A stretch of DNA of 64,000 bases from Spirochaetota bacterium. GTDB taxonomy: Bacteria; Spirochaetota; UBA4802; UBA5550. Below, in pieces: positions 1 to 64,000 of the stretch (position 1 is its first letter; each line of letters opens with the position of its first letter). The notes beneath the pieces were generated by a model. The model saw nothing but the letters and a program-made list of their open reading frames with translations. It was not told where the DNA came from and made no database searches. Both the position numbers and the translations under genes were made by a program. Location: assembly GCA_016928865.1 (NCBI GenBank), contig JAFGJX010000070.1:12139-76138 (forward strand). The letters run 5' to 3'.

Positions 1-93
1 GGTGGTGGAAGGATCGTCCTGAGAAAATGCCATGCTGGTCAACGAAAGCCCCAGAATAAGGCAAAAAGAAATAATTGAAAATCTTCTAAGCAT
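1..93 (-). CDS. 5' fragment of a secreted protein (runs off window edge)
   Basis: Minus strand GGAGG-N6-ATG then open frame MLRRFSIISFCLILGLSLTSMAFSQDDPSTT, a signal-peptide-like N-terminus. Confidence 0.7.
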   Translation of the reverse strand, partial: MLRRFSIISFCLILGLSLTSMAFSQDDPSTT

Positions 94-159
94 ACAGTAC
101 CTCCATTAGTTTATGTATGAGTAGACGCTTTTTTATTACAATTACCGTTAATAGAATGG

Positions 160-177
160 TATTAATAATTATTAATA
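160..177. promoter_or_regulatory. 18-bp perfect AT palindrome, candidate operator in a divergent promoter
   Basis: TATTAATAATTATTAATA is self-complementary and lies between divergent genes. Confidence 0.35.
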
Positions 178-344
178 GTTTAATGTCAATAGATATTTGG
201 CATAAGACATAACAAATTTTTATTTTTATGGAAATTTACGGGTGTATATCGGGTCCGCATGTGACACCATGTTCGGCTTGACTTATCTCTGATGCCTGAT
301 AATCTGATGCCATATTAATCAAATAATTTAAAAGGAGATACCTT

Positions 345-845
345 ATGATCGCACGGACAATCGCAGTGATTACGGTTTTATTATTTTTTATTTCAGGCGT
401 GGCATACGCTCATCCCGGCAGACTCGATGCTGAAGGCGGGCATTTCGATCATCAGAAAAAAGAGTACCATTATCACAGGGACGGAAAGGTTGTCGCCGAC
501 AGATCTAAGTCATCCAGATATGATGAACTGGCCGACAAACACGAGCGATATGATGATGGAAATAAAGTAAAAAAAAGCACCAAGAAGATTAAAAAAGATA
601 GCAATGATGCAGAAAAAGAGAGTAAAATTACGAAGGACAAAAAAAAGAAAACAAAGAAAGACAAGGACGCCGTTGAAAAGAAGAAAAAGGATAAGAGCGG
701 TAAAAAAAAGGTAAAATCGAATACGAACAAAGATACTAAAGAAAAGAAAGTAGGGAAGAAAGATACCAAGAAAAAATCCATAAAAAAGACGGCCAGCAAG
801 AAAAAGTCGTCTAAAGAGAAAAAAGTGAAGTCACAAAAAAAATAA
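345..845 (+). CDS. YHYH-domain secreted protein with Lys-rich low-complexity tail
   Basis: AAGGAG RBS, signal peptide ending AYA, HPGRLDAEGGH...YHYH motif, K/D/S-rich C-terminus. Confidence 0.8.
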   Translation: MIARTIAVITVLLFFISGVAYAHPGRLDAEGGHFDHQKKEYHYHRDGKVVADRSKSSRYDELADKHERYDDGNKVKKSTKKIKKDSNDAEKESKITKDKKKKTKKDKDAVEKKKKDKSGKKKVKSNTNKDTKEKKVGKKDTKKKSIKKTASKKKSSKEKKVKSQKK

Positions 846-872
846 TCGGACGCGCTGAAATCGAAAATCGAT

Positions 873-905
873 AAAAATAGCGGAGCCGCCGGCCCCGCTA
901 TTTTT
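873..905. terminator. Bidirectional intrinsic terminator
   Basis: AAAAATAGCGG...CCGCTATTTTT hairpin between convergent genes. Confidence 0.8.
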
Positions 906-916
906 AGAATAATACG

Positions 917-2098
917 TCAATCGCACTTCTGAAGAATCGCGCCATACGGTATTTTTAATAGAATCGGCTGGTATATGGCCGGATGAATATATATGGCATA
1001 GATGGCATCTCCCGTATGGAAAATCTCCTTGCCAGAGTAATAGAACATGTTTGGCCGCGATGCAATCTGCGGCAGGGAAGCAGGCGTGTAAACAACGCGC
1101 GGCCTGGCATTTTTAAGCTGCCGGAAGTCCTTAAAACACACCATTTTGATTGTTCCGTCAAGACTGCAATAGATGACTACATAGCGTTTCAGAAATTCAT
1201 TGTAGGAAAGGGAAAGCTCGCCCATTACATCATCAATGAACGGGTGAGCATCATGCAGATTGCGCGACCAGGCGCCCCGCGCATCAAGAAATTCGTATGC
1301 GGCGCGGATTTTTATCGATGATGCAGGTACTTTGGCGATGTATGCCGGCACGCGTCCACCGGAGGCCGGGCCGTGGCCGATAAGGTAGAGCGAATCGCCA
1401 ATCCGTATAACAGAATCGCCAAAGACCGGGTCGCCGCCGCTGAAAAGCTTCACGGTCCTCCTGAAGCCTACCGGGTCGCCCGCCTTCCATGAGGGCGGCT
1501 TGCGCCATTCCGCGAGTCCGACCCCCATGACGCGTATGGGCATAAGGTTCCCCTCGCTTCCGGTGATATTTTTGTTGATGTAGACAATGATATAATATAC
1601 GTATACCGTGGAGTCGAGCTGAATGCCGTCAATGGCCCAGAAACGCCAGACCTGAGGATCTTCTCCGGGAAAAGGCTTGATGAATTGGGCAACCCTTTCT
1701 TTTTCTTTATAGAAAGTGAACTCGAGCGATGCCACGGTCTGATCGTCCGGGACGGGCGAGAAGGCGAGGGAATTGCTGATCATGCCCTTCATAACGGCGG
1801 TATCTTCAAATGTCGAGTTGACAGAAAGGTCTCCCTTCCATGAGCCGAGGATCGTGTCGCCGAAGGTCCACATCATGGTGTCGCCGAGGGATATCGGGGT
1901 GCAGCCATCCTGTCCCAGGACACTCATCTTTCTGCTTTCGCCGAATATTCCCATATTGCGGATCTTTTCCGGCCGATCGCAGGAGAGGAATATACTAATC
2001 AGGATTAATAGAATAAGGGATTGCGCTGCAAGATATGTTGAAGGGTTTCGTTCTTTCATGACCAATGTCAACGCCATAACGCAGTAGTTATTATTCAT
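917..2098 (-). CDS. DUF4185-like beta-propeller lipoprotein
   Basis: Lipobox-like FLSC; GQDG...WTFGDT...SNSLA and ELSLSYNEFLKRY motifs typical of DUF4185; true start may be downstream. Confidence 0.65.
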   Translation of the reverse strand: MNNNYCVMALTLVMKERNPSTYLAAQSLILLILISIFLSCDRPEKIRNMGIFGESRKMSVLGQDGCTPISLGDTMMWTFGDTILGSWKGDLSVNSTFEDTAVMKGMISNSLAFSPVPDDQTVASLEFTFYKEKERVAQFIKPFPGEDPQVWRFWAIDGIQLDSTVYVYYIIVYINKNITGSEGNLMPIRVMGVGLAEWRKPPSWKAGDPVGFRRTVKLFSGGDPVFGDSVIRIGDSLYLIGHGPASGGRVPAYIAKVPASSIKIRAAYEFLDARGAWSRNLHDAHPFIDDVMGELSLSYNEFLKRYVVIYCSLDGTIKMVCFKDFRQLKNARPRVVYTPASLPQIASRPNMFYYSGKEIFHTGDAIYAIYIHPAIYQPILLKIPYGAILQKCD

Positions 2099-2215
2099 GA
2101 TCTTGCAGAACGGTCAAGAATATTATGAGTGCAGTATAAATCAATCTTGACAAAAACCGCGGATGACATGTATCCCGAAAAGCCAGTGGTATTGACTCTG
2201 CGAGATGGATGAGAC

Positions 2216-3442
2216 GTGCACGATATGAAAAAAAAGGTCGTCGTAACCGGAATTAATATTATATCCTCCCTCGGATTGAATATGGAGGAGAACTGGATCA
2301 ATCTTAAGGCCGGGAAAAGCGGTGTCAGGACAATTGACCTGTTCGATCCTTCGGATTGCGAAACACGCATAGCAGCTCAGGTCCCTTCCGGATTCGATGC
2401 GTACGCGTCACGTTTAATTAAGAAGCGCCTGTCAGGCCAGATGACCAGGGTTACACGCATGGCATACGTATGCGCTGTTGAGGCGATTGATAGATCGCGT
2501 TGTCTGGATTTTTCACGGAATGATCGCAGCCGGTGCGCTGTCATCATAGGGGCAGTGTCAGCGGGAAATTCAAGTGTTGAAACCGGAACGACAGAAAAAA
2601 ATCGTATAATTAAAAACATGAGCAATGCAATTCCGGCATGGATATCGCTCCGCTACGGATTGGAAGGACCCAATTTCACGGTAAATACGGCGTGCGCCTC
2701 ATCATCATACGCCGTAACGATTGGATACGAGATGATCCGGAACGGCACCGCTGATCTCGTGATCACCGGCGGCGTCGATTCGACGATAAATCCCGAAGAG
2801 ATCAAAGGCTTCAACGAGCTCTATGCACTGAGTGTTAGAAATCATGAGCCGGAACGGGCGAGCAGGCCGTTTACCCGTGACCGTGACGGCTTTGTTATCG
2901 GCGAAGGAGCGGGAATTATTATTCTTGAATCCGAGAAGACAGCGCGGGCGAGGGGAGCCGCCATCCTTGCTGAAGTCGCCGGTTATGCCATCACCAGCGA
3001 GGCGTATAATATCATGGCGCCCAAAAAGGATGGAGAGGGGATGGCGGTCACCATGAGGCAGGCGCTCGAAAAATCGGGAATTGCCCCGGAGCGCGTGGAT
3101 TACATCAATGCTCACGGGACCGGGACCCCGCTGAATGACCTGTATGAGACCATGGCCATCAAGAGTGTTTTTGGCGCCGGCGCACCCTCCATACCGGTTT
3201 CTTCGTCGAAATCGATGATCGGGCACACCATCGCGGCGGCAGGCGCCATTGAAGCCGCTATCACCGTCATGAGCATCAGGGAACAGGTTATCACCCCGAC
3301 GGTGAACCAGGATCTCCCTGACCCGTGCCTTGACCTGGATTTCGTGCCTAATTATTCGAGACCCCACAAAATAAATGTTGCAATATCGAATTCTTTTGCT
3401 TTTGGTGGACACAATGCATGCATCGTATTTAAAAAATATTGA
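2216..3442 (+). CDS. fabF: Beta-ketoacyl-ACP synthase II (FabF-like)
   Basis: VVVTG, TACASS (Cys), INAHGTGT, KSMIGH, SNSFAFGGHN; start GTG 2216 or ATG 2225. Confidence 0.92.
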   Translation: MHDMKKKVVVTGINIISSLGLNMEENWINLKAGKSGVRTIDLFDPSDCETRIAAQVPSGFDAYASRLIKKRLSGQMTRVTRMAYVCAVEAIDRSRCLDFSRNDRSRCAVIIGAVSAGNSSVETGTTEKNRIIKNMSNAIPAWISLRYGLEGPNFTVNTACASSSYAVTIGYEMIRNGTADLVITGGVDSTINPEEIKGFNELYALSVRNHEPERASRPFTRDRDGFVIGEGAGIIILESEKTARARGAAILAEVAGYAITSEAYNIMAPKKDGEGMAVTMRQALEKSGIAPERVDYINAHGTGTPLNDLYETMAIKSVFGAGAPSIPVSSSKSMIGHTIAAAGAIEAAITVMSIREQVITPTVNQDLPDPCLDLDFVPNYSRPHKINVAISNSFAFGGHNACIVFKKY

Positions 3443-3506
3443 CAGGGCCGCGGTGTCCGGTATGAACGTTTCCGGACGATTACCGTACTAATGCAGGGAG
3501 CGTGTT

Positions 3507-3812
3507 ATGGCGAAAATTGAGAGCGGCACCAGAGAAGAGGTGCGCAGGCTGGTTTACGAATTTTTTTCAGAGGAGTGCGAGGTGCCCGTCGATCAGCTGA
3601 ATGACGGGACCAATGTGATCAGGGACCTGGAAGGGGACTCGCTCATGTTTCTCGAGCTCCTCGAAGTTTTCAAGAAAAAATACGGACTGAATGTAGAGCT
3701 TAAGACCGTGGGAAAATATGTCGTGAAGCACCCGGCGGAAACAATTGGCGCTATCATCGCCATGACAATGCTTATTATCGAGCACGAGAACAGGATAGCG
3801 GAGCTCGACTGA
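3507..3812 (+). CDS. Acyl carrier protein (atypical)
   Basis: DLEGDSLMFLE phosphopantetheine Ser motif, acidic, GGGAG RBS. Confidence 0.85.
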   Translation: MAKIESGTREEVRRLVYEFFSEECEVPVDQLNDGTNVIRDLEGDSLMFLELLEVFKKKYGLNVELKTVGKYVVKHPAETIGAIIAMTMLIIEHENRIAELD

Positions 3813-3831
3813 CCGGGACCGGGGGCTTATT

Positions 3832-4791
3832 TTGGAAAGAAAAAAAACAGCGGCGATTTTTCCTGCTTTCGGATGCAGATACCTTGGCTCAGAAAAAGAG
3901 ATTCTGAATTCGATGTCGGGCGACCTTCGAGAATTGCTGTCGCGCGCCGAGGCGGCCGTTGACTTCGACAGGGTTGAGTTCGAGCGGCGGGATAGTGGAG
4001 ATTTTGAGGACGAGTTGCAGTCCCAGTACGCGGCCTACATAATAAGCTGCGCACTGTCAAATATCCTGAAACGAAGCGGTATACGCATCGATTACGCGGC
4101 CGGCTACAGCATGGGACTGTATGCGGCGCTGTTTCATGCCGAATCCGTTGCGTTCGAGCAGGGACTCGACCTGATAACTGTCGCATATGAAATGATACGC
4201 AGTGCGGCAACCGGCATCGATTTCGGCACCGGAGTAATCTCCGGACTCGACAATGGCGACATCCGTTCGATAGTGTCCCGGCGAAAAGACCTGGAGATAA
4301 TTAATGTCAACAATCGGCACAGCTTCCTCATCGCCGGTTTTTCTTCATCTGTGACCCGGGCGCTGAAGACCGCGAAAAAAATGGGCGCGCTCAATACAAA
4401 ATTCCTGGACCTCAAACTGCCGTATCACTCCACTGCAATGCGGGATGTTTCGCGGGAGTTTTACGGCTATTGTTCCGGCATGCGTATATATGATCCGTCA
4501 TGCTGCATTATTTCCACCGTGGATGCCCGTGAGATAACCTCATGGGAGGATGTCCTCGGCGATCTTGCCGACAATATCTATCGCAATATCAACTGGCTCG
4601 CGGCGATGGAGCGTATGGTTTCAGCCGGGGTGGATGCCTTTGTCGAATGCGGGCCCGGGAAAAGCCTCTACCGAATTTCTCAGTTCATCGAAGGCGGCTT
4701 TTCCGTGTACCATCTCGCCATGCTTCAGGATCTCCTCGCTTCGGACCGGGTCTGCAGCCACGAGGACGCCCTGGACCTGCGGCGCGCATGA
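3832..4791 (+). CDS. FabD-like ACP acyltransferase (non-canonical)
   Basis: IFPAFG, GYSMG nucleophile, PYHS, FVECGPG; TTG start. Confidence 0.85.
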   Translation: MERKKTAAIFPAFGCRYLGSEKEILNSMSGDLRELLSRAEAAVDFDRVEFERRDSGDFEDELQSQYAAYIISCALSNILKRSGIRIDYAAGYSMGLYAALFHAESVAFEQGLDLITVAYEMIRSAATGIDFGTGVISGLDNGDIRSIVSRRKDLEIINVNNRHSFLIAGFSSSVTRALKTAKKMGALNTKFLDLKLPYHSTAMRDVSREFYGYCSGMRIYDPSCCIISTVDAREITSWEDVLGDLADNIYRNINWLAAMERMVSAGVDAFVECGPGKSLYRISQFIEGGFSVYHLAMLQDLLASDRVCSHEDALDLRRA

Positions 4792-6128
4792 AAATCCTTC
4801 TTGTTAACCCGCCCCGGTCACCCCACAATGGAATACTCGATTTCGCGCCGGAAGAGGCGAGGCCTTTTATTCATAAAAAGCTGATCGGACCGCCCCTCGG
4901 GCTTCTTACCATTGCCTCCGCGGCGCGCGATCACGATGTCCTTCTTCTTGACATGAAGGGCGAGTATGACCTTGATCCAGACGCGGCAGATCCGGAAACT
5001 CTTGTCGGAACATATCTGAAATCGTTTAACCCGGACATGGTGGGAGTGACCTTCATAGCTTCCGAGTTCAGCCAGGGTATCGAGATCTTCAGGTGGGCAA
5101 AGCGTCATGATCCACGCATCCTGACCGTCGCGGGCGGCCTGCATGCCACGGCATGTCCGGCTGATTTTAATGACGGTTCAGTTGATCTCGTGATACCCGG
5201 CCAGTGCGCCGATATATTCATGAATGCCGTCAGGGCGCATGAAGAGGGAAAAAATCCCGGGTCAGCGCCGGGTGTTTATGCAAAATCCGAGGGCGGCCTG
5301 GTTTTTTCCGGCAGGGCGGATCGCAGATGGGAGGCGGCCGGCAAGGACTTCATCATGCCGGACCGGTCGCATCTCAGGCGATGGATATCGGCTTATCGCG
5401 CCGGAGGATCGCCTGATCCGAGCACCTATATTTTCACCTCGCTCGGGTGCCCGTACCGCTGCACATTCTGCTCCATCTGGCCGCTCTTCGATGGACGCTA
5501 CCACCAGCGGGACATCGAGAGCGTGATCGAAGAGCTGAAATCAATGGATGAATACCCGGTGGTTCGGTTTGCGGACGCGAACACGATAGTGAACGAGGAC
5601 TTTATCAATGCGCTCTTCGACCGGATTGCGGAGGAGGGAATCAGGAAATTCTTCATCATGGATATCCGGTTCGACACAGCGGTCAAGTATCCGGGACTTA
5701 TCGAAAAGCTGGCCAGAAACGGGCTCAGGGTCGTGATCTGCGGCTTTGAGTCCTACCGCGAGGAGGAACTGCGCAGGTACCGGAAGGAAGCGCCGGCAAG
5801 GCTCATCGAAGAGGCCATATCGATCTTTCACGCGAACGGCATCATGGTGCGGGGAAACTACGTGATCCCCGCCGATTACACCCGGGACGACTTCAGCGCC
5901 ATGGCTGACTATGCGGGGTCACACCGGGTGGTGTATGCCGGGTATACGATCCTGACGCCCATGCCGGGAACGAGTTTTTACGAAAGCGTCCGGGAGCGGA
6001 TCGTCGACCATGACCTTTCCCGATACAATTTCTTCAACTGCGTGTTCCGTACGGTCCTTCCACTTGAGAAGTTCTATGAGAGCGTGGGCAGGCTCTGGCT
6101 TATCAAGGAAGGGACGGACGTTATCTGA
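4788..6128 (+). CDS. B12-binding radical SAM protein
   Basis: ATGA overlap with the acyltransferase; MKILLVNPP, PPLGL, GGLHAT, CPYRCTFC. Confidence 0.9.
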   Translation: MKILLVNPPRSPHNGILDFAPEEARPFIHKKLIGPPLGLLTIASAARDHDVLLLDMKGEYDLDPDAADPETLVGTYLKSFNPDMVGVTFIASEFSQGIEIFRWAKRHDPRILTVAGGLHATACPADFNDGSVDLVIPGQCADIFMNAVRAHEEGKNPGSAPGVYAKSEGGLVFSGRADRRWEAAGKDFIMPDRSHLRRWISAYRAGGSPDPSTYIFTSLGCPYRCTFCSIWPLFDGRYHQRDIESVIEELKSMDEYPVVRFADANTIVNEDFINALFDRIAEEGIRKFFIMDIRFDTAVKYPGLIEKLARNGLRVVICGFESYREEELRRYRKEAPARLIEEAISIFHANGIMVRGNYVIPADYTRDDFSAMADYAGSHRVVYAGYTILTPMPGTSFYESVRERIVDHDLSRYNFFNCVFRTVLPLEKFYESVGRLWLIKEGTDVI

Positions 6129-6137
6129 GGCATCCGG

Positions 6138-7265
6138 TCAAGCGTGATAGCGCATGGCGTACCCGGCCTGCATGAATTTGCTCACCTCCGTGACGAAGCT
6201 CAGGATGAGGTCTTTGTCGTTCAGTGTTTCTTCCCTGAGAATCGTATCAAGGCAGATAAGGGCCATGGGAGGGCCGGGATAGCCGGTAGAAGACATTTTC
6301 GTATAGACCGTTTCAGCCGGGATCCCGAGAGCCAGGCACTCCTCTAGAACCAGATCGGCAATGTGTTTCGACGGGAGGTTAACCTGGAAAAACCTGAGTC
6401 CGGACAGATCGATTGCCTCCGTGTCGATCATTCGTTTCAGTCCCTTGAAGAAAACCGTTCCGTCAGGATCATGAAAGTGCGTCCTGAGCTGCTCCTGGAA
6501 CATCTGCGCCAGATGGTGATAGCCCTTCTCAAACTCATCGCGGGGGTTCATCCAGTAAGCGGGACGACGGTTGTACATGGGCGACGGCTTTTTTCCCCCG
6601 ACGGATTCCATGTAGGCATGCTCGAGGAAAAGACCGGCTTCAGGCGCGTCTCGTCCCTCAAGCAGGAGCGCGCCGGCGCCGTCGCAGAGGAACCAACGGA
6701 GGAACACGTCCTCCTTTTTTATAAGGGGCTGGTTGTAATACTCGGCGCGGAGCTCCGAAGAGGAGACGCTCGAAGAGAGTACGAGGGCGTTCCGGTATCT
6801 TCCATTACGTATGAGATCGCCGGCCAGAAGGAGGGCCTTGTACGCCGAGGTGCAGTTCGCGTGTATGGAAAGCTCGGCGCACCGTTCGATGCCAAGCGCC
6901 TCCTGAATTCGTACGGTAGGTGTCGGCATCTGGTCCATGTGTGCGCTACCGTACACGATAAGCTCGATATCGCCTGCGTCCATCCCCGCAGATTCAAGAG
7001 CCAGCCGCGCCGCGTGTACAGCCATGGTGACGTTGTCATCGATGAACTCCCGGGTAAGCGGATCTATCGCATAGTGGTAATGGGTGATATCGAGCATCTC
7101 CTTCATGAGCGGCTTGATGCGGCGCATCCATTTCATGACCGGAGCGGGCGCGTCAGTTATTTCGCCCAGGTAGCGGTCTATATCGTCAAAGGATACAGGC
7201 GCGCCCGGCAGGTACGTGCCGGAGCCGGTTACCCGTATATGGCGTTTATCCTTCATCTGTCTCAT
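6138..7265 (-). CDS. FabH/DarB(StlD)-like thiolase-fold enzyme, catalytic His/Asn replaced
   Basis: GSGTYLPG, HYAID, ANCTS (Cys), LRWFLCDGAGA (DarB-like). Confidence 0.8.
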   Translation of the reverse strand: MRQMKDKRHIRVTGSGTYLPGAPVSFDDIDRYLGEITDAPAPVMKWMRRIKPLMKEMLDITHYHYAIDPLTREFIDDNVTMAVHAARLALESAGMDAGDIELIVYGSAHMDQMPTPTVRIQEALGIERCAELSIHANCTSAYKALLLAGDLIRNGRYRNALVLSSSVSSSELRAEYYNQPLIKKEDVFLRWFLCDGAGALLLEGRDAPEAGLFLEHAYMESVGGKKPSPMYNRRPAYWMNPRDEFEKGYHHLAQMFQEQLRTHFHDPDGTVFFKGLKRMIDTEAIDLSGLRFFQVNLPSKHIADLVLEECLALGIPAETVYTKMSSTGYPGPPMALICLDTILREETLNDKDLILSFVTEVSKFMQAGYAMRYHA

Positions 7266-7895
7266 GCCTCCCGGAAGACTGTATGCCGGCAGAACCGGCG
7301 GTGATGCGTTCTATCATCTCAACTGCCCCGGCTATGACGTGTTTTCTGGGCGTCACAACATCAACGAGGTTCCATGCGAGCGCCTCTTCAGCGGTGAAGG
7401 TGGCACCAGAAAGCACTAGCTCCAGCGTGCGCGCCCTGCCGGCGAGCGAAAGCATCCTGGTTATGCCGCCGCAGCCAGGCATCAGCCCGAAGGTCGACTC
7501 AGGCAGTCCGAGCACCGATCCCGCGCCGCACACGCGCGCGTGGCAGGCAAGGGCAAGCTCGAAAGCGGATCCGAGGCAGACCCCCTGAATCGCGGCTACC
7601 ACGGGTACGCCGCAGTTTTCGAAAAAACCGAATGCCGAAAGATTGTTGCGCAGAAGGGCCGGAGCCCGGGCACCGCGATCGGAAACAGCGTTCCTGAGAT
7701 CATCGAGGTCCGCGCCCGAGGAGAAATGCCTGCCCGCGCCGCGGATAACGATGCCTCTCACGCCGGAAGCGGATATCACTCCGTCAGTGAGGCGCTTCAG
7801 TTCAGAAAAAAAAAGCGGTCCATGCTGTTGGCAGGCGGGTCGTTAAGGACAAGGTGCCCTATTGAACCGCGCACAATGTAGCTCGGGTTATTCAT
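7246..7895 (-). CDS. Enoyl-CoA hydratase/isomerase, frameshifted at a 9-T tract (7806-7814)
   Basis: N-terminal MNNPSYIVRGSIGHLVLNDPPANSMDRFFF in one frame; SELKRL...FSSGADL...GSAFELALAC...GLPE in the -1 frame. Confidence 0.8.
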
Positions 7896-8622
7896 CCGCT
7901 GCTGCCGCCAGTCTGCAAAACATTATCGTCTCCTCTTCAATGGCTTCGTGCGGTGACATGACGCGCGCGTTGTTGATGGCCCGGACTATCGAATTAATGG
8001 CGGTAAGCGGCCTGTCAGCAACCATTTTTTTTATAAGTGATACGGAAAAATCGACGGCCGCGCGGGCCGGAACAAGATGGTCCACAAGCTTCAGCTCCAG
8101 CGCGCGTGAGGCGTCGATGATATCGCCGGAGAGGAGGATCTGCAGCGCCGTGCTCCGGCCCAACGCGGCCGCAATGCGTGACGCTCCGCCAAGGCCGGGT
8201 ACGAGCCCGTGGTTTATTTCCGGGAACGCGAATATGGCGTTTTCGCAGCAGACCCGGATATGACAGGCGAGGGCAATCTCGAGGCCGGCTCCGAAGCAGG
8301 CGCCGCGTATGGCGGCTATAACGGGAAGCTCGATCGCATCAAGATGTCCAAGAATGCGCAATCCCTTTTCCATCTCTGACAGGAGAGACGACTCACTGGC
8401 AGCCAGATCCCTGATGCGGGAGAGATCGCCGCCTGCTGAAAAATGGCGCCCCGCGCCGGTGATGATTATTCCGCGGAGGGACGATTCTGACGTCCATTCG
8501 CGGAGACGGTCGATTTCGACGAAAGCGGGATCGGTTATGTAATTCTGGGGCGGATTGTCGAGGGTCAGGATCCCGATGCCGTCATCGACCTCCCATGTCG
8601 TCATAATTGATCGCTCCATCAT
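7888..8622 (-). CDS. Enoyl-CoA hydratase/isomerase
   Basis: LDNPPQN, FSAGGDL, GAGLEIALAC, FPEINHG (both Glu present). Confidence 0.9.
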   Translation of the reverse strand: MMERSIMTTWEVDDGIGILTLDNPPQNYITDPAFVEIDRLREWTSESSLRGIIITGAGRHFSAGGDLSRIRDLAASESSLLSEMEKGLRILGHLDAIELPVIAAIRGACFGAGLEIALACHIRVCCENAIFAFPEINHGLVPGLGGASRIAAALGRSTALQILLSGDIIDASRALELKLVDHLVPARAAVDFSVSLIKKMVADRPLTAINSIVRAINNARVMSPHEAIEEETIMFCRLAAAADE

Positions 8623-9023
8623 GCCCCCGGGAAGAAGGCTGGGATGTCGTGGGGAATACGGTCCCGGTCTACGAGGAGCGTTTTAATGCTACCGCGCGCT
8701 ATCAGCTCCCCCGTACGAGCGGTTCTGATGGCATGGCTGAATACCAGGTAGGGCGGATCGCGCGATATATCAGTGCCGCAGACGAGTTCGTCAAAGACTT
8801 TTGCCTCGCGCGAATAACGGATGGACGCTTCGGCAACAACCAGGATAAGCCCATTCTGGGAGAAATAGCCGAAGAGGTCCGCTGACCTGAGGATCTCCCA
8901 TCGGGCCTGCTCAAGGTAGTTGAGATATACCGCGTTGTTTACGTGACCGAAGGAATCGATCTCGTATCCACGCACCATGAACCTGAATTCGTATTGCATG
9001 GGAAGCTTGTCCATGACATACAC
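8619..9023 (-). CDS. Acyl-CoA/ACP thioesterase (4HBT/YbgC hotdog family)
   Basis: EIDSFGHVNNAVYLNYLEQAR motif. Confidence 0.9.
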   Translation of the reverse strand: MYVMDKLPMQYEFRFMVRGYEIDSFGHVNNAVYLNYLEQARWEILRSADLFGYFSQNGLILVVAEASIRYSREAKVFDELVCGTDISRDPPYLVFSHAIRTARTGELIARGSIKTLLVDRDRIPHDIPAFFPGA

Positions 9024-9116
9024 TTTTTCATAAGGATTCAGATCCTGTCAATCAGGATGTGAATCTTTTTTTTATTGCAATATTTTAAAGGCAAAAATGA
9101 TACTGATATCTAAATC

Positions 9117-10307
9117 ATGTCGGAAAAACGACCTTACAGCATTGGCATTATCGGAAGCGGACGCATGGGTCTGGATATTTTCGAGTACCTGTCTGATTTC
9201 ATGTTCCCGCTGACTTTGATATGCATCTCGGATCAGGAACGGCTGGCTGCGCAAAAGTCCATCGCGCGAAGGATGGAACGGCGCCGCCGGAACGGTCTTA
9301 TAGGAGAGGAGCAGTTCGACTTCAGAAAAATGAACTGCGTTATATCCTCATCACTGAAAGATTGCAGCGGGTGCGATATCATTATCGAGGCGATATACGA
9401 GGATGAGGAGGCAAAACGGACGCTGTACCGGAACCTCGAAGCGATCGTGCGGGAAGACGCGGTCATCGTTTCAAACTCTTCATCCATTTCCCCGTCTCGT
9501 ATCGCTGACAGCGGCATCAGCAGGGGTCGCTGTGCAGGACTCCACTTTTTCTTCCCCGTAAGGTACAAGAATGTCGCGGAGCTGATACGCATGGATCATA
9601 CCGATGACGCCGTCATGCGTAGACTCAGGGAATTTCTTGCGGAGATCAACAGGTTTTATCTCGAAATGGGGGAGGATGATGCGTTTATCCTCAATCGCAT
9701 TGTTCTTGACTGCCAGGCTCAGGCATGCCGTTTTTTAACCGAGGACCGCTATACTGCCAGGGAGATTGACCGCATCATGCAACGAAGGCTCTTTACTCAT
9801 GGCATTTTTGAGTTTTTCGACAGCGTGGGCATAGATGTGGCCGCTCGCGCGGTAGACAACTACGCCACCTTGCGCGGGGATATTGAATTCTACCGGCCCC
9901 TGCTGATGTCGCTGAGAAAATTGATGTCGGAAAACAGGCTGGGGAAGAAAACCGGGGCGGGATTCCATGACTATGCCCGGCAGGGAGAGGCGGAGATCGC
10001 CGGCGCGATCAAGGGAGCCGAGCGGGTCGAGCTGGTGCTCACGGCGCTCTATATCAACTCGGCATTCAAGGCATGCGAGCGCGGGAAATGGTCACCGGAG
10101 GACCTGGAATACGCGCTCACAGAATATACGGGTTGCCCTGAGGGACCATTTGCACTCGCGCAGGAAATCGGGACGTCGGAGTTGCGTGATCTGCTTTCAG
10201 AGCATCACATGACGACAGGCTTTGAGGCATTCAGGCCGTCGCGGCTTCTCGATAGGGCAGGCAACGACTCTCAGCATGAAAGGGGTGACGGCGAAGAGGT
10301 TTTATAA
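9117..10307 (+). CDS. 3-hydroxyacyl-CoA dehydrogenase family
   Basis: GIIGSGRMG, IEAIYEDEEAK, SNSSS, GLHFFFP, GKKTGAGF. Confidence 0.88.
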   Translation: MSEKRPYSIGIIGSGRMGLDIFEYLSDFMFPLTLICISDQERLAAQKSIARRMERRRRNGLIGEEQFDFRKMNCVISSSLKDCSGCDIIIEAIYEDEEAKRTLYRNLEAIVREDAVIVSNSSSISPSRIADSGISRGRCAGLHFFFPVRYKNVAELIRMDHTDDAVMRRLREFLAEINRFYLEMGEDDAFILNRIVLDCQAQACRFLTEDRYTAREIDRIMQRRLFTHGIFEFFDSVGIDVAARAVDNYATLRGDIEFYRPLLMSLRKLMSENRLGKKTGAGFHDYARQGEAEIAGAIKGAERVELVLTALYINSAFKACERGKWSPEDLEYALTEYTGCPEGPFALAQEIGTSELRDLLSEHHMTTGFEAFRPSRLLDRAGNDSQHERGDGEEVL

Positions 10308-10311
10308 CCGT

Positions 10312-11736
10312 ATGATGAAAAAAGTCCTTCTCGTAAACACGAACATGGAGATGCGGCCGTACCCGGTGCCGCCGCTGGGACTCTGTCTTGTCGCGTCCTC
10401 GCTCGGGAGCGAATACGATGTATGCATATATGATCCCGCGGATGACCGCGGTGCGGCACTTCCCGGCGTCGTGGAGGCCTTCCGCCCGGATTACGTGGGG
10501 GTGTCGGTCAGGAACATAGACGACATGAACTTCGTAAATCCGACAAGCTATAAAGAGACGATACGCGATTTGTTCATAACGCCTATACGCGATATCACGC
10601 GCGCTCCGATGATCCTCGGCGGAAGCGGATTCAGCATTTTCCCCGAATACTTTCTCGATTACTACGGCGCTGACTTTGGGATCTTCGGCGAGGGAGAAGC
10701 GGCCTTGGCACAGCTTCTGCAATGTCTTGACAATCGAGGGGACCCTCGCTCAGTGCCGGGGATCGTCATGCCGGGCGCCGGACGCGCCAAACGTCCCGAC
10801 GGTTACTTAAACCTTTCAGACCTGCCTTTTTCTGAAATCGATTTAAGGATCGATTATAAACCGTATCGCGCTCGGGGATCGTATCCGGTGCAGACAAAGC
10901 GGGGATGCGCTCACAGCTGTATATACTGCACCTATAACTGCATCGAAGGTTACCGGTATCGGGTCAGGCCCCCGGAGCAGGTCGCTGATGAGATAGAGCA
11001 GGCCGCGGCGCGGCTCGGCAATGTCACCTTCGAGTTCGTAGACTCCACCTTCAACGATCCCCCGGGCCACGCGGAGGGCATCTGCGCCGAAATCGTCCGG
11101 CGCGGTCTCGGGGTACGGCTCAGAACCATGGGCATCAATCCCGTCAACGTCAACCGGCACCTCTTCGACCTGATGCTCGAAGCCGGGTTTGCGCAGATCG
11201 ACTGCACGCCTGACAGCGCGTCTCCGCGCATGCTCGCAAGCCTTGGAAAGAATTTCACCATTGATGATCTTGAGAGAACCGCGCGTATCGTGCGCGATGC
11301 AGATATCCCCACCATGTGGTTTTTTCTTTTCGGCGGCCCGGGAGAGACCGAAGAGACGATGCGCGAGACTTTCGATTTCATTGACCGCTCGATCAGCGGC
11401 AGGGACATGGTCCACATGACCTGCGGGCTTCGCATCTATCCCGGAACCGGCCTGTTCAGGCGCGCCCTCGAGGACGGGACGCTGTCCCCGGGTGATCCCG
11501 CCACTGAAGCACGCTTTTACATCTCAAAGGACCTCGGGAAAGAGCGGCTCTTCGAGTTGGTCCACGAGGCATCGCGCGCGCGCCCCAACTGCGTGCCGGT
11601 CATGGAAACCGAGCCGTCACCCGAAATGATGCGTGAGGCGCTGGAGTTGCGCCGCGCGCGCGGCCTTACCGAGCCGATGTTCAGGACGCTTTTGCGTGTC
11701 AGATACCGGATGCTCGGCTGCGAGATGCGTGGATAA
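10312..11736 (+). CDS. B12-binding radical SAM protein, lipid-biosynthesis type
   Basis: PYPVPPLGL, GVSVRNIDD, GGSGFS, QTKRGCAHSCIYCTY, FVDSTFN, LFGGPGET. Confidence 0.88.
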   Translation: MMKKVLLVNTNMEMRPYPVPPLGLCLVASSLGSEYDVCIYDPADDRGAALPGVVEAFRPDYVGVSVRNIDDMNFVNPTSYKETIRDLFITPIRDITRAPMILGGSGFSIFPEYFLDYYGADFGIFGEGEAALAQLLQCLDNRGDPRSVPGIVMPGAGRAKRPDGYLNLSDLPFSEIDLRIDYKPYRARGSYPVQTKRGCAHSCIYCTYNCIEGYRYRVRPPEQVADEIEQAAARLGNVTFEFVDSTFNDPPGHAEGICAEIVRRGLGVRLRTMGINPVNVNRHLFDLMLEAGFAQIDCTPDSASPRMLASLGKNFTIDDLERTARIVRDADIPTMWFFLFGGPGETEETMRETFDFIDRSISGRDMVHMTCGLRIYPGTGLFRRALEDGTLSPGDPATEARFYISKDLGKERLFELVHEASRARPNCVPVMETEPSPEMMREALELRRARGLTEPMFRTLLRVRYRMLGCEMRG

Positions 11737-11802
11737 GAACGATATAAAAAGATTTTGACAAAAATACGATGCTTCCGGTATGGTTTAACGAATATGCTTT
11801 GC

Positions 11803-13287
11803 ATGAAGGGTAACAGATTGAACGGAATCCGCCAGATCATTGTAACTGTACTTGCGCTGTTTGTTGCGCTGCCGTGCGCCGGCGCTGAATCACGGCTTGA
11901 CGTGAGCCGGGCGACGGTCAAGATAATTCGCACCGCCATACAGCCGGACTACAATCTTCCGTGGAAGATGAAGGAGCCGGAAACATCGGTCGGATCGGGC
12001 GCCATCATTGCAGGTAAAAAGATCCTCACCAACGCGCATGTCGTTTCCGACGCGACCTATATTCAGGTCAAAAAGGAGAGCGACCCGGAATTATACGACG
12101 CCACTATTCTCTTCATAGCGCATGATTGCGATCTTGCCCTGCTCGACGTCTCCGATCCGAATTTTTACCGGGATACGGTTCAGCTCGCGCTGGGCGGACT
12201 CCCGGAGCTGCGCTCGAAAGTGACCACGTACGGCTACCCGATGGGGGGGAGCCGCATATCGATAACCGAAGGCGTGACCTCGCGGATCGAAATCGGCGAG
12301 TACGCCCACAGCGGAAGCATGTCGTTTCTCCTGATTCAGACGGACGCCGCGATAAATCCGGGAAACAGCGGCGGACCTGTCATGCAGGGCGACGCCATTG
12401 CAGGGATCGCCTTCCAGGCCAATATACACTCCGACAACATCGGCTACCTGATTCCGACCCCAATCATCAGGCATTTCCTTGACGATGTCCGCGACGGCAG
12501 GTATGACGGATTTCCCATGCTCGGCGCTTTTACCGATTCCCTTGAAAACATCAGCTTCAGGAGATATCTCGGCATGAAGGACGGACAGAGCGGCGTCATC
12601 GTAACCGTTGTAGTTCCCGGAGGCGGCGCAGAGGGACACCTCCGGCCGGGAGATGTTATAACCGGCATCGATTCCGTTCCGATCGCCAGTGACGGCACCA
12701 TTCGCTTCAAACAGGGAAGAATATACTACTCGTATGTAATCGACACGAAACAGGTTGGCGAACCGGTCACCCTTGACGTCCTGAGAAAAGGAAAGTCATT
12801 CACCGTCAGGTATCCCATGCGTTCATATCCCTTCAGAATATCATGGTTCAATGAATACGAGACGATGCCGCGCTATTGCATCTTCGGGGGCCTGGTATTC
12901 CAGCCGCTTTCGAAGGAATATCTCATGACATGGGACAAGTGGTGGCATAACGCCGACCGGCGCCTTCTCTATTATTATCAATACCATATAAGCGACGCGC
13001 TGTTTCCAGAGCGGAAGGAATTCGTCGTGCTGAACCGCGTGCTGCCGGACCAGGCCAATACCTACCTCACGGACCTTCACGACAAGGCGGTGGATGAGAT
13101 AAACGGCGTGAAGATAATGCGTCTTGAGGATGTGCCGGAGGCCTTTAAAAAACCGAGGAACGGATACCATGTCATACGCCTGGACGGCACGACATTTCCC
13201 CTGGTGCTGAAAGCTTCGGAAATGGATGCGGCCAATCGGAGAATATGCGAAAAATACAGCATCCCGTCGCTGATACGGTTGCAGTGA
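11803..13287 (+). CDS. Deg/HtrA-family serine protease with PDZ domains
   Basis: LTNAHVV, CDLALL, DAAINPGNSGGP, signal peptide. Confidence 0.9.
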   Translation: MKGNRLNGIRQIIVTVLALFVALPCAGAESRLDVSRATVKIIRTAIQPDYNLPWKMKEPETSVGSGAIIAGKKILTNAHVVSDATYIQVKKESDPELYDATILFIAHDCDLALLDVSDPNFYRDTVQLALGGLPELRSKVTTYGYPMGGSRISITEGVTSRIEIGEYAHSGSMSFLLIQTDAAINPGNSGGPVMQGDAIAGIAFQANIHSDNIGYLIPTPIIRHFLDDVRDGRYDGFPMLGAFTDSLENISFRRYLGMKDGQSGVIVTVVVPGGGAEGHLRPGDVITGIDSVPIASDGTIRFKQGRIYYSYVIDTKQVGEPVTLDVLRKGKSFTVRYPMRSYPFRISWFNEYETMPRYCIFGGLVFQPLSKEYLMTWDKWWHNADRRLLYYYQYHISDALFPERKEFVVLNRVLPDQANTYLTDLHDKAVDEINGVKIMRLEDVPEAFKKPRNGYHVIRLDGTTFPLVLKASEMDAANRRICEKYSIPSLIRLQ

Positions 13288-13300
13288 TGACCGCGGCCGG

Positions 13301-14800
13301 ATGAAGGGAAGAGTGATCAGGATGGCACGAGTGAGAAATATTATAATACTGCTGGCGGCCTGGTCCGGCCTGTGCGCGTCGTTATCCCCGGCCGCGCACG
13401 CCATGGACGACCGCGTGGTTTATCTGCTCGTCACATCGCAGAAATACGATTACGCCTCGCCCTGGCAGATGGGTGATATCTCGCGTTCGAACGCAACCGG
13501 ATGCGTCATTGACGGCAATATGATACTGACATCCGCGTATGCGATAACCGATCATTCAGGCATTGAAGTGATGAAGAAGGGCGAAAGCCGCAAGTATCAG
13601 GCGGAAGTATATATCAAGGACTATCATTGCGGTCTCGCGCTCCTCAGGGTGAAAGACAGGAGCTTTTTCAAAGGGCTCAAGCCGGTTGAATTCGGACCGT
13701 CCGGCAAAATTCCGGGCAGGGCGGCCGTCGTGTACCGCTGGGACTCGCTCAGCAGCCTGAAGGAATATTCAGCCAACCTGACGAAAGCATCAATCCGTTT
13801 TTACGAACCGGGATGCTCTGCCCTCATGTACCAGTTCTCAACCAGCATGAACGAAGGCGGAAACGGCGAGCCGGTCTTCATCGACGGCAGGCTCGCAGGC
13901 GTCGCGGCGGCGCTCAGCGGCGAATCGAAGACGCTCTACGTTCTGGGGATAGACGTGGTGCTGCGCATGCTGAAAGACGCGGGCGACGGCGACTATCGCG
14001 GCGTTCCATTTTTCTGGATCGACGGGGTGGAGCTCAGGAGCGACGTTAATCTCCGCGACTACTTCGGCGTCGCGGCGGGTGACGGCGGCGTACTCGTTAC
14101 CGGTGTCCCCGCCATAAGCAGCGGGGGAGAATCCCTCAGGATAAACGATATCATACAATCAATCGACGGACATCGCATCGATGACAGCGGCATGTACGAT
14201 TCGCCCTATGGCAAATTGTACTATTACGGCCTGGTTCAGCTCGATCATCAGGTAGGGGATTCGATCTCCATGGTGGTCCTGCGCGACAGGCGGCAGACGA
14301 CCCTGCGGTTCACGCTCAAGCCGGTTCCGGACGAGTGCTGCGCGATTCCGCTTATATCGCACGACCGGGGACCCCGCTACTGCGTTGTCGGCGGCCTGGT
14401 TTTCCAGGAGCTCAGCGCCGGATACCTCGAGCTCTACGGGAGAGACTGGAAGAAGAAAGCTGACAAGCGGCTGGTCTATTATTATGATTCAGTCAAGTCG
14501 CTTGTAGAGAAGGGGCCGGAGGTCAGGGTGGTCGTTCTCACGCGGGTCCTTCCCGACACCGTGAATAAGGGCTACCAGCAGTACCACAGCCTGGTTCTAA
14601 ACAGCGTGAACGGCGTAAGCGTGAAAAACCTTACACAGATGAAAAAACTGGTCGATAGAGCAGCGGGCGATTACCTCGTGTTTTCGTTTGTGGGTGAGAC
14701 AACTGTGGTGCTCGATAAAAATGAGGCATCACGCGGAGAAAGCGAATTGATGCAGAAATACAACGTGACCGCGCCGCATAATATACCAGACGTCAATTAA
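13301..14800 (+). CDS. Deg-like trypsin/PDZ paralog, catalytic triad lost
   Basis: Collinear with upstream protease but LTSAYA, CGLALL, MNEGGNGEP. Confidence 0.82.
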   Translation: MKGRVIRMARVRNIIILLAAWSGLCASLSPAAHAMDDRVVYLLVTSQKYDYASPWQMGDISRSNATGCVIDGNMILTSAYAITDHSGIEVMKKGESRKYQAEVYIKDYHCGLALLRVKDRSFFKGLKPVEFGPSGKIPGRAAVVYRWDSLSSLKEYSANLTKASIRFYEPGCSALMYQFSTSMNEGGNGEPVFIDGRLAGVAAALSGESKTLYVLGIDVVLRMLKDAGDGDYRGVPFFWIDGVELRSDVNLRDYFGVAAGDGGVLVTGVPAISSGGESLRINDIIQSIDGHRIDDSGMYDSPYGKLYYYGLVQLDHQVGDSISMVVLRDRRQTTLRFTLKPVPDECCAIPLISHDRGPRYCVVGGLVFQELSAGYLELYGRDWKKKADKRLVYYYDSVKSLVEKGPEVRVVVLTRVLPDTVNKGYQQYHSLVLNSVNGVSVKNLTQMKKLVDRAAGDYLVFSFVGETTVVLDKNEASRGESELMQKYNVTAPHNIPDVN

Positions 14801-14832
14801 GAGCGGTGGCTAAACGCGCTCTATGCGCGTCA

Positions 14833-14869
14833 TAAGCCTTTTTCAACAGGTTTATCACGCGATGAAAAA
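14833..14869. repeat. Partial copy (one arm) of MITE-like repeat family
   Basis: CAACAGGTTTATCACGCGATGAAAAA matches the arms at ~21990-22017 and (reverse complement) ~54826-54853. Confidence 0.5.
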
Positions 14870-14948
14870 TCAAACGGTCCTCTGCCGCTCAGTTTATTAT
14901 TCTATGCTTCATTGGCCTAACGGAACAGAGTGTGATTATTAATAGTTT

Positions 14949-15971
14949 ATGGAGTCCATGATGATCGTTCGTACCGTCGTATGTGTATGCCTGATTCTCA
15001 TGCCTGTGGTGCTCGGCGCGCAGGAAAAACGTGAGATGAGATCTGACGTTCTGGCACAGGCAGCGGTCCCGGCGACACGAAATATAAAAGCGCCTGAAGC
15101 CGACGTGATGAAGAATGACGGAGATGCGTCTGCCCGGAAAAAGGAAGGGATCGCCATAATGAAAAAATCGATCCGGTATTCCATTCTCGCGGCCCTTCCC
15201 ATAAACACCTATGTCGTTTCCCTCCTGACGTGGGACTGGGGCAAAACAACGAAATTCAGGGTGGGGCATGAAGGGTGGTTCGGGCATAACACCTATACCG
15301 GCGGCTCGGACAAGGTCGCGCACATGTTCTCATTTTACACGCTGATGAGGATACTCTATAACGTATATGACTACACCGAGGACGGCGCGGACTCGAAATG
15401 GGCCTTTTCGGCAGGCCTTGCCACATTCATGGCGCTCGGCATCGAGATCGGGGACGGGTTCTGCAAAAACCAGAACGGGTTCGGGTATGCCGACCTTACC
15501 ATGGGGCTGATCGGCATAGGGATAGCCTCGCTGCTTGAAGCGTTCCCGGCGGTCGATGCCTTCGTCAGCCTGAGCGCCCAGTACATCCCTACGAAATATT
15601 TCAGGAAGCATCCGCAGCGTCTGAAATGGTTCATGGACGACTACAGCGGATGGCGCTTTATGGCTAACATCAAGCTCGCCGGTTTCCGCTACCTCGGCAT
15701 CAACATCCCGGAATTTCTCCGGTACGTGCAGTTCGATATCGGCTATTACACGACCGGGTATACCACATACGATTATGCCTGGGGCGAGCTCGAACGCACC
15801 TTCAACATAAAGGGTAAGGAGCGGAACGTGTTTATCGGGATATCGGTCAACCTGACGGAATTCATCAAGGACTTCTTTGACGACAAGGAGAGCCTTGCCT
15901 GCAGGGCGCTGCAGCAGCCGTTCAAGTATTACCATGTTCCGCTCGGCGTCGATCATCGATTCAGGCTATAG
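14949..15971 (+). CDS. DUF2279/YfiM-like membrane protein
   Basis: GGSDKVAH, EIGDGF, GFGYADL, DDYSG motifs. Confidence 0.75.
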   Translation: MESMMIVRTVVCVCLILMPVVLGAQEKREMRSDVLAQAAVPATRNIKAPEADVMKNDGDASARKKEGIAIMKKSIRYSILAALPINTYVVSLLTWDWGKTTKFRVGHEGWFGHNTYTGGSDKVAHMFSFYTLMRILYNVYDYTEDGADSKWAFSAGLATFMALGIEIGDGFCKNQNGFGYADLTMGLIGIGIASLLEAFPAVDAFVSLSAQYIPTKYFRKHPQRLKWFMDDYSGWRFMANIKLAGFRYLGINIPEFLRYVQFDIGYYTTGYTTYDYAWGELERTFNIKGKERNVFIGISVNLTEFIKDFFDDKESLACRALQQPFKYYHVPLGVDHRFRL

Positions 15972-15982
15972 GGGGCGTCATT

Positions 15983-16450
15983 ATGAAGGAAAAAGACGTA
16001 CGGGTCGATTACCGGAAGCACCAGGTTGTCCTCTACGCTGAAAAAAGGGACGGATCGTACGGACCGGTGCGGACCGGCTCTTATATCACGAAGAATTATC
16101 TCGATGACTACTGGCTCAAGAGAAACAATCTCGAGCGTGAGTATCTCGAAAAGGTTCGCGGGGGAGAAATAAGTCCCATCGCCTATTACATGGTCCTCGA
16201 GGAGCTGACGCCGTCAGAGCTGGCGTCACGCGTGAAGCTGTCGACCCGGAAAGTGAAGCGACACATGACGCCTGAGCACTTCGGCGAGGCAACGGTGGAG
16301 CAGCTGCGTCGCTACTGCGAGGTATTCAACGTGCCGATTGCAGGCATGTTCCAGGCGGTTGTCACCAGGAAGAAGGGCGTCAGGGTTGAGGAATTGAAAA
16401 CAGATAATCCTTATTTCAGCATATATACCATCGCGACGGAGAAAAAATGA
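15983..16450 (+). CDS. Conserved HTH-like protein of the type found beside BtrH-N genes
   Basis: SPIAYYM...ELASRV...KVKRH...LRRYCEVFNV; ATGA overlap with next gene. Confidence 0.65.
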   Translation: MKEKDVRVDYRKHQVVLYAEKRDGSYGPVRTGSYITKNYLDDYWLKRNNLEREYLEKVRGGEISPIAYYMVLEELTPSELASRVKLSTRKVKRHMTPEHFGEATVEQLRRYCEVFNVPIAGMFQAVVTRKKGVRVEELKTDNPYFSIYTIATEKK

Positions 16451-17451
16451 CGTTCAAGCATACCATGGCGGCGCACTGCGAGTCCGGCACGGTCGCCGCT
16501 CTGTTGAAGCACGAGGGAATGGACATCTCCGAGCCGCTTGTGTTCGGCATGTCCGCCGGCATATTCTTCGGCTATTTCGAATCAAGGAAATTCCCTTTCC
16601 CGACATTCGTGGTGAGGAACCGTCCCGGACAGATCAGGACCGGCATGGCGAGCCGCATCGGGGTGAAATTCAGGGAACAGAAGTTCCGTGATCCGGGAGC
16701 GGGGGAAAGGGCTCTTGACGATCTTCTTGCCCGGGAGATCCCTGTCGCGTGCCAGACTGATTTTTTCTACATGAACTACCTGCCCGGCCATGTGCGGGTG
16801 CATATCAATGTCCATTTTATCATCGCGGTTGAAAAGAAAGACGGCGTCTACCTGGTGAGCGACTGCTATTCGCCCGATATCGCTCCGCTCGACAGGGATT
16901 CGATGATGAAGGCCCGCTTCGCCGGGGGCAGCTTCGCGCCGCGCGGCTTCATGTTTTATCCGGTATCGGTGCCGGAGCGAATCGATTACCGGACAGCGAT
17001 ATGGAAGGGAATCCGCAGCGCGGCCTTCAACATGGTCAGGCTGCCCATGCCGTTCCTGGGGGTCAGGGGGATACGGCTCTTTGCGAAAAAAGTCGTTGAC
17101 TGGCCGCGTCTCGCCCGCGACACCGAGCACCTGTCTCACGAAATCATGAAGATAAACATCCTGCTCGAAGACCAGGGCACCGGCGGGGCCGGATTCAGGT
17201 TCATGTACGCGACCTTCCTGCGCGAAGCGGCCGAGCGTCTCAAAGACCCGGATCTCCACGATATGTCGAAGCGTATCATGGAGATAGGAGACAGATGGCG
17301 CGAGATATCCCTTTTTGCCGCCCGCATCGGAAAGCGGCGCGATCTCGGACAGGACCGTCTCAGGGAGCTGAGCTCCCTGATATATGAACGCGCTGACGCG
17401 GAAGAGTCATTTTTCAGGGATCTGCTGGCTATGAGTAAAAAAAAGATATGA
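16447..17451 (+). CDS. BtrH N-terminal / DUF4872 papain-like protein
   Basis: AHCESG, SEPLVFG, HINVH, GTGGAGFRFMYATFL. Confidence 0.85.
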   Translation: MTFKHTMAAHCESGTVAALLKHEGMDISEPLVFGMSAGIFFGYFESRKFPFPTFVVRNRPGQIRTGMASRIGVKFREQKFRDPGAGERALDDLLAREIPVACQTDFFYMNYLPGHVRVHINVHFIIAVEKKDGVYLVSDCYSPDIAPLDRDSMMKARFAGGSFAPRGFMFYPVSVPERIDYRTAIWKGIRSAAFNMVRLPMPFLGVRGIRLFAKKVVDWPRLARDTEHLSHEIMKINILLEDQGTGGAGFRFMYATFLREAAERLKDPDLHDMSKRIMEIGDRWREISLFAARIGKRRDLGQDRLRELSSLIYERADAEESFFRDLLAMSKKKI

Positions 17452-17466
17452 AGACATGGTGAGGCT

Positions 17467-17745
17467 ATGACGGCAAACATTCCAGATGCGTTAAAAAACG
17501 AGATCAAGCTCCTGATCATTGACGCGCTCAATATCGATGATGTGGGCCCGGAAGAGGTGGGGGATGATGATGCCCTGTTCGGCGACGGGAACGTGCTCGG
17601 ACTGGATTCGATTGATGCGCTTGAGATTGTCATGGCGCTCCAGGAGAAATACGGAGTGCGGATCGACGACAAGAACCAGGCGCGTTTCATTCTCAAATCA
17701 ATAACCACGATCGCAGAATATATCGAGGCAAACAGGACGAGATAA
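17467..17745 (+). CDS. Acyl carrier protein
   Basis: LGLDSIDALE motif, GAGG RBS. Confidence 0.92.
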   Translation: MTANIPDALKNEIKLLIIDALNIDDVGPEEVGDDDALFGDGNVLGLDSIDALEIVMALQEKYGVRIDDKNQARFILKSITTIAEYIEANRTR

Positions 17746-17780
17746 GCCGGAAGGCAAATGCGTGTATCGGCCTTCTTCGG

Positions 17781-19151
17781 TCATGCGCCGGTATAGAATT
17801 CGTCCTTTGACACGTCAATGGCCCCGCGCAGTTTCGACTGGAGCACGAGTGAGAATATTGTCCTGTGTATCCGTTCGTTGGGAAATCTGGGCAGGTGATA
17901 GAGGGTTCGCCTTACGATTTCCCTGAAGGAATATCCCCGATCGCCTATTCGCTTGAGCGCATCGAATATATCCGCGTCTCTGATGGTCGGGTGCACAAAA
18001 TTAACCAGCTTGCTGTCGTCAAGTTTTCCCTCCCGCTCCAGGCGTTCGTACAGCCGCGTCCCGGGGAGCGCCTTTATGGGAAATATAACCGGGATGATGC
18101 TCGTTTCCCGGCAGAATTCAAGGGTGCGGAAATAGGTGTCGATATCGTCATCCTCGTAGCCGATAACGAACCATCCCGATACAAGTATGCCCTGGTCCTG
18201 TATGAACCGGATATGCTCCTTCATGACGGCGATCACGTCGCCTCCCTTCCGGGCGCCCATTTTGTTAATGGCTCCGGATCCGGCAAGGGTCTTCGGGTTG
18301 ACCGACTCCATGCCGATCGCCGCGTATATGAGACCGGCCTCCGCCGCTTTTTTTATGACAGCCCTCCCTTTTTGATCTGCCGCAGCATCGAGATTGGCCT
18401 GTCCCGTCCAGAAGCGCCTTTTCTTCAGATTTGAGATCGCCCCGTACAGATCGAGGTAGTAGTCATAGGACGCCTTCTTCCCGAACACGGAGTCATCGAG
18501 CAGGTAATAGTAATTACTGAACGAATTGATCTCAGCAACGACGTCCGAAACGGACCTGGTCCTGAAGCCGGGGCCAAACAGCTCCGTCACAGTGCAGAAA
18601 TCGCAGTTGATCGGACAGCCGCGCACTGCATAGACCGTGTCAAAAACATATTTTTTCCTGTAGGGGCGCCTCAACGGCAGCGGCACGTGATTCAGGTCGG
18701 GATAGCGGTTGATCTGGTGAAGGGTACGTCCCCGCGGATCAAAGGGCTTCGGCGAGCAAACGTAAAAGTCTTTCAGTGAATTATGCTCTGCATCGCGGAC
18801 AATTACAGGCCAGAGCTCCTCCGCCTCTCCAATCGCCACCGCATCAGCGTGCATGATCGCGCGAAAGGGCACCACTGACGGCTGGGGCCCACCCATGACG
18901 ACAGTGACGCCCCGCCTGCGGAACTGATCCGCGATCTCGTATGCTCTGTTTTCCGCGGTATAGCGCACGCTTATCCCCACGAGGTCCACGGGCTCGTCGA
19001 AGCGTTCATCGTCCTCCCAGAGGAGGTCGATGAACTGGTAGTCGTGCCCGGGAGCGCTTCCAGCCAGGATCGGCAAAGAGAGCGGCATGAACGGGTCATT
19101 CTTGCGAAGCGGGTCACGAAGGGAAGCCGCGAGTATCAGTTTTATTCTCAT
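17781..19151 (-). CDS. B12-binding radical SAM protein
   Basis: MPLSL, MGGPQ, GEAE, RGCPINCDFC, GMES, LPGT. Confidence 0.88.
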   Translation of the reverse strand: MRIKLILAASLRDPLRKNDPFMPLSLPILAGSAPGHDYQFIDLLWEDDERFDEPVDLVGISVRYTAENRAYEIADQFRRRGVTVVMGGPQPSVVPFRAIMHADAVAIGEAEELWPVIVRDAEHNSLKDFYVCSPKPFDPRGRTLHQINRYPDLNHVPLPLRRPYRKKYVFDTVYAVRGCPINCDFCTVTELFGPGFRTRSVSDVVAEINSFSNYYYLLDDSVFGKKASYDYYLDLYGAISNLKKRRFWTGQANLDAAADQKGRAVIKKAAEAGLIYAAIGMESVNPKTLAGSGAINKMGARKGGDVIAVMKEHIRFIQDQGILVSGWFVIGYEDDDIDTYFRTLEFCRETSIIPVIFPIKALPGTRLYERLEREGKLDDSKLVNFVHPTIRDADIFDALKRIGDRGYSFREIVRRTLYHLPRFPNERIHRTIFSLVLQSKLRGAIDVSKDEFYTGA

Positions 19152-19225
19152 GGTGTCATAGTACGGGTTACCGGGTGTTTACCGCAATAATTATATCATT
19201 TGCAGCTGTTGCAATCCATCAATAT

Positions 19226-20275
19226 TCACGGCTTGGTGGCCGTAATGATGCCAAGACCAGGGGAATGATTGATGGCGTGGTAGCGCGTGCGGCTGAATCC
19301 GGACTGATCCAGAAAGTCGGCTATCTCGGCATGTGTGTATATCCTTCCTTCAGTCGAGTTGAATAGTTCAAGGAGGACAAAGTAGGCGTTGGCCTTCATG
19401 AACCGGGAAGGGGATGCCTTTCCGATATGATCCATGATGACAAGCAGACCGCCGTGATTGAGTGAGCGGCATATCTTGACGAGGATTGTTTTTAAAATGA
19501 CCGGATCAAATATACGGATGGTATTGAACATGAGAATGATATCCTGGCCGTCAGGAAGCTCGTCTTTCAGAAAATCTCCTGCCATAAACGATATCCGTCC
19601 AGAAAGTCCGGTTGACAATATGTTCTCCATGGCAATTCGTGAGGCCGAAGGCCAGTCATACACCACGCCGGTTAACCGCGGATAGCGTTTGCAAAATTCG
19701 ATTGAGTACTGGCCATGGCTGCCGCCCAGGTCAAGGAGGTGTTCTGCGGTCCGGGGGATTCGAATTCTCTTTAGGATTTCCGGCGATAACATCATGGCCG
19801 CGCTTTTAAGACCTGCATGGTACGCGTCCCATCTCTTCTGGTCCTGATCGAGCCATTCGTAGCCAAGACGAGGCGGTCGTCCGTGTCGCATGGATTCGTC
19901 CAGATATTCCCAGCGGGCCGATATGTCGTTGAATTGATCGAACATGGCCGAAATATTTGATGGAGAATCGTGCAGGAGCCAATTCTGCGTCATGAACGTA
20001 TTTCTGATTTTATTTCGCCTGATGCGCACGTATCCAAGGCTTTCAAGGGCGCCTATAAGAAGACCGAGGCCGGCGCGGTCAGTCCCGGTTGCCGAGGTGA
20101 TCTGATCGATAGTTTTTGCATCGCGGCCTATTGCGTCGAACAAGCCGAGCCGGAGGGCCGTCATGACCGCTTTGAAAGCCAGCACGCCCATGAGGTCTGC
20201 CATCGGACCGGGTCCCTTCCCCAGGCGCAGGAGGGCTATGCGCTCAAACAGGTTTAGCTGAACCGGCATTCGCAC
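19226..20275 (-). CDS. SAM-dependent O-methyltransferase (dimerisation + Methyltransf_2)
   Basis: LRLGLFD winged helix, LLDLGGSHG, AGDF. Confidence 0.88.
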   Translation of the reverse strand: MRMPVQLNLFERIALLRLGKGPGPMADLMGVLAFKAVMTALRLGLFDAIGRDAKTIDQITSATGTDRAGLGLLIGALESLGYVRIRRNKIRNTFMTQNWLLHDSPSNISAMFDQFNDISARWEYLDESMRHGRPPRLGYEWLDQDQKRWDAYHAGLKSAAMMLSPEILKRIRIPRTAEHLLDLGGSHGQYSIEFCKRYPRLTGVVYDWPSASRIAMENILSTGLSGRISFMAGDFLKDELPDGQDIILMFNTIRIFDPVILKTILVKICRSLNHGGLLVIMDHIGKASPSRFMKANAYFVLLELFNSTEGRIYTHAEIADFLDQSGFSRTRYHAINHSPGLGIITATKP

Positions 20276-20349
20276 TTCTCCGGGGATTCATGCATCCTTA
20301 TCCCAGTATTGCATCGCGTCATGCTGATACCCTCGCCATGGCTTTCCGT

Positions 20350-21198
20350 TTATTCAAAGCGATAGTACACGTGCTGTTGCGCGAGGCCGGCAAAACCGTA
20401 CGCGGCGGCTTTTTTTTCGAACTGCTCCCAATTGTCCCCGTAATGCGCCAGGTAGGTTTTCTTCTTTATATCACCGGGGAGTTCTTTCAGCTCATCAATG
20501 CCGGCATGCACGCCGCCCGTGAAAAACTGACAGTCATGGAATATCGTTTCAAAGTTGAATTCCCTGTCGTACACGGTCACCAGGTCTTCGTCGTACCTGG
20601 TGTCGCTTGTGAACAGAACCCGGTCGTCAATAATGGCCCCGCAGCTCCAGAAAGAACTCTGCCAGTCCGGCGCCGAATCGGGGATGTGCTTGGTCCGCAC
20701 CATTTTTATGTCGATTGATCCCACTTTTGCATGGAGCGTCTCGCGACGGTATTCGGGAAGTCTGCTGGGACGAAGAACATCAAAATAATCTTCAAAAGTC
20801 AGGACGGTATGTGCGGTTTTTTCATTATGCCCGCATCCGCCGCGGAGTGACATTTCCCATAAAAAATGCTGGTAGGTAGCATTGATGACCATGCGCGGCT
20901 TTCGCTTTGACACATACCTTCCGTTGATAGCGATCTCTTCAAGACCGCCGATATGGTCCGAATGTGAATGCGTTATGAGGAGATTCTGTATTTCAGTGAC
21001 CGGTATGCCGAGTTCGCTGAGCGCCTGCGGGCATCGGGTGCCGCAATCAATGAGTAGATGATCGTTACCTTTTATGACGAGTAGATTTGTCTGATAGTGC
21101 CTTCGGGAAAACGCGCTTCCGACACCGATAAAAAAAAGCTCAAGCTTTCCGCTGTTTGACAGCACGACCTTTTTTTTCTTCAATGCATTGATCTTCAT
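20350..21198 (-). CDS. MBL-fold metallo-hydrolase
   Basis: GVGSAF, IDCG, THSHSDHIGG, FHDC, VHA, HYGD. Confidence 0.85.
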   Translation of the reverse strand: MKINALKKKKVVLSNSGKLELFFIGVGSAFSRRHYQTNLLVIKGNDHLLIDCGTRCPQALSELGIPVTEIQNLLITHSHSDHIGGLEEIAINGRYVSKRKPRMVINATYQHFLWEMSLRGGCGHNEKTAHTVLTFEDYFDVLRPSRLPEYRRETLHAKVGSIDIKMVRTKHIPDSAPDWQSSFWSCGAIIDDRVLFTSDTRYDEDLVTVYDREFNFETIFHDCQFFTGGVHAGIDELKELPGDIKKKTYLAHYGDNWEQFEKKAAAYGFAGLAQQHVYYRFE

Positions 21199-21387
21199 TA
21201 AGGACTCCGTCAGTTTGAACAGAATGAAGTGGCATCTGATTATACGGGCATGAGGATAAAAAAGTCAAGTGTAATAGTGGAAAATCTTTGCATTGAAACA
21301 TGGAGATCCATCTGCTGCCGGCGCAGCATCCTATTATTATTGACAGCGCGGGATATTAATACAATAGTGCGCCATCACGAGCGCAGG

Positions 21388-21957
21388 ATGGTTCAGATGG
21401 GGGCATACAGGCCGGTCACAGTTTTGGATTCATTAAAAACCGTAGTTTTCATTCTTCTCGTGCTCTGGATGATGCTTGTCCTCGGATACATCCTGCCGCT
21501 TGCCGATTTTGGAATACAACCGCGCACCGCGCCGGGTCTCATCGGAATACTGTGCGCGCCTTTTATACATGCCGGACCGGACCACCTGGTGACAAATTCA
21601 ATAAGCCTCCTCATCCTGGGACCGATTTTCATGGTGATGGAACGCCGGCTTTCATTTGAGATCATCCTGTATATTATACTGCTTTCAGGCCTCGGGACAT
21701 GGCTGATCGGACGCGCCGAATTCACCCACATTGGCGCAAGCGGCGTGGTGTACGGCCTGCTGGGGTATCTTCTTGCCGCAGGCATTTTCAAGAGAAACAT
21801 AAAGGAAATCCTTGTGTCGATCCTCGTGTTTGTTTTATACGGAGGGGCAATCTGGGGAATTTTCCCGACAACCGGCTTTGTTTCCTGGGAAAGCCACCTT
21901 TCCGGTTTTCTCTCCGGTATTGCCGTGGCAAAAATATATTCGGATCGCTGCCGGTAG
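21388..21957 (+). CDS. Rhomboid intramembrane serine protease
   Basis: PFIHAGPDHLVTN, HIGASG, WESHLSG. Confidence 0.88.
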   Translation: MVQMGAYRPVTVLDSLKTVVFILLVLWMMLVLGYILPLADFGIQPRTAPGLIGILCAPFIHAGPDHLVTNSISLLILGPIFMVMERRLSFEIILYIILLSGLGTWLIGRAEFTHIGASGVVYGLLGYLLAAGIFKRNIKEILVSILVFVLYGGAIWGIFPTTGFVSWESHLSGFLSGIAVAKIYSDRCR

Positions 21958-21976
21958 TGTAACGCCTCAGAAGCTG

Positions 21977-22109
21977 TTAAAGTCTATCTCAATAGGTTTC
22001 TCACGCGCCGGAAAAAAGAACTGTCTGAGTTTTCAATGTTTTTGTCCGAGTTCCGCAGGCCGCGAGGCTTTTTTCCGGCGCTTCATCGGCCTATCGTGAC
22101 AGGCTCTTT
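21977..22109. mobile_element. MITE-like palindromic repeat (copy A)
   Basis: Inner inverted repeat GCGCCGGAAAAAAG...CTTTTTTCCGGCGC; shares core and arms with 54719-54866. Confidence 0.6.
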
Positions 22110-22961
22110 GTGTGGAGCTTTTACGTCTCCTGCCGGAATAATTGTCACGTGGTAGCACTTCTGTCGCTTTTCAAGGATTGCGTAGAGAAGGCCTTCCTCC
22201 TGCAGCCTGACAAGAGTTTCTGCCAGTACCGAACGGAATTGGCTTCGAAGCGAGTCGCCGAGCATAAACCCGATCCTTGTGCGCATCATTTCGATTATGG
22301 CCGCAGACAGGGTATTCACGTTCTCGGGGTAGGGCAACACCACGTAATAATCGTCATAGAAAACATCAAAACTGACGCTGTAGCTGTGCGTGGTGATCGG
22401 CACGGCGTTCTCATTTAAATCCCTGAGGACGGACTGGTACGAGGCGGGCCTGAGGGCCGAAGAGATGGCGATCTTCACTGGCGGAAGATCGCCACGGGAC
22501 ATGATGGAATCCTGAAAGCGATGCGCGAGCCTGTCGAGGCCGCGGGCCGTATCCAGGTCCAGGGCGCGATAGAGTTTCCTGACATTGTAAAAGTAATACG
22601 GCGCGTCTGCGCCAGATTCGAGGCTGACCAGCCTGCCGCTCTCAAGTGCGGGCTCAATATCTTCATCACGCTCAAGCGGTTTGTTGCCAGAGCCGAGAGC
22701 AATTCGCATGTGGTCCTGGAAGAGCCTTGTCCTCAATTGTTTTTCTATAATTGTGGTAGCGTAATCTTCATAGAGAGGGATCAGCTCTATATAGCGATGC
22801 TCCATCTTCTGTATTGTTTCCAGATATGAGTAAACGTCTCGAACCGTCCGTGAGAGGATATACCGGTAAGAGAGGAATATCGATACTGCGGATGCGATTA
22901 TGACCGCAACCATGATTGTTAGAATATGGGCTCGTTTGTTTGACGGAATATCGGTTTTCAT
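22083..22961 (-). CDS. DUF5715-like protein (peptidase M15/LAS-like motifs)
   Basis: N-terminal TM; SALRP, THSYSVSFDV, CYHVT. Confidence 0.65.
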   Translation of the reverse strand: MKTDIPSNKRAHILTIMVAVIIASAVSIFLSYRYILSRTVRDVYSYLETIQKMEHRYIELIPLYEDYATTIIEKQLRTRLFQDHMRIALGSGNKPLERDEDIEPALESGRLVSLESGADAPYYFYNVRKLYRALDLDTARGLDRLAHRFQDSIMSRGDLPPVKIAISSALRPASYQSVLRDLNENAVPITTHSYSVSFDVFYDDYYVVLPYPENVNTLSAAIIEMMRTRIGFMLGDSLRSQFRSVLAETLVRLQEEGLLYAILEKRQKCYHVTIIPAGDVKAPHKEPVTIGR

Positions 22962-23097
22962 TGCTACATCCGGATCAATGCGAAATACAGCGCCTTAAAA
23001 AATGTGTCAATAGATAATTTATCACCAAAATTTTTAAGCCGTTTTATTATGCGACGGTATTGAAAGATCACAATAAATTTAGTATATTAAAATATAC

Positions 23098-23255
23098 TTA
23101 ACAGATTCCTGAAAAACTCCATCCTTGGAGTTTTTCAGGGACGGTGTTGCTAAGTAAATTAGTAACACCTTGCATTTTTCTCGGCTACGTACCTCGAAAA
23201 ATGGCGATATGTCCATGTATCGCTGACAGTTTGCTGTTTTTCAACAAACTGTTAA
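23098..23255. mobile_element. MITE/REP-like element with 19-bp imperfect TIRs and multiple hairpins
   Basis: TTAACAGATTCCTGAAAAA ... TTTTTCAACAAACTGTTAA (16/19 complementary); internal stems. Confidence 0.6.
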
Positions 23256-23282
23256 AGTTAGATTGTTTATTTATCCTGGATC

Positions 23283-23489
23283 ATGAGTGGACATATGGGG
23301 TTTATACGAATTAACGGGCTTGAGGCAAAAATCTTTATTCCGGAAGACCCTGAGATGAATGCCAAAAAGCACAATTGCCGGGACTGTTTTGCATGCCAGA
23401 TGTGCAGTGATGAGCGTTGTGAACAATGCCTGAAAAGGGCCCGAACAGGAGGAAGGAAAGCAGAGTTGCAAAACAGTGATTCTGAATAG
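23283..23489 (+). CDS. Small Cys-rich putative metal-binding protein
   Basis: CRDCFACQMCSDERCEQC, 6 Cys; alternative ATG at 23295. Confidence 0.55.
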   Translation: MSGHMGFIRINGLEAKIFIPEDPEMNAKKHNCRDCFACQMCSDERCEQCLKRARTGGRKAELQNSDSE

Positions 23490-23579
23490 AATATCTCTTC
23501 ACGTTATCATTAAATTGATCGATAATTTAGATGAAGCACTCTGCCCATAGGCAACAATAATCCAGGAGGCCGGACTTTT

Positions 23580-23975
23580 ATGGCGAAGAGCATAGTTTAT
23601 TTTCAAAATGGCGAGAAAATAATCGAAGCCGGCAAGGTGGAGACGCGCATGTATATCATCCTGGATGGGAAGGTGCAGATATCCCTGTCTGATAAGATAG
23701 AAAAGGTTATAGTCGCCCAGCTGGAAAAGGGGGATTTTTTCGGTGAAATATCGCTCTTTAACAAGATTCCGCGAAGCGCTACCGCAACTGCTATTGGCAA
23801 TGTCAAGCTGGCATATATCGACAGTGTTGAAATGCTCAGGCAATTTCTTATCAAAAACCCTGTTTTTGCTGCAAAGATGGTTCATACACTGGCACAGAGG
23901 CTTGCAAAAACAGATGAGATTCTAGTAGGCAAGATTAGCGAATTAAACCGGATAAAGATAACGCGTGATATATAA
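23580..23975 (+). CDS. Stand-alone cyclic-nucleotide-binding domain protein
   Basis: MYIILDGKV, GDFFGEISL, PRSATA; AGGAGG RBS. Confidence 0.88.
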   Translation: MAKSIVYFQNGEKIIEAGKVETRMYIILDGKVQISLSDKIEKVIVAQLEKGDFFGEISLFNKIPRSATATAIGNVKLAYIDSVEMLRQFLIKNPVFAAKMVHTLAQRLAKTDEILVGKISELNRIKITRDI

Positions 23976-24092
23976 GTTGCATGCGAAAAAAAATTTTATT
24001 ATTATTTTGAAAAAGCTGTAACTTTCTGTAAATTGAGTCAACATATAAACCAAGTAAAGTAAATTTTCATAAAACCCTCCACAAATTTTTTT

Positions 24093-24136
24093 AAGACAAA
24101 AGACCCTTTTAAAAAAAGGGTCTTTTGTCTTTTTTT
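24093..24136 (+). terminator. Strong intrinsic terminator
   Basis: 17-bp stem AAGACAAAAGACCCTTT/AAAGGGTCTTTTGTCTT followed by a T-run. Confidence 0.8.
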
Positions 24137-24264
24137 ACTATTTGCCACTTTTAAAGGATTCAACCCCGTACTCCTTATAAACTTCCGGCTGTAACCCGAT
24201 AATTAATAAAAGCGTTATCTGTCGCTTGTAATGTCCATGGCCGTTCCGCACAGGGATTGCCGCA

Positions 24265-24984
24265 GTGGGGAGAAAAGACGTGAAAAATTGCGGGCTTACT
24301 CTTCTAGTCATTCTCACAATGGCTGGTTATGCAGCGCCGGGGCACGGAAGCGAGCAGCCGGGAGATGATCTGATAACAGAAATCGTCTATCATGATGGAT
24401 CAAAATATATCGGTGCCATGATGAACGGCCGGAAACATGGCGCGGGCAGGTTCATCGGCGCCAATGGATCAGAATACAAAGGCGAATTCTCGAATGATGT
24501 GCCGCACGGCACCGGGACGTATACCCATGCGGACGGGGAAAGGAAGCGTGTTGTTTTCAAAGATGGCCGTCTGATATCATCATCCCTCATGCCGCATCTG
24601 GTTACCTCCGATGGCTGCCGATTCGGTGTTTTCGAAAGCATCGGCAGGTATAAGGGCTGGTTCAAGGGAAACCGGATCAAGGGATTTATTCCTCACGGAA
24701 GGGGAATAATGCGCTACGTAAACGGTTCGGTGTATACCGGTCAGTGGGATAATGGAACCATGCACGGGAATGGAACAATCGAATGGAGCGAGGGGTCAGT
24801 GTATACCGGTCAGTGGGTGAGGGGAAAGAGAACCGGCTTCGGCACCTACACCTGGGCGAACGGGGACCGATACATCGGCCAGTGGAAAGACAACCAGATA
24901 TGCGGCACCGGTATTTTCTATCACAGAGATGGCAGAATCGAGCGGGGGTCGTGGAAGGAAAAAACAATATTCGCTAATGAATAG
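24265..24984 (+). CDS. MORN-repeat secreted protein
   Basis: Repeated YxGxWxxGxxxGxG motifs, signal peptide. Confidence 0.88.
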   Translation: MGRKDVKNCGLTLLVILTMAGYAAPGHGSEQPGDDLITEIVYHDGSKYIGAMMNGRKHGAGRFIGANGSEYKGEFSNDVPHGTGTYTHADGERKRVVFKDGRLISSSLMPHLVTSDGCRFGVFESIGRYKGWFKGNRIKGFIPHGRGIMRYVNGSVYTGQWDNGTMHGNGTIEWSEGSVYTGQWVRGKRTGFGTYTWANGDRYIGQWKDNQICGTGIFYHRDGRIERGSWKEKTIFANE

Positions 24985-24986
24985 AG

Positions 24987-25014
24987 AAGCCGGCAAATGC
25001 GCTGCCGCCGGCTT
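24987..25014. terminator. Hairpin between convergent genes
   Basis: AAGCCGGC...GCCGGCTT; weak U-tract. Confidence 0.4.
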
Positions 25015-25024
25015 ATCCGGAGGA

Positions 25025-25201
25025 CTAACTGCACGATATAATGGTTTTTACTACTTTCTCCACCCTGTTGCTGAAATCATGTCCGTGATACTTTCTCGTC
25101 TCTGACATCAGATCATCAAGACTTACGCCGAGTTGGACGGCAGAGCATACCATTTCAGAATAATGCATGACACTCATCCCTGAAAAACGTTTCTGATGCA
25201 T
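25025..25201 (-). CDS. Small hypothetical protein (58 aa)
   Basis: AGAGGAAG upstream of ATG; MHQKRFSG...IISCS. Confidence 0.45.
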   Translation of the reverse strand: MHQKRFSGMSVMHYSEMVCSAVQLGVSLDDLMSETRKYHGHDFSNRVEKVVKTIISCS

Positions 25202-25365
25202 GGGGCTTCCTCTCATCTGTATTGTTGTTATTACTATCGGAAATCTTGAGATACTGGTTGAATGAATTTTAGTAACGGGCAATCTCAGCCCGTTAATACT
25301 TCGCAATTGGATATATGTAGACCAGCAACAAATTTGATACCCGTTATAAATATAGCAAACATTTG

Positions 25366-25393
25366 TTGACATATTATTTATATCGTGTATGCT
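25366..25393 (+). promoter_or_regulatory. Sigma70-like promoter of helicase operon
   Basis: TTGACA-N16-TATGCT about 60 nt upstream of ATG 25452. Confidence 0.55.
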
Positions 25394-25451
25394 ATGACCG
25401 TAATGGTCATTTTCATATGCCGGCGAATACCTGAACCAGAGGTCAGACAAC

Positions 25452-27893
25452 ATGGAGCGTATTAAAAGATTCATCGAATCCAGTTTCACCAGGGACGTCC
25501 GGGCTAATTTTACTGTAAACGGTACTCCGGGCTCTTATGTCGATTTTCCTGATAACGTGAATTCCGAGATACGGGATATTCTGGCCGAACAGGGCATTAC
25601 CCGCCTCTATGAACACCAGGCTGAGGCGTTTCGATCCATTGAGAGCGATATCCATACCCTTATCGTGTCGCGGACAGCGAGCGGTAAGACACTGTCGTTC
25701 TTTCTTCCCATAATTAACGAATACATACGATCAGATCAGCCTTTTACCGTGATGCTTCTCTATCCCACCAAGGCCCTTTCGCGCGACCAGGAAAAGACCT
25801 TTGGCAAGCTTATGAGCGTGGTGGACAGGAGCGGCAGGCTGGGTACATTTGACGGCGATACGCCGCGGGACGAGCGAGAGCGCATCCAGCGTTCAGCTGA
25901 TTTCATCGTGACCAACCCTGATATGCTGCACAGCGGAATCCTCCCGAATCATAACAGAAAATGGCGCGGCTTTCTCTCGAGGCTCAGGTATGTGGTTGTC
26001 GACGAAGTACACATGTACCGGGGCGCGTTCGGATCGCATGTTTCCAACGTCTTCAGAAGGCTTCAGCGCGTCTGCTCTATTCACGGCAGCGATCCGGTGT
26101 TCGTCTGTTCTTCTGCGACAATACGGAATCCGGAGGAGCACGCCCGTCTCCTGTTCCACCGTGATTTCAAGGTAATTGACTATGATTCTTCTCCTCAGCC
26201 AGAAAAGTATTTTTACTTTATAAATCCCGCCCTGCAGGAGAGCCACGGCCACGCAGTGTACCGGAAAGGTCCGGCATCGGTCTCAATCCCGCTCATCCGT
26301 GAGGCGGTACGCAACAATATCCGAACGATATGCTTCTGCCGTGCGCGCCAGGAGGTGGAGCGGCTGTATCGCGCCGTTGCGGATGATTATCCTGAACTGC
26401 GGGAAAAGGTCAAGCCATATCGCGGCGGGCTGCTTCCGAACGAACGACGCCGCATTGAACGCGACCTCGCCGAAGGACGCATTCTCGCCATCATCACGAC
26501 GAACGCACTTGAGCTGGGGATTGATATCGGCGATCTTGACCTGTGCATCCTGTCAGGTCATCCCGGAACTATCGCCAGCTTCTGGCAGCAGGCGGGCAGG
26601 GTTGGAAGAAAGGGAAAGTCGCCGGTCATCGTGTATGCTGCCAAGGACAGGCCGATCGACCAGTTCCTCGTTCATCACCCTGACTTTATCACGAATACGC
26701 CCATTGAACAAGCGCTTCTGAACCCGGACAATCCCTATATCATACTCCAACATCTCCCCTGTGCCGCGCAGGAGCATCCCCTGCGAGAAACAGAAGACGG
26801 TTTTGATGACACAATCTATAACGAAGCGCTGAACATTCTCAGGAATGAAAAAGTCGTGGTGCCATACCACGACGCGCTGCGATACGCGCTCCAGGATTAT
26901 CCGGCCCGGGGGGTAAATATACGAGGCATGACCGATTACAATATCGAGATCTTTTGCGGGACGGAGGTGATCGGCGAGCTCGATCCCATCGGCGCCCGCG
27001 GCACCCTGTATAAAGACGCCATCTACCAGCACCTCGGACGCAAATACATGTCGATGGACCTTGATCTGGATAAAAAGCTCTGCCGCGTGGAGCCGGTTGA
27101 AGTGGATTACTACACCGAGGCGGTATGGGAGGGAAGGGTCGATCTTGTCGAGTCTGAAGGTGTGCACATTTTCAACAATGCGCGGATCGAATTCGGATCT
27201 ATCAGGGTCAACCGTCAGCCCAAGCTCTATAAAAAGATACGCGAACGCACGTATGAAAATATCGGGTACGGACCAATAACGCTCGCCGCATTTGAATACG
27301 ACACGACCGGGTTCAACATCGTGGCGCCGCCGGAGTGGAGCGCGTCAATGGACGCTAAAAACAAGCTCATCGGCGGCGCAGCATATTACGGCCTGGGCTA
27401 TATCCTGCGTCATGCGTCAACGGTCTTTTGCATGTCAGACATCAAGGACATAAATACCGATATCTCGCTCTACGAGGCGGATCCCGGCCTGTGGAAAAGC
27501 GCACTGTATCTCTATGATACGATCGAAGGCGGTGTCGGATATGCAGAGCGGGTTTTTGAGCGCATTGAAGAGGTATTACGGTTTTGCAGGGACCTGATGG
27601 ACAACTGCGAATGCGAATCCGGGTGCCCTTCGTGCGTCCCGCCCCTTCCTCCCGGTGTTGACAGCAGGGAACTGGAGGAGTTTCTGATCGAATCAAACGC
27701 GGCGGTGGAATGCACCGCAAGCCTGCTCGCCGCGCTTCTGGAAAAGAGAATCGTTATACCGGATATATTAATCAGCAAAAAGCCGATTGAACATTTTTCT
27801 GCCCCGCCCGAAGATATCGAGAAAAAACGGGTTCTCCAGAAGCTTGGACGCGCGGCACGCATTCTCAGGGACAAAAGGGAGCGCCTTCATTGA
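25452..27893 (+). CDS. DEAD/DEAH helicase with DUF1998 (MrfA/YprA/Hrq1 family)
   Basis: TASGKT, YPTKAL, DEVH, SAT, TNALELGIDIG, QQAGRVGR, CECESGCPSC. Confidence 0.9.
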   Translation: MERIKRFIESSFTRDVRANFTVNGTPGSYVDFPDNVNSEIRDILAEQGITRLYEHQAEAFRSIESDIHTLIVSRTASGKTLSFFLPIINEYIRSDQPFTVMLLYPTKALSRDQEKTFGKLMSVVDRSGRLGTFDGDTPRDERERIQRSADFIVTNPDMLHSGILPNHNRKWRGFLSRLRYVVVDEVHMYRGAFGSHVSNVFRRLQRVCSIHGSDPVFVCSSATIRNPEEHARLLFHRDFKVIDYDSSPQPEKYFYFINPALQESHGHAVYRKGPASVSIPLIREAVRNNIRTICFCRARQEVERLYRAVADDYPELREKVKPYRGGLLPNERRRIERDLAEGRILAIITTNALELGIDIGDLDLCILSGHPGTIASFWQQAGRVGRKGKSPVIVYAAKDRPIDQFLVHHPDFITNTPIEQALLNPDNPYIILQHLPCAAQEHPLRETEDGFDDTIYNEALNILRNEKVVVPYHDALRYALQDYPARGVNIRGMTDYNIEIFCGTEVIGELDPIGARGTLYKDAIYQHLGRKYMSMDLDLDKKLCRVEPVEVDYYTEAVWEGRVDLVESEGVHIFNNARIEFGSIRVNRQPKLYKKIRERTYENIGYGPITLAAFEYDTTGFNIVAPPEWSASMDAKNKLIGGAAYYGLGYILRHASTVFCMSDIKDINTDISLYEADPGLWKSALYLYDTIEGGVGYAERVFERIEEVLRFCRDLMDNCECESGCPSCVPPLPPGVDSRELEEFLIESNAAVECTASLLAALLEKRIVIPDILISKKPIEHFSAPPEDIEKKRVLQKLGRAARILRDKRERLH

Positions 27894-28675
27894 TACATGG
27901 TTGTTTTCGCCATTTTACCGGAATCGGGCCCAGGACGGCAGAGGTCCTTAATGGATCCGGGTTCCACACCTGGGAAGACTGCATCTCGCGTCAGGATGAT
28001 CTTCCCTTCAATGGAAGGAGACGGAAGAGGTTCATGCGCGAGCTCAGGGAAAGCGCGGGCGCGCTCGATTCTCATGATCTGGGGTATTTCACATCATCGT
28101 TTCCGGCTGCGGAACAGTGGCGTATTCTTGCTGAATACTTTGACGTCGCTGCGTTCATCGATCTCGAATCGACAGGGCTCTCCCGGTATTCGTGCCATGC
28201 CTCGGTCATAGCCGCCTATTGCCGCGGTGAACTCTATTCCTTCGTTTACGGCGAGAATCTGGACGACTTCCTGGTCTATGCCGATGATGCCGAACTCATT
28301 GTTACCTTTAATGGCAAGGCATTCGATATTCCCTTTATTGAAAAGACGTTCAATATACCCTCTTTGGATCGCCCTCATCTCGATCTTCGCTGGATTGCCT
28401 GGCACCTGGGATACAGGGGAGGGCTCAAATCGATTGAGCGACAGATGGGGATTCGCAGGCCCTCCAATATAGATGGCATTGACGGCTTTGAAGCGGTCGA
28501 CCTGTTTCACAGATGGCAGTATGGAGACATCAGTGCGAAGGAAACACTCGTGGCCTATTGCAAGGCCGATGTCATTGCAACAGCGCTTGTATCCGATCGA
28601 CTTCTTGCTGAAACGGCAGGGCGGAAGCAGCGTCTGGATCCTGAAACCGAATTTAAAAAGATTGGATTGCGATGA
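27890..28675 (+). CDS. RNase H-like 3'-5' exonuclease (MrfB/YprB family)
   Basis: GIG HhH-like N-terminus, FIDLESTG, TFNGKAFDIPF, HLDL, GGLKSIE, YCKADV. Confidence 0.85.
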   Translation: MIHGCFRHFTGIGPRTAEVLNGSGFHTWEDCISRQDDLPFNGRRRKRFMRELRESAGALDSHDLGYFTSSFPAAEQWRILAEYFDVAAFIDLESTGLSRYSCHASVIAAYCRGELYSFVYGENLDDFLVYADDAELIVTFNGKAFDIPFIEKTFNIPSLDRPHLDLRWIAWHLGYRGGLKSIERQMGIRRPSNIDGIDGFEAVDLFHRWQYGDISAKETLVAYCKADVIATALVSDRLLAETAGRKQRLDPETEFKKIGLR

Positions 28676-29799
28676 TCGACCGGGGCATTTACAGAAAGAT
28701 CATACACGTCGACATGGACGCTTTTTTCGCGTCAGTCGAACAGAGGAACAACCCCGGGCTCAAAGGCAGACCGGTCATAGTAGGCGGCGATCCTGACCGC
28801 CGAGGCGTGGTTGCTGCATGCTCGTACGAGGCGCGACGGTACGGGATCCATTCAGCAATGGCGTCACGTATCGCCTCACGGCTCTGTCCGCATGCCGTGT
28901 TCATTCGCGGGAACTTCGAGGAGTACATGAGGGTATCCGACGAAATCAACGAAATATTTCATGAATATACCGATCTCGTTGAGCCCCTGTCCCTTGACGA
29001 GGCCTATCTGGACGTTACGGAAAACAAGAGAGGAATACCTTCAGCGACTCTTATCGCAAAGGAGATACGAAATAAAATTCTTGAGAGAACAATGCTCACG
29101 GCCTCGGCCGGAGTCTCATACTGCAAGTTCCTCGCCAAGGTCGCCTCGGATTATAAAAAACCTGACGGTCTGACCGTGATACCTCCTGATCGTGCCGCCG
29201 ACTTCATTGATGCGCTCCCGATAGGAAAGTTTTTCGGCATAGGAAGGGTAACGGAAAAGAAGATGATCCGGCTCGGGATACAAACAGGCGCCGATCTCAA
29301 GCAGGTCCCGCGAGATGACCTTGGCAGAATTTTTGGCAGGGTCGGTCACTACTATTATGACATTGCACACGGACATGACGATCGGCCTGTTGAGCCTGAT
29401 TCTATAAGAAAATCCATCGGTAAAGAAATTACCCTCGAAACAGACATCGATGAGATTGATCGCATGCGGGATATACTCGCTCATCTTGCCCGACGGGTTG
29501 CGGATGCGCTTGAGAGCCATGAAACGAAGGGACGAACCATAACACTCAAGGTAAAATTTGCTGATTTCTCGAGTGTCACCAGGAGCATTACCATCAACGA
29601 TCCCTGCGACGATGCCGACATCATATCCATGCACGCACGCCATCTGCTTGCCAGAACAGAGGCCGGCATGAAAAGGATACGGCTCCTGGGAATCTCGGTA
29701 TCGAATCTCGAAATGCAGGAAGACAATCAGCCTGACCGACAGCTCGTACTTCCTTTCAATGACGGGAATTGCCGGGGTAGTGCACGGATTGTTCTCTGA
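28672..29799 (+). CDS. dinB: DNA polymerase IV
   Basis: HVDMDAFFASVE, SYEAR, SLDEAYLD, KPDG. Confidence 0.95.
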   Translation: MIDRGIYRKIIHVDMDAFFASVEQRNNPGLKGRPVIVGGDPDRRGVVAACSYEARRYGIHSAMASRIASRLCPHAVFIRGNFEEYMRVSDEINEIFHEYTDLVEPLSLDEAYLDVTENKRGIPSATLIAKEIRNKILERTMLTASAGVSYCKFLAKVASDYKKPDGLTVIPPDRAADFIDALPIGKFFGIGRVTEKKMIRLGIQTGADLKQVPRDDLGRIFGRVGHYYYDIAHGHDDRPVEPDSIRKSIGKEITLETDIDEIDRMRDILAHLARRVADALESHETKGRTITLKVKFADFSSVTRSITINDPCDDADIISMHARHLLARTEAGMKRIRLLGISVSNLEMQEDNQPDRQLVLPFNDGNCRGSARIVL

Positions 29800-29843
29800 T
29801 CAATCCGGTTCATAAGATGTAATATAAAATCGGCTAGATGCGA

Positions 29844-31229
29844 TCAGAATTCGAGCGTTTTTACCGCGCGAGGATACGGTATCACGTCCCTGATGTTCTG
29901 CATCCCGGTGACAAACTGTATGAGGCGCTCAAAACCGAGGCCGAAGCCAGAATGAGGAACGGTGCCGAATTTCCTCAGGTCAAGGTACCACCAGTAGTCG
30001 TCTGGATCGAGGCCGCACTCGAGTATCCTGGCTTTAAGGGTATCGTGGTCAGACTCACGCTCGCTCCCGCCGACAATTTCACCGAGCCGTGGCACCAGGA
30101 TATCCATTGCCCGGACCGTCTTATTGTCCTCGTTGACCTTCATGTAAAATGCCTTTATCGCCTTCGGATAATCGGTTATTATAACAGGAAGGCGATAAAC
30201 CTTTTCCGTCAGGAATTTTTCATGCTCGCTCTGAAGATCTATGCCCCATGAGACCGGGAATTCGAACGTCATTCCAGAGGATACAAGCTCGTTTACCGCC
30301 TCGGTATAGGTGATCCTCTTGAATTCGCTCGTCACGATGTGCTGCAGGTTGTCGATGATCCCCTTGTTGATCCTCGAATCGAAAAATTCCATATCATCGG
30401 GACACTGTTCAAGGATATGCCTGAAAATATACTTGAGGAACTCTTCCGCTACATCCATGTTCCCATGGATATCGCAAAAGGCCATTTCCGGTTCGATCAT
30501 CCAGAACTCGGCAAGGTGGCGCGACGTGTTTGAATTTTCGGCTCTGAAGGTAGGGCCGAAGGTATATATCTTTTTCAGGGCACAGGCGTACGTTTCGCCC
30601 TCAAGCTGTCCACTGACGGTCAGGGAGGCCTTCTTGCCGAAAAAATCCTGGGAATAATCGACCTGTCCGTTAATGAGCGGGGGTTTTTCGATGGGCAGGG
30701 TGGTGACCTGAAACATCTCCCCGGCCCCCTCGCAATCGCTGCCGGTAATGATGGGCGTGTGAACGTAGATGAAGCCGCGTTCCTGAAAAAAACTGTGGAT
30801 CGCGTAACTCATGGCGCTGCGAACGCGGGCGACAGCACCGAAGGAATTGGTTCGCGCCCGTAGGTGGGCAATCTCACGGAGAAATTCGAACGAATGCCTC
30901 TTCTTCTGGAGCGCATATCCATCAACTGGCGCCGTCCCTACAACATCCACGCGATCGGCGCTGATTTCAACCGCCTGTCCCTGGCCGGGGGATTGTATCA
31001 GCATCCCGCTCACCACCACGCTGCTGCCGGTGGTAAGGTCGCCAGGTGCTTTTATAACGCCAGGTTTATCGTCGTCGATCACCACCTGCAGATTTTTTAT
31101 TGTAGAGCCGTCATTGATCTCGAGAAAGGTCACGCCCTTGGATTCGCGTTTTGTGCGCACCCATCCCTTGACAGTGATTGCCGTGCCGTCTCCCGGCATT
31201 GCCAGTATTTGCTTAATATCGCCGCCCAT
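29844..31229 (-). CDS. asnS: Asparagine--tRNA ligase
   Basis: [48 protein letters not shown]. Confidence 0.96.
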
Positions 31230-31237
31230 ATCACACC

Positions 31238-32473
31238 TTAGTAAAGATAAATCGGATGAGAATCAGGATTTTTACCGAAGAACGTTATATCGTCGATTTT
31301 TGCGATTCGATCGCCGCGCAGGATGGAATAGAGAGCACGCTCGACGCCTATACCCCCGCCCATGGTTTCAGGGAAGACCTGCTTCCCGTCGGGATTTTTC
31401 ATGTGAGTAAAATAGAGGAACGGGCCATACCCGCCGAGCTCGTTAATGTTTTCAATATTGCCGTCTCTGATGACCGGGCGTGCCGGGAGGACCTTGTTGT
31501 CAATGATACGCTCGATGATCGGCTCAAAGAGCCATTCCCTGATGGCGCCTGAAAGGATCTCGATCGCGGGCGAATGCTTGCCGGTGCGGGCATCGATGCT
31601 TTTCGCCAGGATGTCGTAATTGAAGATGTTCGCGGAGGATATATGCTGCAGATCAATCTTCTTTTCATGCGGAAGAAGGTATGGATACACGAGGTCATAA
31701 TTCTCGCGAAGCAGGCCCGTGATCCAATAAAACTGAGATGAGCTTTCTTCACCGGTTTTTTCTTCGTAATGGCGCGCGCCATGCTTCTTGACGCATGCGT
31801 CCTTCGGATAGGCAGGGAAGGGCGACGATGGCACCTCCAGGACAACGCCGAGTCGCTTGAGGCTGTCCGCATTCTTTTTGTTGATTTCTTCGCAGGCCGC
31901 GATTATCATACGCTCGAAAAAGCCCATTATTATTTTCATGTCTTCGTTGAGAATTTCAATGACTTTCTCGCGGTTATAATAGTAATCGTCAAGGGTGAGA
32001 TTGCGATTTCTCCTCAATTCCACGTCTATCTGTGAAAAGTCGGCAAGGTAGCGCCCCCGCTGGATGCGCATGGGACTCTCAATTTCAAGCCTGATATTTG
32101 GTGAATCGACGAAGATGCCTCGTATCTCCGGGTTCGCGCAGGCAAGGAACTTGCTGTAGATCATGCTGTGCGTTGTCAGGTACGTGTGCCCCTTGTATTG
32201 AATGGACGGTGTATGCTCGATATCGTGTGCCAGCGGATCGGTGATGATGCTCAGCATTACCCGCTCGAGGTTGAAGAGACCTTCCTGTATCAGGAAATTG
32301 GTCGCTGCATTCACGAAGGTCGTCCTGATGGCGGAAACGTGATACATGTCCTCCGAGAGCCACTTGTTAAGATAGTGCTCCCTGATGTAATCTTCCATTG
32401 AGGATCCGTTTTCATTTATCGCAGACTGGAACCGATACAGACTTTCGCCGATTTTTTTTATGTTGTCTTCCAT
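31238..32473 (-). CDS. Archaeal-type asparagine synthetase A (AsnRS-like, no anticodon domain)
   Basis: [43 protein letters not shown]. Confidence 0.75.
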
Positions 32474-32738
32474 GGTTTATTTAGTCCCGCTAAACAGTAT
32501 TGTGGTTTCCAGGAGGTTTTGTATAGCACTAATAAAAAAGCATGCAGATAACACAATCTCCCGGTTAATGCAAACTCCGATTATTTAAACACATTGTCAA
32601 ATATATTTTTCGGATACCGGTAGTCTTATTTTACCATGCCGTAACACGATGAGCAGGAATTTCGTTTACACTATTCATGAAAAATCGTATGTAAGTTATG
32701 CGTGATAAAATGTGATCTATATCATGGAGTTTGCGGCT

Positions 32739-33005
32739 ATGAGCAGCAGGCTTTTTATCGAGAACCTGGATCATATGGCCACGGAAGAAAACCTCGAAAG
32801 TATCTTCTCAACGTACGGTGATGTAGACAGGGTCATGGTGAGAAGGGATAGAGGGTATGTGGACATGATGTCGGCTCCCGAGGCGAAGCGGGCCCGGGAG
32901 ATTCTGGACGGTTCGACCCTGTGGGGCAGGTCGATGAAGATACACGCGATGGATGACACGCTCCGCTACCGGTTGATGTATCTGTTCAGCAGGCTGTTCA
33001 AGTAG
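32739..33005 (+). CDS. RRM RNA-binding protein
   Basis: LFIENL (RNP2), RGYVDM (RNP1-like), GGAG RBS. Confidence 0.85.
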   Translation: MSSRLFIENLDHMATEENLESIFSTYGDVDRVMVRRDRGYVDMMSAPEAKRAREILDGSTLWGRSMKIHAMDDTLRYRLMYLFSRLFK

Positions 33006-33056
33006 CTGAAGGCCCGGTTTACGGGGCAGGACAGGGATACTATCGCCATCAATTTA

Positions 33057-34355
33057 TCAGGTTATCAATCCTATCTTTTCATAGATCGCCGGGATATTCT
33101 TCAGAAAACGTTTTAAATCGAATACGGAATCGATTTCTTGTCGAGAGAGCGTCTTCTTCACAACCGGATCAGCAATACAGAGCTCATGCAGTGTTCCCTC
33201 GCGGGCCCAGACGCGCATGGCCAGGTCCTGGACCAGGCGGTACGATTCTTCACGCGAAATTCCTTTTTCAACAAGGGCGAGAAGCAGTGTTTGGGAATAA
33301 AAAAGCCCCCCGGTCCTGCTTATGTTCTCCATCATGGCCTGCGGATACACATTGAGGTTTTCAATAATAAAGATCATCCGGTGAATAAGGTAATCAAGGG
33401 CTATTGTTGAGTCGGGGAAAATGATTCTTTCAGCCGAAGAATGGGAAATATCCCGCTCGTGCCACAGAGTCATGTTGTCGAGCGCGACATTCATGTTGGC
33501 CTTGATAACGCGTGATATTCCGGTGACCCGCTCGCACAGAATCGGATTGCGCTTGTGCGGCATGGCCGATGAGCCTTTCTGCCCCTTCTGGAAGGGCTCT
33601 TCAGCTTCCCTGACCTCGGTCCGCTGGAGGTGGCGTATTTCGGTGGCGAGCTGGTCAAGGCTTCCCGCGCAGATCGCGAGAGCGGACATGAATTCCGCAT
33701 GACGGTCGCGCTGTATCACCTGTGTTGAGATGGGGTCCGGCTCAAGCCCCAGGCGCCTGCATACCCGTTTTTCGAGTTCGGGCGATATATTGCTGAAGGT
33801 CCCCACTGCTCCGGAAAATTTTCCGAACGAGACTGATTGTATGGCCCTGGCGAGTCGTTCATGGTTCCGCCTGAATTCCTGATAGTAAAGAGCCATCTTT
33901 ACCCCGAAGGTGGTCGGCTCGGCATGCACACCATGGGAACGTCCCATGCACGGGGTGTCTTTGTATTTTAGCGCCTTGTCTTTAAGTGAGACGATAAGAC
34001 GGTCAAGGCCCTTGATGATGATCTCTCCCGCCTGCCGGAGCTGTATAGAAAGGGCGGTGTCGACGATATCGCTCGATGTGAGCCCGTAATGGATATATCG
34101 GCTCGAGGGGCCGACCCTTTCGCCCACGGCGGTGAGGAAGGCTATGACATCATGATGGACCTCGTTCTCGATCTCGAGAATGCGTTCAACATCAAACGAT
34201 GCTTTTTCCTTGATATTTTGCAGGTCTCCTGAAGGGATAAGACCATCTTCCGCCTGGACCTCGCATACGGCCAGCTCTATTTCGAGCCAAATCCGGAATT
34301 TGTTTTCAAGTTCCCAGATCTCCGCTATCTCTTTTCTCGAATACCTCTCGATCAT
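33057..34355 (-). CDS. purB: Adenylosuccinate lyase
   Basis: MIERY, HDVIAF, HYGLTSSD, GRSHGVHAEP, GSSAMPHKRNP. Confidence 0.96.
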   Translation of the reverse strand: MIERYSRKEIAEIWELENKFRIWLEIELAVCEVQAEDGLIPSGDLQNIKEKASFDVERILEIENEVHHDVIAFLTAVGERVGPSSRYIHYGLTSSDIVDTALSIQLRQAGEIIIKGLDRLIVSLKDKALKYKDTPCMGRSHGVHAEPTTFGVKMALYYQEFRRNHERLARAIQSVSFGKFSGAVGTFSNISPELEKRVCRRLGLEPDPISTQVIQRDRHAEFMSALAICAGSLDQLATEIRHLQRTEVREAEEPFQKGQKGSSAMPHKRNPILCERVTGISRVIKANMNVALDNMTLWHERDISHSSAERIIFPDSTIALDYLIHRMIFIIENLNVYPQAMMENISRTGGLFYSQTLLLALVEKGISREESYRLVQDLAMRVWAREGTLHELCIADPVVKKTLSRQEIDSVFDLKRFLKNIPAIYEKIGLIT

Positions 34356-34553
34356 AGAACCTCGCACATAATTATTAAATTTGTTGCCATACTCTATTTT
34401 TTAAGGGGGTTTTAGGGACGAAGCCCCTAAAAAAGTGCTCACCATGACTTCCCGGCGAGCGAGAGACGCAGTTTCGCAATAAATCTATTGTTACATTGTT
34501 TTCTATACAGAAATCAGCAAATATGTCAAATAATAATGTTCTCATAATGGAAA

Positions 34554-35513
34554 TTATGGCAGAATATCCTCAGGAGGCATATAGAGCCTCCGGCATCTGG
34601 CGCAAAGCGAGTTAGCAACCCTGTTCGAATCAAATTCCTCGCGCAGAAGCTTCATTGGAAGGCCATTCCATATTTCAGATAGTGATGATTTTCTCATATT
34701 ACCCAGGATATACTTTTTGTCATAATCAAAGCAGCAGGGCACGACATCTCCGTCCCAGGTAATCGTCATTTGTTCCCAGGGGAAGGTGCACCGAACACGC
34801 GAGCGGTCAATTCGCGTAGCTGAACGTTCGCTGTCCAGCGCATTCACGTCCGGCGCGTTTCCGTCCCAGGTGGTAAAGCTCTTGGGTAAAAATTGATCTA
34901 TACCAGGCATTGACTCCCAGTAGCTGCGTAAAATTTCGATGCTCTGCCGGTTCAGATCAAAATCTATCATTGACAGGATTGTGGTGATAGTGCTCGATGC
35001 CGTTTTCTTCCTGGCGAGAAAATCCAGGAGACGGCGCCTGGACGGCTCATAAGCCATTTCAATGCCGCGAATTTTTTGAAAGGATTCATCGTCATGCCCA
35101 TCCAGGGAGAGATAGAGTATCTTCAGTCCAGCTGAGAGCAGCTCATCGATAACGGATTCCCTGAGCATAATCGGATTTACCGACAGCCCGGTGCGTATGT
35201 TTTTGGACGAGGCATACCGTATGAAGGAGCCGAATTCCGGGTGGAGCAGGCTTTCGCCGAAATGATGGAGCCAGAGCACCTGATTTGCTCCGAAATCGGG
35301 GTTGCACGATGACAACTCATCGATTGCTGCACGGTACAGATCGAACTCCATGAAACCGAGTGGCCGGCTCATGTTGTTTGTCCTGGGGCACATGACGCAT
35401 CTCATGACGCAGTGATTGGTAAGCTCTATATTGAAAAGGGAAAAGGGCCTGTTCATAGAGTCATCATCAGGACAATGCGGATGAAATTCAAGATGTTTTG
35501 GGAACCCTCGCAC
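34554..35513 (-). CDS. Radical SAM protein with SPASM/twitch domain
   Basis: IELTNHCVMRCVMC, GESLLHP, CTFPW...DGDVVPCC...C; start may be ATG 35456. Confidence 0.85.
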   Translation of the reverse strand: MRGFPKHLEFHPHCPDDDSMNRPFSLFNIELTNHCVMRCVMCPRTNNMSRPLGFMEFDLYRAAIDELSSCNPDFGANQVLWLHHFGESLLHPEFGSFIRYASSKNIRTGLSVNPIMLRESVIDELLSAGLKILYLSLDGHDDESFQKIRGIEMAYEPSRRRLLDFLARKKTASSTITTILSMIDFDLNRQSIEILRSYWESMPGIDQFLPKSFTTWDGNAPDVNALDSERSATRIDRSRVRCTFPWEQMTITWDGDVVPCCFDYDKKYILGNMRKSSLSEIWNGLPMKLLREEFDSNRVANSLCARCRRLYMPPEDILP

Positions 35514-35618
35514 TAAAAAATACCAGCGTCAATGATAAATGTATTGCATAAATTTTCAGGTTGAAGTTTCTATTGTCAATTGCCGTCATTACGCTATAGT
35601 ACGGCCGCATTCCTGATC

Positions 35619-37274
35619 ATGAAATTTACGCTTGTAACAACCATAATAGGAGGCATCGGTCTGTTCATCCTAGGGATGATACTTATGACCGAGGGCCTCA
35701 AATCCCTTGCCGGAGACAGGCTCCGACGCATCCTCAGCCGCTTTACCGGCGGAACATTCTCATCTATTCTTTCAGGCGCTGGCATCACGGCCATCGTCCA
35801 GTCGTCGCATGCCACCATTCTTACAACAATTGGATTTGTAAGCGCCGGTCTGATCACGTTCCAGCAGTCGCTCGGCATAATACTCGGCGCGCATCTCGGG
35901 ACCACCAGCACCGGCTGGCTGGTGTCATTGCTCGGAATGAAGCTGAAAATCGGCGCATTTGCCCTGCCGATCGCAGGCCTGGGAGCGTTCCTGCGCCTGC
36001 TCGGCAGGGACCGGCTGGCAAGTGCCGGGATCGTTATCGCCGGGTTTGGCCTGATCTTTTTCGGCATTGACATCATGCAACTGGCCATGAAGGACCTTTC
36101 GGGTCTAATCGTACTCAAGCAGTTTGTCGGAACCGGGATTCTCAACCGTCTTCTCCTGATCGGGCTTGGTGTCGCGATGACCATCATCACCCAGTCTTCG
36201 AGCGCTGCGGTAGCCATAACCATGACCGCGCTGAACACAGGGAACATTGATCTGTGCCAGGCCTCGGCCCTTGTTATTGGACAGAACATCGGCACAACGC
36301 TCACAGCCGGGATCGCGGCAGTTGGAGCGACATCAGCGGCCCGGCGTACCGCAGCGGCTCATATTCTTTTTAATCTCATAACTGGCACGGTCGCGTTCAT
36401 AATTTTGCCCTACTTCATCTCCTTTGTGGGATTGATCACCCATATTTTTGGCGTTTCTGATGATACCATCACTCTCGCAGGCTTCCACAGTGCGTTCAAT
36501 ATTCTCGGGATAATAATCCTTGTCCCTTTTCTTGATCCGCTTTCAAAATTCCTTACCCGGATCATTCCAGAGCGAGGCCTCTATCTCATCAGGCACCTCG
36601 ACAGCTCGCTTATTAACATCCCGTCCGTTGCGCTGGAAACGATCCGTCGCACCATCATTGATATAACCATAGCCTCTATCGATATTGTTCGCGAGATGAT
36701 AACGTCTCAGTACCTGTCAATTTCAATGAAGACGAGGCTCGATGAAGCGGGTCAGGCGCTGAACGAGACGCGGCGCTTTCTTGGAAAGATACGAACTGTC
36801 AAGGGGGCATCGCAAAACTTCACAGAGCGCTTCATTTCGATCATGCATGCCGTTGACCATGTGGACCAGCTTATCATAGCGTGCTGGGAATTCAGGAAGC
36901 TGATAACCATGCGCAATTACACCGGGTTGAACCATCTTGCGCTCATGCTCGCTGAAAACGTCGAGCCGGTGCTGATCCGGCTGGAAAGCCTCAAGAAGAT
37001 GGAATCGCTCACGGCGATGGAAAGCACATCGCAGTACATGAAGGAATTAAGGGATCGCTACCGGGAAGAAATACTCAAGAACACCGCGATCGGGACCATC
37101 GACGCAGACACGGCGATGCGCCAGATCGAGGCGATTCGCTGGCTTGACAGAGTAACCTACCGCATATTCCGGGCATTTTATTATCTTGGCTATCATGCGG
37201 AAAACAACGGCGGCGATGGTCATGATGGTACTATTGATTCCAAGCATGACGGCGAAGTGGCGCATGTTACATGA
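35619..37274 (+). CDS. Na+/Pi cotransporter family (NptA/YjbB)
   Basis: Two QSS motifs, GAHLGTT, GQNIGTT, PhoU-like C-terminus. Confidence 0.9.
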   Translation: MKFTLVTTIIGGIGLFILGMILMTEGLKSLAGDRLRRILSRFTGGTFSSILSGAGITAIVQSSHATILTTIGFVSAGLITFQQSLGIILGAHLGTTSTGWLVSLLGMKLKIGAFALPIAGLGAFLRLLGRDRLASAGIVIAGFGLIFFGIDIMQLAMKDLSGLIVLKQFVGTGILNRLLLIGLGVAMTIITQSSSAAVAITMTALNTGNIDLCQASALVIGQNIGTTLTAGIAAVGATSAARRTAAAHILFNLITGTVAFIILPYFISFVGLITHIFGVSDDTITLAGFHSAFNILGIIILVPFLDPLSKFLTRIIPERGLYLIRHLDSSLINIPSVALETIRRTIIDITIASIDIVREMITSQYLSISMKTRLDEAGQALNETRRFLGKIRTVKGASQNFTERFISIMHAVDHVDQLIIACWEFRKLITMRNYTGLNHLALMLAENVEPVLIRLESLKKMESLTAMESTSQYMKELRDRYREEILKNTAIGTIDADTAMRQIEAIRWLDRVTYRIFRAFYYLGYHAENNGGDGHDGTIDSKHDGEVAHVT

Positions 37275-37360
37275 ATTTATCGGGATTGAGTGAGACAATC
37301 GCGGCAAACCTTCATTCACGCCTCTCATGACCGCTTGAATAAATTTCTACGGAGAAACAG

Positions 37361-38176
37361 ATGAACCAGGACCAGATAAAGGATCTGCTGCTAAAAATTG
37401 AGCCAGAGGCCGAAGATTTTACCGTCATCCTTTCGGGTAAAACGAGTAAAAAGGTGGATGGGTTATACTATCCTGACCGGAGGGAAATAATCATACACAA
37501 CAAGAATTTCAATGATGACAATCAGCTTATATATACGGCCATCCACGAGTTCGCACACCATATACACCATACCCGGTCAAGCATACCTGTCTCCAGCAGG
37601 GCTCATACGATAGCTTTCTGGGACATCTTTCACAAGCTATTGTTTCAGGCGGAAAAGAAAGGGCTTTACGCCAACATCTTCAAAACTGACCGTCGATTCA
37701 TTGACCTTACCGCAAAGATCAGGAACAATTATCTTACTGCAAACGGACAGCTCATGAAAGAGCTCGGCACACTCCTGGGAGAAGCGGCGTCACTCTGTAA
37801 TGAGCTTAATGTCAGCTTCGATGATTATGTGGACCGGGAGCTTCTTCTGCATCGCGGCGCTGCAAAAATGCTGGTAAAGATACGATCGATGGATATCGAT
37901 CCCCGTATCGGTTATGAGAACATGAAGACCGTAGCCGGGATACGCGATGAAGCGGCGCGTGCGCTCGCTGCAGATGCGTTTGCCGAAGGAAAGAGCCCCG
38001 ACATGGTGCGTGCCGAGTTCACGGCTCGCAAGAAGCCCGGAGGAACTCTTGCCATTCTCATGGAGGAGAGGGATAAAATTGAGCGGTCTATAGACACCCT
38101 TACCAGAAAGCTCGCCAAAATTGAACGACGCATCAATGATTTAAAATACGAAGAGCCGTCTCGGGCAGGCAAGTGA
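37361..38176 (+). CDS. Hypothetical protein with HEXXH zincin motif and coiled-coil tail
   Basis: GLYY, AIHEFAHH, downstream H; GGAG RBS. Confidence 0.7.
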   Translation: MNQDQIKDLLLKIEPEAEDFTVILSGKTSKKVDGLYYPDRREIIIHNKNFNDDNQLIYTAIHEFAHHIHHTRSSIPVSSRAHTIAFWDIFHKLLFQAEKKGLYANIFKTDRRFIDLTAKIRNNYLTANGQLMKELGTLLGEAASLCNELNVSFDDYVDRELLLHRGAAKMLVKIRSMDIDPRIGYENMKTVAGIRDEAARALAADAFAEGKSPDMVRAEFTARKKPGGTLAILMEERDKIERSIDTLTRKLAKIERRINDLKYEEPSRAGK

Positions 38177-38193
38177 CGTACCGAACCATCATC

Positions 38194-38961
38194 TCATCGA
38201 TACCGTGCGGACAGTATAAAGGATTTCGACTTCAGTTCCCAGTGGAAATAATTCTCCATGAATAGAGAATACGTAAATATAAGATTCAGCACGTCCTCCT
38301 CCTGATAGCGGCCAAGATCGATCATGCTGAACTTTTTTACATTGCATTCATTGACATAGACGATCATGTCCCGTGAGAGGAGGGCGCTACCCTGCACTGG
38401 CCCGCCACGATCATCAGCCAGGCATATTCCGCATACCGGCCTCAGATCGATGAGATCGAGGGTGAACTGGGATGAGATTTTCTTCCCGCAGATTTTGCAA
38501 GTGGCGAGATCGGGAAGGATTCCATGTCCTTTCAGAAGGCGCAGCGTGAAAAACGCCGTGAGGTGTGCCGGATAATTCGTTTTCGAGAGGACCTCTATCG
38601 CGGCGATAAGAAGCCTGAAAAGCGACTCGTCCCGCGCCTCATAACCGGTGGTCTTTTCTACGCATTCGAGTATAAAATACAGATGGAAGATCTTTTTAAG
38701 GTCGGCGCTGAATGAAGAATAATATTTTTCTATGCTGACATCGTTGACGATAAAGGATCCCCGGTCCTCCCGGTGATAATAGACGATGTTGGCCACGGTG
38801 CCAGGTTCAGTCGCGGAAAGCGAACGCTTTCTGCTCTTGCGGAGCCCCTTGAAGACAAATTTGCGCTTTCCGGAATCTATGGTGTAATAATTACAGATTA
38901 TATCAGCTTCGCCTGAAACATGCGAGGAAAGGGCTATGCCGGTCGTTTTGAGAATTTCCAT
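38194..38961 (-). CDS. recO: DNA repair protein RecO
   Basis: GEAD, KGLRK, CKICG...CGIC zinc finger. Confidence 0.85.
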   Translation of the reverse strand: MEILKTTGIALSSHVSGEADIICNYYTIDSGKRKFVFKGLRKSRKRSLSATEPGTVANIVYYHREDRGSFIVNDVSIEKYYSSFSADLKKIFHLYFILECVEKTTGYEARDESLFRLLIAAIEVLSKTNYPAHLTAFFTLRLLKGHGILPDLATCKICGKKISSQFTLDLIDLRPVCGICLADDRGGPVQGSALLSRDMIVYVNECNVKKFSMIDLGRYQEEDVLNLIFTYSLFMENYFHWELKSKSFILSARYR

Positions 38962-38967
38962 GCCGCG

Positions 38968-39804
38968 CTATTTGTGGTTTGACAGTGTCACGGTAATACG
39001 ATTGATAATGGTGCCGCTGATGTCCTTAATCGCGAATTGAATGCGGCCCTCTTTGATCGTCTCTCCCTTCTTCGGGATCTTCCCGAACAGGTCAAGCACA
39101 TATCCTCCGATGGTGTCAAATTCATCCTGAGAAAGGTCGAGGCCAAGGGTTTCATTGAAGTCGGCGATAGTCATGCGGGAATCTACTTCGTAGGTATTCT
39201 TTGACAGCTTCTCAATTTCGGGAAGTTCGACGGTGTCATACTCATCGCGTATATCGCCGACGATTTCCTCGAGGATATCCTCGAGCGTAACGAGCCCGCT
39301 GATGCCGCCATATTCATCGACCACAACGGCAAGGTGCAGGTTGCGCTTCTTGAATTCCAGAAGAAGTTCATCCAGCGTCATTGTTTCCGGCACGAAGTAT
39401 GTCTCGTGCAATATTTTTTTAAGTTGAAATTTCCTTCTTGATGGATCAATCAGGAGCTTGAGCAAATCCTTTACGTAAAGAATCCCGACAATGTTGTCAA
39501 TAGTGTCTTTGTAAACGGGAACCCGCGAATGGCCCGCTTTGCACATGGTCTTGACAAGGGGCTTTAATTCAGTCTCCGAATCAACGGCAAAGACGTCCAC
39601 CCGGGGAATCATAATGTCACGCGCATTGAGTTCGGGAAGTTTTATAATCCCGCGAATCATATCCTTGCGGATGACGTCCAGCTTCTCGTAATCGCATGAT
39701 TCGAGCGGGTCTTTTCTTTTTCTGGTAAACTTTTTTTTCAAGCTGTTAAATAGTGTAGTTTTTTTTTCTGGTCGATCGCCTGAAGCGGAATTATCTGATA
39801 TCAT
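38968..39804 (-). CDS. CBS/CorC-HlyC domain protein (CorC/YbeX-like)
   Basis: IMIPR, HSRVPVY, VVDEYGG, TLEDILEEIVG, TIGG. Confidence 0.88.
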   Translation of the reverse strand: MISDNSASGDRPEKKTTLFNSLKKKFTRKRKDPLESCDYEKLDVIRKDMIRGIIKLPELNARDIMIPRVDVFAVDSETELKPLVKTMCKAGHSRVPVYKDTIDNIVGILYVKDLLKLLIDPSRRKFQLKKILHETYFVPETMTLDELLLEFKKRNLHLAVVVDEYGGISGLVTLEDILEEIVGDIRDEYDTVELPEIEKLSKNTYEVDSRMTIADFNETLGLDLSQDEFDTIGGYVLDLFGKIPKKGETIKEGRIQFAIKDISGTIINRITVTLSNHK

Positions 39805-40096
39805 TCTGATGTGGATATTACCTTCCTGTACATTGCTGATATTAAACAGTATCATCACCCGTAATTTGTCAACAGTATTTTTTATGCGGGTAATCGCCGT
39901 CCAATGAGCATTCGTTGCGTATAATAAAATTTATGATAGTACACGGAAAGCCCGGATGGGCCTATTAATCTTCGTTTTTTATAAACATTAACAATTTGTC
40001 TGTAAAAAAAGGAAAAAATGTAGTTTACAGCTAATATCCTATCTGTGATTTGATTTTATCATATGGATACTAAAGCCGCTAGCAAGGATAGAGTGA

Positions 40097-40900
40097 ATGA
40101 AGCAATTTTTTGAAAACGAGCCGGTTATTTTTTCAACTGGAGGGGGGACACCGGGCCGTTTACAGGACACAATCCAGAACATGAACCAAGCCATCTCGCT
40201 TGGCGCAGACGTGCTCCGTTCGAACGTGGCAATGACGGCTGATAAAAAAATCATCCTGTATTCAGATGACGTTTTCAAAAACCAGCAGATGTTAAAATCC
40301 GGATTCGTTTCTCTGTCCTTAACCGCTCTGAGGGGAATGCATAAGCAATTCATGAGTGAAAACGCCGATGATGATGAATGTGAAGATGCTGACGGAATAT
40401 TCCCCGAGCTTGCGGATGTTCTCTCCGCCTATCCTGGTCAAAGGTTCAACCTGAATTTCCCCGATCCGTCGGCTGAAACGGTTGAAACTGCCGCTGTAAT
40501 TATCTCAGAACTCAATGCGGATCAGCTGATACTGGCATCATCGATGCATGGCAGGTTGATAAAAAAGATTCGGAGTCTGCTGCCGGAAACACCAACGACA
40601 TTTTCGTTCCCGGGAATCGTTGGCTTCTACGCCCTGTATCGTTCAGGATTTTTGTATTTCTTCAAAAAGTTCGCTGCCGATGCCCTTGTCATACATGAGA
40701 TGATTGGCGCATCGTTCATTGGAAGCCAGGGTTTGATTGGCGAAGCAAAAAAACGTGGAATGCGTGTATATATGCTCAATGTGAACGCAGAGGATCAGAC
40801 ACGACGCTTTCAGGATGCAGGTGCGGACGGCTATGTTACCGGCTCTATAGAAATGGTTTTACAGGCGCTGGGCCAATCCCGTTTCGAAAGCCGGGGCTGA
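40097..40900 (+). CDS. Degenerate glycerophosphodiester phosphodiesterase-like protein
   Basis: GDPD layout (A...GAD, MTAD, PELADVL, GADG) without the catalytic His residues. Confidence 0.6.
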   Translation: MKQFFENEPVIFSTGGGTPGRLQDTIQNMNQAISLGADVLRSNVAMTADKKIILYSDDVFKNQQMLKSGFVSLSLTALRGMHKQFMSENADDDECEDADGIFPELADVLSAYPGQRFNLNFPDPSAETVETAAVIISELNADQLILASSMHGRLIKKIRSLLPETPTTFSFPGIVGFYALYRSGFLYFFKKFAADALVIHEMIGASFIGSQGLIGEAKKRGMRVYMLNVNAEDQTRRFQDAGADGYVTGSIEMVLQALGQSRFESRG

Positions 40901-40942
40901 TTCAATCGTTATTTCATTCTTCAATCAAGGAGAATATCTTCA

Positions 40943-42535
40943 ATGCAAAAAATCCTTTTAATAAATCCTCCTTACCCGATGGAGGAATCACCTTCTCCTC
41001 CATTCGGACTCATGTCTCTTGCGGCATATCTTATTGAAAATAATTTTGATGTGATCATTGAAGATTATATTGTAAATCCGTATTCGCCTCAGAGGATAAA
41101 AAAGGTAATAAAGGATTTTAAACCTGGCATAATAGGCGCGACAGGCGTCACCATGAACATCAACAGGGCGCTTGAGATCCTTGGAGAATGCAGGCGTGAA
41201 TCCCCGGAATCGGCTATTGTCATGGGAGGACCGCATGTTACCTTCGATGCCCAGAACATCCTTGCGGAGAATGAGTTCGTTGACTTTGTCGTGCGGGGCG
41301 AGGGTGAAATAACATCGGTGGAGTTGTTCTCGAACCTTGGCGAGCCCGGGGTCTATCGCGGAATCGACGGAATATCGTACCGTGAGAATGGATCGGTAAC
41401 TCATAATCCGATGAGAGACTTTATCCCCGATATCAATATCCTTCCGTATCCCGCCCGCCATCTCGTGCAGCTGAGCAAATACCGCGCTCTCAATTTTCCG
41501 CTGAATATGGTAACCTCGCGCGGATGTCCATTCGAGTGCATCTTTTGCGTCGGTTCGAAGATGGTGGGACGGCGCGTAAGATATTTTGATGTGAGGCGCG
41601 TCGTGGACGAATTCGAAATGCTGTCAACAATCGGCACCCGGCAGATTAACATCGTGGACGATCTTTTCACCTCTCATAAAAAACGCTGCACCGCTATCTG
41701 CGAGGAGATAATCGGGCGCGGATTGAAGCAGGACTGGACCGCGTTTGCCCGTGTTGACACGGTGTCTACCGATCTGCTTGAAATTATGAAATCCGCCGGC
41801 TGCACAACGCTCTGCTTTGGAATAGAAAGCGGCAACCAGGAGATTCTGGACCGTGTAAAGAAAAAGATCACCCTGGACAAAATCGAGAATGCAATTGAAA
41901 TGTGCAAACGAGCCGGTATCATGCCCATGGCGTCCTACATAATGGGGCTTCCCGGAGAAACGCCTGAAACCGTTCAACAAACAATGGATTTTGCGAAGAA
42001 GCTCTGCAGCAGTTACGGATATCACATTCTTGCTCCCTTCCCGGGTACGGAAGTGAGGGAAAAGTCTGATGAATACGGAATGCGCATACTGACAAACAAC
42101 TGGGACAAATACGACGCCAATCAGTCGGTCTGTGAATCAATATTCCTGGCGCACGAAGAAGTCGATCGTATCGTAAATGATTTCAACGGGGGAATTAACC
42201 GAATGATCATGGGCGAGCTCAAAAAATACGAACGCGGGGAGAGCCTTTCGCCCGGAAGTCTCTCCATGGTTAAAAATATCATTTCATTCGATTTCAACAT
42301 GAAATTGATAAACGATGAGCTCGTTGAGCGCTATGAGCAACATGAAGGGGAGGGAAAATTTTTCGAAACTTTCGTTGAATTTGTCGCTTCAAATCTTGGC
42401 ATAGAAAAGGAAGCGGTAACAACCGAAGTGAGGCGGCTCATCGAAATGGGATGTCTCACCAGCGGTGAAGGAAGCCGCGGGCGGCTTTCATGGTCTTCCA
42501 TCCAGGGCCCCATACCGGAACAAAAGCCGGCATGA
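40943..42535 (+). CDS. B12-binding radical SAM protein (putative class B methyltransferase)
   Basis: LLINPP, GGPHVT, GEGE, SRGCPFECIFC, GIESG, GLPGET, PFPGT. Confidence 0.9.
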   Translation: MQKILLINPPYPMEESPSPPFGLMSLAAYLIENNFDVIIEDYIVNPYSPQRIKKVIKDFKPGIIGATGVTMNINRALEILGECRRESPESAIVMGGPHVTFDAQNILAENEFVDFVVRGEGEITSVELFSNLGEPGVYRGIDGISYRENGSVTHNPMRDFIPDINILPYPARHLVQLSKYRALNFPLNMVTSRGCPFECIFCVGSKMVGRRVRYFDVRRVVDEFEMLSTIGTRQINIVDDLFTSHKKRCTAICEEIIGRGLKQDWTAFARVDTVSTDLLEIMKSAGCTTLCFGIESGNQEILDRVKKKITLDKIENAIEMCKRAGIMPMASYIMGLPGETPETVQQTMDFAKKLCSSYGYHILAPFPGTEVREKSDEYGMRILTNNWDKYDANQSVCESIFLAHEEVDRIVNDFNGGINRMIMGELKKYERGESLSPGSLSMVKNIISFDFNMKLINDELVERYEQHEGEGKFFETFVEFVASNLGIEKEAVTTEVRRLIEMGCLTSGEGSRGRLSWSSIQGPIPEQKPA

Positions 42536-43444
42536 TCATATTCGCACCCCCAGCATCGCATAATAACGCAGGCTTTGAAAAAACTGATCGCGATAAAATA
42601 TGATGTAATAATCAACCCCGATGTCAAGGCTGAGCGCGAATAGAAAATTCAACTCTATCGCGACACCGGCCCTGGCGTATGGATCGAGCGTCAGTATTTG
42701 ACCATCTATCGGCAACTTGAATTTCAGCTTCGTATATTCCTGCTTTGAATATGATACACCGCCACCAAATCTGAAATAGAAATTCAGGGGGATATTCAAT
42801 TGTGTCTTGATAAACAGCGCCGGTCCTGCGAGGATATTTGTGAGTTTTGACCTGAAGTCAATCGAGTTGTTGCCGGCATAATTGCAATAACTGCCTTCAA
42901 GCTCTATGCCCATGAAACGAAGAAAATTTTTCGGGGAGATGTACCTGGAGTTGCCGAAATGAAACCCTATTGAACCCATATAATTGAGGTGCGTCAGATC
43001 AAACGACGTGTTTTTGTACTGGGTGCTCCATGGCGGCAGCAGCATGTTGTATGATGCGCCCGCTCTTATCTTCAACCCGACCCCGGCCGCATAATCATTC
43101 GTGAAAAACCTGGATTTGACGGATTTGCGTATCTCGAAAACGTCCCACTCGGTCCAGAAGCTTATTTTTTGAAACTTGTTGATAGCGCCGATGCGTATCC
43201 TGTATTTTCCCGGGGGCAGAAGAAAATCGATAAAGCTGGTTTCAACCGTCCTGTCAACGAGCAGGGTATCAGCTTCATCCTTTATCTGCACGTTGAATTT
43301 GACAATCCCTTCAATTGTCGCCCATTTGATGCGCAACGATTTTTCTTTTTTATCATTCTCCTGCGCATGGGCAATAGTACCCGACCATGAGAACAATGCA
43401 AAGATAATAACTGCCGCATTAATTGTGCTACATATCTTCATCAT
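42536..43444 (-). CDS. Secreted protein, FN3-like module plus putative outer-membrane beta-barrel
   Basis: Signal peptide, YRIRIGAIN...W module, alternating aromatic strands ending LGVRI. Confidence 0.6.
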   Translation of the reverse strand: MMKICSTINAAVIIFALFSWSGTIAHAQENDKKEKSLRIKWATIEGIVKFNVQIKDEADTLLVDRTVETSFIDFLLPPGKYRIRIGAINKFQKISFWTEWDVFEIRKSVKSRFFTNDYAAGVGLKIRAGASYNMLLPPWSTQYKNTSFDLTHLNYMGSIGFHFGNSRYISPKNFLRFMGIELEGSYCNYAGNNSIDFRSKLTNILAGPALFIKTQLNIPLNFYFRFGGGVSYSKQEYTKLKFKLPIDGQILTLDPYARAGVAIELNFLFALSLDIGVDYYIIFYRDQFFQSLRYYAMLGVRI

Positions 43445-43446
43445 GG

Positions 43447-45597
43447 CTACTCTGTGTGCATAATGTTAGGGGTATTGAGGTTTATGTCCCCCTTAATATC
43501 AAGGTTAATGTTAAATCCCATTTTTATCTCTTCACTCGATCTTCTGACACGATTGGTTGCTGGATCGATATCGACCGCCTGAAGCGTCCAGAGAAATTTG
43601 CCGACATCAAGTTTTGACAGGTCGCTGAAAACATAATAATTATTCCTTGTCTCAAGATTGGCTATCGAGTACTGCATCAGGCCCTTGACCTGATAAATGC
43701 CAATGCGGTAATATTTCGCGCCTTTAACGGGCTTCCAGTAGAAATTGAGGGTCTCTTTCTTTAGCATCTCCACAGAAGAGCCCGCGAGTGGCGATATGGG
43801 CACGGGTTTTTCCAGTACATTCATTATCTCGAATGAATGAGTGGGGCTGGAGACAAGAACCTCCTTACGGTCATCAAGAAGGGCAACACGCCAAAAATAA
43901 CGTCCTTCCCTGATATCCGGAATTTCAGCAGAAAGATCGGGAACTGATGTCTCTTTGAGTATCTTGCCGAATGATTTTTCAGTTGAGAGCTGGAGACGGT
44001 ATGTTCCCTCAAGTTCCGTTTTTGACCATGAAAAATCAACACGCGATAGCCTTTCGACATTTTTATTTATGATGACTTCCCTGTCCTGCGGCTCTATGAG
44101 GCTAATTGTTCCTGTCCTGACAACCTTGAATCGACGTATGCTTGAATAATCTGTCATTGAACCGTCCTTCATAACGCCCCTCAGGCCCCAGTAGTAATCA
44201 CCTTCGGCAAGTCTGCCATTGTAAGTAACATTGTTCATACCGACTTTATTGGTAAATATAATGTTTTTCAGATCACTGTCTTTTGCAAGGAATATTTCTG
44301 TTTCCTTGACCAGGGGAGCGTTGATCCAGTTGAACGTGAGTCCTTTCTGCACGATTATCATTGGATGGACAGTTTTGGATTCAGGCGGGTATACCGGAAC
44401 AGGAGGCTCAATCTTTTCGGTCCTTGTCACAATGAAGCTGAAAACAGAAGATTCGGCCGTGCCTGTTATCCGTTCGGCATCGTTCATGTTGGCTACTTTC
44501 CAGAAATATTTACCCTGTCCCAGGTTGTTTAAAGCAATTCTGTTGCCTTCTACGACGGTATTGACGAGGGGAGCGGACATATCTGCCGATGCGGAAACAA
44601 GGAGCTTGTAACGCGATATTGATTCATTTTTTGACCAGAGAAAGTCTATCATCGGGTTTTCATCGCGGAAACGTATCTCATCTTTATTGGCTGGCGATAT
44701 GAGCACAACCGGCCTGTTATTGAAGATTGTCACCCTGCGTATTTCGCTCGATTCAATCTTGCCCGTGTCTTTGTTAACGGCATTGACGCGCCAGAAGTAG
44801 ACGCCGTCGGCAAGGGGTATTCTTTTCTTTGATCCCCTGACTTTATCTGCTATAATCGGTTCTGTTACAGCAGGATTGTTCGCGATCTCGAGAGAAGTAT
44901 CGTATTTGCCATCCAGCGGTTCCCATGAAAAATCCACTGCGGTTTGCCTGCCCCCGGAATCCACGTACGCGTCGCTCTCGGGAGAGATTAGCCTGATGGT
45001 AAGATCGAACAGGCGCACACTCTCCTTTTCCGCGATTATATTCTGGTTTTCGTTGATTAGCTTTTCTTCTTTTCCGGTATTGAGAACCGCGGTACCGCGG
45101 TTAACCGTCATCTGGAGGCGATCGCCCCAATCCTGGGAAATGCTCACGTCGCCGTTTTTCAGTGACACGCTGGAATCGCCAGATTCAATGATGACCTTTC
45201 TTGCGGTGTCAGACACCGAAGTGCTCTGCTTCGCGTTCATGGTGCCCTGGATAAACTTTATATCTACTTCGTCCTCGGTAAGCGCAAGAAGGATCATGCT
45301 ATTTTCGTTGAGGGTTATTTCCGTGCCGTCATCCAGGCGGATGGTGGTCTCCGATTGATCGGCGGTACGAACGGTGTCATAATTGTAGAGTACGGAATCC
45401 TTGTAGACTTCTCCCCAGACGACACGGCTGGAATACTTTCGCTCTGTTGTGTTTCTCGCCGCCGTTATCTTTCCGATTTTTTTCGTGTTGCCTGGACCGG
45501 AGGCAGCCGTTATATCGGCATAGAGAAGATACCCGAGACCGGCAATAAGGGACAGACCGAGTATGATGATAAAAAAATCACTTTTCGATAATCTCAT
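43447..45597 (-). CDS. FecR-domain protein with repeated Ig/FN3-like modules
   Basis: N-terminal TM; DTVRTADQS...DDGTEITLNENS FecR signature; repeated LISP...FSW...YFWRV. Confidence 0.82.
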   Translation of the reverse strand: MRLSKSDFFIIILGLSLIAGLGYLLYADITAASGPGNTKKIGKITAARNTTERKYSSRVVWGEVYKDSVLYNYDTVRTADQSETTIRLDDGTEITLNENSMILLALTEDEVDIKFIQGTMNAKQSTSVSDTARKVIIESGDSSVSLKNGDVSISQDWGDRLQMTVNRGTAVLNTGKEEKLINENQNIIAEKESVRLFDLTIRLISPESDAYVDSGGRQTAVDFSWEPLDGKYDTSLEIANNPAVTEPIIADKVRGSKKRIPLADGVYFWRVNAVNKDTGKIESSEIRRVTIFNNRPVVLISPANKDEIRFRDENPMIDFLWSKNESISRYKLLVSASADMSAPLVNTVVEGNRIALNNLGQGKYFWKVANMNDAERITGTAESSVFSFIVTRTEKIEPPVPVYPPESKTVHPMIIVQKGLTFNWINAPLVKETEIFLAKDSDLKNIIFTNKVGMNNVTYNGRLAEGDYYWGLRGVMKDGSMTDYSSIRRFKVVRTGTISLIEPQDREVIINKNVERLSRVDFSWSKTELEGTYRLQLSTEKSFGKILKETSVPDLSAEIPDIREGRYFWRVALLDDRKEVLVSSPTHSFEIMNVLEKPVPISPLAGSSVEMLKKETLNFYWKPVKGAKYYRIGIYQVKGLMQYSIANLETRNNYYVFSDLSKLDVGKFLWTLQAVDIDPATNRVRRSSEEIKMGFNINLDIKGDINLNTPNIMHTE

Positions 45598-48178
45598 ACT
45601 TTTCTTCGCCGCGATTAATCATTTCGTCAAGCGCCTCTTCAGATATATCCTTAACTTCGATCCCGATGAGGGCCTGGAGTTCAGGCAGGGTTTTCGGCCG
45701 TGAAGGGTCGTCCATGCGGCCGAGCACCGCGTATATCTGCTGCGGTTCAATCTTTCCCTTAACGCGGATCTGTTTCATCTTCTCAACTGCAAAAATATTT
45801 CTTATCAGTTTATATGTGTCTTCGCTTATGAGGATATCGGTCCCGAACGGCTTGTTGAGGGCTTCAATGCGCGAAGCGAGATTGACCGGGTCGCCTATCA
45901 CGGTATACTCCATGCGGTCTTCAGATCCGATCTGCCCGGCCAGGACCTCGCCAGTGTTGATGCCACAGCCGATACGAATATACGGCTTTCGCGGACCGCC
46001 CCGTTCGCGGTTGAATTCTATCAGTTCCTTCCGCATCATGAGAGCGCCATTGATCGCGTTTTCCGTGTCGTTGCCCTTTGATATCGGCGTTCCCCATACC
46101 GCCATTATCGCGTCACCGATGAACTTGTCTACCACGCCTCCGGATTTTTCAACGCACGCGACCATTTTTGTCATATACGCATTCAGGAACTCGACAACCT
46201 CCTCCGGCTCGAGTTTTTCCGATATCGCGGTAAAGGCTCGTATATCGGAAAAGAGAATGGTAACGGTCTTCCGCTCGCCGCCGAGACGAAGCTCGCCGTG
46301 CAGCGCTGCTTCAGCAATCTCCTTGTTGACAAATTTACCAAATGCGGACTTGATCTTTTCCCTTTCTTCAAGACCCTTTCCCATCTCAATAAAGGTGCTG
46401 GTAAGCTCGCCGATCTCGTCTTTCGAGGTGGGCGCTATATCAACCCTGTACTGGCCCTCGATGATTTTCTTGGTCGCGCCGACAAGGCGGATTATCGGAT
46501 TGGTTATAGTCTTTCCAAAAAAGAATATAATCATTATCGCCGCGATCAGGATCATGGCGGTTATAAGGATGTTCCGAAACTGAATATCGTAAACGGCCTG
46601 GAATGCCTTGCTTTCCTCTGCTGCGGCGATTATTCCAAACCCGCCGGTATCGATTTTTTTGAAAGAGCCGAGGTAATAGATGCCGCTTTCATCGCGATAC
46701 CGCGTCTGTCCGTTGTCTGCTTTACTCTTCATCATCATGGCACAGATGGGAACCGAGGCCATATTCGTTGATGACTTGACAAGATTCTTATCCGGGTGGG
46801 CGATCACATCACCCTTGTAGTTCACCATGTATATAGTAGTAATTCCTTTAACGGTAAAGGTTTTAAGAATATTATCAAGCCGCACGTAGCTGACCATGAC
46901 TGAATTGACTGTTCCGTCCAGACCCTTTTCATGGGGATATGAAATTACAAAGACCGGGCTGTTGAGAAGCTGAGACGCATTGTTTATTGCCGTCACGCCG
47001 GAAAATGACTGATCGTATATTTCCCGATATGACTCATGAGAGGCGGCGAGGTCATTGCGGGACACGATGTACTTGTTCATCAGAGGCGCATTGTAAAAGG
47101 TCCGTATGAATTGCGATTGCCCGGTTTTCCGGTCTTTGACCAGTATGCCGGAGAAAAACAATTCCTGACTGCCGCTTGTAATCAGGTTCTCATATCCGGT
47201 GAGGCTTTGATCCTTCTCTTTGAGCATGACAGAGCCGATGAGCTGGTATTTCTCAATCTCGGATTTTATCTTCAGAGCGATGACTTCGGATATCTGCAAA
47301 TTGCTTTCCTGGATCCGCACCAGGTTGTCATTCTTAAAAAAATAGCTGGCAAGGAAAATCATTCCCGTCAGAGAAGCCATAATAATTATCGATATGATCG
47401 ATATTAATTTAAACCGGATGGACCGGTAGAAGGGGCCCTTGCCGATAACCGGAATAACGTTCTTATATTCCCCTTTATCGGATTTTTGCGCGGCAGCTTC
47501 GGCAGTGTCAACGCGTGATTTTTTCTCTGAATCAATATGTTTGCGTTCGTTCTGTTTCGCTTTCAGTGCGGGAAGCGGTGTAACAGAAATATCAGTCGCT
47601 ATTGCGGCGCCTGATCCGCCAGGGACGGCTTTTTCATATACGGAGGGATTAGCTATTTTTATAGCGTTACGTATCTGCGCGTTTTTGGCGACAGGGAGGG
47701 TGTGGCGCGCAGCAAAACGCTCCAGCACCTGCAGGTACAGGTTCATTTCCGAAGAATCCCTCTTTATATTCCGTACTGATGCAACGGCTTCAGGAACGGA
47801 TTTGCCTTTATAAATATGATAGCATGCCAAAAACGGGAGAGTAAACTTAGTACGGTATGATATAAGAAGGCATGCGCCGCTGTTAAGGGCGTTGTCAAAG
47901 TCAACAATGGCGCCTTTCAATATGTCAATATGCTGTAGATCATCAGGATTAAAATACAGGCTGAGGACCCTGATCCCGGCCCTGCTGAAATTATTAATAA
48001 TTGATAGATATGCCTGTGAATCAACCGGCTCAGAAGAAATTATGATCGTTGTTTTAATTTTGTTTTGTTTGAAGAGTTTTATCTTTTCTTTAGAAAAGTA
48101 ATCGAATAATTGTTTCTGTGAGATGTTGTCAGACAGAAATTCTATGAAGATCTTGTTATTAGTCATGTTCTTTTTCAT
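45578..48178 (-). CDS. Class III adenylate cyclase with Cache-like periplasmic and HAMP domains
   Basis: 2 TMs, DEIGEL HAMP, LFSDIRAFT, DKFIGDA, YTVIGDPVNLASRIE. Confidence 0.9.
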   Translation of the reverse strand: MKKNMTNNKIFIEFLSDNISQKQLFDYFSKEKIKLFKQNKIKTTIIISSEPVDSQAYLSIINNFSRAGIRVLSLYFNPDDLQHIDILKGAIVDFDNALNSGACLLISYRTKFTLPFLACYHIYKGKSVPEAVASVRNIKRDSSEMNLYLQVLERFAARHTLPVAKNAQIRNAIKIANPSVYEKAVPGGSGAAIATDISVTPLPALKAKQNERKHIDSEKKSRVDTAEAAAQKSDKGEYKNVIPVIGKGPFYRSIRFKLISIISIIIMASLTGMIFLASYFFKNDNLVRIQESNLQISEVIALKIKSEIEKYQLIGSVMLKEKDQSLTGYENLITSGSQELFFSGILVKDRKTGQSQFIRTFYNAPLMNKYIVSRNDLAASHESYREIYDQSFSGVTAINNASQLLNSPVFVISYPHEKGLDGTVNSVMVSYVRLDNILKTFTVKGITTIYMVNYKGDVIAHPDKNLVKSSTNMASVPICAMMMKSKADNGQTRYRDESGIYYLGSFKKIDTGGFGIIAAAEESKAFQAVYDIQFRNILITAMILIAAIMIIFFFGKTITNPIIRLVGATKKIIEGQYRVDIAPTSKDEIGELTSTFIEMGKGLEEREKIKSAFGKFVNKEIAEAALHGELRLGGERKTVTILFSDIRAFTAISEKLEPEEVVEFLNAYMTKMVACVEKSGGVVDKFIGDAIMAVWGTPISKGNDTENAINGALMMRKELIEFNRERGGPRKPYIRIGCGINTGEVLAGQIGSEDRMEYTVIGDPVNLASRIEALNKPFGTDILISEDTYKLIRNIFAVEKMKQIRVKGKIEPQQIYAVLGRMDDPSRPKTLPELQALIGIEVKDISEEALDEMINRGEEKYEIIEK

Positions 48179-48619
48179 TCCAATAATTAAAATACTAATT
48201 TTAGCTGAATTTAAAGCACTTTTTATGAATAATAAAGTAAAAAATTAAAATTAATAAATATTTATTAAATAATGAATAGTAAAAAATACTGGGTTATTGT
48301 GTATTATATTAAATACAATATTGTTATGTCTTCTTATAATATAATCGGCATATCACATATATTCCTTTTACAATATTGGCAGTTATAAATATTAATTTGA
48401 ATATATAGGCGCCCAGGGAAATCGGCGAGGGATGACTCGCTAAAAGATTATGAGCGAGGTGGCCAGGAGAATAGACTGGTAATAGTATTGACACCAGCTC
48501 GAGTAATATGCTATATATCTGTGGCAAAGTACAGTCTTGAGCTGTTGCGTTAACCCAGAGGTTGTCAGGATCGTATTCGATATTAGAAAATCAGTTGCTC
48601 GTGCAAAACATGATCTGCC

Positions 48620-49270
48620 ATGACATTGGATGAAGCGATAAATCAGAAAAAAAAGATACGGATCCTTGCCTATTCTGTCAGCGATTATGTCGAACATCGC
48701 ATGAAGGAGGTTCTTGCTCTTATATTCAACAAGTATAACAGGCCAGACCTGGTGCCTCCGGTATACACCTGCCTCAAGGAGCTTCTTATAAATGCCGTCA
48801 AGGCAAATTTTAAAAATATTTATTTTGAGGGATACACCCCGAAAAATGATTCTGAAAGCATCATCGATTACGAGCTTGCACTGAAATTATTCAAGCTTGA
48901 ACTGAGCAGGGAAAATGCGCAGCATCTTGAACGACTTGCACGAAAGCTGGACATGAGGGCGGAAGTGGTCATACAGCACGGGGACCAGTGTCTTCACATC
49001 AGCGTCACAAATCCTGTCGGCATGACGGAGCGAGAAAAAAACAACGTGGATTACAAGCTTGCATGTGCGAGCAGATATAACGATATTTCGGAATATTTCG
49101 CTGAAAACGAAGAAGATGTAAATACAGATGTTGATGAGGGCGCCGGACTGGGAATAATACTGATATCCATGATGCTGAAAAACATGGGCGCTACGGCCCA
49201 GGATTTCGTGATAACTTCCGAGAATAAAAGGACAACTGCAACGCTCAAGGTTCCTATCATGCCCCGGTAA
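48620..49270 (+). CDS. Histidine-kinase-like ATPase (GHKL/RsbW-like) protein
   Basis: KELLINAVKAN N-box, GAGLG G-box, no phosphoacceptor domain. Confidence 0.6.
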   Translation: MTLDEAINQKKKIRILAYSVSDYVEHRMKEVLALIFNKYNRPDLVPPVYTCLKELLINAVKANFKNIYFEGYTPKNDSESIIDYELALKLFKLELSRENAQHLERLARKLDMRAEVVIQHGDQCLHISVTNPVGMTEREKNNVDYKLACASRYNDISEYFAENEEDVNTDVDEGAGLGIILISMMLKNMGATAQDFVITSENKRTTATLKVPIMPR

Positions 49271-49371
49271 TGGCAGGAGTGATTAAATATCGTTTTTTTT
49301 AAAAAAATTCTTGTCATTTTTGTTCTTGTATTAATTTATATTGTCATTCTAACTTTACAAGAAGGTCGTGC

Positions 49372-49923
49372 ATGGTACCAAACAAATTATTTTTGACCAA
49401 GGGCGTCGGAGTACATAAAAATAAGCTTTCTTCTTTTGAGCTTGCATTGAGAAATGCCGGCATTGAAAAATGCAATCTCGTGTATGTATCAAGCATTCTT
49501 CCTCCTAAATGTAAAATTGTATCAAAACAGGAAGGGACTAAAATGCTTCGTCCGGGTCAGATCACGTACTGCGTCATGGCCCGCAATGAAACCAACGAAC
49601 CGAATCGCCTCATTTCTGCGGCAATAGGCATAGCCATGCCGCGCGACCAGGAAAATTACGGATACCTTTCAGAGCATCATTCATTCGGAGAGGTTGCGAA
49701 ATTATCGGGTGATTTCGCAGAGGACCTTGCAGCAACCATGCTCGCATCGACACTGGGTATTCCCTTCGACTCCGACCAGGCATGGGACGAGCGGAAGCAG
49801 GTTTATCGCGCGAGCGGTCATATATTTAAAACCAGGAATATTTGCCAGTCTGCGGAGGGAAACAAAAACGGTCTGTGGACTACAGTGATTGCCGCAGCGG
49901 TGCTGCTGATTGAAGAATGTTAG
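49372..49923 (+). CDS. pdaD: Pyruvoyl-dependent arginine decarboxylase
   Basis: [22 protein letters not shown] cleavage site, GYLSEHH. Confidence 0.9.
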
Positions 49924-49969
49924 CGTCTTCAGCTTCTTGATGAATGAATAAGAGTATTCAGCCTGTAAA

Positions 49970-50998
49970 TCAGAACATAGAACCGACCGCATTTTTACCT
50001 TTGTCTTTTATGTAAAACATGGCGCGATCTGCGGCAGAGAGGAGGCGCGTAATGTTGGTCGCGTCTTCCGGATATGCGGCCACACCAAAACTCGCACTCA
50101 GGTTTGCATAAATACCTTTGTTGGAAAGGTATTTTGTTTTACTCATCAGAGAGCGTATCTCTTCAGCCTTTAGTATGCCCTGATTCTTATTGCATCCTGG
50201 AAGGACGATAACGAATTCATCGCCGCCATAACTGACACCGAACGCCTTCCCTGAAAGTGAATCCCGTATTGTTGTCGCGACTTCCTGAATGGCCTGACTG
50301 CCGTTCAGGTGACCATATGTATCCACGATTTTCTTGAAATTGTCAAGATCCATAAAGACGAGAGCAAAAGGCGAACCCGAAATCTTGCCTGTCTCAAACA
50401 GCTCCGCAAGGGCATGATAGAGATATCGTGTATTGAAAAGGCCGGTGAGGTCATCTTTATTGGCCAGGGACTGTATATGCTGATAGCGGCGGGTGTTTTC
50501 AACAGCGATTGCCGCATAATCCGCGAAGAACATGAAGAGAGAGAGTGTCTTTTTGCTTGTCCTGCTGGGATTGATAGCCTCGATGACTCCTAGTGTCTGG
50601 TTCCCAAAAACCAGGGGGACGCATATGAGCGATCTTGTAATCTTTCCTGAAATCAGGTCAATCTGGTCATTGAAGTATTGGCAGTCTCTGACGTCTTCAA
50701 CCACCATCGGCTCCTGAATGGCGGCAACCCGCCCGGCTATACCCTGTCCGGATTTTATTCTGATGTCCTTTATCTCTTCAATATTGAGATCAACGCTCAA
50801 TTTGAAGCGGAGTTCCCTGGCGTCCGGGTCATACAGAAGCAATGACCAGGTCTCAGCCTGGATGATTTCCGACAGCTTTCTAAGGATTGTGCCGTAGAGC
50901 CTGTTGGGATCAAGCTCCGAGGTCAGAGCTTTTCCCAGGTCCATTAGCGACCTCAGTTCGCGGCGTGACAGATGCATTTCGCCATACATTCTTGCCAT
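49970..50998 (-). CDS. GAF-GGDEF diguanylate cyclase
   Basis: GQGIAG GAF, DDLTGLFN, DLDNFK, YGGDEF. Confidence 0.9.
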   Translation of the reverse strand: MARMYGEMHLSRRELRSLMDLGKALTSELDPNRLYGTILRKLSEIIQAETWSLLLYDPDARELRFKLSVDLNIEEIKDIRIKSGQGIAGRVAAIQEPMVVEDVRDCQYFNDQIDLISGKITRSLICVPLVFGNQTLGVIEAINPSRTSKKTLSLFMFFADYAAIAVENTRRYQHIQSLANKDDLTGLFNTRYLYHALAELFETGKISGSPFALVFMDLDNFKKIVDTYGHLNGSQAIQEVATTIRDSLSGKAFGVSYGGDEFVIVLPGCNKNQGILKAEEIRSLMSKTKYLSNKGIYANLSASFGVAAYPEDATNITRLLSAADRAMFYIKDKGKNAVGSMF

Positions 50999-51114
50999 CT
51001 CACATTTATGATTAAAATTCTCGTTTAGTTCAGAAATACACGAAAAATTTTACAAGAATTATTTTTTAATTGCGGGTTAAAATGCTAAAAGATTCGATCT
51101 TTTTTAACATGGGC

Positions 51115-51819
51115 CTACCTGGGGTCACGGAGGCGGATGCAAGGCAGGGCCAGAAAGCCCAGCATGCACCCGAAAAGGAACCCGAGTCCATGGGCAAGAT
51201 AGCTTACCTGCGCCTCAAAGGTGGTCGGTATCAGCATGATCAATGAAAAGCCGATAGCCCTGAATATACGAACAGGGATGGAGTGGTCTGTATCATGACG
51301 TATGTAAAAGACAAGCCATAATCCCACCATCCCGTATGCCATACCTGACGCGCCGACCAGCCGTATGTCAGGGCTGTAGAGCAACACTGTCAGGATGTTG
51401 GTCACAATGCCTATACCGAAGGAGAGGCCGGGGAAGGCGAGCATGCCGAAATAGGATTTCAACATCCATCCAAAAACAAGAAAAATCAGCGCGTTGGATA
51501 TGAGGTGATGCAGGTCGGCATGGGTCAGAAGAGCGGTTACAACCCTCCAGTATTCATGACGATGGAAAAAGGCTTCGCCGCTGAGCCAGAGATAGTCGCC
51601 TTCCGGATATTTCATATAAGCAACAGTTGCCAGGTAAAAAATAAAAAAAGCGATTAGTGCCGGAATGGCATGGTGAAACGATGGAAATTTAGCGAGCGGG
51701 CCCGGCGGACGCCTAGGCTCATCTCGGAAGTCCTCCGGATCCGGTTCTTGCACGTGTTCAGGATCATCCATTCGGTCTTCGTAAAAGCGATTATCTTGAT
51801 CTTCTCCGCCTTGCTTCAT
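51115..51819 (-). CDS. Rhomboid protease
   Basis: WR motif, HADLHHLISN, VGASG, YLAHGLG. Confidence 0.88.
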   Translation of the reverse strand: MKQGGEDQDNRFYEDRMDDPEHVQEPDPEDFRDEPRRPPGPLAKFPSFHHAIPALIAFFIFYLATVAYMKYPEGDYLWLSGEAFFHRHEYWRVVTALLTHADLHHLISNALIFLVFGWMLKSYFGMLAFPGLSFGIGIVTNILTVLLYSPDIRLVGASGMAYGMVGLWLVFYIRHDTDHSIPVRIFRAIGFSLIMLIPTTFEAQVSYLAHGLGFLFGCMLGFLALPCIRLRDPR

Positions 51820-51834
51820 ATTGCTCTTTCCCGC

Positions 51835-52173
51835 TTACGAATGGGTCGCGATGTAGTCTTCGCGAATGGGATTCCATGCATCCACGGCAATGGTGAATAC
51901 ATCAAGCACTCTCCCGCTGTGAACAACATTTGACGGCACGATTGCCACATCTCCCTTTTCCATGATCCGGGTGTTCCCGCCAATCGTCAGCTCGAGCTTG
52001 CCCTGCACAACAAGACTTATCTGTTCATGGGCGTGGCTGTGCTCCGGGAGGACCGATCCAGGCTCCATCTCCACCCAGGTTACCATCACATTGGACAGAT
52101 GTGCTTCTTTGAACAGAAAGCCCGGCAGGCGCGTGACGCCATTTTTCGTCTTAAATGAGTCAAAATATTCCAT
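51835..52173 (-). CDS. Cupin domain protein
   Basis: HSHAHEQ, PSNVVHS; GGAAGGAG RBS before MEYF. Confidence 0.88.
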   Translation of the reverse strand: MEYFDSFKTKNGVTRLPGFLFKEAHLSNVMVTWVEMEPGSVLPEHSHAHEQISLVVQGKLELTIGGNTRIMEKGDVAIVPSNVVHSGRVLDVFTIAVDAWNPIREDYIATHS

Positions 52174-52263
52174 CGATGGGCTCCTTCCGGTTGTTTCAAG
52201 TTTTTTCATGATAAAATGGGCAGGATTATTTGACAAATAAAAAATATAATAAATAGTGTCATC

Positions 52264-52890
52264 ATGGAAACGAATGAAAGCCGCCTCCTGGGTATGGCGG
52301 AGGAAGTGGAGCGGTGCGACAAGTGCAGGCTGTGCACGACCCGCACCCGGACCGTATTTGGCGAAGGAAATCCCGACGCGGAAGTGCTGTTCATCGGCGA
52401 GGGCCCCGGGAAGCAGGAAGACATTACAGGCAGGCCCTTTGTCGGGCGTGCGGGCGAGCTCCTCACGCGCATAATAGAGTTCGGGATGGGGGTGCCTCGC
52501 TCGGAGGTATATATCGCCAATCTGGTCAAGTGCAGACCGACCGTTGACATGAACCTGATGCGCGATCGCCCGCCAGATCCTGATGAGCTGCAGGCATGCG
52601 TCCCGTATCTGATGGCGCAGATTGATATAATTAGACCCAGAGTAATTGTCGCGCTGGGCAGCCCTTCATCTAAATTCCTGCTGGCAACGACGTCCGGGAT
52701 AACCAGAATCCGGGGCAGGTGGGGAGAATATCGGGGCATTCCGGTTATGCCCACCTACCACCCGAGCTACCTGCTCAGAAACGGCGGAGACTCAAGCCCC
52801 CTCAAGCGCGAGGTGTGGCATGATATAAAAATCGTCATGGAACGGCTGGGTTGGCCGCTTCCGCGAATCAAGAGAGGAGAAAAAGGATGA
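52264..52890 (+). CDS. Uracil-DNA glycosylase family 4
   Basis: CxxC, GEGPG, GRPFVG, KCRP, TYHPS. Confidence 0.93.
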
Positions 52891-53555
52891 AAGTGTGTGA
52901 CGGCATCTATGCCTATGTGTGGAAGGGATATTTTGTTAATAACGCTAACATGTTCTATTTCGGGGATCCATTGAATATATTATTTGACCCCGGCCTGAAG
53001 GATTACCTTGACGTTCGCTTCGAAGAGATGAAAAAAGACGGCCTGGATCCTTCATCGATACAATATGTGATAAACACCCATTCGCATCCGGATCACTTCG
53101 AGGGTTCGTTGCCGTTTGCCGAAAAAAAGATCCCGATAGGAATGCATGAGGATGAGATTTCCTTTTACAATAAAATCGGTCCCGCGTTCTTTCAGATGTT
53201 CGGCATGCCGTTCCCCGAGATAGATTTTAATATTGTGCTGCGCGAAGGAGTATGGGACGTCGCGGGGACAGGCCTGCAGATATACCTTACACCCGGTCAT
53301 TCTCCCGGATCGATATGCCTGTACTGGAAAGAAAAAAAGGCGCTCATATGCGGAGATCTTATATTCGAGCAGAGCGTTGGCAGGGTTGATTTCCCCGGTG
53401 GAGACGGGAAACAGCTTATTGAAAGCATAAAACGAATGTCAGAGCTTGATATAGAATATCTCCTTCCGGGGCATATGAATATAATCACCGGGGCGCGCAA
53501 CATTAAAAACAATTTTGACATGATAGAAAAATATTATTTTTCAATGATGGAGTAA
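52887..53555 (+). CDS. MBL-fold hydrolase (glyoxalase II-like)
   Basis: THSHPDH, TPGHSPGS, GDLIF, LPGH; ATGA overlap. Confidence 0.88.
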   Translation: MKVCDGIYAYVWKGYFVNNANMFYFGDPLNILFDPGLKDYLDVRFEEMKKDGLDPSSIQYVINTHSHPDHFEGSLPFAEKKIPIGMHEDEISFYNKIGPAFFQMFGMPFPEIDFNIVLREGVWDVAGTGLQIYLTPGHSPGSICLYWKEKKALICGDLIFEQSVGRVDFPGGDGKQLIESIKRMSELDIEYLLPGHMNIITGARNIKNNFDMIEKYYFSMME

Positions 53556-53732
53556 TCCGCCATCCGGTTCCGGCTGTCATAGCAGGAAGGGCTGCATCGT
53601 CGACACCAATATTCCCAGGTCTTGAAAAATATTTATTTTTTTTTGAACCCTGGACCCTCTTTTCGGGTCAAACAGATGTAAAAATCAAATGAGTACATGC
53701 CGTATATTTTCCGTGCGGCATGGAGGAAATTG

Positions 53733-53750
53733 AAACTGACGTGTCAGTTT
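53733..53750. promoter_or_regulatory. Palindromic candidate operator next to a TTGACA -35
   Basis: AAACTGAC-GT-GTCAGTTT, 5 nt upstream of TTGACA (53756). Confidence 0.5.
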
Positions 53751-53899
53751 ATTGCTTGACATTTAGAGGAGCATAATTTTGTATTCTTTTTAATATTAAG
53801 TAGCAATGGGCCTGTATGATCGGTGCCCGCTCACGTGATAATCAATCGGACCGCAAATTGATGATTATCAAAAAATAAATAATTCCTGGGGAGGTTTAT

Positions 53900-54616
53900 A
53901 TGTTTAAGAGGGTCTCTTGTCTAATCGCTGTTATCATGGCATCCGTTGCCTTTACAGGCAGCAACATCAATGCAGCCGGAAAGTATCAATGGAAGGCAGA
54001 AGGAATCAAGGATGGCTCAATGGTTTACACAAGCCCGGTAGCAGGCAAAGAATATATCGCCGCACGGGCAGTTAGAGTCATTCCCGCGAGGATGGAAGTC
54101 ATCGGGATGGTGCTGCGGGACGTTGAAAATTATAACAAGTGGATGAAAGACTGTACGCAAACAAAAATCCTGAAAGTTGTAGATGATAAGAACGACACGT
54201 TTATAGTCTGGTTCCATCAGCACGTCATGCTTCTGACAGACCGCGACATGGTTCTCAAATCTTTTGTCAAGCTTGACTACCCGAATGGAAAGAGCGAGAT
54301 AACAGCTGTATCCACAAAAGAGATGGATTACGATTCCGGGAAAAAGCTGGTCAGGATGCCTACTTTTTACTCGCACTTCCTTCTCGAGTGGATTGACCGC
54401 GAACACACGCGCGTGACTTTTACCATAGATCCGGACCTGGACAAGGGCGTGCCTATCGGTATTGCGAACTCAACAATCAAGGGTATCCCGGGCAAGTCAC
54501 TTGAGGGCCTTGCGAAAATGGTTAAGAAGAAGGATTATATCGAGAGCGCAAAAATATCCAAGTACAATAAAATGATAAACGACAATATCAAAAAAGGATA
54601 TCTCAAAGAAAATTAA
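53900..54616 (+). CDS. START-domain lipid-binding secreted protein
   Basis: Signal peptide, VLRDVENYNKWM, DRDMV, DP; GGAGG RBS. Confidence 0.8.
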   Translation: MFKRVSCLIAVIMASVAFTGSNINAAGKYQWKAEGIKDGSMVYTSPVAGKEYIAARAVRVIPARMEVIGMVLRDVENYNKWMKDCTQTKILKVVDDKNDTFIVWFHQHVMLLTDRDMVLKSFVKLDYPNGKSEITAVSTKEMDYDSGKKLVRMPTFYSHFLLEWIDREHTRVTFTIDPDLDKGVPIGIANSTIKGIPGKSLEGLAKMVKKKDYIESAKISKYNKMINDNIKKGYLKEN

Positions 54617-54646
54617 GCGTTGCTGACAGACGTTTATTGAAAGTCC

Positions 54647-54685
54647 AGCCCACGCGTGTCCCTTAACCGGCAGCGTGGGCTTTTT
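54647..54685 (+). terminator. Intrinsic terminator
   Basis: AGCCCACGC...GCGTGGGCT followed by T-run. Confidence 0.6.
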
Positions 54686-54718
54686 ATTCCATCCTGCGGG
54701 ATCTGTGGCGGTACAGCA

Positions 54719-54866
54719 CTAAGAAGCTATCCCGATAGGCCGGTAAAGCTTCGGGAAAAAGTGTTGAGCGAGCGAAAACTATCAGGGTTTTCAACGTTTT
54801 TTCCCGAATCCGCATGCCGAAAAGCTTTTTTCCAACGCGTGACAAACCTGTTGGGAAAATCTCTAA
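54719..54866. mobile_element. MITE-like palindromic repeat (copy B)
   Basis: Imperfect terminal inverted arms, CTAA at both ends, core homologous to 22020-22081. Confidence 0.6.
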
Positions 54867-55939
54867 GGCTGATATCTTTTGACCATTGTTCTGATCTTAC
54901 CCGAAAGAAGAGCTTCGTAGAATTCTTCTCCCATATGCCTGCCGGCCTCGATCGATTTCTTCCAGTATGTCAAACGTTCCGCGTCGTGTCCGGAGAATTT
55001 CATGAAGTCATTCCGGTCTGGTATTTTCCCATACGGCAGGTTGTCGACGAAATGCCTTGACGGAGACACGATAAGGACGTTCCGCATATTTGATTTTTTC
55101 GCCTTTCGCCAGGGAAGGTGTTTGTCAAGCCATCCGGGGATGACAGATTCGCTGTAGTGAGGAAAGAGCACAATGCGGTCAGGATCGGGGTCGAGAGGGA
55201 TATCAAGCTGATAATCAATCATGCCGCCGTCTCGATACACGCCCTCCGGCGCGCCGGGAATGCCGGAGACGCCGTCCATCACCATAGGAATAGAGCCCGA
55301 TGCCATTATGGCAGGCTTGAGGTTGCTCCTGTCGAGCGGAACCCGGCGCAGAGAAAAGCCCTTCATGTCATAAAACGGTGGCGCTTCGCGCCGGTCATAG
55401 AAAAGGGTCCGACTGAAGAAAAGCCCCATCATGTGCCGCGAAATGATATTGCACACGCTTGCCAGAACCATCCCTATTGCGAGAGGAGGACGGGACGCCG
55501 CCTTGAAAATGTGCCGGGAACTGACGGCCAGCATATTGAGCCGGAGGTACGGATGCTTCAGGATCATTTGCACGGCATCATCATGGACGTATCGGTCAAG
55601 TATGACCCGGCTCGCGCCTGAAACCTCTTCAGCCGTTGGAAATTTCGAATAATGCTGATCGAGATATGCTTCCTCGAAAAGATCGATTGACTTTACCGGA
55701 TCAGCCTGGCAAATCGCTGCAAAACGCCAGGAGCCGATTGATGATCCCAGCAGGAATAACGGTTCTTTCCTCTCTGAAAAGATCGTGCCAAAGAGGATTC
55801 GGTCGATGCCGCCGAGCACCAGCCACTTGGGGCCGCCGGCCGCTCCCGGGATGACACGCACCCGGTCAGGATTCAGGCCCTCGTCCCTGATAATTTCCAG
55901 TGCGCGGTCACCGGCGATGAAAGAGATATTTTTAAGCAT
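54863..55939 (-). CDS. Patatin-like phospholipase family
   Basis: GAAGGPKW, GSSIG, ASGSIP, DGG. Confidence 0.82.
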   Translation of the reverse strand: MLKNISFIAGDRALEIIRDEGLNPDRVRVIPGAAGGPKWLVLGGIDRILFGTIFSERKEPLFLLGSSIGSWRFAAICQADPVKSIDLFEEAYLDQHYSKFPTAEEVSGASRVILDRYVHDDAVQMILKHPYLRLNMLAVSSRHIFKAASRPPLAIGMVLASVCNIISRHMMGLFFSRTLFYDRREAPPFYDMKGFSLRRVPLDRSNLKPAIMASGSIPMVMDGVSGIPGAPEGVYRDGGMIDYQLDIPLDPDPDRIVLFPHYSESVIPGWLDKHLPWRKAKKSNMRNVLIVSPSRHFVDNLPYGKIPDRNDFMKFSGHDAERLTYWKKSIEAGRHMGEEFYEALLSGKIRTMVKRYQP

Positions 55940-56123
55940 GGCGATCAAGTACGAATAAAAATCGGCGGAGACAAGAATGTCAATTAATAAATATTCCAAA
56001 GACATTGAAATGCTGATCCAATTCAGATTCTATTGACTTTTTTTTCATGATGATTATTATTGCACAGTATGATAAACGACACGCTTAACACGACAGTCGC
56101 ACCATATATGACGAGGACCACGC

Positions 56124-57356
56124 ATGCTGATGCTCTATAACACCATGACTCGCCGGAAAGAGGCTTTCGTGCCTCGGGATCCTTCCGCGGCAACGATTTT
56201 TACCTGCGGTCCATCCATATACCAGCGGCCGCACATCGGCAATTACCGTACTTTCATGTATGAGGATATTCTCCAGAAATATCTTGAATACAGGGGCTAT
56301 AAAGTCGATCGCGCCATGCCCCTCACCGACATAGAGGACAAGACGATACTTGAGGCGGTCAAGAAAGGCGAACACATTGACATAATCACCGGCAGCGTGG
56401 AGAAGATATTTTTGGAGGAGGCGAAAAAGCTCAAAATACGTCTCCCTAAAAAAACAGCACGCTCTTCTGCATGCGTCGATTCCGCAGTCCGTCTGATTGA
56501 ACGGCTCATTGATACCGGTCATGCGTATTGGCATAATGGTGATGTTTTTTTCGATCCTCTCACTCACAAAGGATTTGGCAGGCTTTATGGACTCGACATG
56601 AAACAATGGCCACGCAGAAAAGCCAGGTTTCGCCGCGACACCTACCGGGGAAACCGTTGGAACCGGGGAGACTTCATACTCTGGCACGGGTACAGGGAGG
56701 GCGACATCTCGACCTGGGGGACTCGCATCGGCAAGGGAAGACCATCGTGGAATATACAGGACCCATCCATCATTATCAGACATCTGGGCGGTGAAATCGA
56801 TATTAATTGCGGCGGAATTGACAATATCTACCGCCATCATGATTACAACATCGCGATCATGGAATCGTATACGGGAAGGGCCTTTGCGAATTACTACATG
56901 CACGGCGAGCATCTTATAGTTAATGGAAAGCCAATGTCGAAAAGCAGGGGTAATATCGTTTATCCCGAGGATATATTTCGCCGGAAATTCGCCGCGCCAG
57001 AGCTGCGATTTTACCTTTTTTACACGCACTACCGTTCGCGCCTCAATTATACCCCTGACCGGTTTAAAAAGTCATCTGCTCTGATCGCAGATTTCAGATC
57101 TATTGCACACGAACTGACCGGTTACCCGGGAAAGGGTAAAAGTCGGAACCCTGAAATTGCTTCACATATCACGGCGCTGCGGCGAGAATTCGATGACGCC
57201 ATGGATGATGATCTTGACGCCGGAACGGCTTTTGACGCAATGTATCGCATATTGAAAAAGTTAATTGGTCTCAAAAATGGATTTACTGCCGCTGACACAA
57301 AGTCGCTCTCATCAACTCTCAAAAATATTGATGAGGTTTTTGGAGTTATATTTTAG
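56124..57356 (+). CDS. Cysteinyl-tRNA synthetase paralog (altered active site, truncated C-terminus)
   Basis: LYNT, CGPS, HIGN, TDIEDK, DFILW, GRPSW, PMSKS, HYR, DDDLD. Confidence 0.85.
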   Translation: MLMLYNTMTRRKEAFVPRDPSAATIFTCGPSIYQRPHIGNYRTFMYEDILQKYLEYRGYKVDRAMPLTDIEDKTILEAVKKGEHIDIITGSVEKIFLEEAKKLKIRLPKKTARSSACVDSAVRLIERLIDTGHAYWHNGDVFFDPLTHKGFGRLYGLDMKQWPRRKARFRRDTYRGNRWNRGDFILWHGYREGDISTWGTRIGKGRPSWNIQDPSIIIRHLGGEIDINCGGIDNIYRHHDYNIAIMESYTGRAFANYYMHGEHLIVNGKPMSKSRGNIVYPEDIFRRKFAAPELRFYLFYTHYRSRLNYTPDRFKKSSALIADFRSIAHELTGYPGKGKSRNPEIASHITALRREFDDAMDDDLDAGTAFDAMYRILKKLIGLKNGFTAADTKSLSSTLKNIDEVFGVIF

Positions 57357-57400
57357 CGCTCATACCAGGCCGCCGCAGGTCTATATATGTCACGTATAAC

Positions 57401-57898
57401 ATGAAAAAGCCGGAGGAGAGGCCCATGCACATTACATTTCGCAATATGATTATCCTCCTTGCTCTTGGCATTGCCGCGGACATTGCCATATGGCCGGATC
57501 AGGCTGATGGTAATTCAGATCTATTCAATGCATGTACCGCTCAGTGCGCTCCCCTTGAAGGAGAGGCGAGGGCGCGCTGCATAAACACCTGCATGAGGAC
57601 GAAAAAGAAAAACCGACCGGTAGGCGAGAATGCCGTTAAACAAAAGATGAAGGCTTGCGAAGACCGGTGCGCTTCATACCAGGGGCTGGAGAGGGTCCGC
57701 TGCATCAGGATCTGCCTTGATATTAAAAGCGAACAGGGAAACTCTACTCCCCATAAGATAGATGCCGCCAGCGTCCAGGAGAAAGACATCTGCGAAAGCA
57801 GGTGCGCGGGTCTTTCAGGGGTCATAAAAGAAAAATGCGTGGTCAGATGCAAAAGGAAAACAAAATTTGATGGCGGAACGTCGGCTGAAACCGATTAA
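57401..57898 (+). CDS. Secreted Cys-rich protein with three CX3C-X10-CX3C repeats
   Basis: 12 Cys in three regular repeats; hydrophobic N-terminus; GGAGGAG before the second Met. Confidence 0.7.
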   Translation: MKKPEERPMHITFRNMIILLALGIAADIAIWPDQADGNSDLFNACTAQCAPLEGEARARCINTCMRTKKKNRPVGENAVKQKMKACEDRCASYQGLERVRCIRICLDIKSEQGNSTPHKIDAASVQEKDICESRCAGLSGVIKEKCVVRCKRKTKFDGGTSAETD

Positions 57899-57979
57899 AA
57901 AATCGTTCCGGATCAAATTTTTGTATAGATTTTTTAGCTTGCCTGTAATACATTAATACATGCGTCAGGCAGGGTTATC

Positions 57980-58564
57980 ATGAGACGAATTATCGCTGCA
58001 ATCATAATGGTCCTCGCATCACTTGGATTTCTCACCTGTGAAAGGGTTGATATGCATACCCTTGCAACACTGGGCCTCGCCCCGAAAACGGTTATTTACA
58101 TTTACCCGATTGAAAATTTCAATGGCGATCTCGGGGGAAGGGATAGCGTAGACGATTATTGCAACAACCAGGGTCTGGCGTATCAGGCCGCCCTGAAGGT
58201 CTCCACCGTCAGAGGTTTTATAAGCATGTCCCAATTGGACGAGCTCAGATTTACTCTGCCAGTCGAATTCTGGTATTATCCCGTTGTCGGCGTCTCCCCG
58301 ACAATGCAGCTGTCCGTGATCGCCAATTCGTGGCTGGGTATGCTTGACGGGGATATCGTCACCGGCATCGATACAGCGGTGGGCATAGGCGGCATGGTAT
58401 GGTGGTCGGGAAGCAATGCCGATGGCAGTTTTAATGCTGACTACAACTGCCAGAACTGGAGCAGCATGGATCCCGCTCAACTTGGACAGGTCGGCGCCAA
58501 TGGCTTTGCTTCAACCACCGCAACCTGCGATTCAACCGCCTACCTGCTCTGCATAGCGTACTGA
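57980..58564 (+). CDS. DUF1554/endostatin-like lipoprotein
   Basis: FLTC lipobox, NGDLGG...DDYC, WSGS, NCQNWSS, C...LLC. Confidence 0.7.
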   Translation: MRRIIAAIIMVLASLGFLTCERVDMHTLATLGLAPKTVIYIYPIENFNGDLGGRDSVDDYCNNQGLAYQAALKVSTVRGFISMSQLDELRFTLPVEFWYYPVVGVSPTMQLSVIANSWLGMLDGDIVTGIDTAVGIGGMVWWSGSNADGSFNADYNCQNWSSMDPAQLGQVGANGFASTTATCDSTAYLLCIAY

Positions 58565-58668
58565 CGCAGCATTATTCGCCTGCAGCATCATCTCCGCACA
58601 CGCCAGACAAACCAGCGTATAATTCATGAAATTTTGCTTGATATATATCATATTGATTTAGTATATAG

Positions 58669-60442
<1,774 letters not shown>

Positions 60443-60490
60443 AACGTCTTGCGGCCTGATGCGATGATTCCGGTTCGTGATGATTGAAGC

Positions 60491-61138
60491 ATGATGAAAA
60501 CTGAAATTATCATAATAAAAAAGCTGAAAAAAGACGGAACCATCGATTCATCAATATCAAACCGTCTCGCAGCAGACATCCAGAACGGCAATACCGTTCT
60601 CATGCCGGTTGACATGATTTACGGTCTTGTTGCCCTGGACTCGCCTGAATGCCGGGAATCCATAAGCCGCATCATCGGGTACGACGAGGATAAATTCGTT
60701 CGAATGATATCATCCTTCAAGATGCTCGACGAGGTCGCTACAATTGACAAGCTTGCGTTCGATTTTCTCCACAGGATCTGGCCGGGAGAGCTGGTCGTCT
60801 ATGTTGAAAACCATCGGAAAAAAGGCGTGCCGGTATCGGTGAGGATGCCAAAGAGCAGATACCAGCAGGAGATTATTGATAACGTGGGAAGGCCCCTTAT
60901 CAATGCATCATGCCAGCTACCCGGCAAGCACCCGATCTACCTCAAGAAGGACCTTATCAAGGCATACGAGGGGAAAATCAACACCATTTTTATCATCGAG
61001 GAATTCTGCAAGGAGCATACGCTCCCTTCCGTTGTCGATATAAGCCGAGGAACTCTTGATGTCATTCATGAGGGAAAGGTGTCGGCGGAAGAGATAAAGT
61101 CGCTCTATTTTCTCGGCAAGGACGACCAGGTTCTTTGA
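60491..61138 (+). CDS. Degenerate Sua5/YrdC (TsaC-like) protein
   Basis: MPVDMIYGL, IWPGEL, VRMP, PSVVD, HEG. Confidence 0.7.
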   Translation: MMKTEIIIIKKLKKDGTIDSSISNRLAADIQNGNTVLMPVDMIYGLVALDSPECRESISRIIGYDEDKFVRMISSFKMLDEVATIDKLAFDFLHRIWPGELVVYVENHRKKGVPVSVRMPKSRYQQEIIDNVGRPLINASCQLPGKHPIYLKKDLIKAYEGKINTIFIIEEFCKEHTLPSVVDISRGTLDVIHEGKVSAEEIKSLYFLGKDDQVL

Positions 61139-63981
61139 ATCTGCGACTTACGTCCATACTTATATTCCTTCTCCTGATTCCAGGCGCATCAGCTCATCCA
61201 TCTCTAAAAAGCGATGTCAATTACTGGCCTGCCACCTGGATGACATTGTCCACCGTGCATTTTGAAATACATTACCAGGCCGGAAGGGAAGACCTCGCGC
61301 TCCGCACAGCGAGTATAGCAGAGAACGAATATCATCGGCTTGCAAACATCCTCCGTCATGAACCGGCATATACAATCCCGCTCATCATAGATCCCGCTTT
61401 AAATGCCATAAAAGGATGTCGTTTCGTGAGCGGGCGGCACTCTGCGCCTCATTCTTGTGAGAAAGCGTATCCTTACAATTCTATTGCGGTGCCATTCTCG
61501 GGTTCCTACCCGGAATATCGCCGGCGGTTGAATCACGCCCTGGCGCACTCGTTTCAGCAATCTATCATTGCGCAAAACAAAAAAATCGTTCCCACGCTGT
61601 CAACACTTCGTATGCCGCTCTGGCTCGCAGAAGGGATGGCCGAATATCTCGCAGCCGGCTTTGATCATCGTGCCGGGGCCCTGGTCCATGAGCTGTTGGC
61701 GCAGGGGCGTGTCACTGGCATCCTGGATATTTCCGCCAACCTCTCGATAGATGCCGCTCGTGCCCGTCTTCTCGGCCAGGCCTTTTTTTATTTTATCGAA
61801 AAACGCTATGGCCTCGATGCCTTCGGAGAAATGATACGTGATTTTCGCGACCTCGGTTTCATTGACCAGGTTATGAAGGTTGCGACAGGGAAGCACCTCA
61901 AAGAGCTGGATGATGAATGGAAGGCCTTTCTCCTTGAAAAGCTGCGTGACTGTTGCGGCGCTGAAGAACCGGTTGACGCTTCCACTCGTATTCTCAGCGA
62001 GGATCGCTCCCGGGACTACCTGATCCCAGCCGTGTCGCCGGACGGAAGCAGAATTGCCTACGTATTTACCAGAGAGGGGATCCCGATATTAAAAATAACC
62101 AGCCTGATAACAGACGGACATAGATTCATCACAAGGACATTTTCACCGAGGGATACTGCAGCGTGTAATGACATCGGAAGGATTATATCCTGCGCAACCA
62201 AAGTGTCATGGTCAAGGGATGGAAAACGCTTTCTCATCGCAGGAGGTATGCGCGGCCGGCAGATGCTTGTCTTCGCCGATACGTCAACCGGGCGCATCGT
62301 ATCCTCGCGGCCCCTTCCATTCATGGCGATACGGAATGCCTCTCTGTCGCATGACGCCGGATTCGCAGTCTTTACCGGGTTCGCCGGAGGCGCCGAAGAC
62401 ATTTATACGTATACATTCGCTGACGGCTCCCTCAGACGGTTGACCGACGATGCCTTTTCTGATACAAGCCCGAGCGTCATGCCGGACGGCACCGGCGTGA
62501 TTTTTTCATCGAACTGGAACGGCTCCGGCAACATCTATTCTGACAAATATTCACTTTTCCGAGTCGATCTTAAAAGCGGCGCAAGGATCCCTGTTGCGGG
62601 TATTGGCGGGAACTCCATCCAGCCGGACATTTCTCCGGACGGCAGGAAATTGCTCTATGTGAGCGATGCGGACGGCTTCCCGGCGGTATGGCTGTACGAT
62701 TTTGCCACCAGGGAAAAACGCCGGCTGACAAACAACCGGACAGGAGCCTTCCATCCATGCTGGCATCCTGATGGCAAGCGATTCGTCTGTTCAATAAACA
62801 GGGATAATACATATGAGCTGCGCGAATATACAATCGAACAGAGTGGAACCGGAAATACTGCGGCACGCGGCTGTACCTGTGACAGCGGTTTACGTGAGTC
62901 GTATGAGAACACGTATCGATACATATTCAGCACCTATCGAACGCGGATCATGCCGAATCATGGCAAGATCCGGGCAGATGTATCCGATGCCGGATCAACC
63001 GTTGCCCTAAAGCTGGAGATGGCGGACGTCCTCTCTCTCCACCGTTTTGTTTATACCGGTCAATACATGCGTGAATGCACGGAAAATGACCTTAGCGCTG
63101 ACCTGTCGTATTATTATTCCATCCAGGGCTGGCACCTGGGAGTAAGCCTTTTCAGGCAGGCGTCTCCTGTGAGTGCAGCCTCGCTCGCAGCCGGCAATCT
63201 CCTGGCAGGCGGCATCACACCGGGTGTACGCGCTTATGGCAGCGCATACTACGGCGGTGCTGCATCGGTGACGTTTCATTGTGGCCCCTTCTGGAAGTCT
63301 GCACTCAGAATAGAAGCGGGTGGATATCAAAATAGATTCAGGCAAATGGAATTACGTGACAATTACACTGCCGGCATGGGCAAGATCTCATTATCGGCTG
63401 AATATGACTCTTGCGTTCGGGGCGCAATGCTCCCTGTGAGGGGAACAACGGGACGCCTTCTTCTCGAACAGGGGCTCGGTTTCAACCGCAGCCGTACATG
63501 GACCGCTATCACCGGTGATCTTCGCTACCATGCCAATCCGGCCAGACAGGTGATTTTGACCTTCAGTGGCAGCGGCGGCACGATACTCGGCTTCCCGCCC
63601 GACGAAATCAGCTACCATATTGGCGGAAGTACGAGCCTCAGGGGCTTTAATCTGCTCGGTATATCAGGCAGGAACATGTTTTTCTTTAACGTCGAGCTCT
63701 GGCTGACGCCGGGCGCCTGGAGGACTTTCGGCATGCCGCAATCTGGCGCTGCCGGCAGTATCGGATTTGTCCTGTTTGCCGATGCCGGAGCCGCCTGGAC
63801 AGGCGCTTTTTCGTTCATTGACAAAAGAGGAAGATTTGACGACTTCAAGATTGATTTCGGATTAGGGATCAGAGCCGCAATATTCCCTGTTTTATTTTTA
63901 AAACTTGACTTTGCCTGGCCCTTTGATAAAAAGTCGCTCAAAGATAACAAAATTATTTTCAGCATTGGAATTGATTACTGA
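61135..63981 (+). CDS. Peptidase-MA-like / TolB(PD40) propeller / Omp85 barrel fusion
   Basis: HALAH...PLWLAEGMAEY, SPDG repeats, GGSTSLRGF, FADAG, KLDFAWP. Confidence 0.82.
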   Translation: MNLRLTSILIFLLLIPGASAHPSLKSDVNYWPATWMTLSTVHFEIHYQAGREDLALRTASIAENEYHRLANILRHEPAYTIPLIIDPALNAIKGCRFVSGRHSAPHSCEKAYPYNSIAVPFSGSYPEYRRRLNHALAHSFQQSIIAQNKKIVPTLSTLRMPLWLAEGMAEYLAAGFDHRAGALVHELLAQGRVTGILDISANLSIDAARARLLGQAFFYFIEKRYGLDAFGEMIRDFRDLGFIDQVMKVATGKHLKELDDEWKAFLLEKLRDCCGAEEPVDASTRILSEDRSRDYLIPAVSPDGSRIAYVFTREGIPILKITSLITDGHRFITRTFSPRDTAACNDIGRIISCATKVSWSRDGKRFLIAGGMRGRQMLVFADTSTGRIVSSRPLPFMAIRNASLSHDAGFAVFTGFAGGAEDIYTYTFADGSLRRLTDDAFSDTSPSVMPDGTGVIFSSNWNGSGNIYSDKYSLFRVDLKSGARIPVAGIGGNSIQPDISPDGRKLLYVSDADGFPAVWLYDFATREKRRLTNNRTGAFHPCWHPDGKRFVCSINRDNTYELREYTIEQSGTGNTAARGCTCDSGLRESYENTYRYIFSTYRTRIMPNHGKIRADVSDAGSTVALKLEMADVLSLHRFVYTGQYMRECTENDLSADLSYYYSIQGWHLGVSLFRQASPVSAASLAAGNLLAGGITPGVRAYGSAYYGGAASVTFHCGPFWKSALRIEAGGYQNRFRQMELRDNYTAGMGKISLSAEYDSCVRGAMLPVRGTTGRLLLEQGLGFNRSRTWTAITGDLRYHANPARQVILTFSGSGGTILGFPPDEISYHIGGSTSLRGFNLLGISGRNMFFFNVELWLTPGAWRTFGMPQSGAAGSIGFVLFADAGAAWTGAFSFIDKRGRFDDFKIDFGLGIRAAIFPVLFLKLDFAWPFDKKSLKDNKIIFSIGIDY

Positions 63982-64000
63982 TTACACGTGCGGGAACCTC

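What the first reader, a model, noticed from the sequence alone, without database searches (positions are those of the whole stretch)
2216..20275. Candidate undescribed radical-SAM-rich lipid/polyketide pathway
Seen: FabF, two dissimilar ACPs, a FabD-like AT, a DarB/FabH-like enzyme, two crotonases, a thioesterase, a 3-hydroxyacyl-CoA dehydrogenase, three different B12-binding radical SAM enzymes, a BtrH-N protein with its HTH-like partner, and an O-methyltransferase within 18 kb. Many genes have overlapping stop/start codons. Not seen: FabG, FabZ/FabA, FabI, a chain-length factor or DarA. Known: DarB-like, BtrH-N and ACP genes occur in flexirubin/dialkylresorcinol clusters, and B12-rSAMs with fab genes occur in ladderane-associated islands. 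Inference: this hybrid makes a methylated, cyclised or cross-linked acyl product different from either class. Several core enzymes carry specificity-changing substitutions (see separate findings).
Basis: partly seen in the sequence, partly recalled or inferred. Interest (0 to 1): 0.85.

Follow-up and report, generated by a model that had tools for sequence, protein, structure and literature searches.

The report
Conserved radical-SAM lipid gene cluster
This is a real gene cluster, shared by uncultured anaerobic bacteria of several phyla, that probably builds an unknown two-chain lipid or pigment using three vitamin-B12 radical enzymes, and one of its genes needs a conserved reading-frame slip to be made whole.

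Summary
Window 2216-20275 encodes FabF, two ACPs, a FabD-like AT, a StlD/DarB-fold ketosynthase, two crotonases, a 4HBT thioesterase, a 3-hydroxyacyl-CoA dehydrogenase, three B12-radical-SAM enzymes, DarG/DarH-like proteins and an O-methyltransferase.

The set is not a chance neighbourhood. All 18 genes are syntenic in 10 Spirochaetota MAGs. An 11-gene core recurs, in shuffled order, in Bacteroidales, Fibrobacterota and Myxococcota: 25 of 37 full-flank loci carry it.

The ketosynthase keeps its Cys but lacks the His and Asn of the triad. The AT lacks the malonyl-binding Arg. Both changes are conserved.

No paper I found describes the product. The nearest known systems are flexirubin/dialkylresorcinol clusters and the unexplained antiSMASH "ladderane" clusters of non-anammox bacteria.

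My best guess is an oxygen-independent, DarB-like two-chain condensation followed by B12-rSAM tailoring.

FabG-like, dehydratase and KS-CLF genes lie on other contigs of the genome.

Unexpectedly, the second crotonase is split at a T9 run. The same split occurs in all 11 relatives of the clade, which suggests programmed slippage.

The parts
2216..3442 (+). FabF-type beta-ketoacyl-ACP synthase II, with Cys/His/His motifs present
   Evidence: PF00109 and PF02801; NF005589 scores 428.5 bits (cut-off 387); TIGR03150 scores 437.4 (below its cut-off of 493.75). Motifs are visible. Orthologs of 60-80% identity occur in 42 of 80 loci.
3507..3812 (+). ACP1, 101 aa, with the DSL serine motif
   Evidence: PP-binding, 28.6 bits. 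It is conserved next to FabF in 48 of 80 loci.
3832..4791 (+). FabD-like acyltransferase that lacks the malonyl-binding residues
   Evidence: fabD 131 bits (cut-off 260.9). The alignment to S. aureus FabD shows GHSLG replaced by GYSMG, FPGQG replaced by FPAFG, and the Arg117 position occupied by Ala. These changes are conserved in all 15 sequences aligned. A true FabD lies on contig C80.
4788..6128 (+). B12-binding radical SAM enzyme 1, most like HpnR and BchE
   Evidence: The ATGA overlap with the AT stop codon is shown. Orthologs of at least 40% identity occur in 54 of 80 loci.
6138..7256 (-). StlD/DarB-fold KS-III-like enzyme. The Cys is kept; the His and Asn of the triad are replaced by Phe and Tyr.
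   Evidence: NF005293 109.4 bits (cut-off 450); DarB 72.8 bits (cut-off 550). StlD is the best PDB sequence hit. AF2 model with pLDDT 83; best fold match is StlD (TM 0.80, E 7e-30). IHANCTSAY, FQVN and GYPGPPM are conserved in 15 of 15 sequences.
7246..7895 (-). Crotonase ECH2 in two frames. A 30-codon N-terminal ORF (7895-7797) joins a body in the -1 frame at a T9 run (7806-7814).
   Evidence: The same split is found in 11 of 11 clade relatives; 29 of 29 other loci have a single frame. Both crotonase Glu residues are present.
7888..8622 (-). Crotonase ECH1, with both catalytic Glu motifs
   Evidence: ECH_1, 128.7 bits.
8619..9023 (-). 4HBT/YbgC-like hotdog thioesterase
   Evidence: 4HBT_2, 65 bits.
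9117..10307 (+). 3-hydroxyacyl-CoA dehydrogenase (NAD-binding domain plus two C-terminal domains)
   Evidence: 3HCDH_N, 126.6 bits.
10315..11736 (+). B12-binding radical SAM enzyme 2. Its closest curated family is the 'lipid biosynthesis B12/rSAM' family of ladderane-type clusters.
   Evidence: TIGR04072, 309.9 bits (cut-off 360); the best PDB match is TsrM (128 bits); 1842 relatives; relatives in 251 genomes.
11755..13287 (+). HtrA-like serine protease 1, with intact motifs
   Evidence: GNSGG and LTNAHVV are present in 11 of 11 sequences.
13301..14800 (+). HtrA-like paralog 2, probably inactive (His replaced by Tyr, Ser motif degenerate)
14949..15971 (+). DUF2279 predicted periplasmic lipoprotein
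   Evidence: It is syntenic in 11 loci.
15983..16450 (+). DarG-family-like protein with an XRE-like helical core
   Evidence: NF053536, 60.3 bits (cut-off 70)..
16447..17451 (+). BtrH-related acyltransferase DarH (BtrH_N plus DUF4872)
   Evidence: NF053550, 313.5 bits (cut-off 300).
17467..17745 (+). ACP2, of the PRK09184 type
   Evidence: NF006617, 74.7 bits (cut-off 70).
17781..19151 (-). B12-binding radical SAM enzyme 3, with a DUF4070 tail
   Evidence: Orthologs of 68-82% identity occur in 9 of 10 syntenic Spirochaetota loci (L001-L010).
19226..20275 (-). Family-2 (COMT-type) O-methyltransferase with a dimerisation domain
   Evidence: Methyltransf_2, 79.8 bits; FlxJ only 46.7 bits (cut-off 560).
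20350..21198 (-). MBL-fold hydrolase. It is syntenic with the cluster in 9 loci, but whether it belongs to the cluster is uncertain.

Best explanation
This is a dedicated, horizontally shared biosynthetic gene cluster of anaerobes. It probably makes a specialised lipid or pigment of the envelope.

Shown:
- The genes are real.
- They travel together across phyla.
- Their catalytic motifs are as described in the evidence below.

Inferred pathway:
1. FabF extends an acyl primer on ACP1 to a 3-ketoacyl thioester.
2. The dehydrogenase, run in the reductive direction, and a crotonase convert part of that pool to 2-enoyl thioester. The cluster has no enoyl reductase.
3. The StlD-fold ketosynthase, acylated on its conserved Cys, joins a 3-keto chain and a 2-enoyl chain as DarB/StlD do. 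This would give a carboxy-cyclohexanedione-type head. Given its lost His and Asn, it may instead give another head-to-head product.
4. The hotdog thioesterase releases the product.
5. The Arg-less AT moves a non-malonyl acyl group onto or off ACP1.
6. The three B12-rSAM enzymes do the oxygen-free tailoring. This could be C-methylation at sp2 or unactivated carbons, and perhaps the dehydrogenation that DarA performs in aerobes.
7. In the Spirochaetota version, DarH transfers an ACP2-bound acyl chain onto the head group. That chain is possibly the aryl-polyene made by the genes on contigs C94 and C109. The O-methyltransferase then caps a hydroxyl.
8. The HtrA pair and the DUF2279 lipoprotein act in the periplasm.

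Separately, ECH2 is expressed only after a slip at its T9 run. This would set the amount of the second crotonase.
For: Co-localisation:
- All 18 genes are in the same order in 10 Spirochaetota MAGs, L001-L010.
- rSAM1, FabF and the KS lie within 10 kb of rSAM2 in 25 of 37 loci that have both flanks. The gene order is shuffled between phyla.

The ketosynthase:
- It is extremely conserved: at least 65% identity over the 120 clusters listed, across phyla.
- Its best fold match is StlD, with TM 0.80 against about 0.70 for FabH.

Chemistry:
[quoted passage not shown] FabF plus the dehydrogenase plus a crotonase without a reductase would supply exactly these.
- Both crotonases keep both Glu residues.

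DAR/flexirubin-type parts:
- DarH (313.5 bits, cut-off 300) and the PRK09184 ACP (74.7 bits, cut-off 70) pass NCBIfam cut-offs.
- A BtrH-like protein, a hypothetical protein and an ACP sit beside darAB in Azoarcus (table read in PMC3949708).

rSAM2:
- Its nearest characterised relatives, TsrM and BzaD, are methylases. That they act on aromatic carbon is my recollection.

Context:
- The COMT-type OMT implies a phenolic or enolic OH.
- Relatives outside the phylum add GT2-DUF2062, an MMPL-acyltransferase-methyltransferase fusion, LolA and an ApeI-like dehydratase, which are aryl-polyene/flexirubin accessory genes.
- The window's own genome has a KS-CLF fusion, an ApeP-like dehydratase, a FlxB-like KR (312.6 bits, cut-off 340), LolA and a TAL/HAL-type lyase on contigs C109 and C94.
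Against: - The KS fails both DarB-family cut-offs: 109.4 bits against 450, and 72.8 against 550.
- It lacks the His and Asn that StlD and FabH have. StlD His302 was important enough for an H302A mutant structure to be solved (title listed). It may therefore be an acyltransferase or catalyse a different condensation.
- No DarA was identified, and I had no DarA model to search with.
- The dehydrogenase, crotonases and thioesterase are CoA-type families and could simply degrade rather than build.
- The AT cannot be assumed to load malonate.
- rSAM2 is below the TIGR04072 cut-off, and no B12-rSAM of this clade has a known reaction.
- A role for proteases in a lipid pathway is unexplained.
- The link to contigs C94 and C109 rests only on their being in the same genome.
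- No product, no expression data and no cultured carrier were identified.
Confidence: 0.45

Rival explanations
1. A ladderane-island-like fatty-acid modification pathway. FabF, ACP1 and the B12-rSAMs act as in the anammox and Desulfotalea clusters. They would make methyl-branched, cyclised or polyunsaturated acyl chains for membrane lipids. The Cys-only KS-III-like protein would be an acyltransferase, not a condensing enzyme.
For: - rSAM2 scores 309.9 bits on TIGR04072, far above any other family.
- rSAM1 and rSAM2 sit directly beside AT-ACP1-FabF in Bacteroidales.
- 21 relatives' loci carry a phytoene-desaturase-like amine oxidase. The anammox cluster has one too (figure legend read in PMC10139942; passages in PMC2649909).
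- antiSMASH 'ladderane' clusters are reported in Fibrobacterota, Myxococcota and other non-anammox phyla without explanation (passages read in the 10.1101/2022.12.20.521206 preprint).
- The KS lacks His and Asn.
Against: - The window has no amxFabZ-like dehydratase, no second FabF and no PDH-like gene.
- rSAM2 is below the family cut-off.
- The KS fold is closest to StlD.
- DarH, the DarG-like protein, the PRK09184 ACP and the OMT all point to DAR/flexirubin-type chemistry.
Confidence: 0.27
2. A beta-branching cassette. The KS-III-like enzyme and the two crotonases would act like the HMG-synthase/ECH1/ECH2 set of polyketide pathways. They would put a methyl branch on an ACP1-bound 3-keto chain.
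For: - The gene triplet KS-III-like, ECH, ECH is contiguous and conserved.
- There are weak HMG-CoA synthase hits of 31-32 bits.
- A dedicated ACP and KS are present.
Against: - The best sequence and fold matches are to StlD, not HMGS.
- The position of the HMGS catalytic Glu (placement recalled, not tested) reads SAH.
- Both crotonases keep both Glu residues, so neither looks like a decarboxylase-type ECH2.
Confidence: 0.06
3. Not one pathway. Several unrelated operons (a fab-like one, a beta-oxidation one, an HtrA stress one and a DAR-like one) merely lie side by side in this lineage.
For: - The HtrA and DUF2279 genes occur only in the Spirochaetota version.
- The DarG/DarH/ACP2 module occurs with rSAM2 but without FabF or the KS in a Rokuibacteriota locus and a Kiritimatiellia locus. 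The modules are therefore separable.
Against: - The core modules recur together in four phyla in different orders: 25 of 37 full-flank loci.
- Spacing within the operons is tight or overlapping.
- The KS is found in 9 of 10 other genomes of the genus but in only 19 of 301 genomes of the phylum (G000 among the 19). It behaves like a single accessory trait.
Confidence: 0.07

Closest known systems
Dialkylresorcinol / flexirubin clusters (darAB with a BtrH-like protein, a small partner protein and an ACP; Flx genes)
   Same: - A StlD/DarB-fold ketosynthase.
- DarH above its NCBIfam cut-off.
- A DarG-like partner protein.
- A PRK09184-type ACP.
- A COMT-type methyltransferase.
- Polyene-type KS-CLF, dehydratase, KR, LolA and ammonia-lyase genes in the same genome.
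- Aryl-polyene-type accessory genes around the core in Bacteroidales relatives.
   Different: - The KS fails the DarB/StlD model cut-offs and lacks the His and Asn.
- No DarA was found.
- It has three B12-radical-SAM enzymes, CoA-type dehydrogenase and crotonases, an Arg-less AT and HtrA proteases. I recall none of these from flexirubin clusters.
- The carriers are anaerobe MAGs.
Ladderane-associated fatty-acid gene clusters of anammox bacteria, and the antiSMASH 'ladderane' clusters of other phyla
   Same: - A B12-rSAM of the TIGR04072 neighbourhood lies next to a FabF homolog and a dedicated ACP.
- Relatives carry a phytoene-desaturase-like gene.
- The product and the rSAM reaction are unknown in both.
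   Different: - rSAM2 is below the family cut-off.
- The window has no amxFabZ, no FabF pair and no PDH-like gene.
- It has a StlD-fold KS and a DarH module.
- No carrier among the 80 loci kept is labelled Planctomycetota.
DarA-less DarB homologs of cyanobacteria (orphan clusters discussed in PMC6836626)
   Same: - A DarB-like KS without an adjacent aromatase.
- The authors likewise suspect a product other than carboxy-cyclohexanediones.
   Different: - Different phyla and a different gene context.
- No rSAM enzymes are mentioned in the passages I read.
Shigella mxiE and Thermus dnaX transcriptional slippage sites (for the ECH2 split)
   Same: - A run of nine T (or A) lies in the coding strand.
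- Two overlapping ORFs are fused by one extra non-templated base. The mxiE case is as described in PMC1088944.
   Different: - The gene here is a biosynthetic crotonase.
- No RNA evidence is available.
- Ribosomal -1 slippage on U UUU UUU would give the same protein.

Membership tests
DarB/StlD ketosynthase family | Score above the curated family cut-offs (NF005293 at 450 bits; NF053539 at 550 bits) | tested here: not met
   The scores are 109.4 and 72.8 bits.
DarB/StlD ketosynthase family | Thiolase fold closest to StlD | tested here: met
   The AF2 model has pLDDT 83. StlD chains take ranks 1-6, with TM 0.78-0.80 and E down to 7e-30. FabH reaches about 0.70.
DarB/StlD ketosynthase family | Cys-His-Asn active site | tested here: not met
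   The Cys is kept (IHANCTSAY). The HQAN-type His position reads FQVN and the GNT-type Asn position reads GYP. All 15 sequences aligned agree. The placement of His302 rests on offsets from the phmmer alignment, not on a structural superposition.
Dialkylresorcinol/flexirubin gene cluster | DarA aromatase adjacent to DarB | tested here: inconclusive
   Every ORF in 2216-20275 is assigned to another family, so none is left for DarA. However, I had no DarA model. Five guessed NCBIfam accessions turned out to be other families.
Dialkylresorcinol/flexirubin gene cluster | BtrH-related acyltransferase DarH, DarG partner and dedicated ACP | tested here: met
   DarH scores 313.5 bits (cut-off 300). The PRK09184 ACP scores 74.7 (cut-off 70). 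DarG_fam scores 60.3, below its cut-off of 70.
Ladderane-type lipid cluster (TIGR04072 context) | B12-rSAM above the TIGR04072 cut-off of 360 bits | tested here: not met
   rSAM2 scores 309.9 bits. rSAM3 scores 59 and rSAM1 scores 25.
Ladderane-type lipid cluster (TIGR04072 context) | amxFabZ-type dehydratase, a FabF/FabF2 pair and a PDH-like oxidase in the cluster | tested here: not met
   There is no FabZ hit and no second KS on contig C100. The amine oxidase is present only in relatives' loci, 21 of them.
Malonyl-CoA:ACP transacylase (FabD) | GHSxG nucleophile elbow, Arg117 and Gln11 for malonate, and a score above the cut-off | tested here: not met
   The score is 131 bits against 260.9. 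The motif is GYSMG, Arg117 is replaced by Ala and Gln11 by Phe. The Ser and the His201 position are kept. Residue numbers are E. coli FabD numbering from memory.
Cobalamin-dependent (class B) radical SAM enzymes | An N-terminal B12-binding domain plus a radical SAM core with CxxxCxxC | tested here: met
   PF02310 and PF04055 hit all three proteins. The motifs are. rSAM3's B12-domain score (31.7) is just below the Pfam cut-off of 32.1.
HMG-synthase beta-branching cassette | An HMGS-type Glu-Cys-His enzyme with a dehydratase ECH1 and a decarboxylase ECH2 | tested here: not met
   HMGS models score only 31-32 bits. Both ECHs keep both Glu residues.
Programmed transcriptional slippage / -1 frameshift gene | A conserved slippery homopolymer joining two conserved overlapping frames across divergent homologs | tested here: met
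   All 12 clade members carry a T9 (10 members) or T10 (2 members) run with the same frame change. All 29 other loci are in one frame. Variable sites by codon position in the upstream frame are 10, 8 and 23, from 4 sequences.
Programmed transcriptional slippage / -1 frameshift gene | mRNA with an extra U, or a full-length protein | not testable with these tools
   No RNA holder was listed, and the runs laid were contigs that do not cover the site.

The most novel reading that the evidence does not exclude
The cluster encodes an oxygen-independent route to a dialkyl-cyclohexanedione/resorcinol-type lipid, or to a new carbocyclic lipid. In this route, B12-radical-SAM enzymes replace the DarA aromatase and install C-methyl groups or C-C bonds on ACP-bound intermediates. 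rSAM2 is the nearest non-anammox sister of the ladderane-cluster B12-rSAM. Solving its reaction here, in clusters carried by Bacteroidales and Spirochaetota, would therefore show what that enzyme class does. In addition, the pathway would be tuned by a programmed slip at a T9 run in a biosynthetic crotonase. I have not seen that kind of control described for a natural-product cluster.
Probability: 0.2. Interest if true: 0.82.

Novelty: new variant of a known kind. Interest (0 to 1): 0.63.

Why it matters
- Genome-mining papers keep reporting 'ladderane' and 'resorcinol' clusters in anaerobes that make no ladderanes, and nobody knows what they do.
- This window gives a well-delimited example that is conserved across phyla. 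It has a clear 11-gene core, testable enzyme hypotheses (a Cys-only StlD-fold KS and an Arg-less AT) and three B12-rSAM enzymes of unknown reaction.
- One of those rSAMs is the closest relative of the enzyme suspected in ladderane formation, which has not been obtainable from anammox bacteria.
- If carriers can be cultured or the core expressed, the work could reveal a new anaerobic lipid class and new radical chemistry.
- The conserved T9 split in ECH2 is a candidate case of programmed recoding in a metabolic gene. It also warns against annotating such genes as pseudogenes.

Tried and rejected
- Sequencing-error reading of the ECH2 split: rejected. The same split occurs in 11 relatives from different assemblies and studies. 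The upstream frame is conserved and the 0-frame stop lies nearby.
- Downstream stimulatory RNA structure at the slip site: none. The consensus energy is -1.37 kcal/mol and only 1 of 13 pairs is compensatory.
- Expression and read-level check: no RNA holder was listed. The four runs laid were contigs with only short, mostly unlike pieces, and none covers the T9 site. This is no evidence either way. One other study's metagenome held four short pieces identical to the window.
- Protein Atlas look-up of the KS: it returned only generic 'KAS III family' clusters.
- DarA search: five guessed NCBIfam accessions were other families. Two of them usefully showed a FlxB-like reductase and a TAL/HAL-like lyase elsewhere in the genome.
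- GC-island idea: dropped. The cluster's GC of 0.535-0.576 is close to the genome mean of 0.54.
- Housekeeping-FAS reading of FabF/ACP1/AT: rejected. A better FabD and other KS genes lie elsewhere, and orthologs travel with the cluster in Bacteroidales.
- Literature: eight searches found no description of this gene set. TIGR04072 is named in no held paper. Supplementary tables were closed. Table S7 of PMC3949708, which lists genomes including one spirochaete, could bear on the distribution claim.
- The StlD structure paper is not held, so the role of His302 rests on the PDB entry title alone.
- I did not use complex prediction, the search of protein representatives or the third homolog search.

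Full report
**What is there**

Six-frame ORF listing and Pfam/NCBIfam scans give a gap-free gene map for window 2216-20275.

On the plus strand:
- FabF (2216-3442)
- ACP1 (3507-3812)
- a FabD-like acyltransferase (3832-4791)
- B12-radical-SAM 1 (true start ATG 4788, overlapping the AT stop as ATGA)

On the minus strand:
- a 4HBT thioesterase (8619-9023)
- crotonase ECH1 (7888-8622)
- crotonase ECH2 (7246-7895)
- a KS-III-like enzyme (6138-7256)

On the plus strand again, with gaps of 150 bases or less (two of 7 junctions lie a few bases apart or overlap):
- 3-hydroxyacyl-CoA dehydrogenase (9117-10307)
- B12-rSAM 2 (about 10315-11736)
- two HtrA-like proteins (11755-13287 and 13301-14800)
- a DUF2279 lipoprotein (14949-15971)
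- a DarG-like protein (15983-16450)
- DarH (16447-17451)
- ACP2 (17467-17745)

Convergent to these:
- B12-rSAM 3 (17781-19151)
- a COMT-type O-methyltransferase (19226-20275)

It omits the two proteases and the lipoprotein, and it treats ECH2 as an ordinary gene.

**Is it a unit?**

I aligned 16 relatives of rSAM2 and scanned one genome per species. Of 259 pattern matches, 251 encode a relative. The 80 best loci were kept, each with up to 10 kb of flank on either side.

I ran tblastn with 22 window proteins against these loci:
- The whole array is in the same order in ten Spirochaetota or 'Leptospirales' MAGs (L001-L010).
- An 11-gene core recurs in Bacteroidales, Prolixibacteraceae and Draconibacterium-labelled MAGs, Fibrobacterota and Myxococcota. 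The core is FabF, ACP1, AT, rSAM1, rSAM2, the dehydrogenase, a third rSAM, the KS, ECH2, ECH1 and the thioesterase.
- In those phyla the modules are rearranged.

Among the 37 loci that have both 10-kb flanks, counting hits of at least 40% identity:
- rSAM1 is present in 29.
- FabF is present in 28.
- The KS is present in 28.
- All three are present in 25.

The DarG/DarH/ACP2 module also sits next to rSAM2 in a Rokuibacteriota locus and a Kiritimatiellia locus that lack FabF. The modules are therefore separable but recurrently associated.

Within the window's own phylum, the KS was found in 19 of 301 sampled genomes. That includes 9 of 10 other genomes of the genus and 11 of 21 of the family. 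This is the patchy pattern of an accessory, transferable trait.

**Enzyme details**

- *FabF.* It has the Cys, His, His and Lys motifs.
- *AT.* Aligned to a solved FabD, it has GYSMG in place of GHSLG and FPAFG in place of FPGQG. It has Ala where the malonate-binding Arg sits. All 15 sequences aligned share this. A canonical FabD (301 bits) lies on contig C80. The AT therefore probably handles a non-carboxylated acyl group.
- *KS.* It scores far below the DarB/StlD cut-offs, yet StlD is its best PDB sequence hit. StlD is also the best structural match of a confident AlphaFold model (pLDDT 83; TM 0.80 against about 0.70 for FabH). The nucleophilic Cys is invariant. The His and Asn positions of the triad read Phe and Tyr in all 15 sequences. 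An invariant HH pair elsewhere might substitute. The family is remarkably conserved, at 65% identity or more across the 120 best clusters, and is annotated only generically.
- *Crotonases.* Both retain both catalytic Glu motifs.
- *rSAMs.* The three share only 21-25% identity.
  - rSAM2 scores 309.9 bits on TIGR04072, the 'lipid biosynthesis B12/rSAM' model (cut-off 360). Next come BzaD and the Trp C2-methylase TsrM.
  - rSAM1 is nearest HpnR and BchE.
  - rSAM3 has no close family.
- *HtrA pair.* HtrA1 has intact protease motifs in 11 of 11 sequences. HtrA2 has Tyr at the His position and a degenerate Ser motif.
- *DarG-like protein.* It has a helical core resembling XRE-type HTH domains, but all fold matches have E > 0.01.

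**Wider context**

I clustered all ORFs of the 80 loci and scanned the recurrent families that are absent from the window. The non-spirochaete versions add:
- a GT2-DUF2062 glycosyltransferase (33 loci)
- a haem-binding-domain protein (28 loci)
- an MMPL-acyltransferase-methyltransferase fusion (26 loci)
- a phytoene-desaturase-like amine oxidase (21 loci)
- an ApeI/FabA-like dehydratase (21 loci)
- an AAT-type acyltransferase (18 loci)
- LolA (10 loci)

Glycosyltransferase, LolA, acyltransferase and exporter are the genes that PMC3949708 describes as shared by xanthomonadin and flexirubin clusters (passage read). The desaturase-like gene recalls the anammox cluster.

In the window's own genome (131 contigs, 90% complete):
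- No FabZ or FabH passes its cut-off.
- The 15.8-kb contig C109 starts with a KS-CLF fusion. It continues with an ApeP-like dehydratase, a FlxB-like reductase (312.6 bits, cut-off 340), LolA, a fourth B12-rSAM and a methyltransferase.
- Contig C94 ends with a TAL/HAL-type ammonia-lyase, a GT2 and an LpxL-like acyltransferase.

The organism therefore seems to carry an aryl-polyene-type pathway in pieces. The window may supply the partner moiety.

**Mechanism**

DarB and StlD join a beta-keto thioester and an alpha,beta-unsaturated acyl thioester into a carboxy-cyclohexanedione. DarA then aromatises it (PMC6836626, passages read).

A cluster with a KS II, an ACP, a 3-hydroxyacyl dehydrogenase and crotonases, but no enoyl reductase, would deliver exactly those two substrates. 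This is my main reason for the DarB-like reading.

The missing His and Asn and the failed model cut-offs are the main reasons to doubt it. The same review notes that DarA-less DarB homologs may make other products.

I assign the B12-rSAM enzymes to anaerobic tailoring. That assignment is inference from family resemblance only.

The ladderane-island-like reading is the chief rival. The beta-branching and chance-neighbour readings are unlikely, for the reasons given under the rival explanations.

**The ECH2 split**

On the minus strand, ECH2 starts at ATG 7895, overlapping the end of ECH1. It runs 27 codons to a T9 run (7814-7806). In that frame it stops two codons later (7799-7797). The rest of the crotonase continues in the -1 frame down to 7246.

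The same arrangement is present in all 11 relatives of the clade that carry the gene:
- The upstream peptide is conserved.
- The run is T9 in 9 of the relatives and T10 in 2.
- A 0-frame stop follows shortly after the run.
- The relatives come from different assemblers and studies, and their ECH2 identity to the window is only 47-68%.

All 29 loci outside the clade encode the same N-terminus in a single frame.

Variable sites in the upstream frame fall 10, 8 and 23 by codon position (4 equal-length sequences), as expected for coding sequence.

One extra U in the mRNA, or a -1 ribosomal slip on U UUU UUU, would restore a crotonase of about 222 residues.

No conserved downstream structure exists. 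That fits slippage by RNA polymerase on a nine-T run, as described for mxiE and for 9A/9T runs in general (PMC1088944, passages read).

In this genome, A/T runs drop from 669 (length 8) to 97 (length 9) to 5 (length 10), with none longer.

I could not test RNA.

**Novelty and verdict**

My searches found no paper on this gene set. The published record holds only unexplained 'ladderane' cluster calls in non-anammox phyla and reviews stating that the ladderane rSAM reaction is unknown.

The cluster is a new variant within the aryl-polyene/flexirubin/DAR and ladderane-island superfamily. It is not a new kind of system.

It is a good experimental target. The recoding site is an additional, separate point of interest.

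Noticed in passing
window 7797-7895 (minus strand), T run at 7806-7814; also L001-L010 and L012: The crotonase ECH2 is split at a T9/T10 run into a 30-codon N-terminal ORF and a body in the -1 frame. All 12 members of the Spirochaetota clade share the split, while 29 of 29 loci in other lineages have a single frame. This is a candidate for programmed transcriptional slippage or -1 frameshifting in a biosynthetic gene.
   Followed up: partly
window 11755-14800: Two HtrA-like genes sit inside the biosynthetic operon. The first has intact protease motifs. The second has Tyr at the catalytic His position and a degenerate Ser motif, so it is probably inactive. The pair is conserved in all 10 syntenic relatives.
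   Followed up: partly
own genome, contig C109 1-10501 (L097) and contig C94 27900-33500 (L117): Aryl-polyene/flexirubin-type genes lie on other contigs. These are a KS-CLF fusion, an ApeP-like dehydratase, a FlxB-like reductase, LolA, a fourth B12-rSAM, a methyltransferase, a TAL/HAL-type ammonia-lyase, a GT2 and an LpxL-like acyltransferase. C109 begins and C94 ends within these genes, so the two contigs may be adjacent.
   Followed up: partly
whole genome G000: No FabZ or FabH hit passes its NCBIfam cut-off (best scores 43.7 and 133.2 bits) in a genome that is 90% complete, although a true FabD and several KS genes exist. The organism may lack a standard type II fatty-acid synthase.
   Followed up: no
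window 20350-21198: An MBL-fold hydrolase matches the Apyc1 (anti-Pycsar) Pfam model at 139.7 bits. It is syntenic with the cluster end in 9 Spirochaetota loci. It could be a cluster thioesterase or hydrolase, or it could be unrelated.
   Followed up: no
whole genome G000: Counts of A/T homopolymer runs fall sharply at length 9: 1706, 669, 97 and 5 for lengths 7 to 10, with none longer. The other 101 runs of length 9 or more were not checked for frame changes.
   Followed up: no
L016 (Rokuibacteriota), L056 (Kiritimatiellia), L052 and L072 (Myxococcota): rSAM2 relatives occur in other module combinations. DarG-DarH-ACP2-rSAM2(-rSAM1) occurs without FabF or the KS. rSAM3-like and rSAM2 occur as an adjacent pair. 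The B12-rSAMs therefore appear to be the constant element.
   Followed up: no
window 6244-9589: Four short contigs (151-167 bases) from another study's metagenome, labelled hot springs, match this stretch without any difference. A near-identical strain may therefore occur elsewhere.
   Followed up: no
window 24265-27893: Downstream of the cluster lie a MORN-repeat protein and an MrfA/Hrq1-type DEAD-box helicase with an MZB zinc domain. They appear unrelated to the cluster.
   Followed up: no
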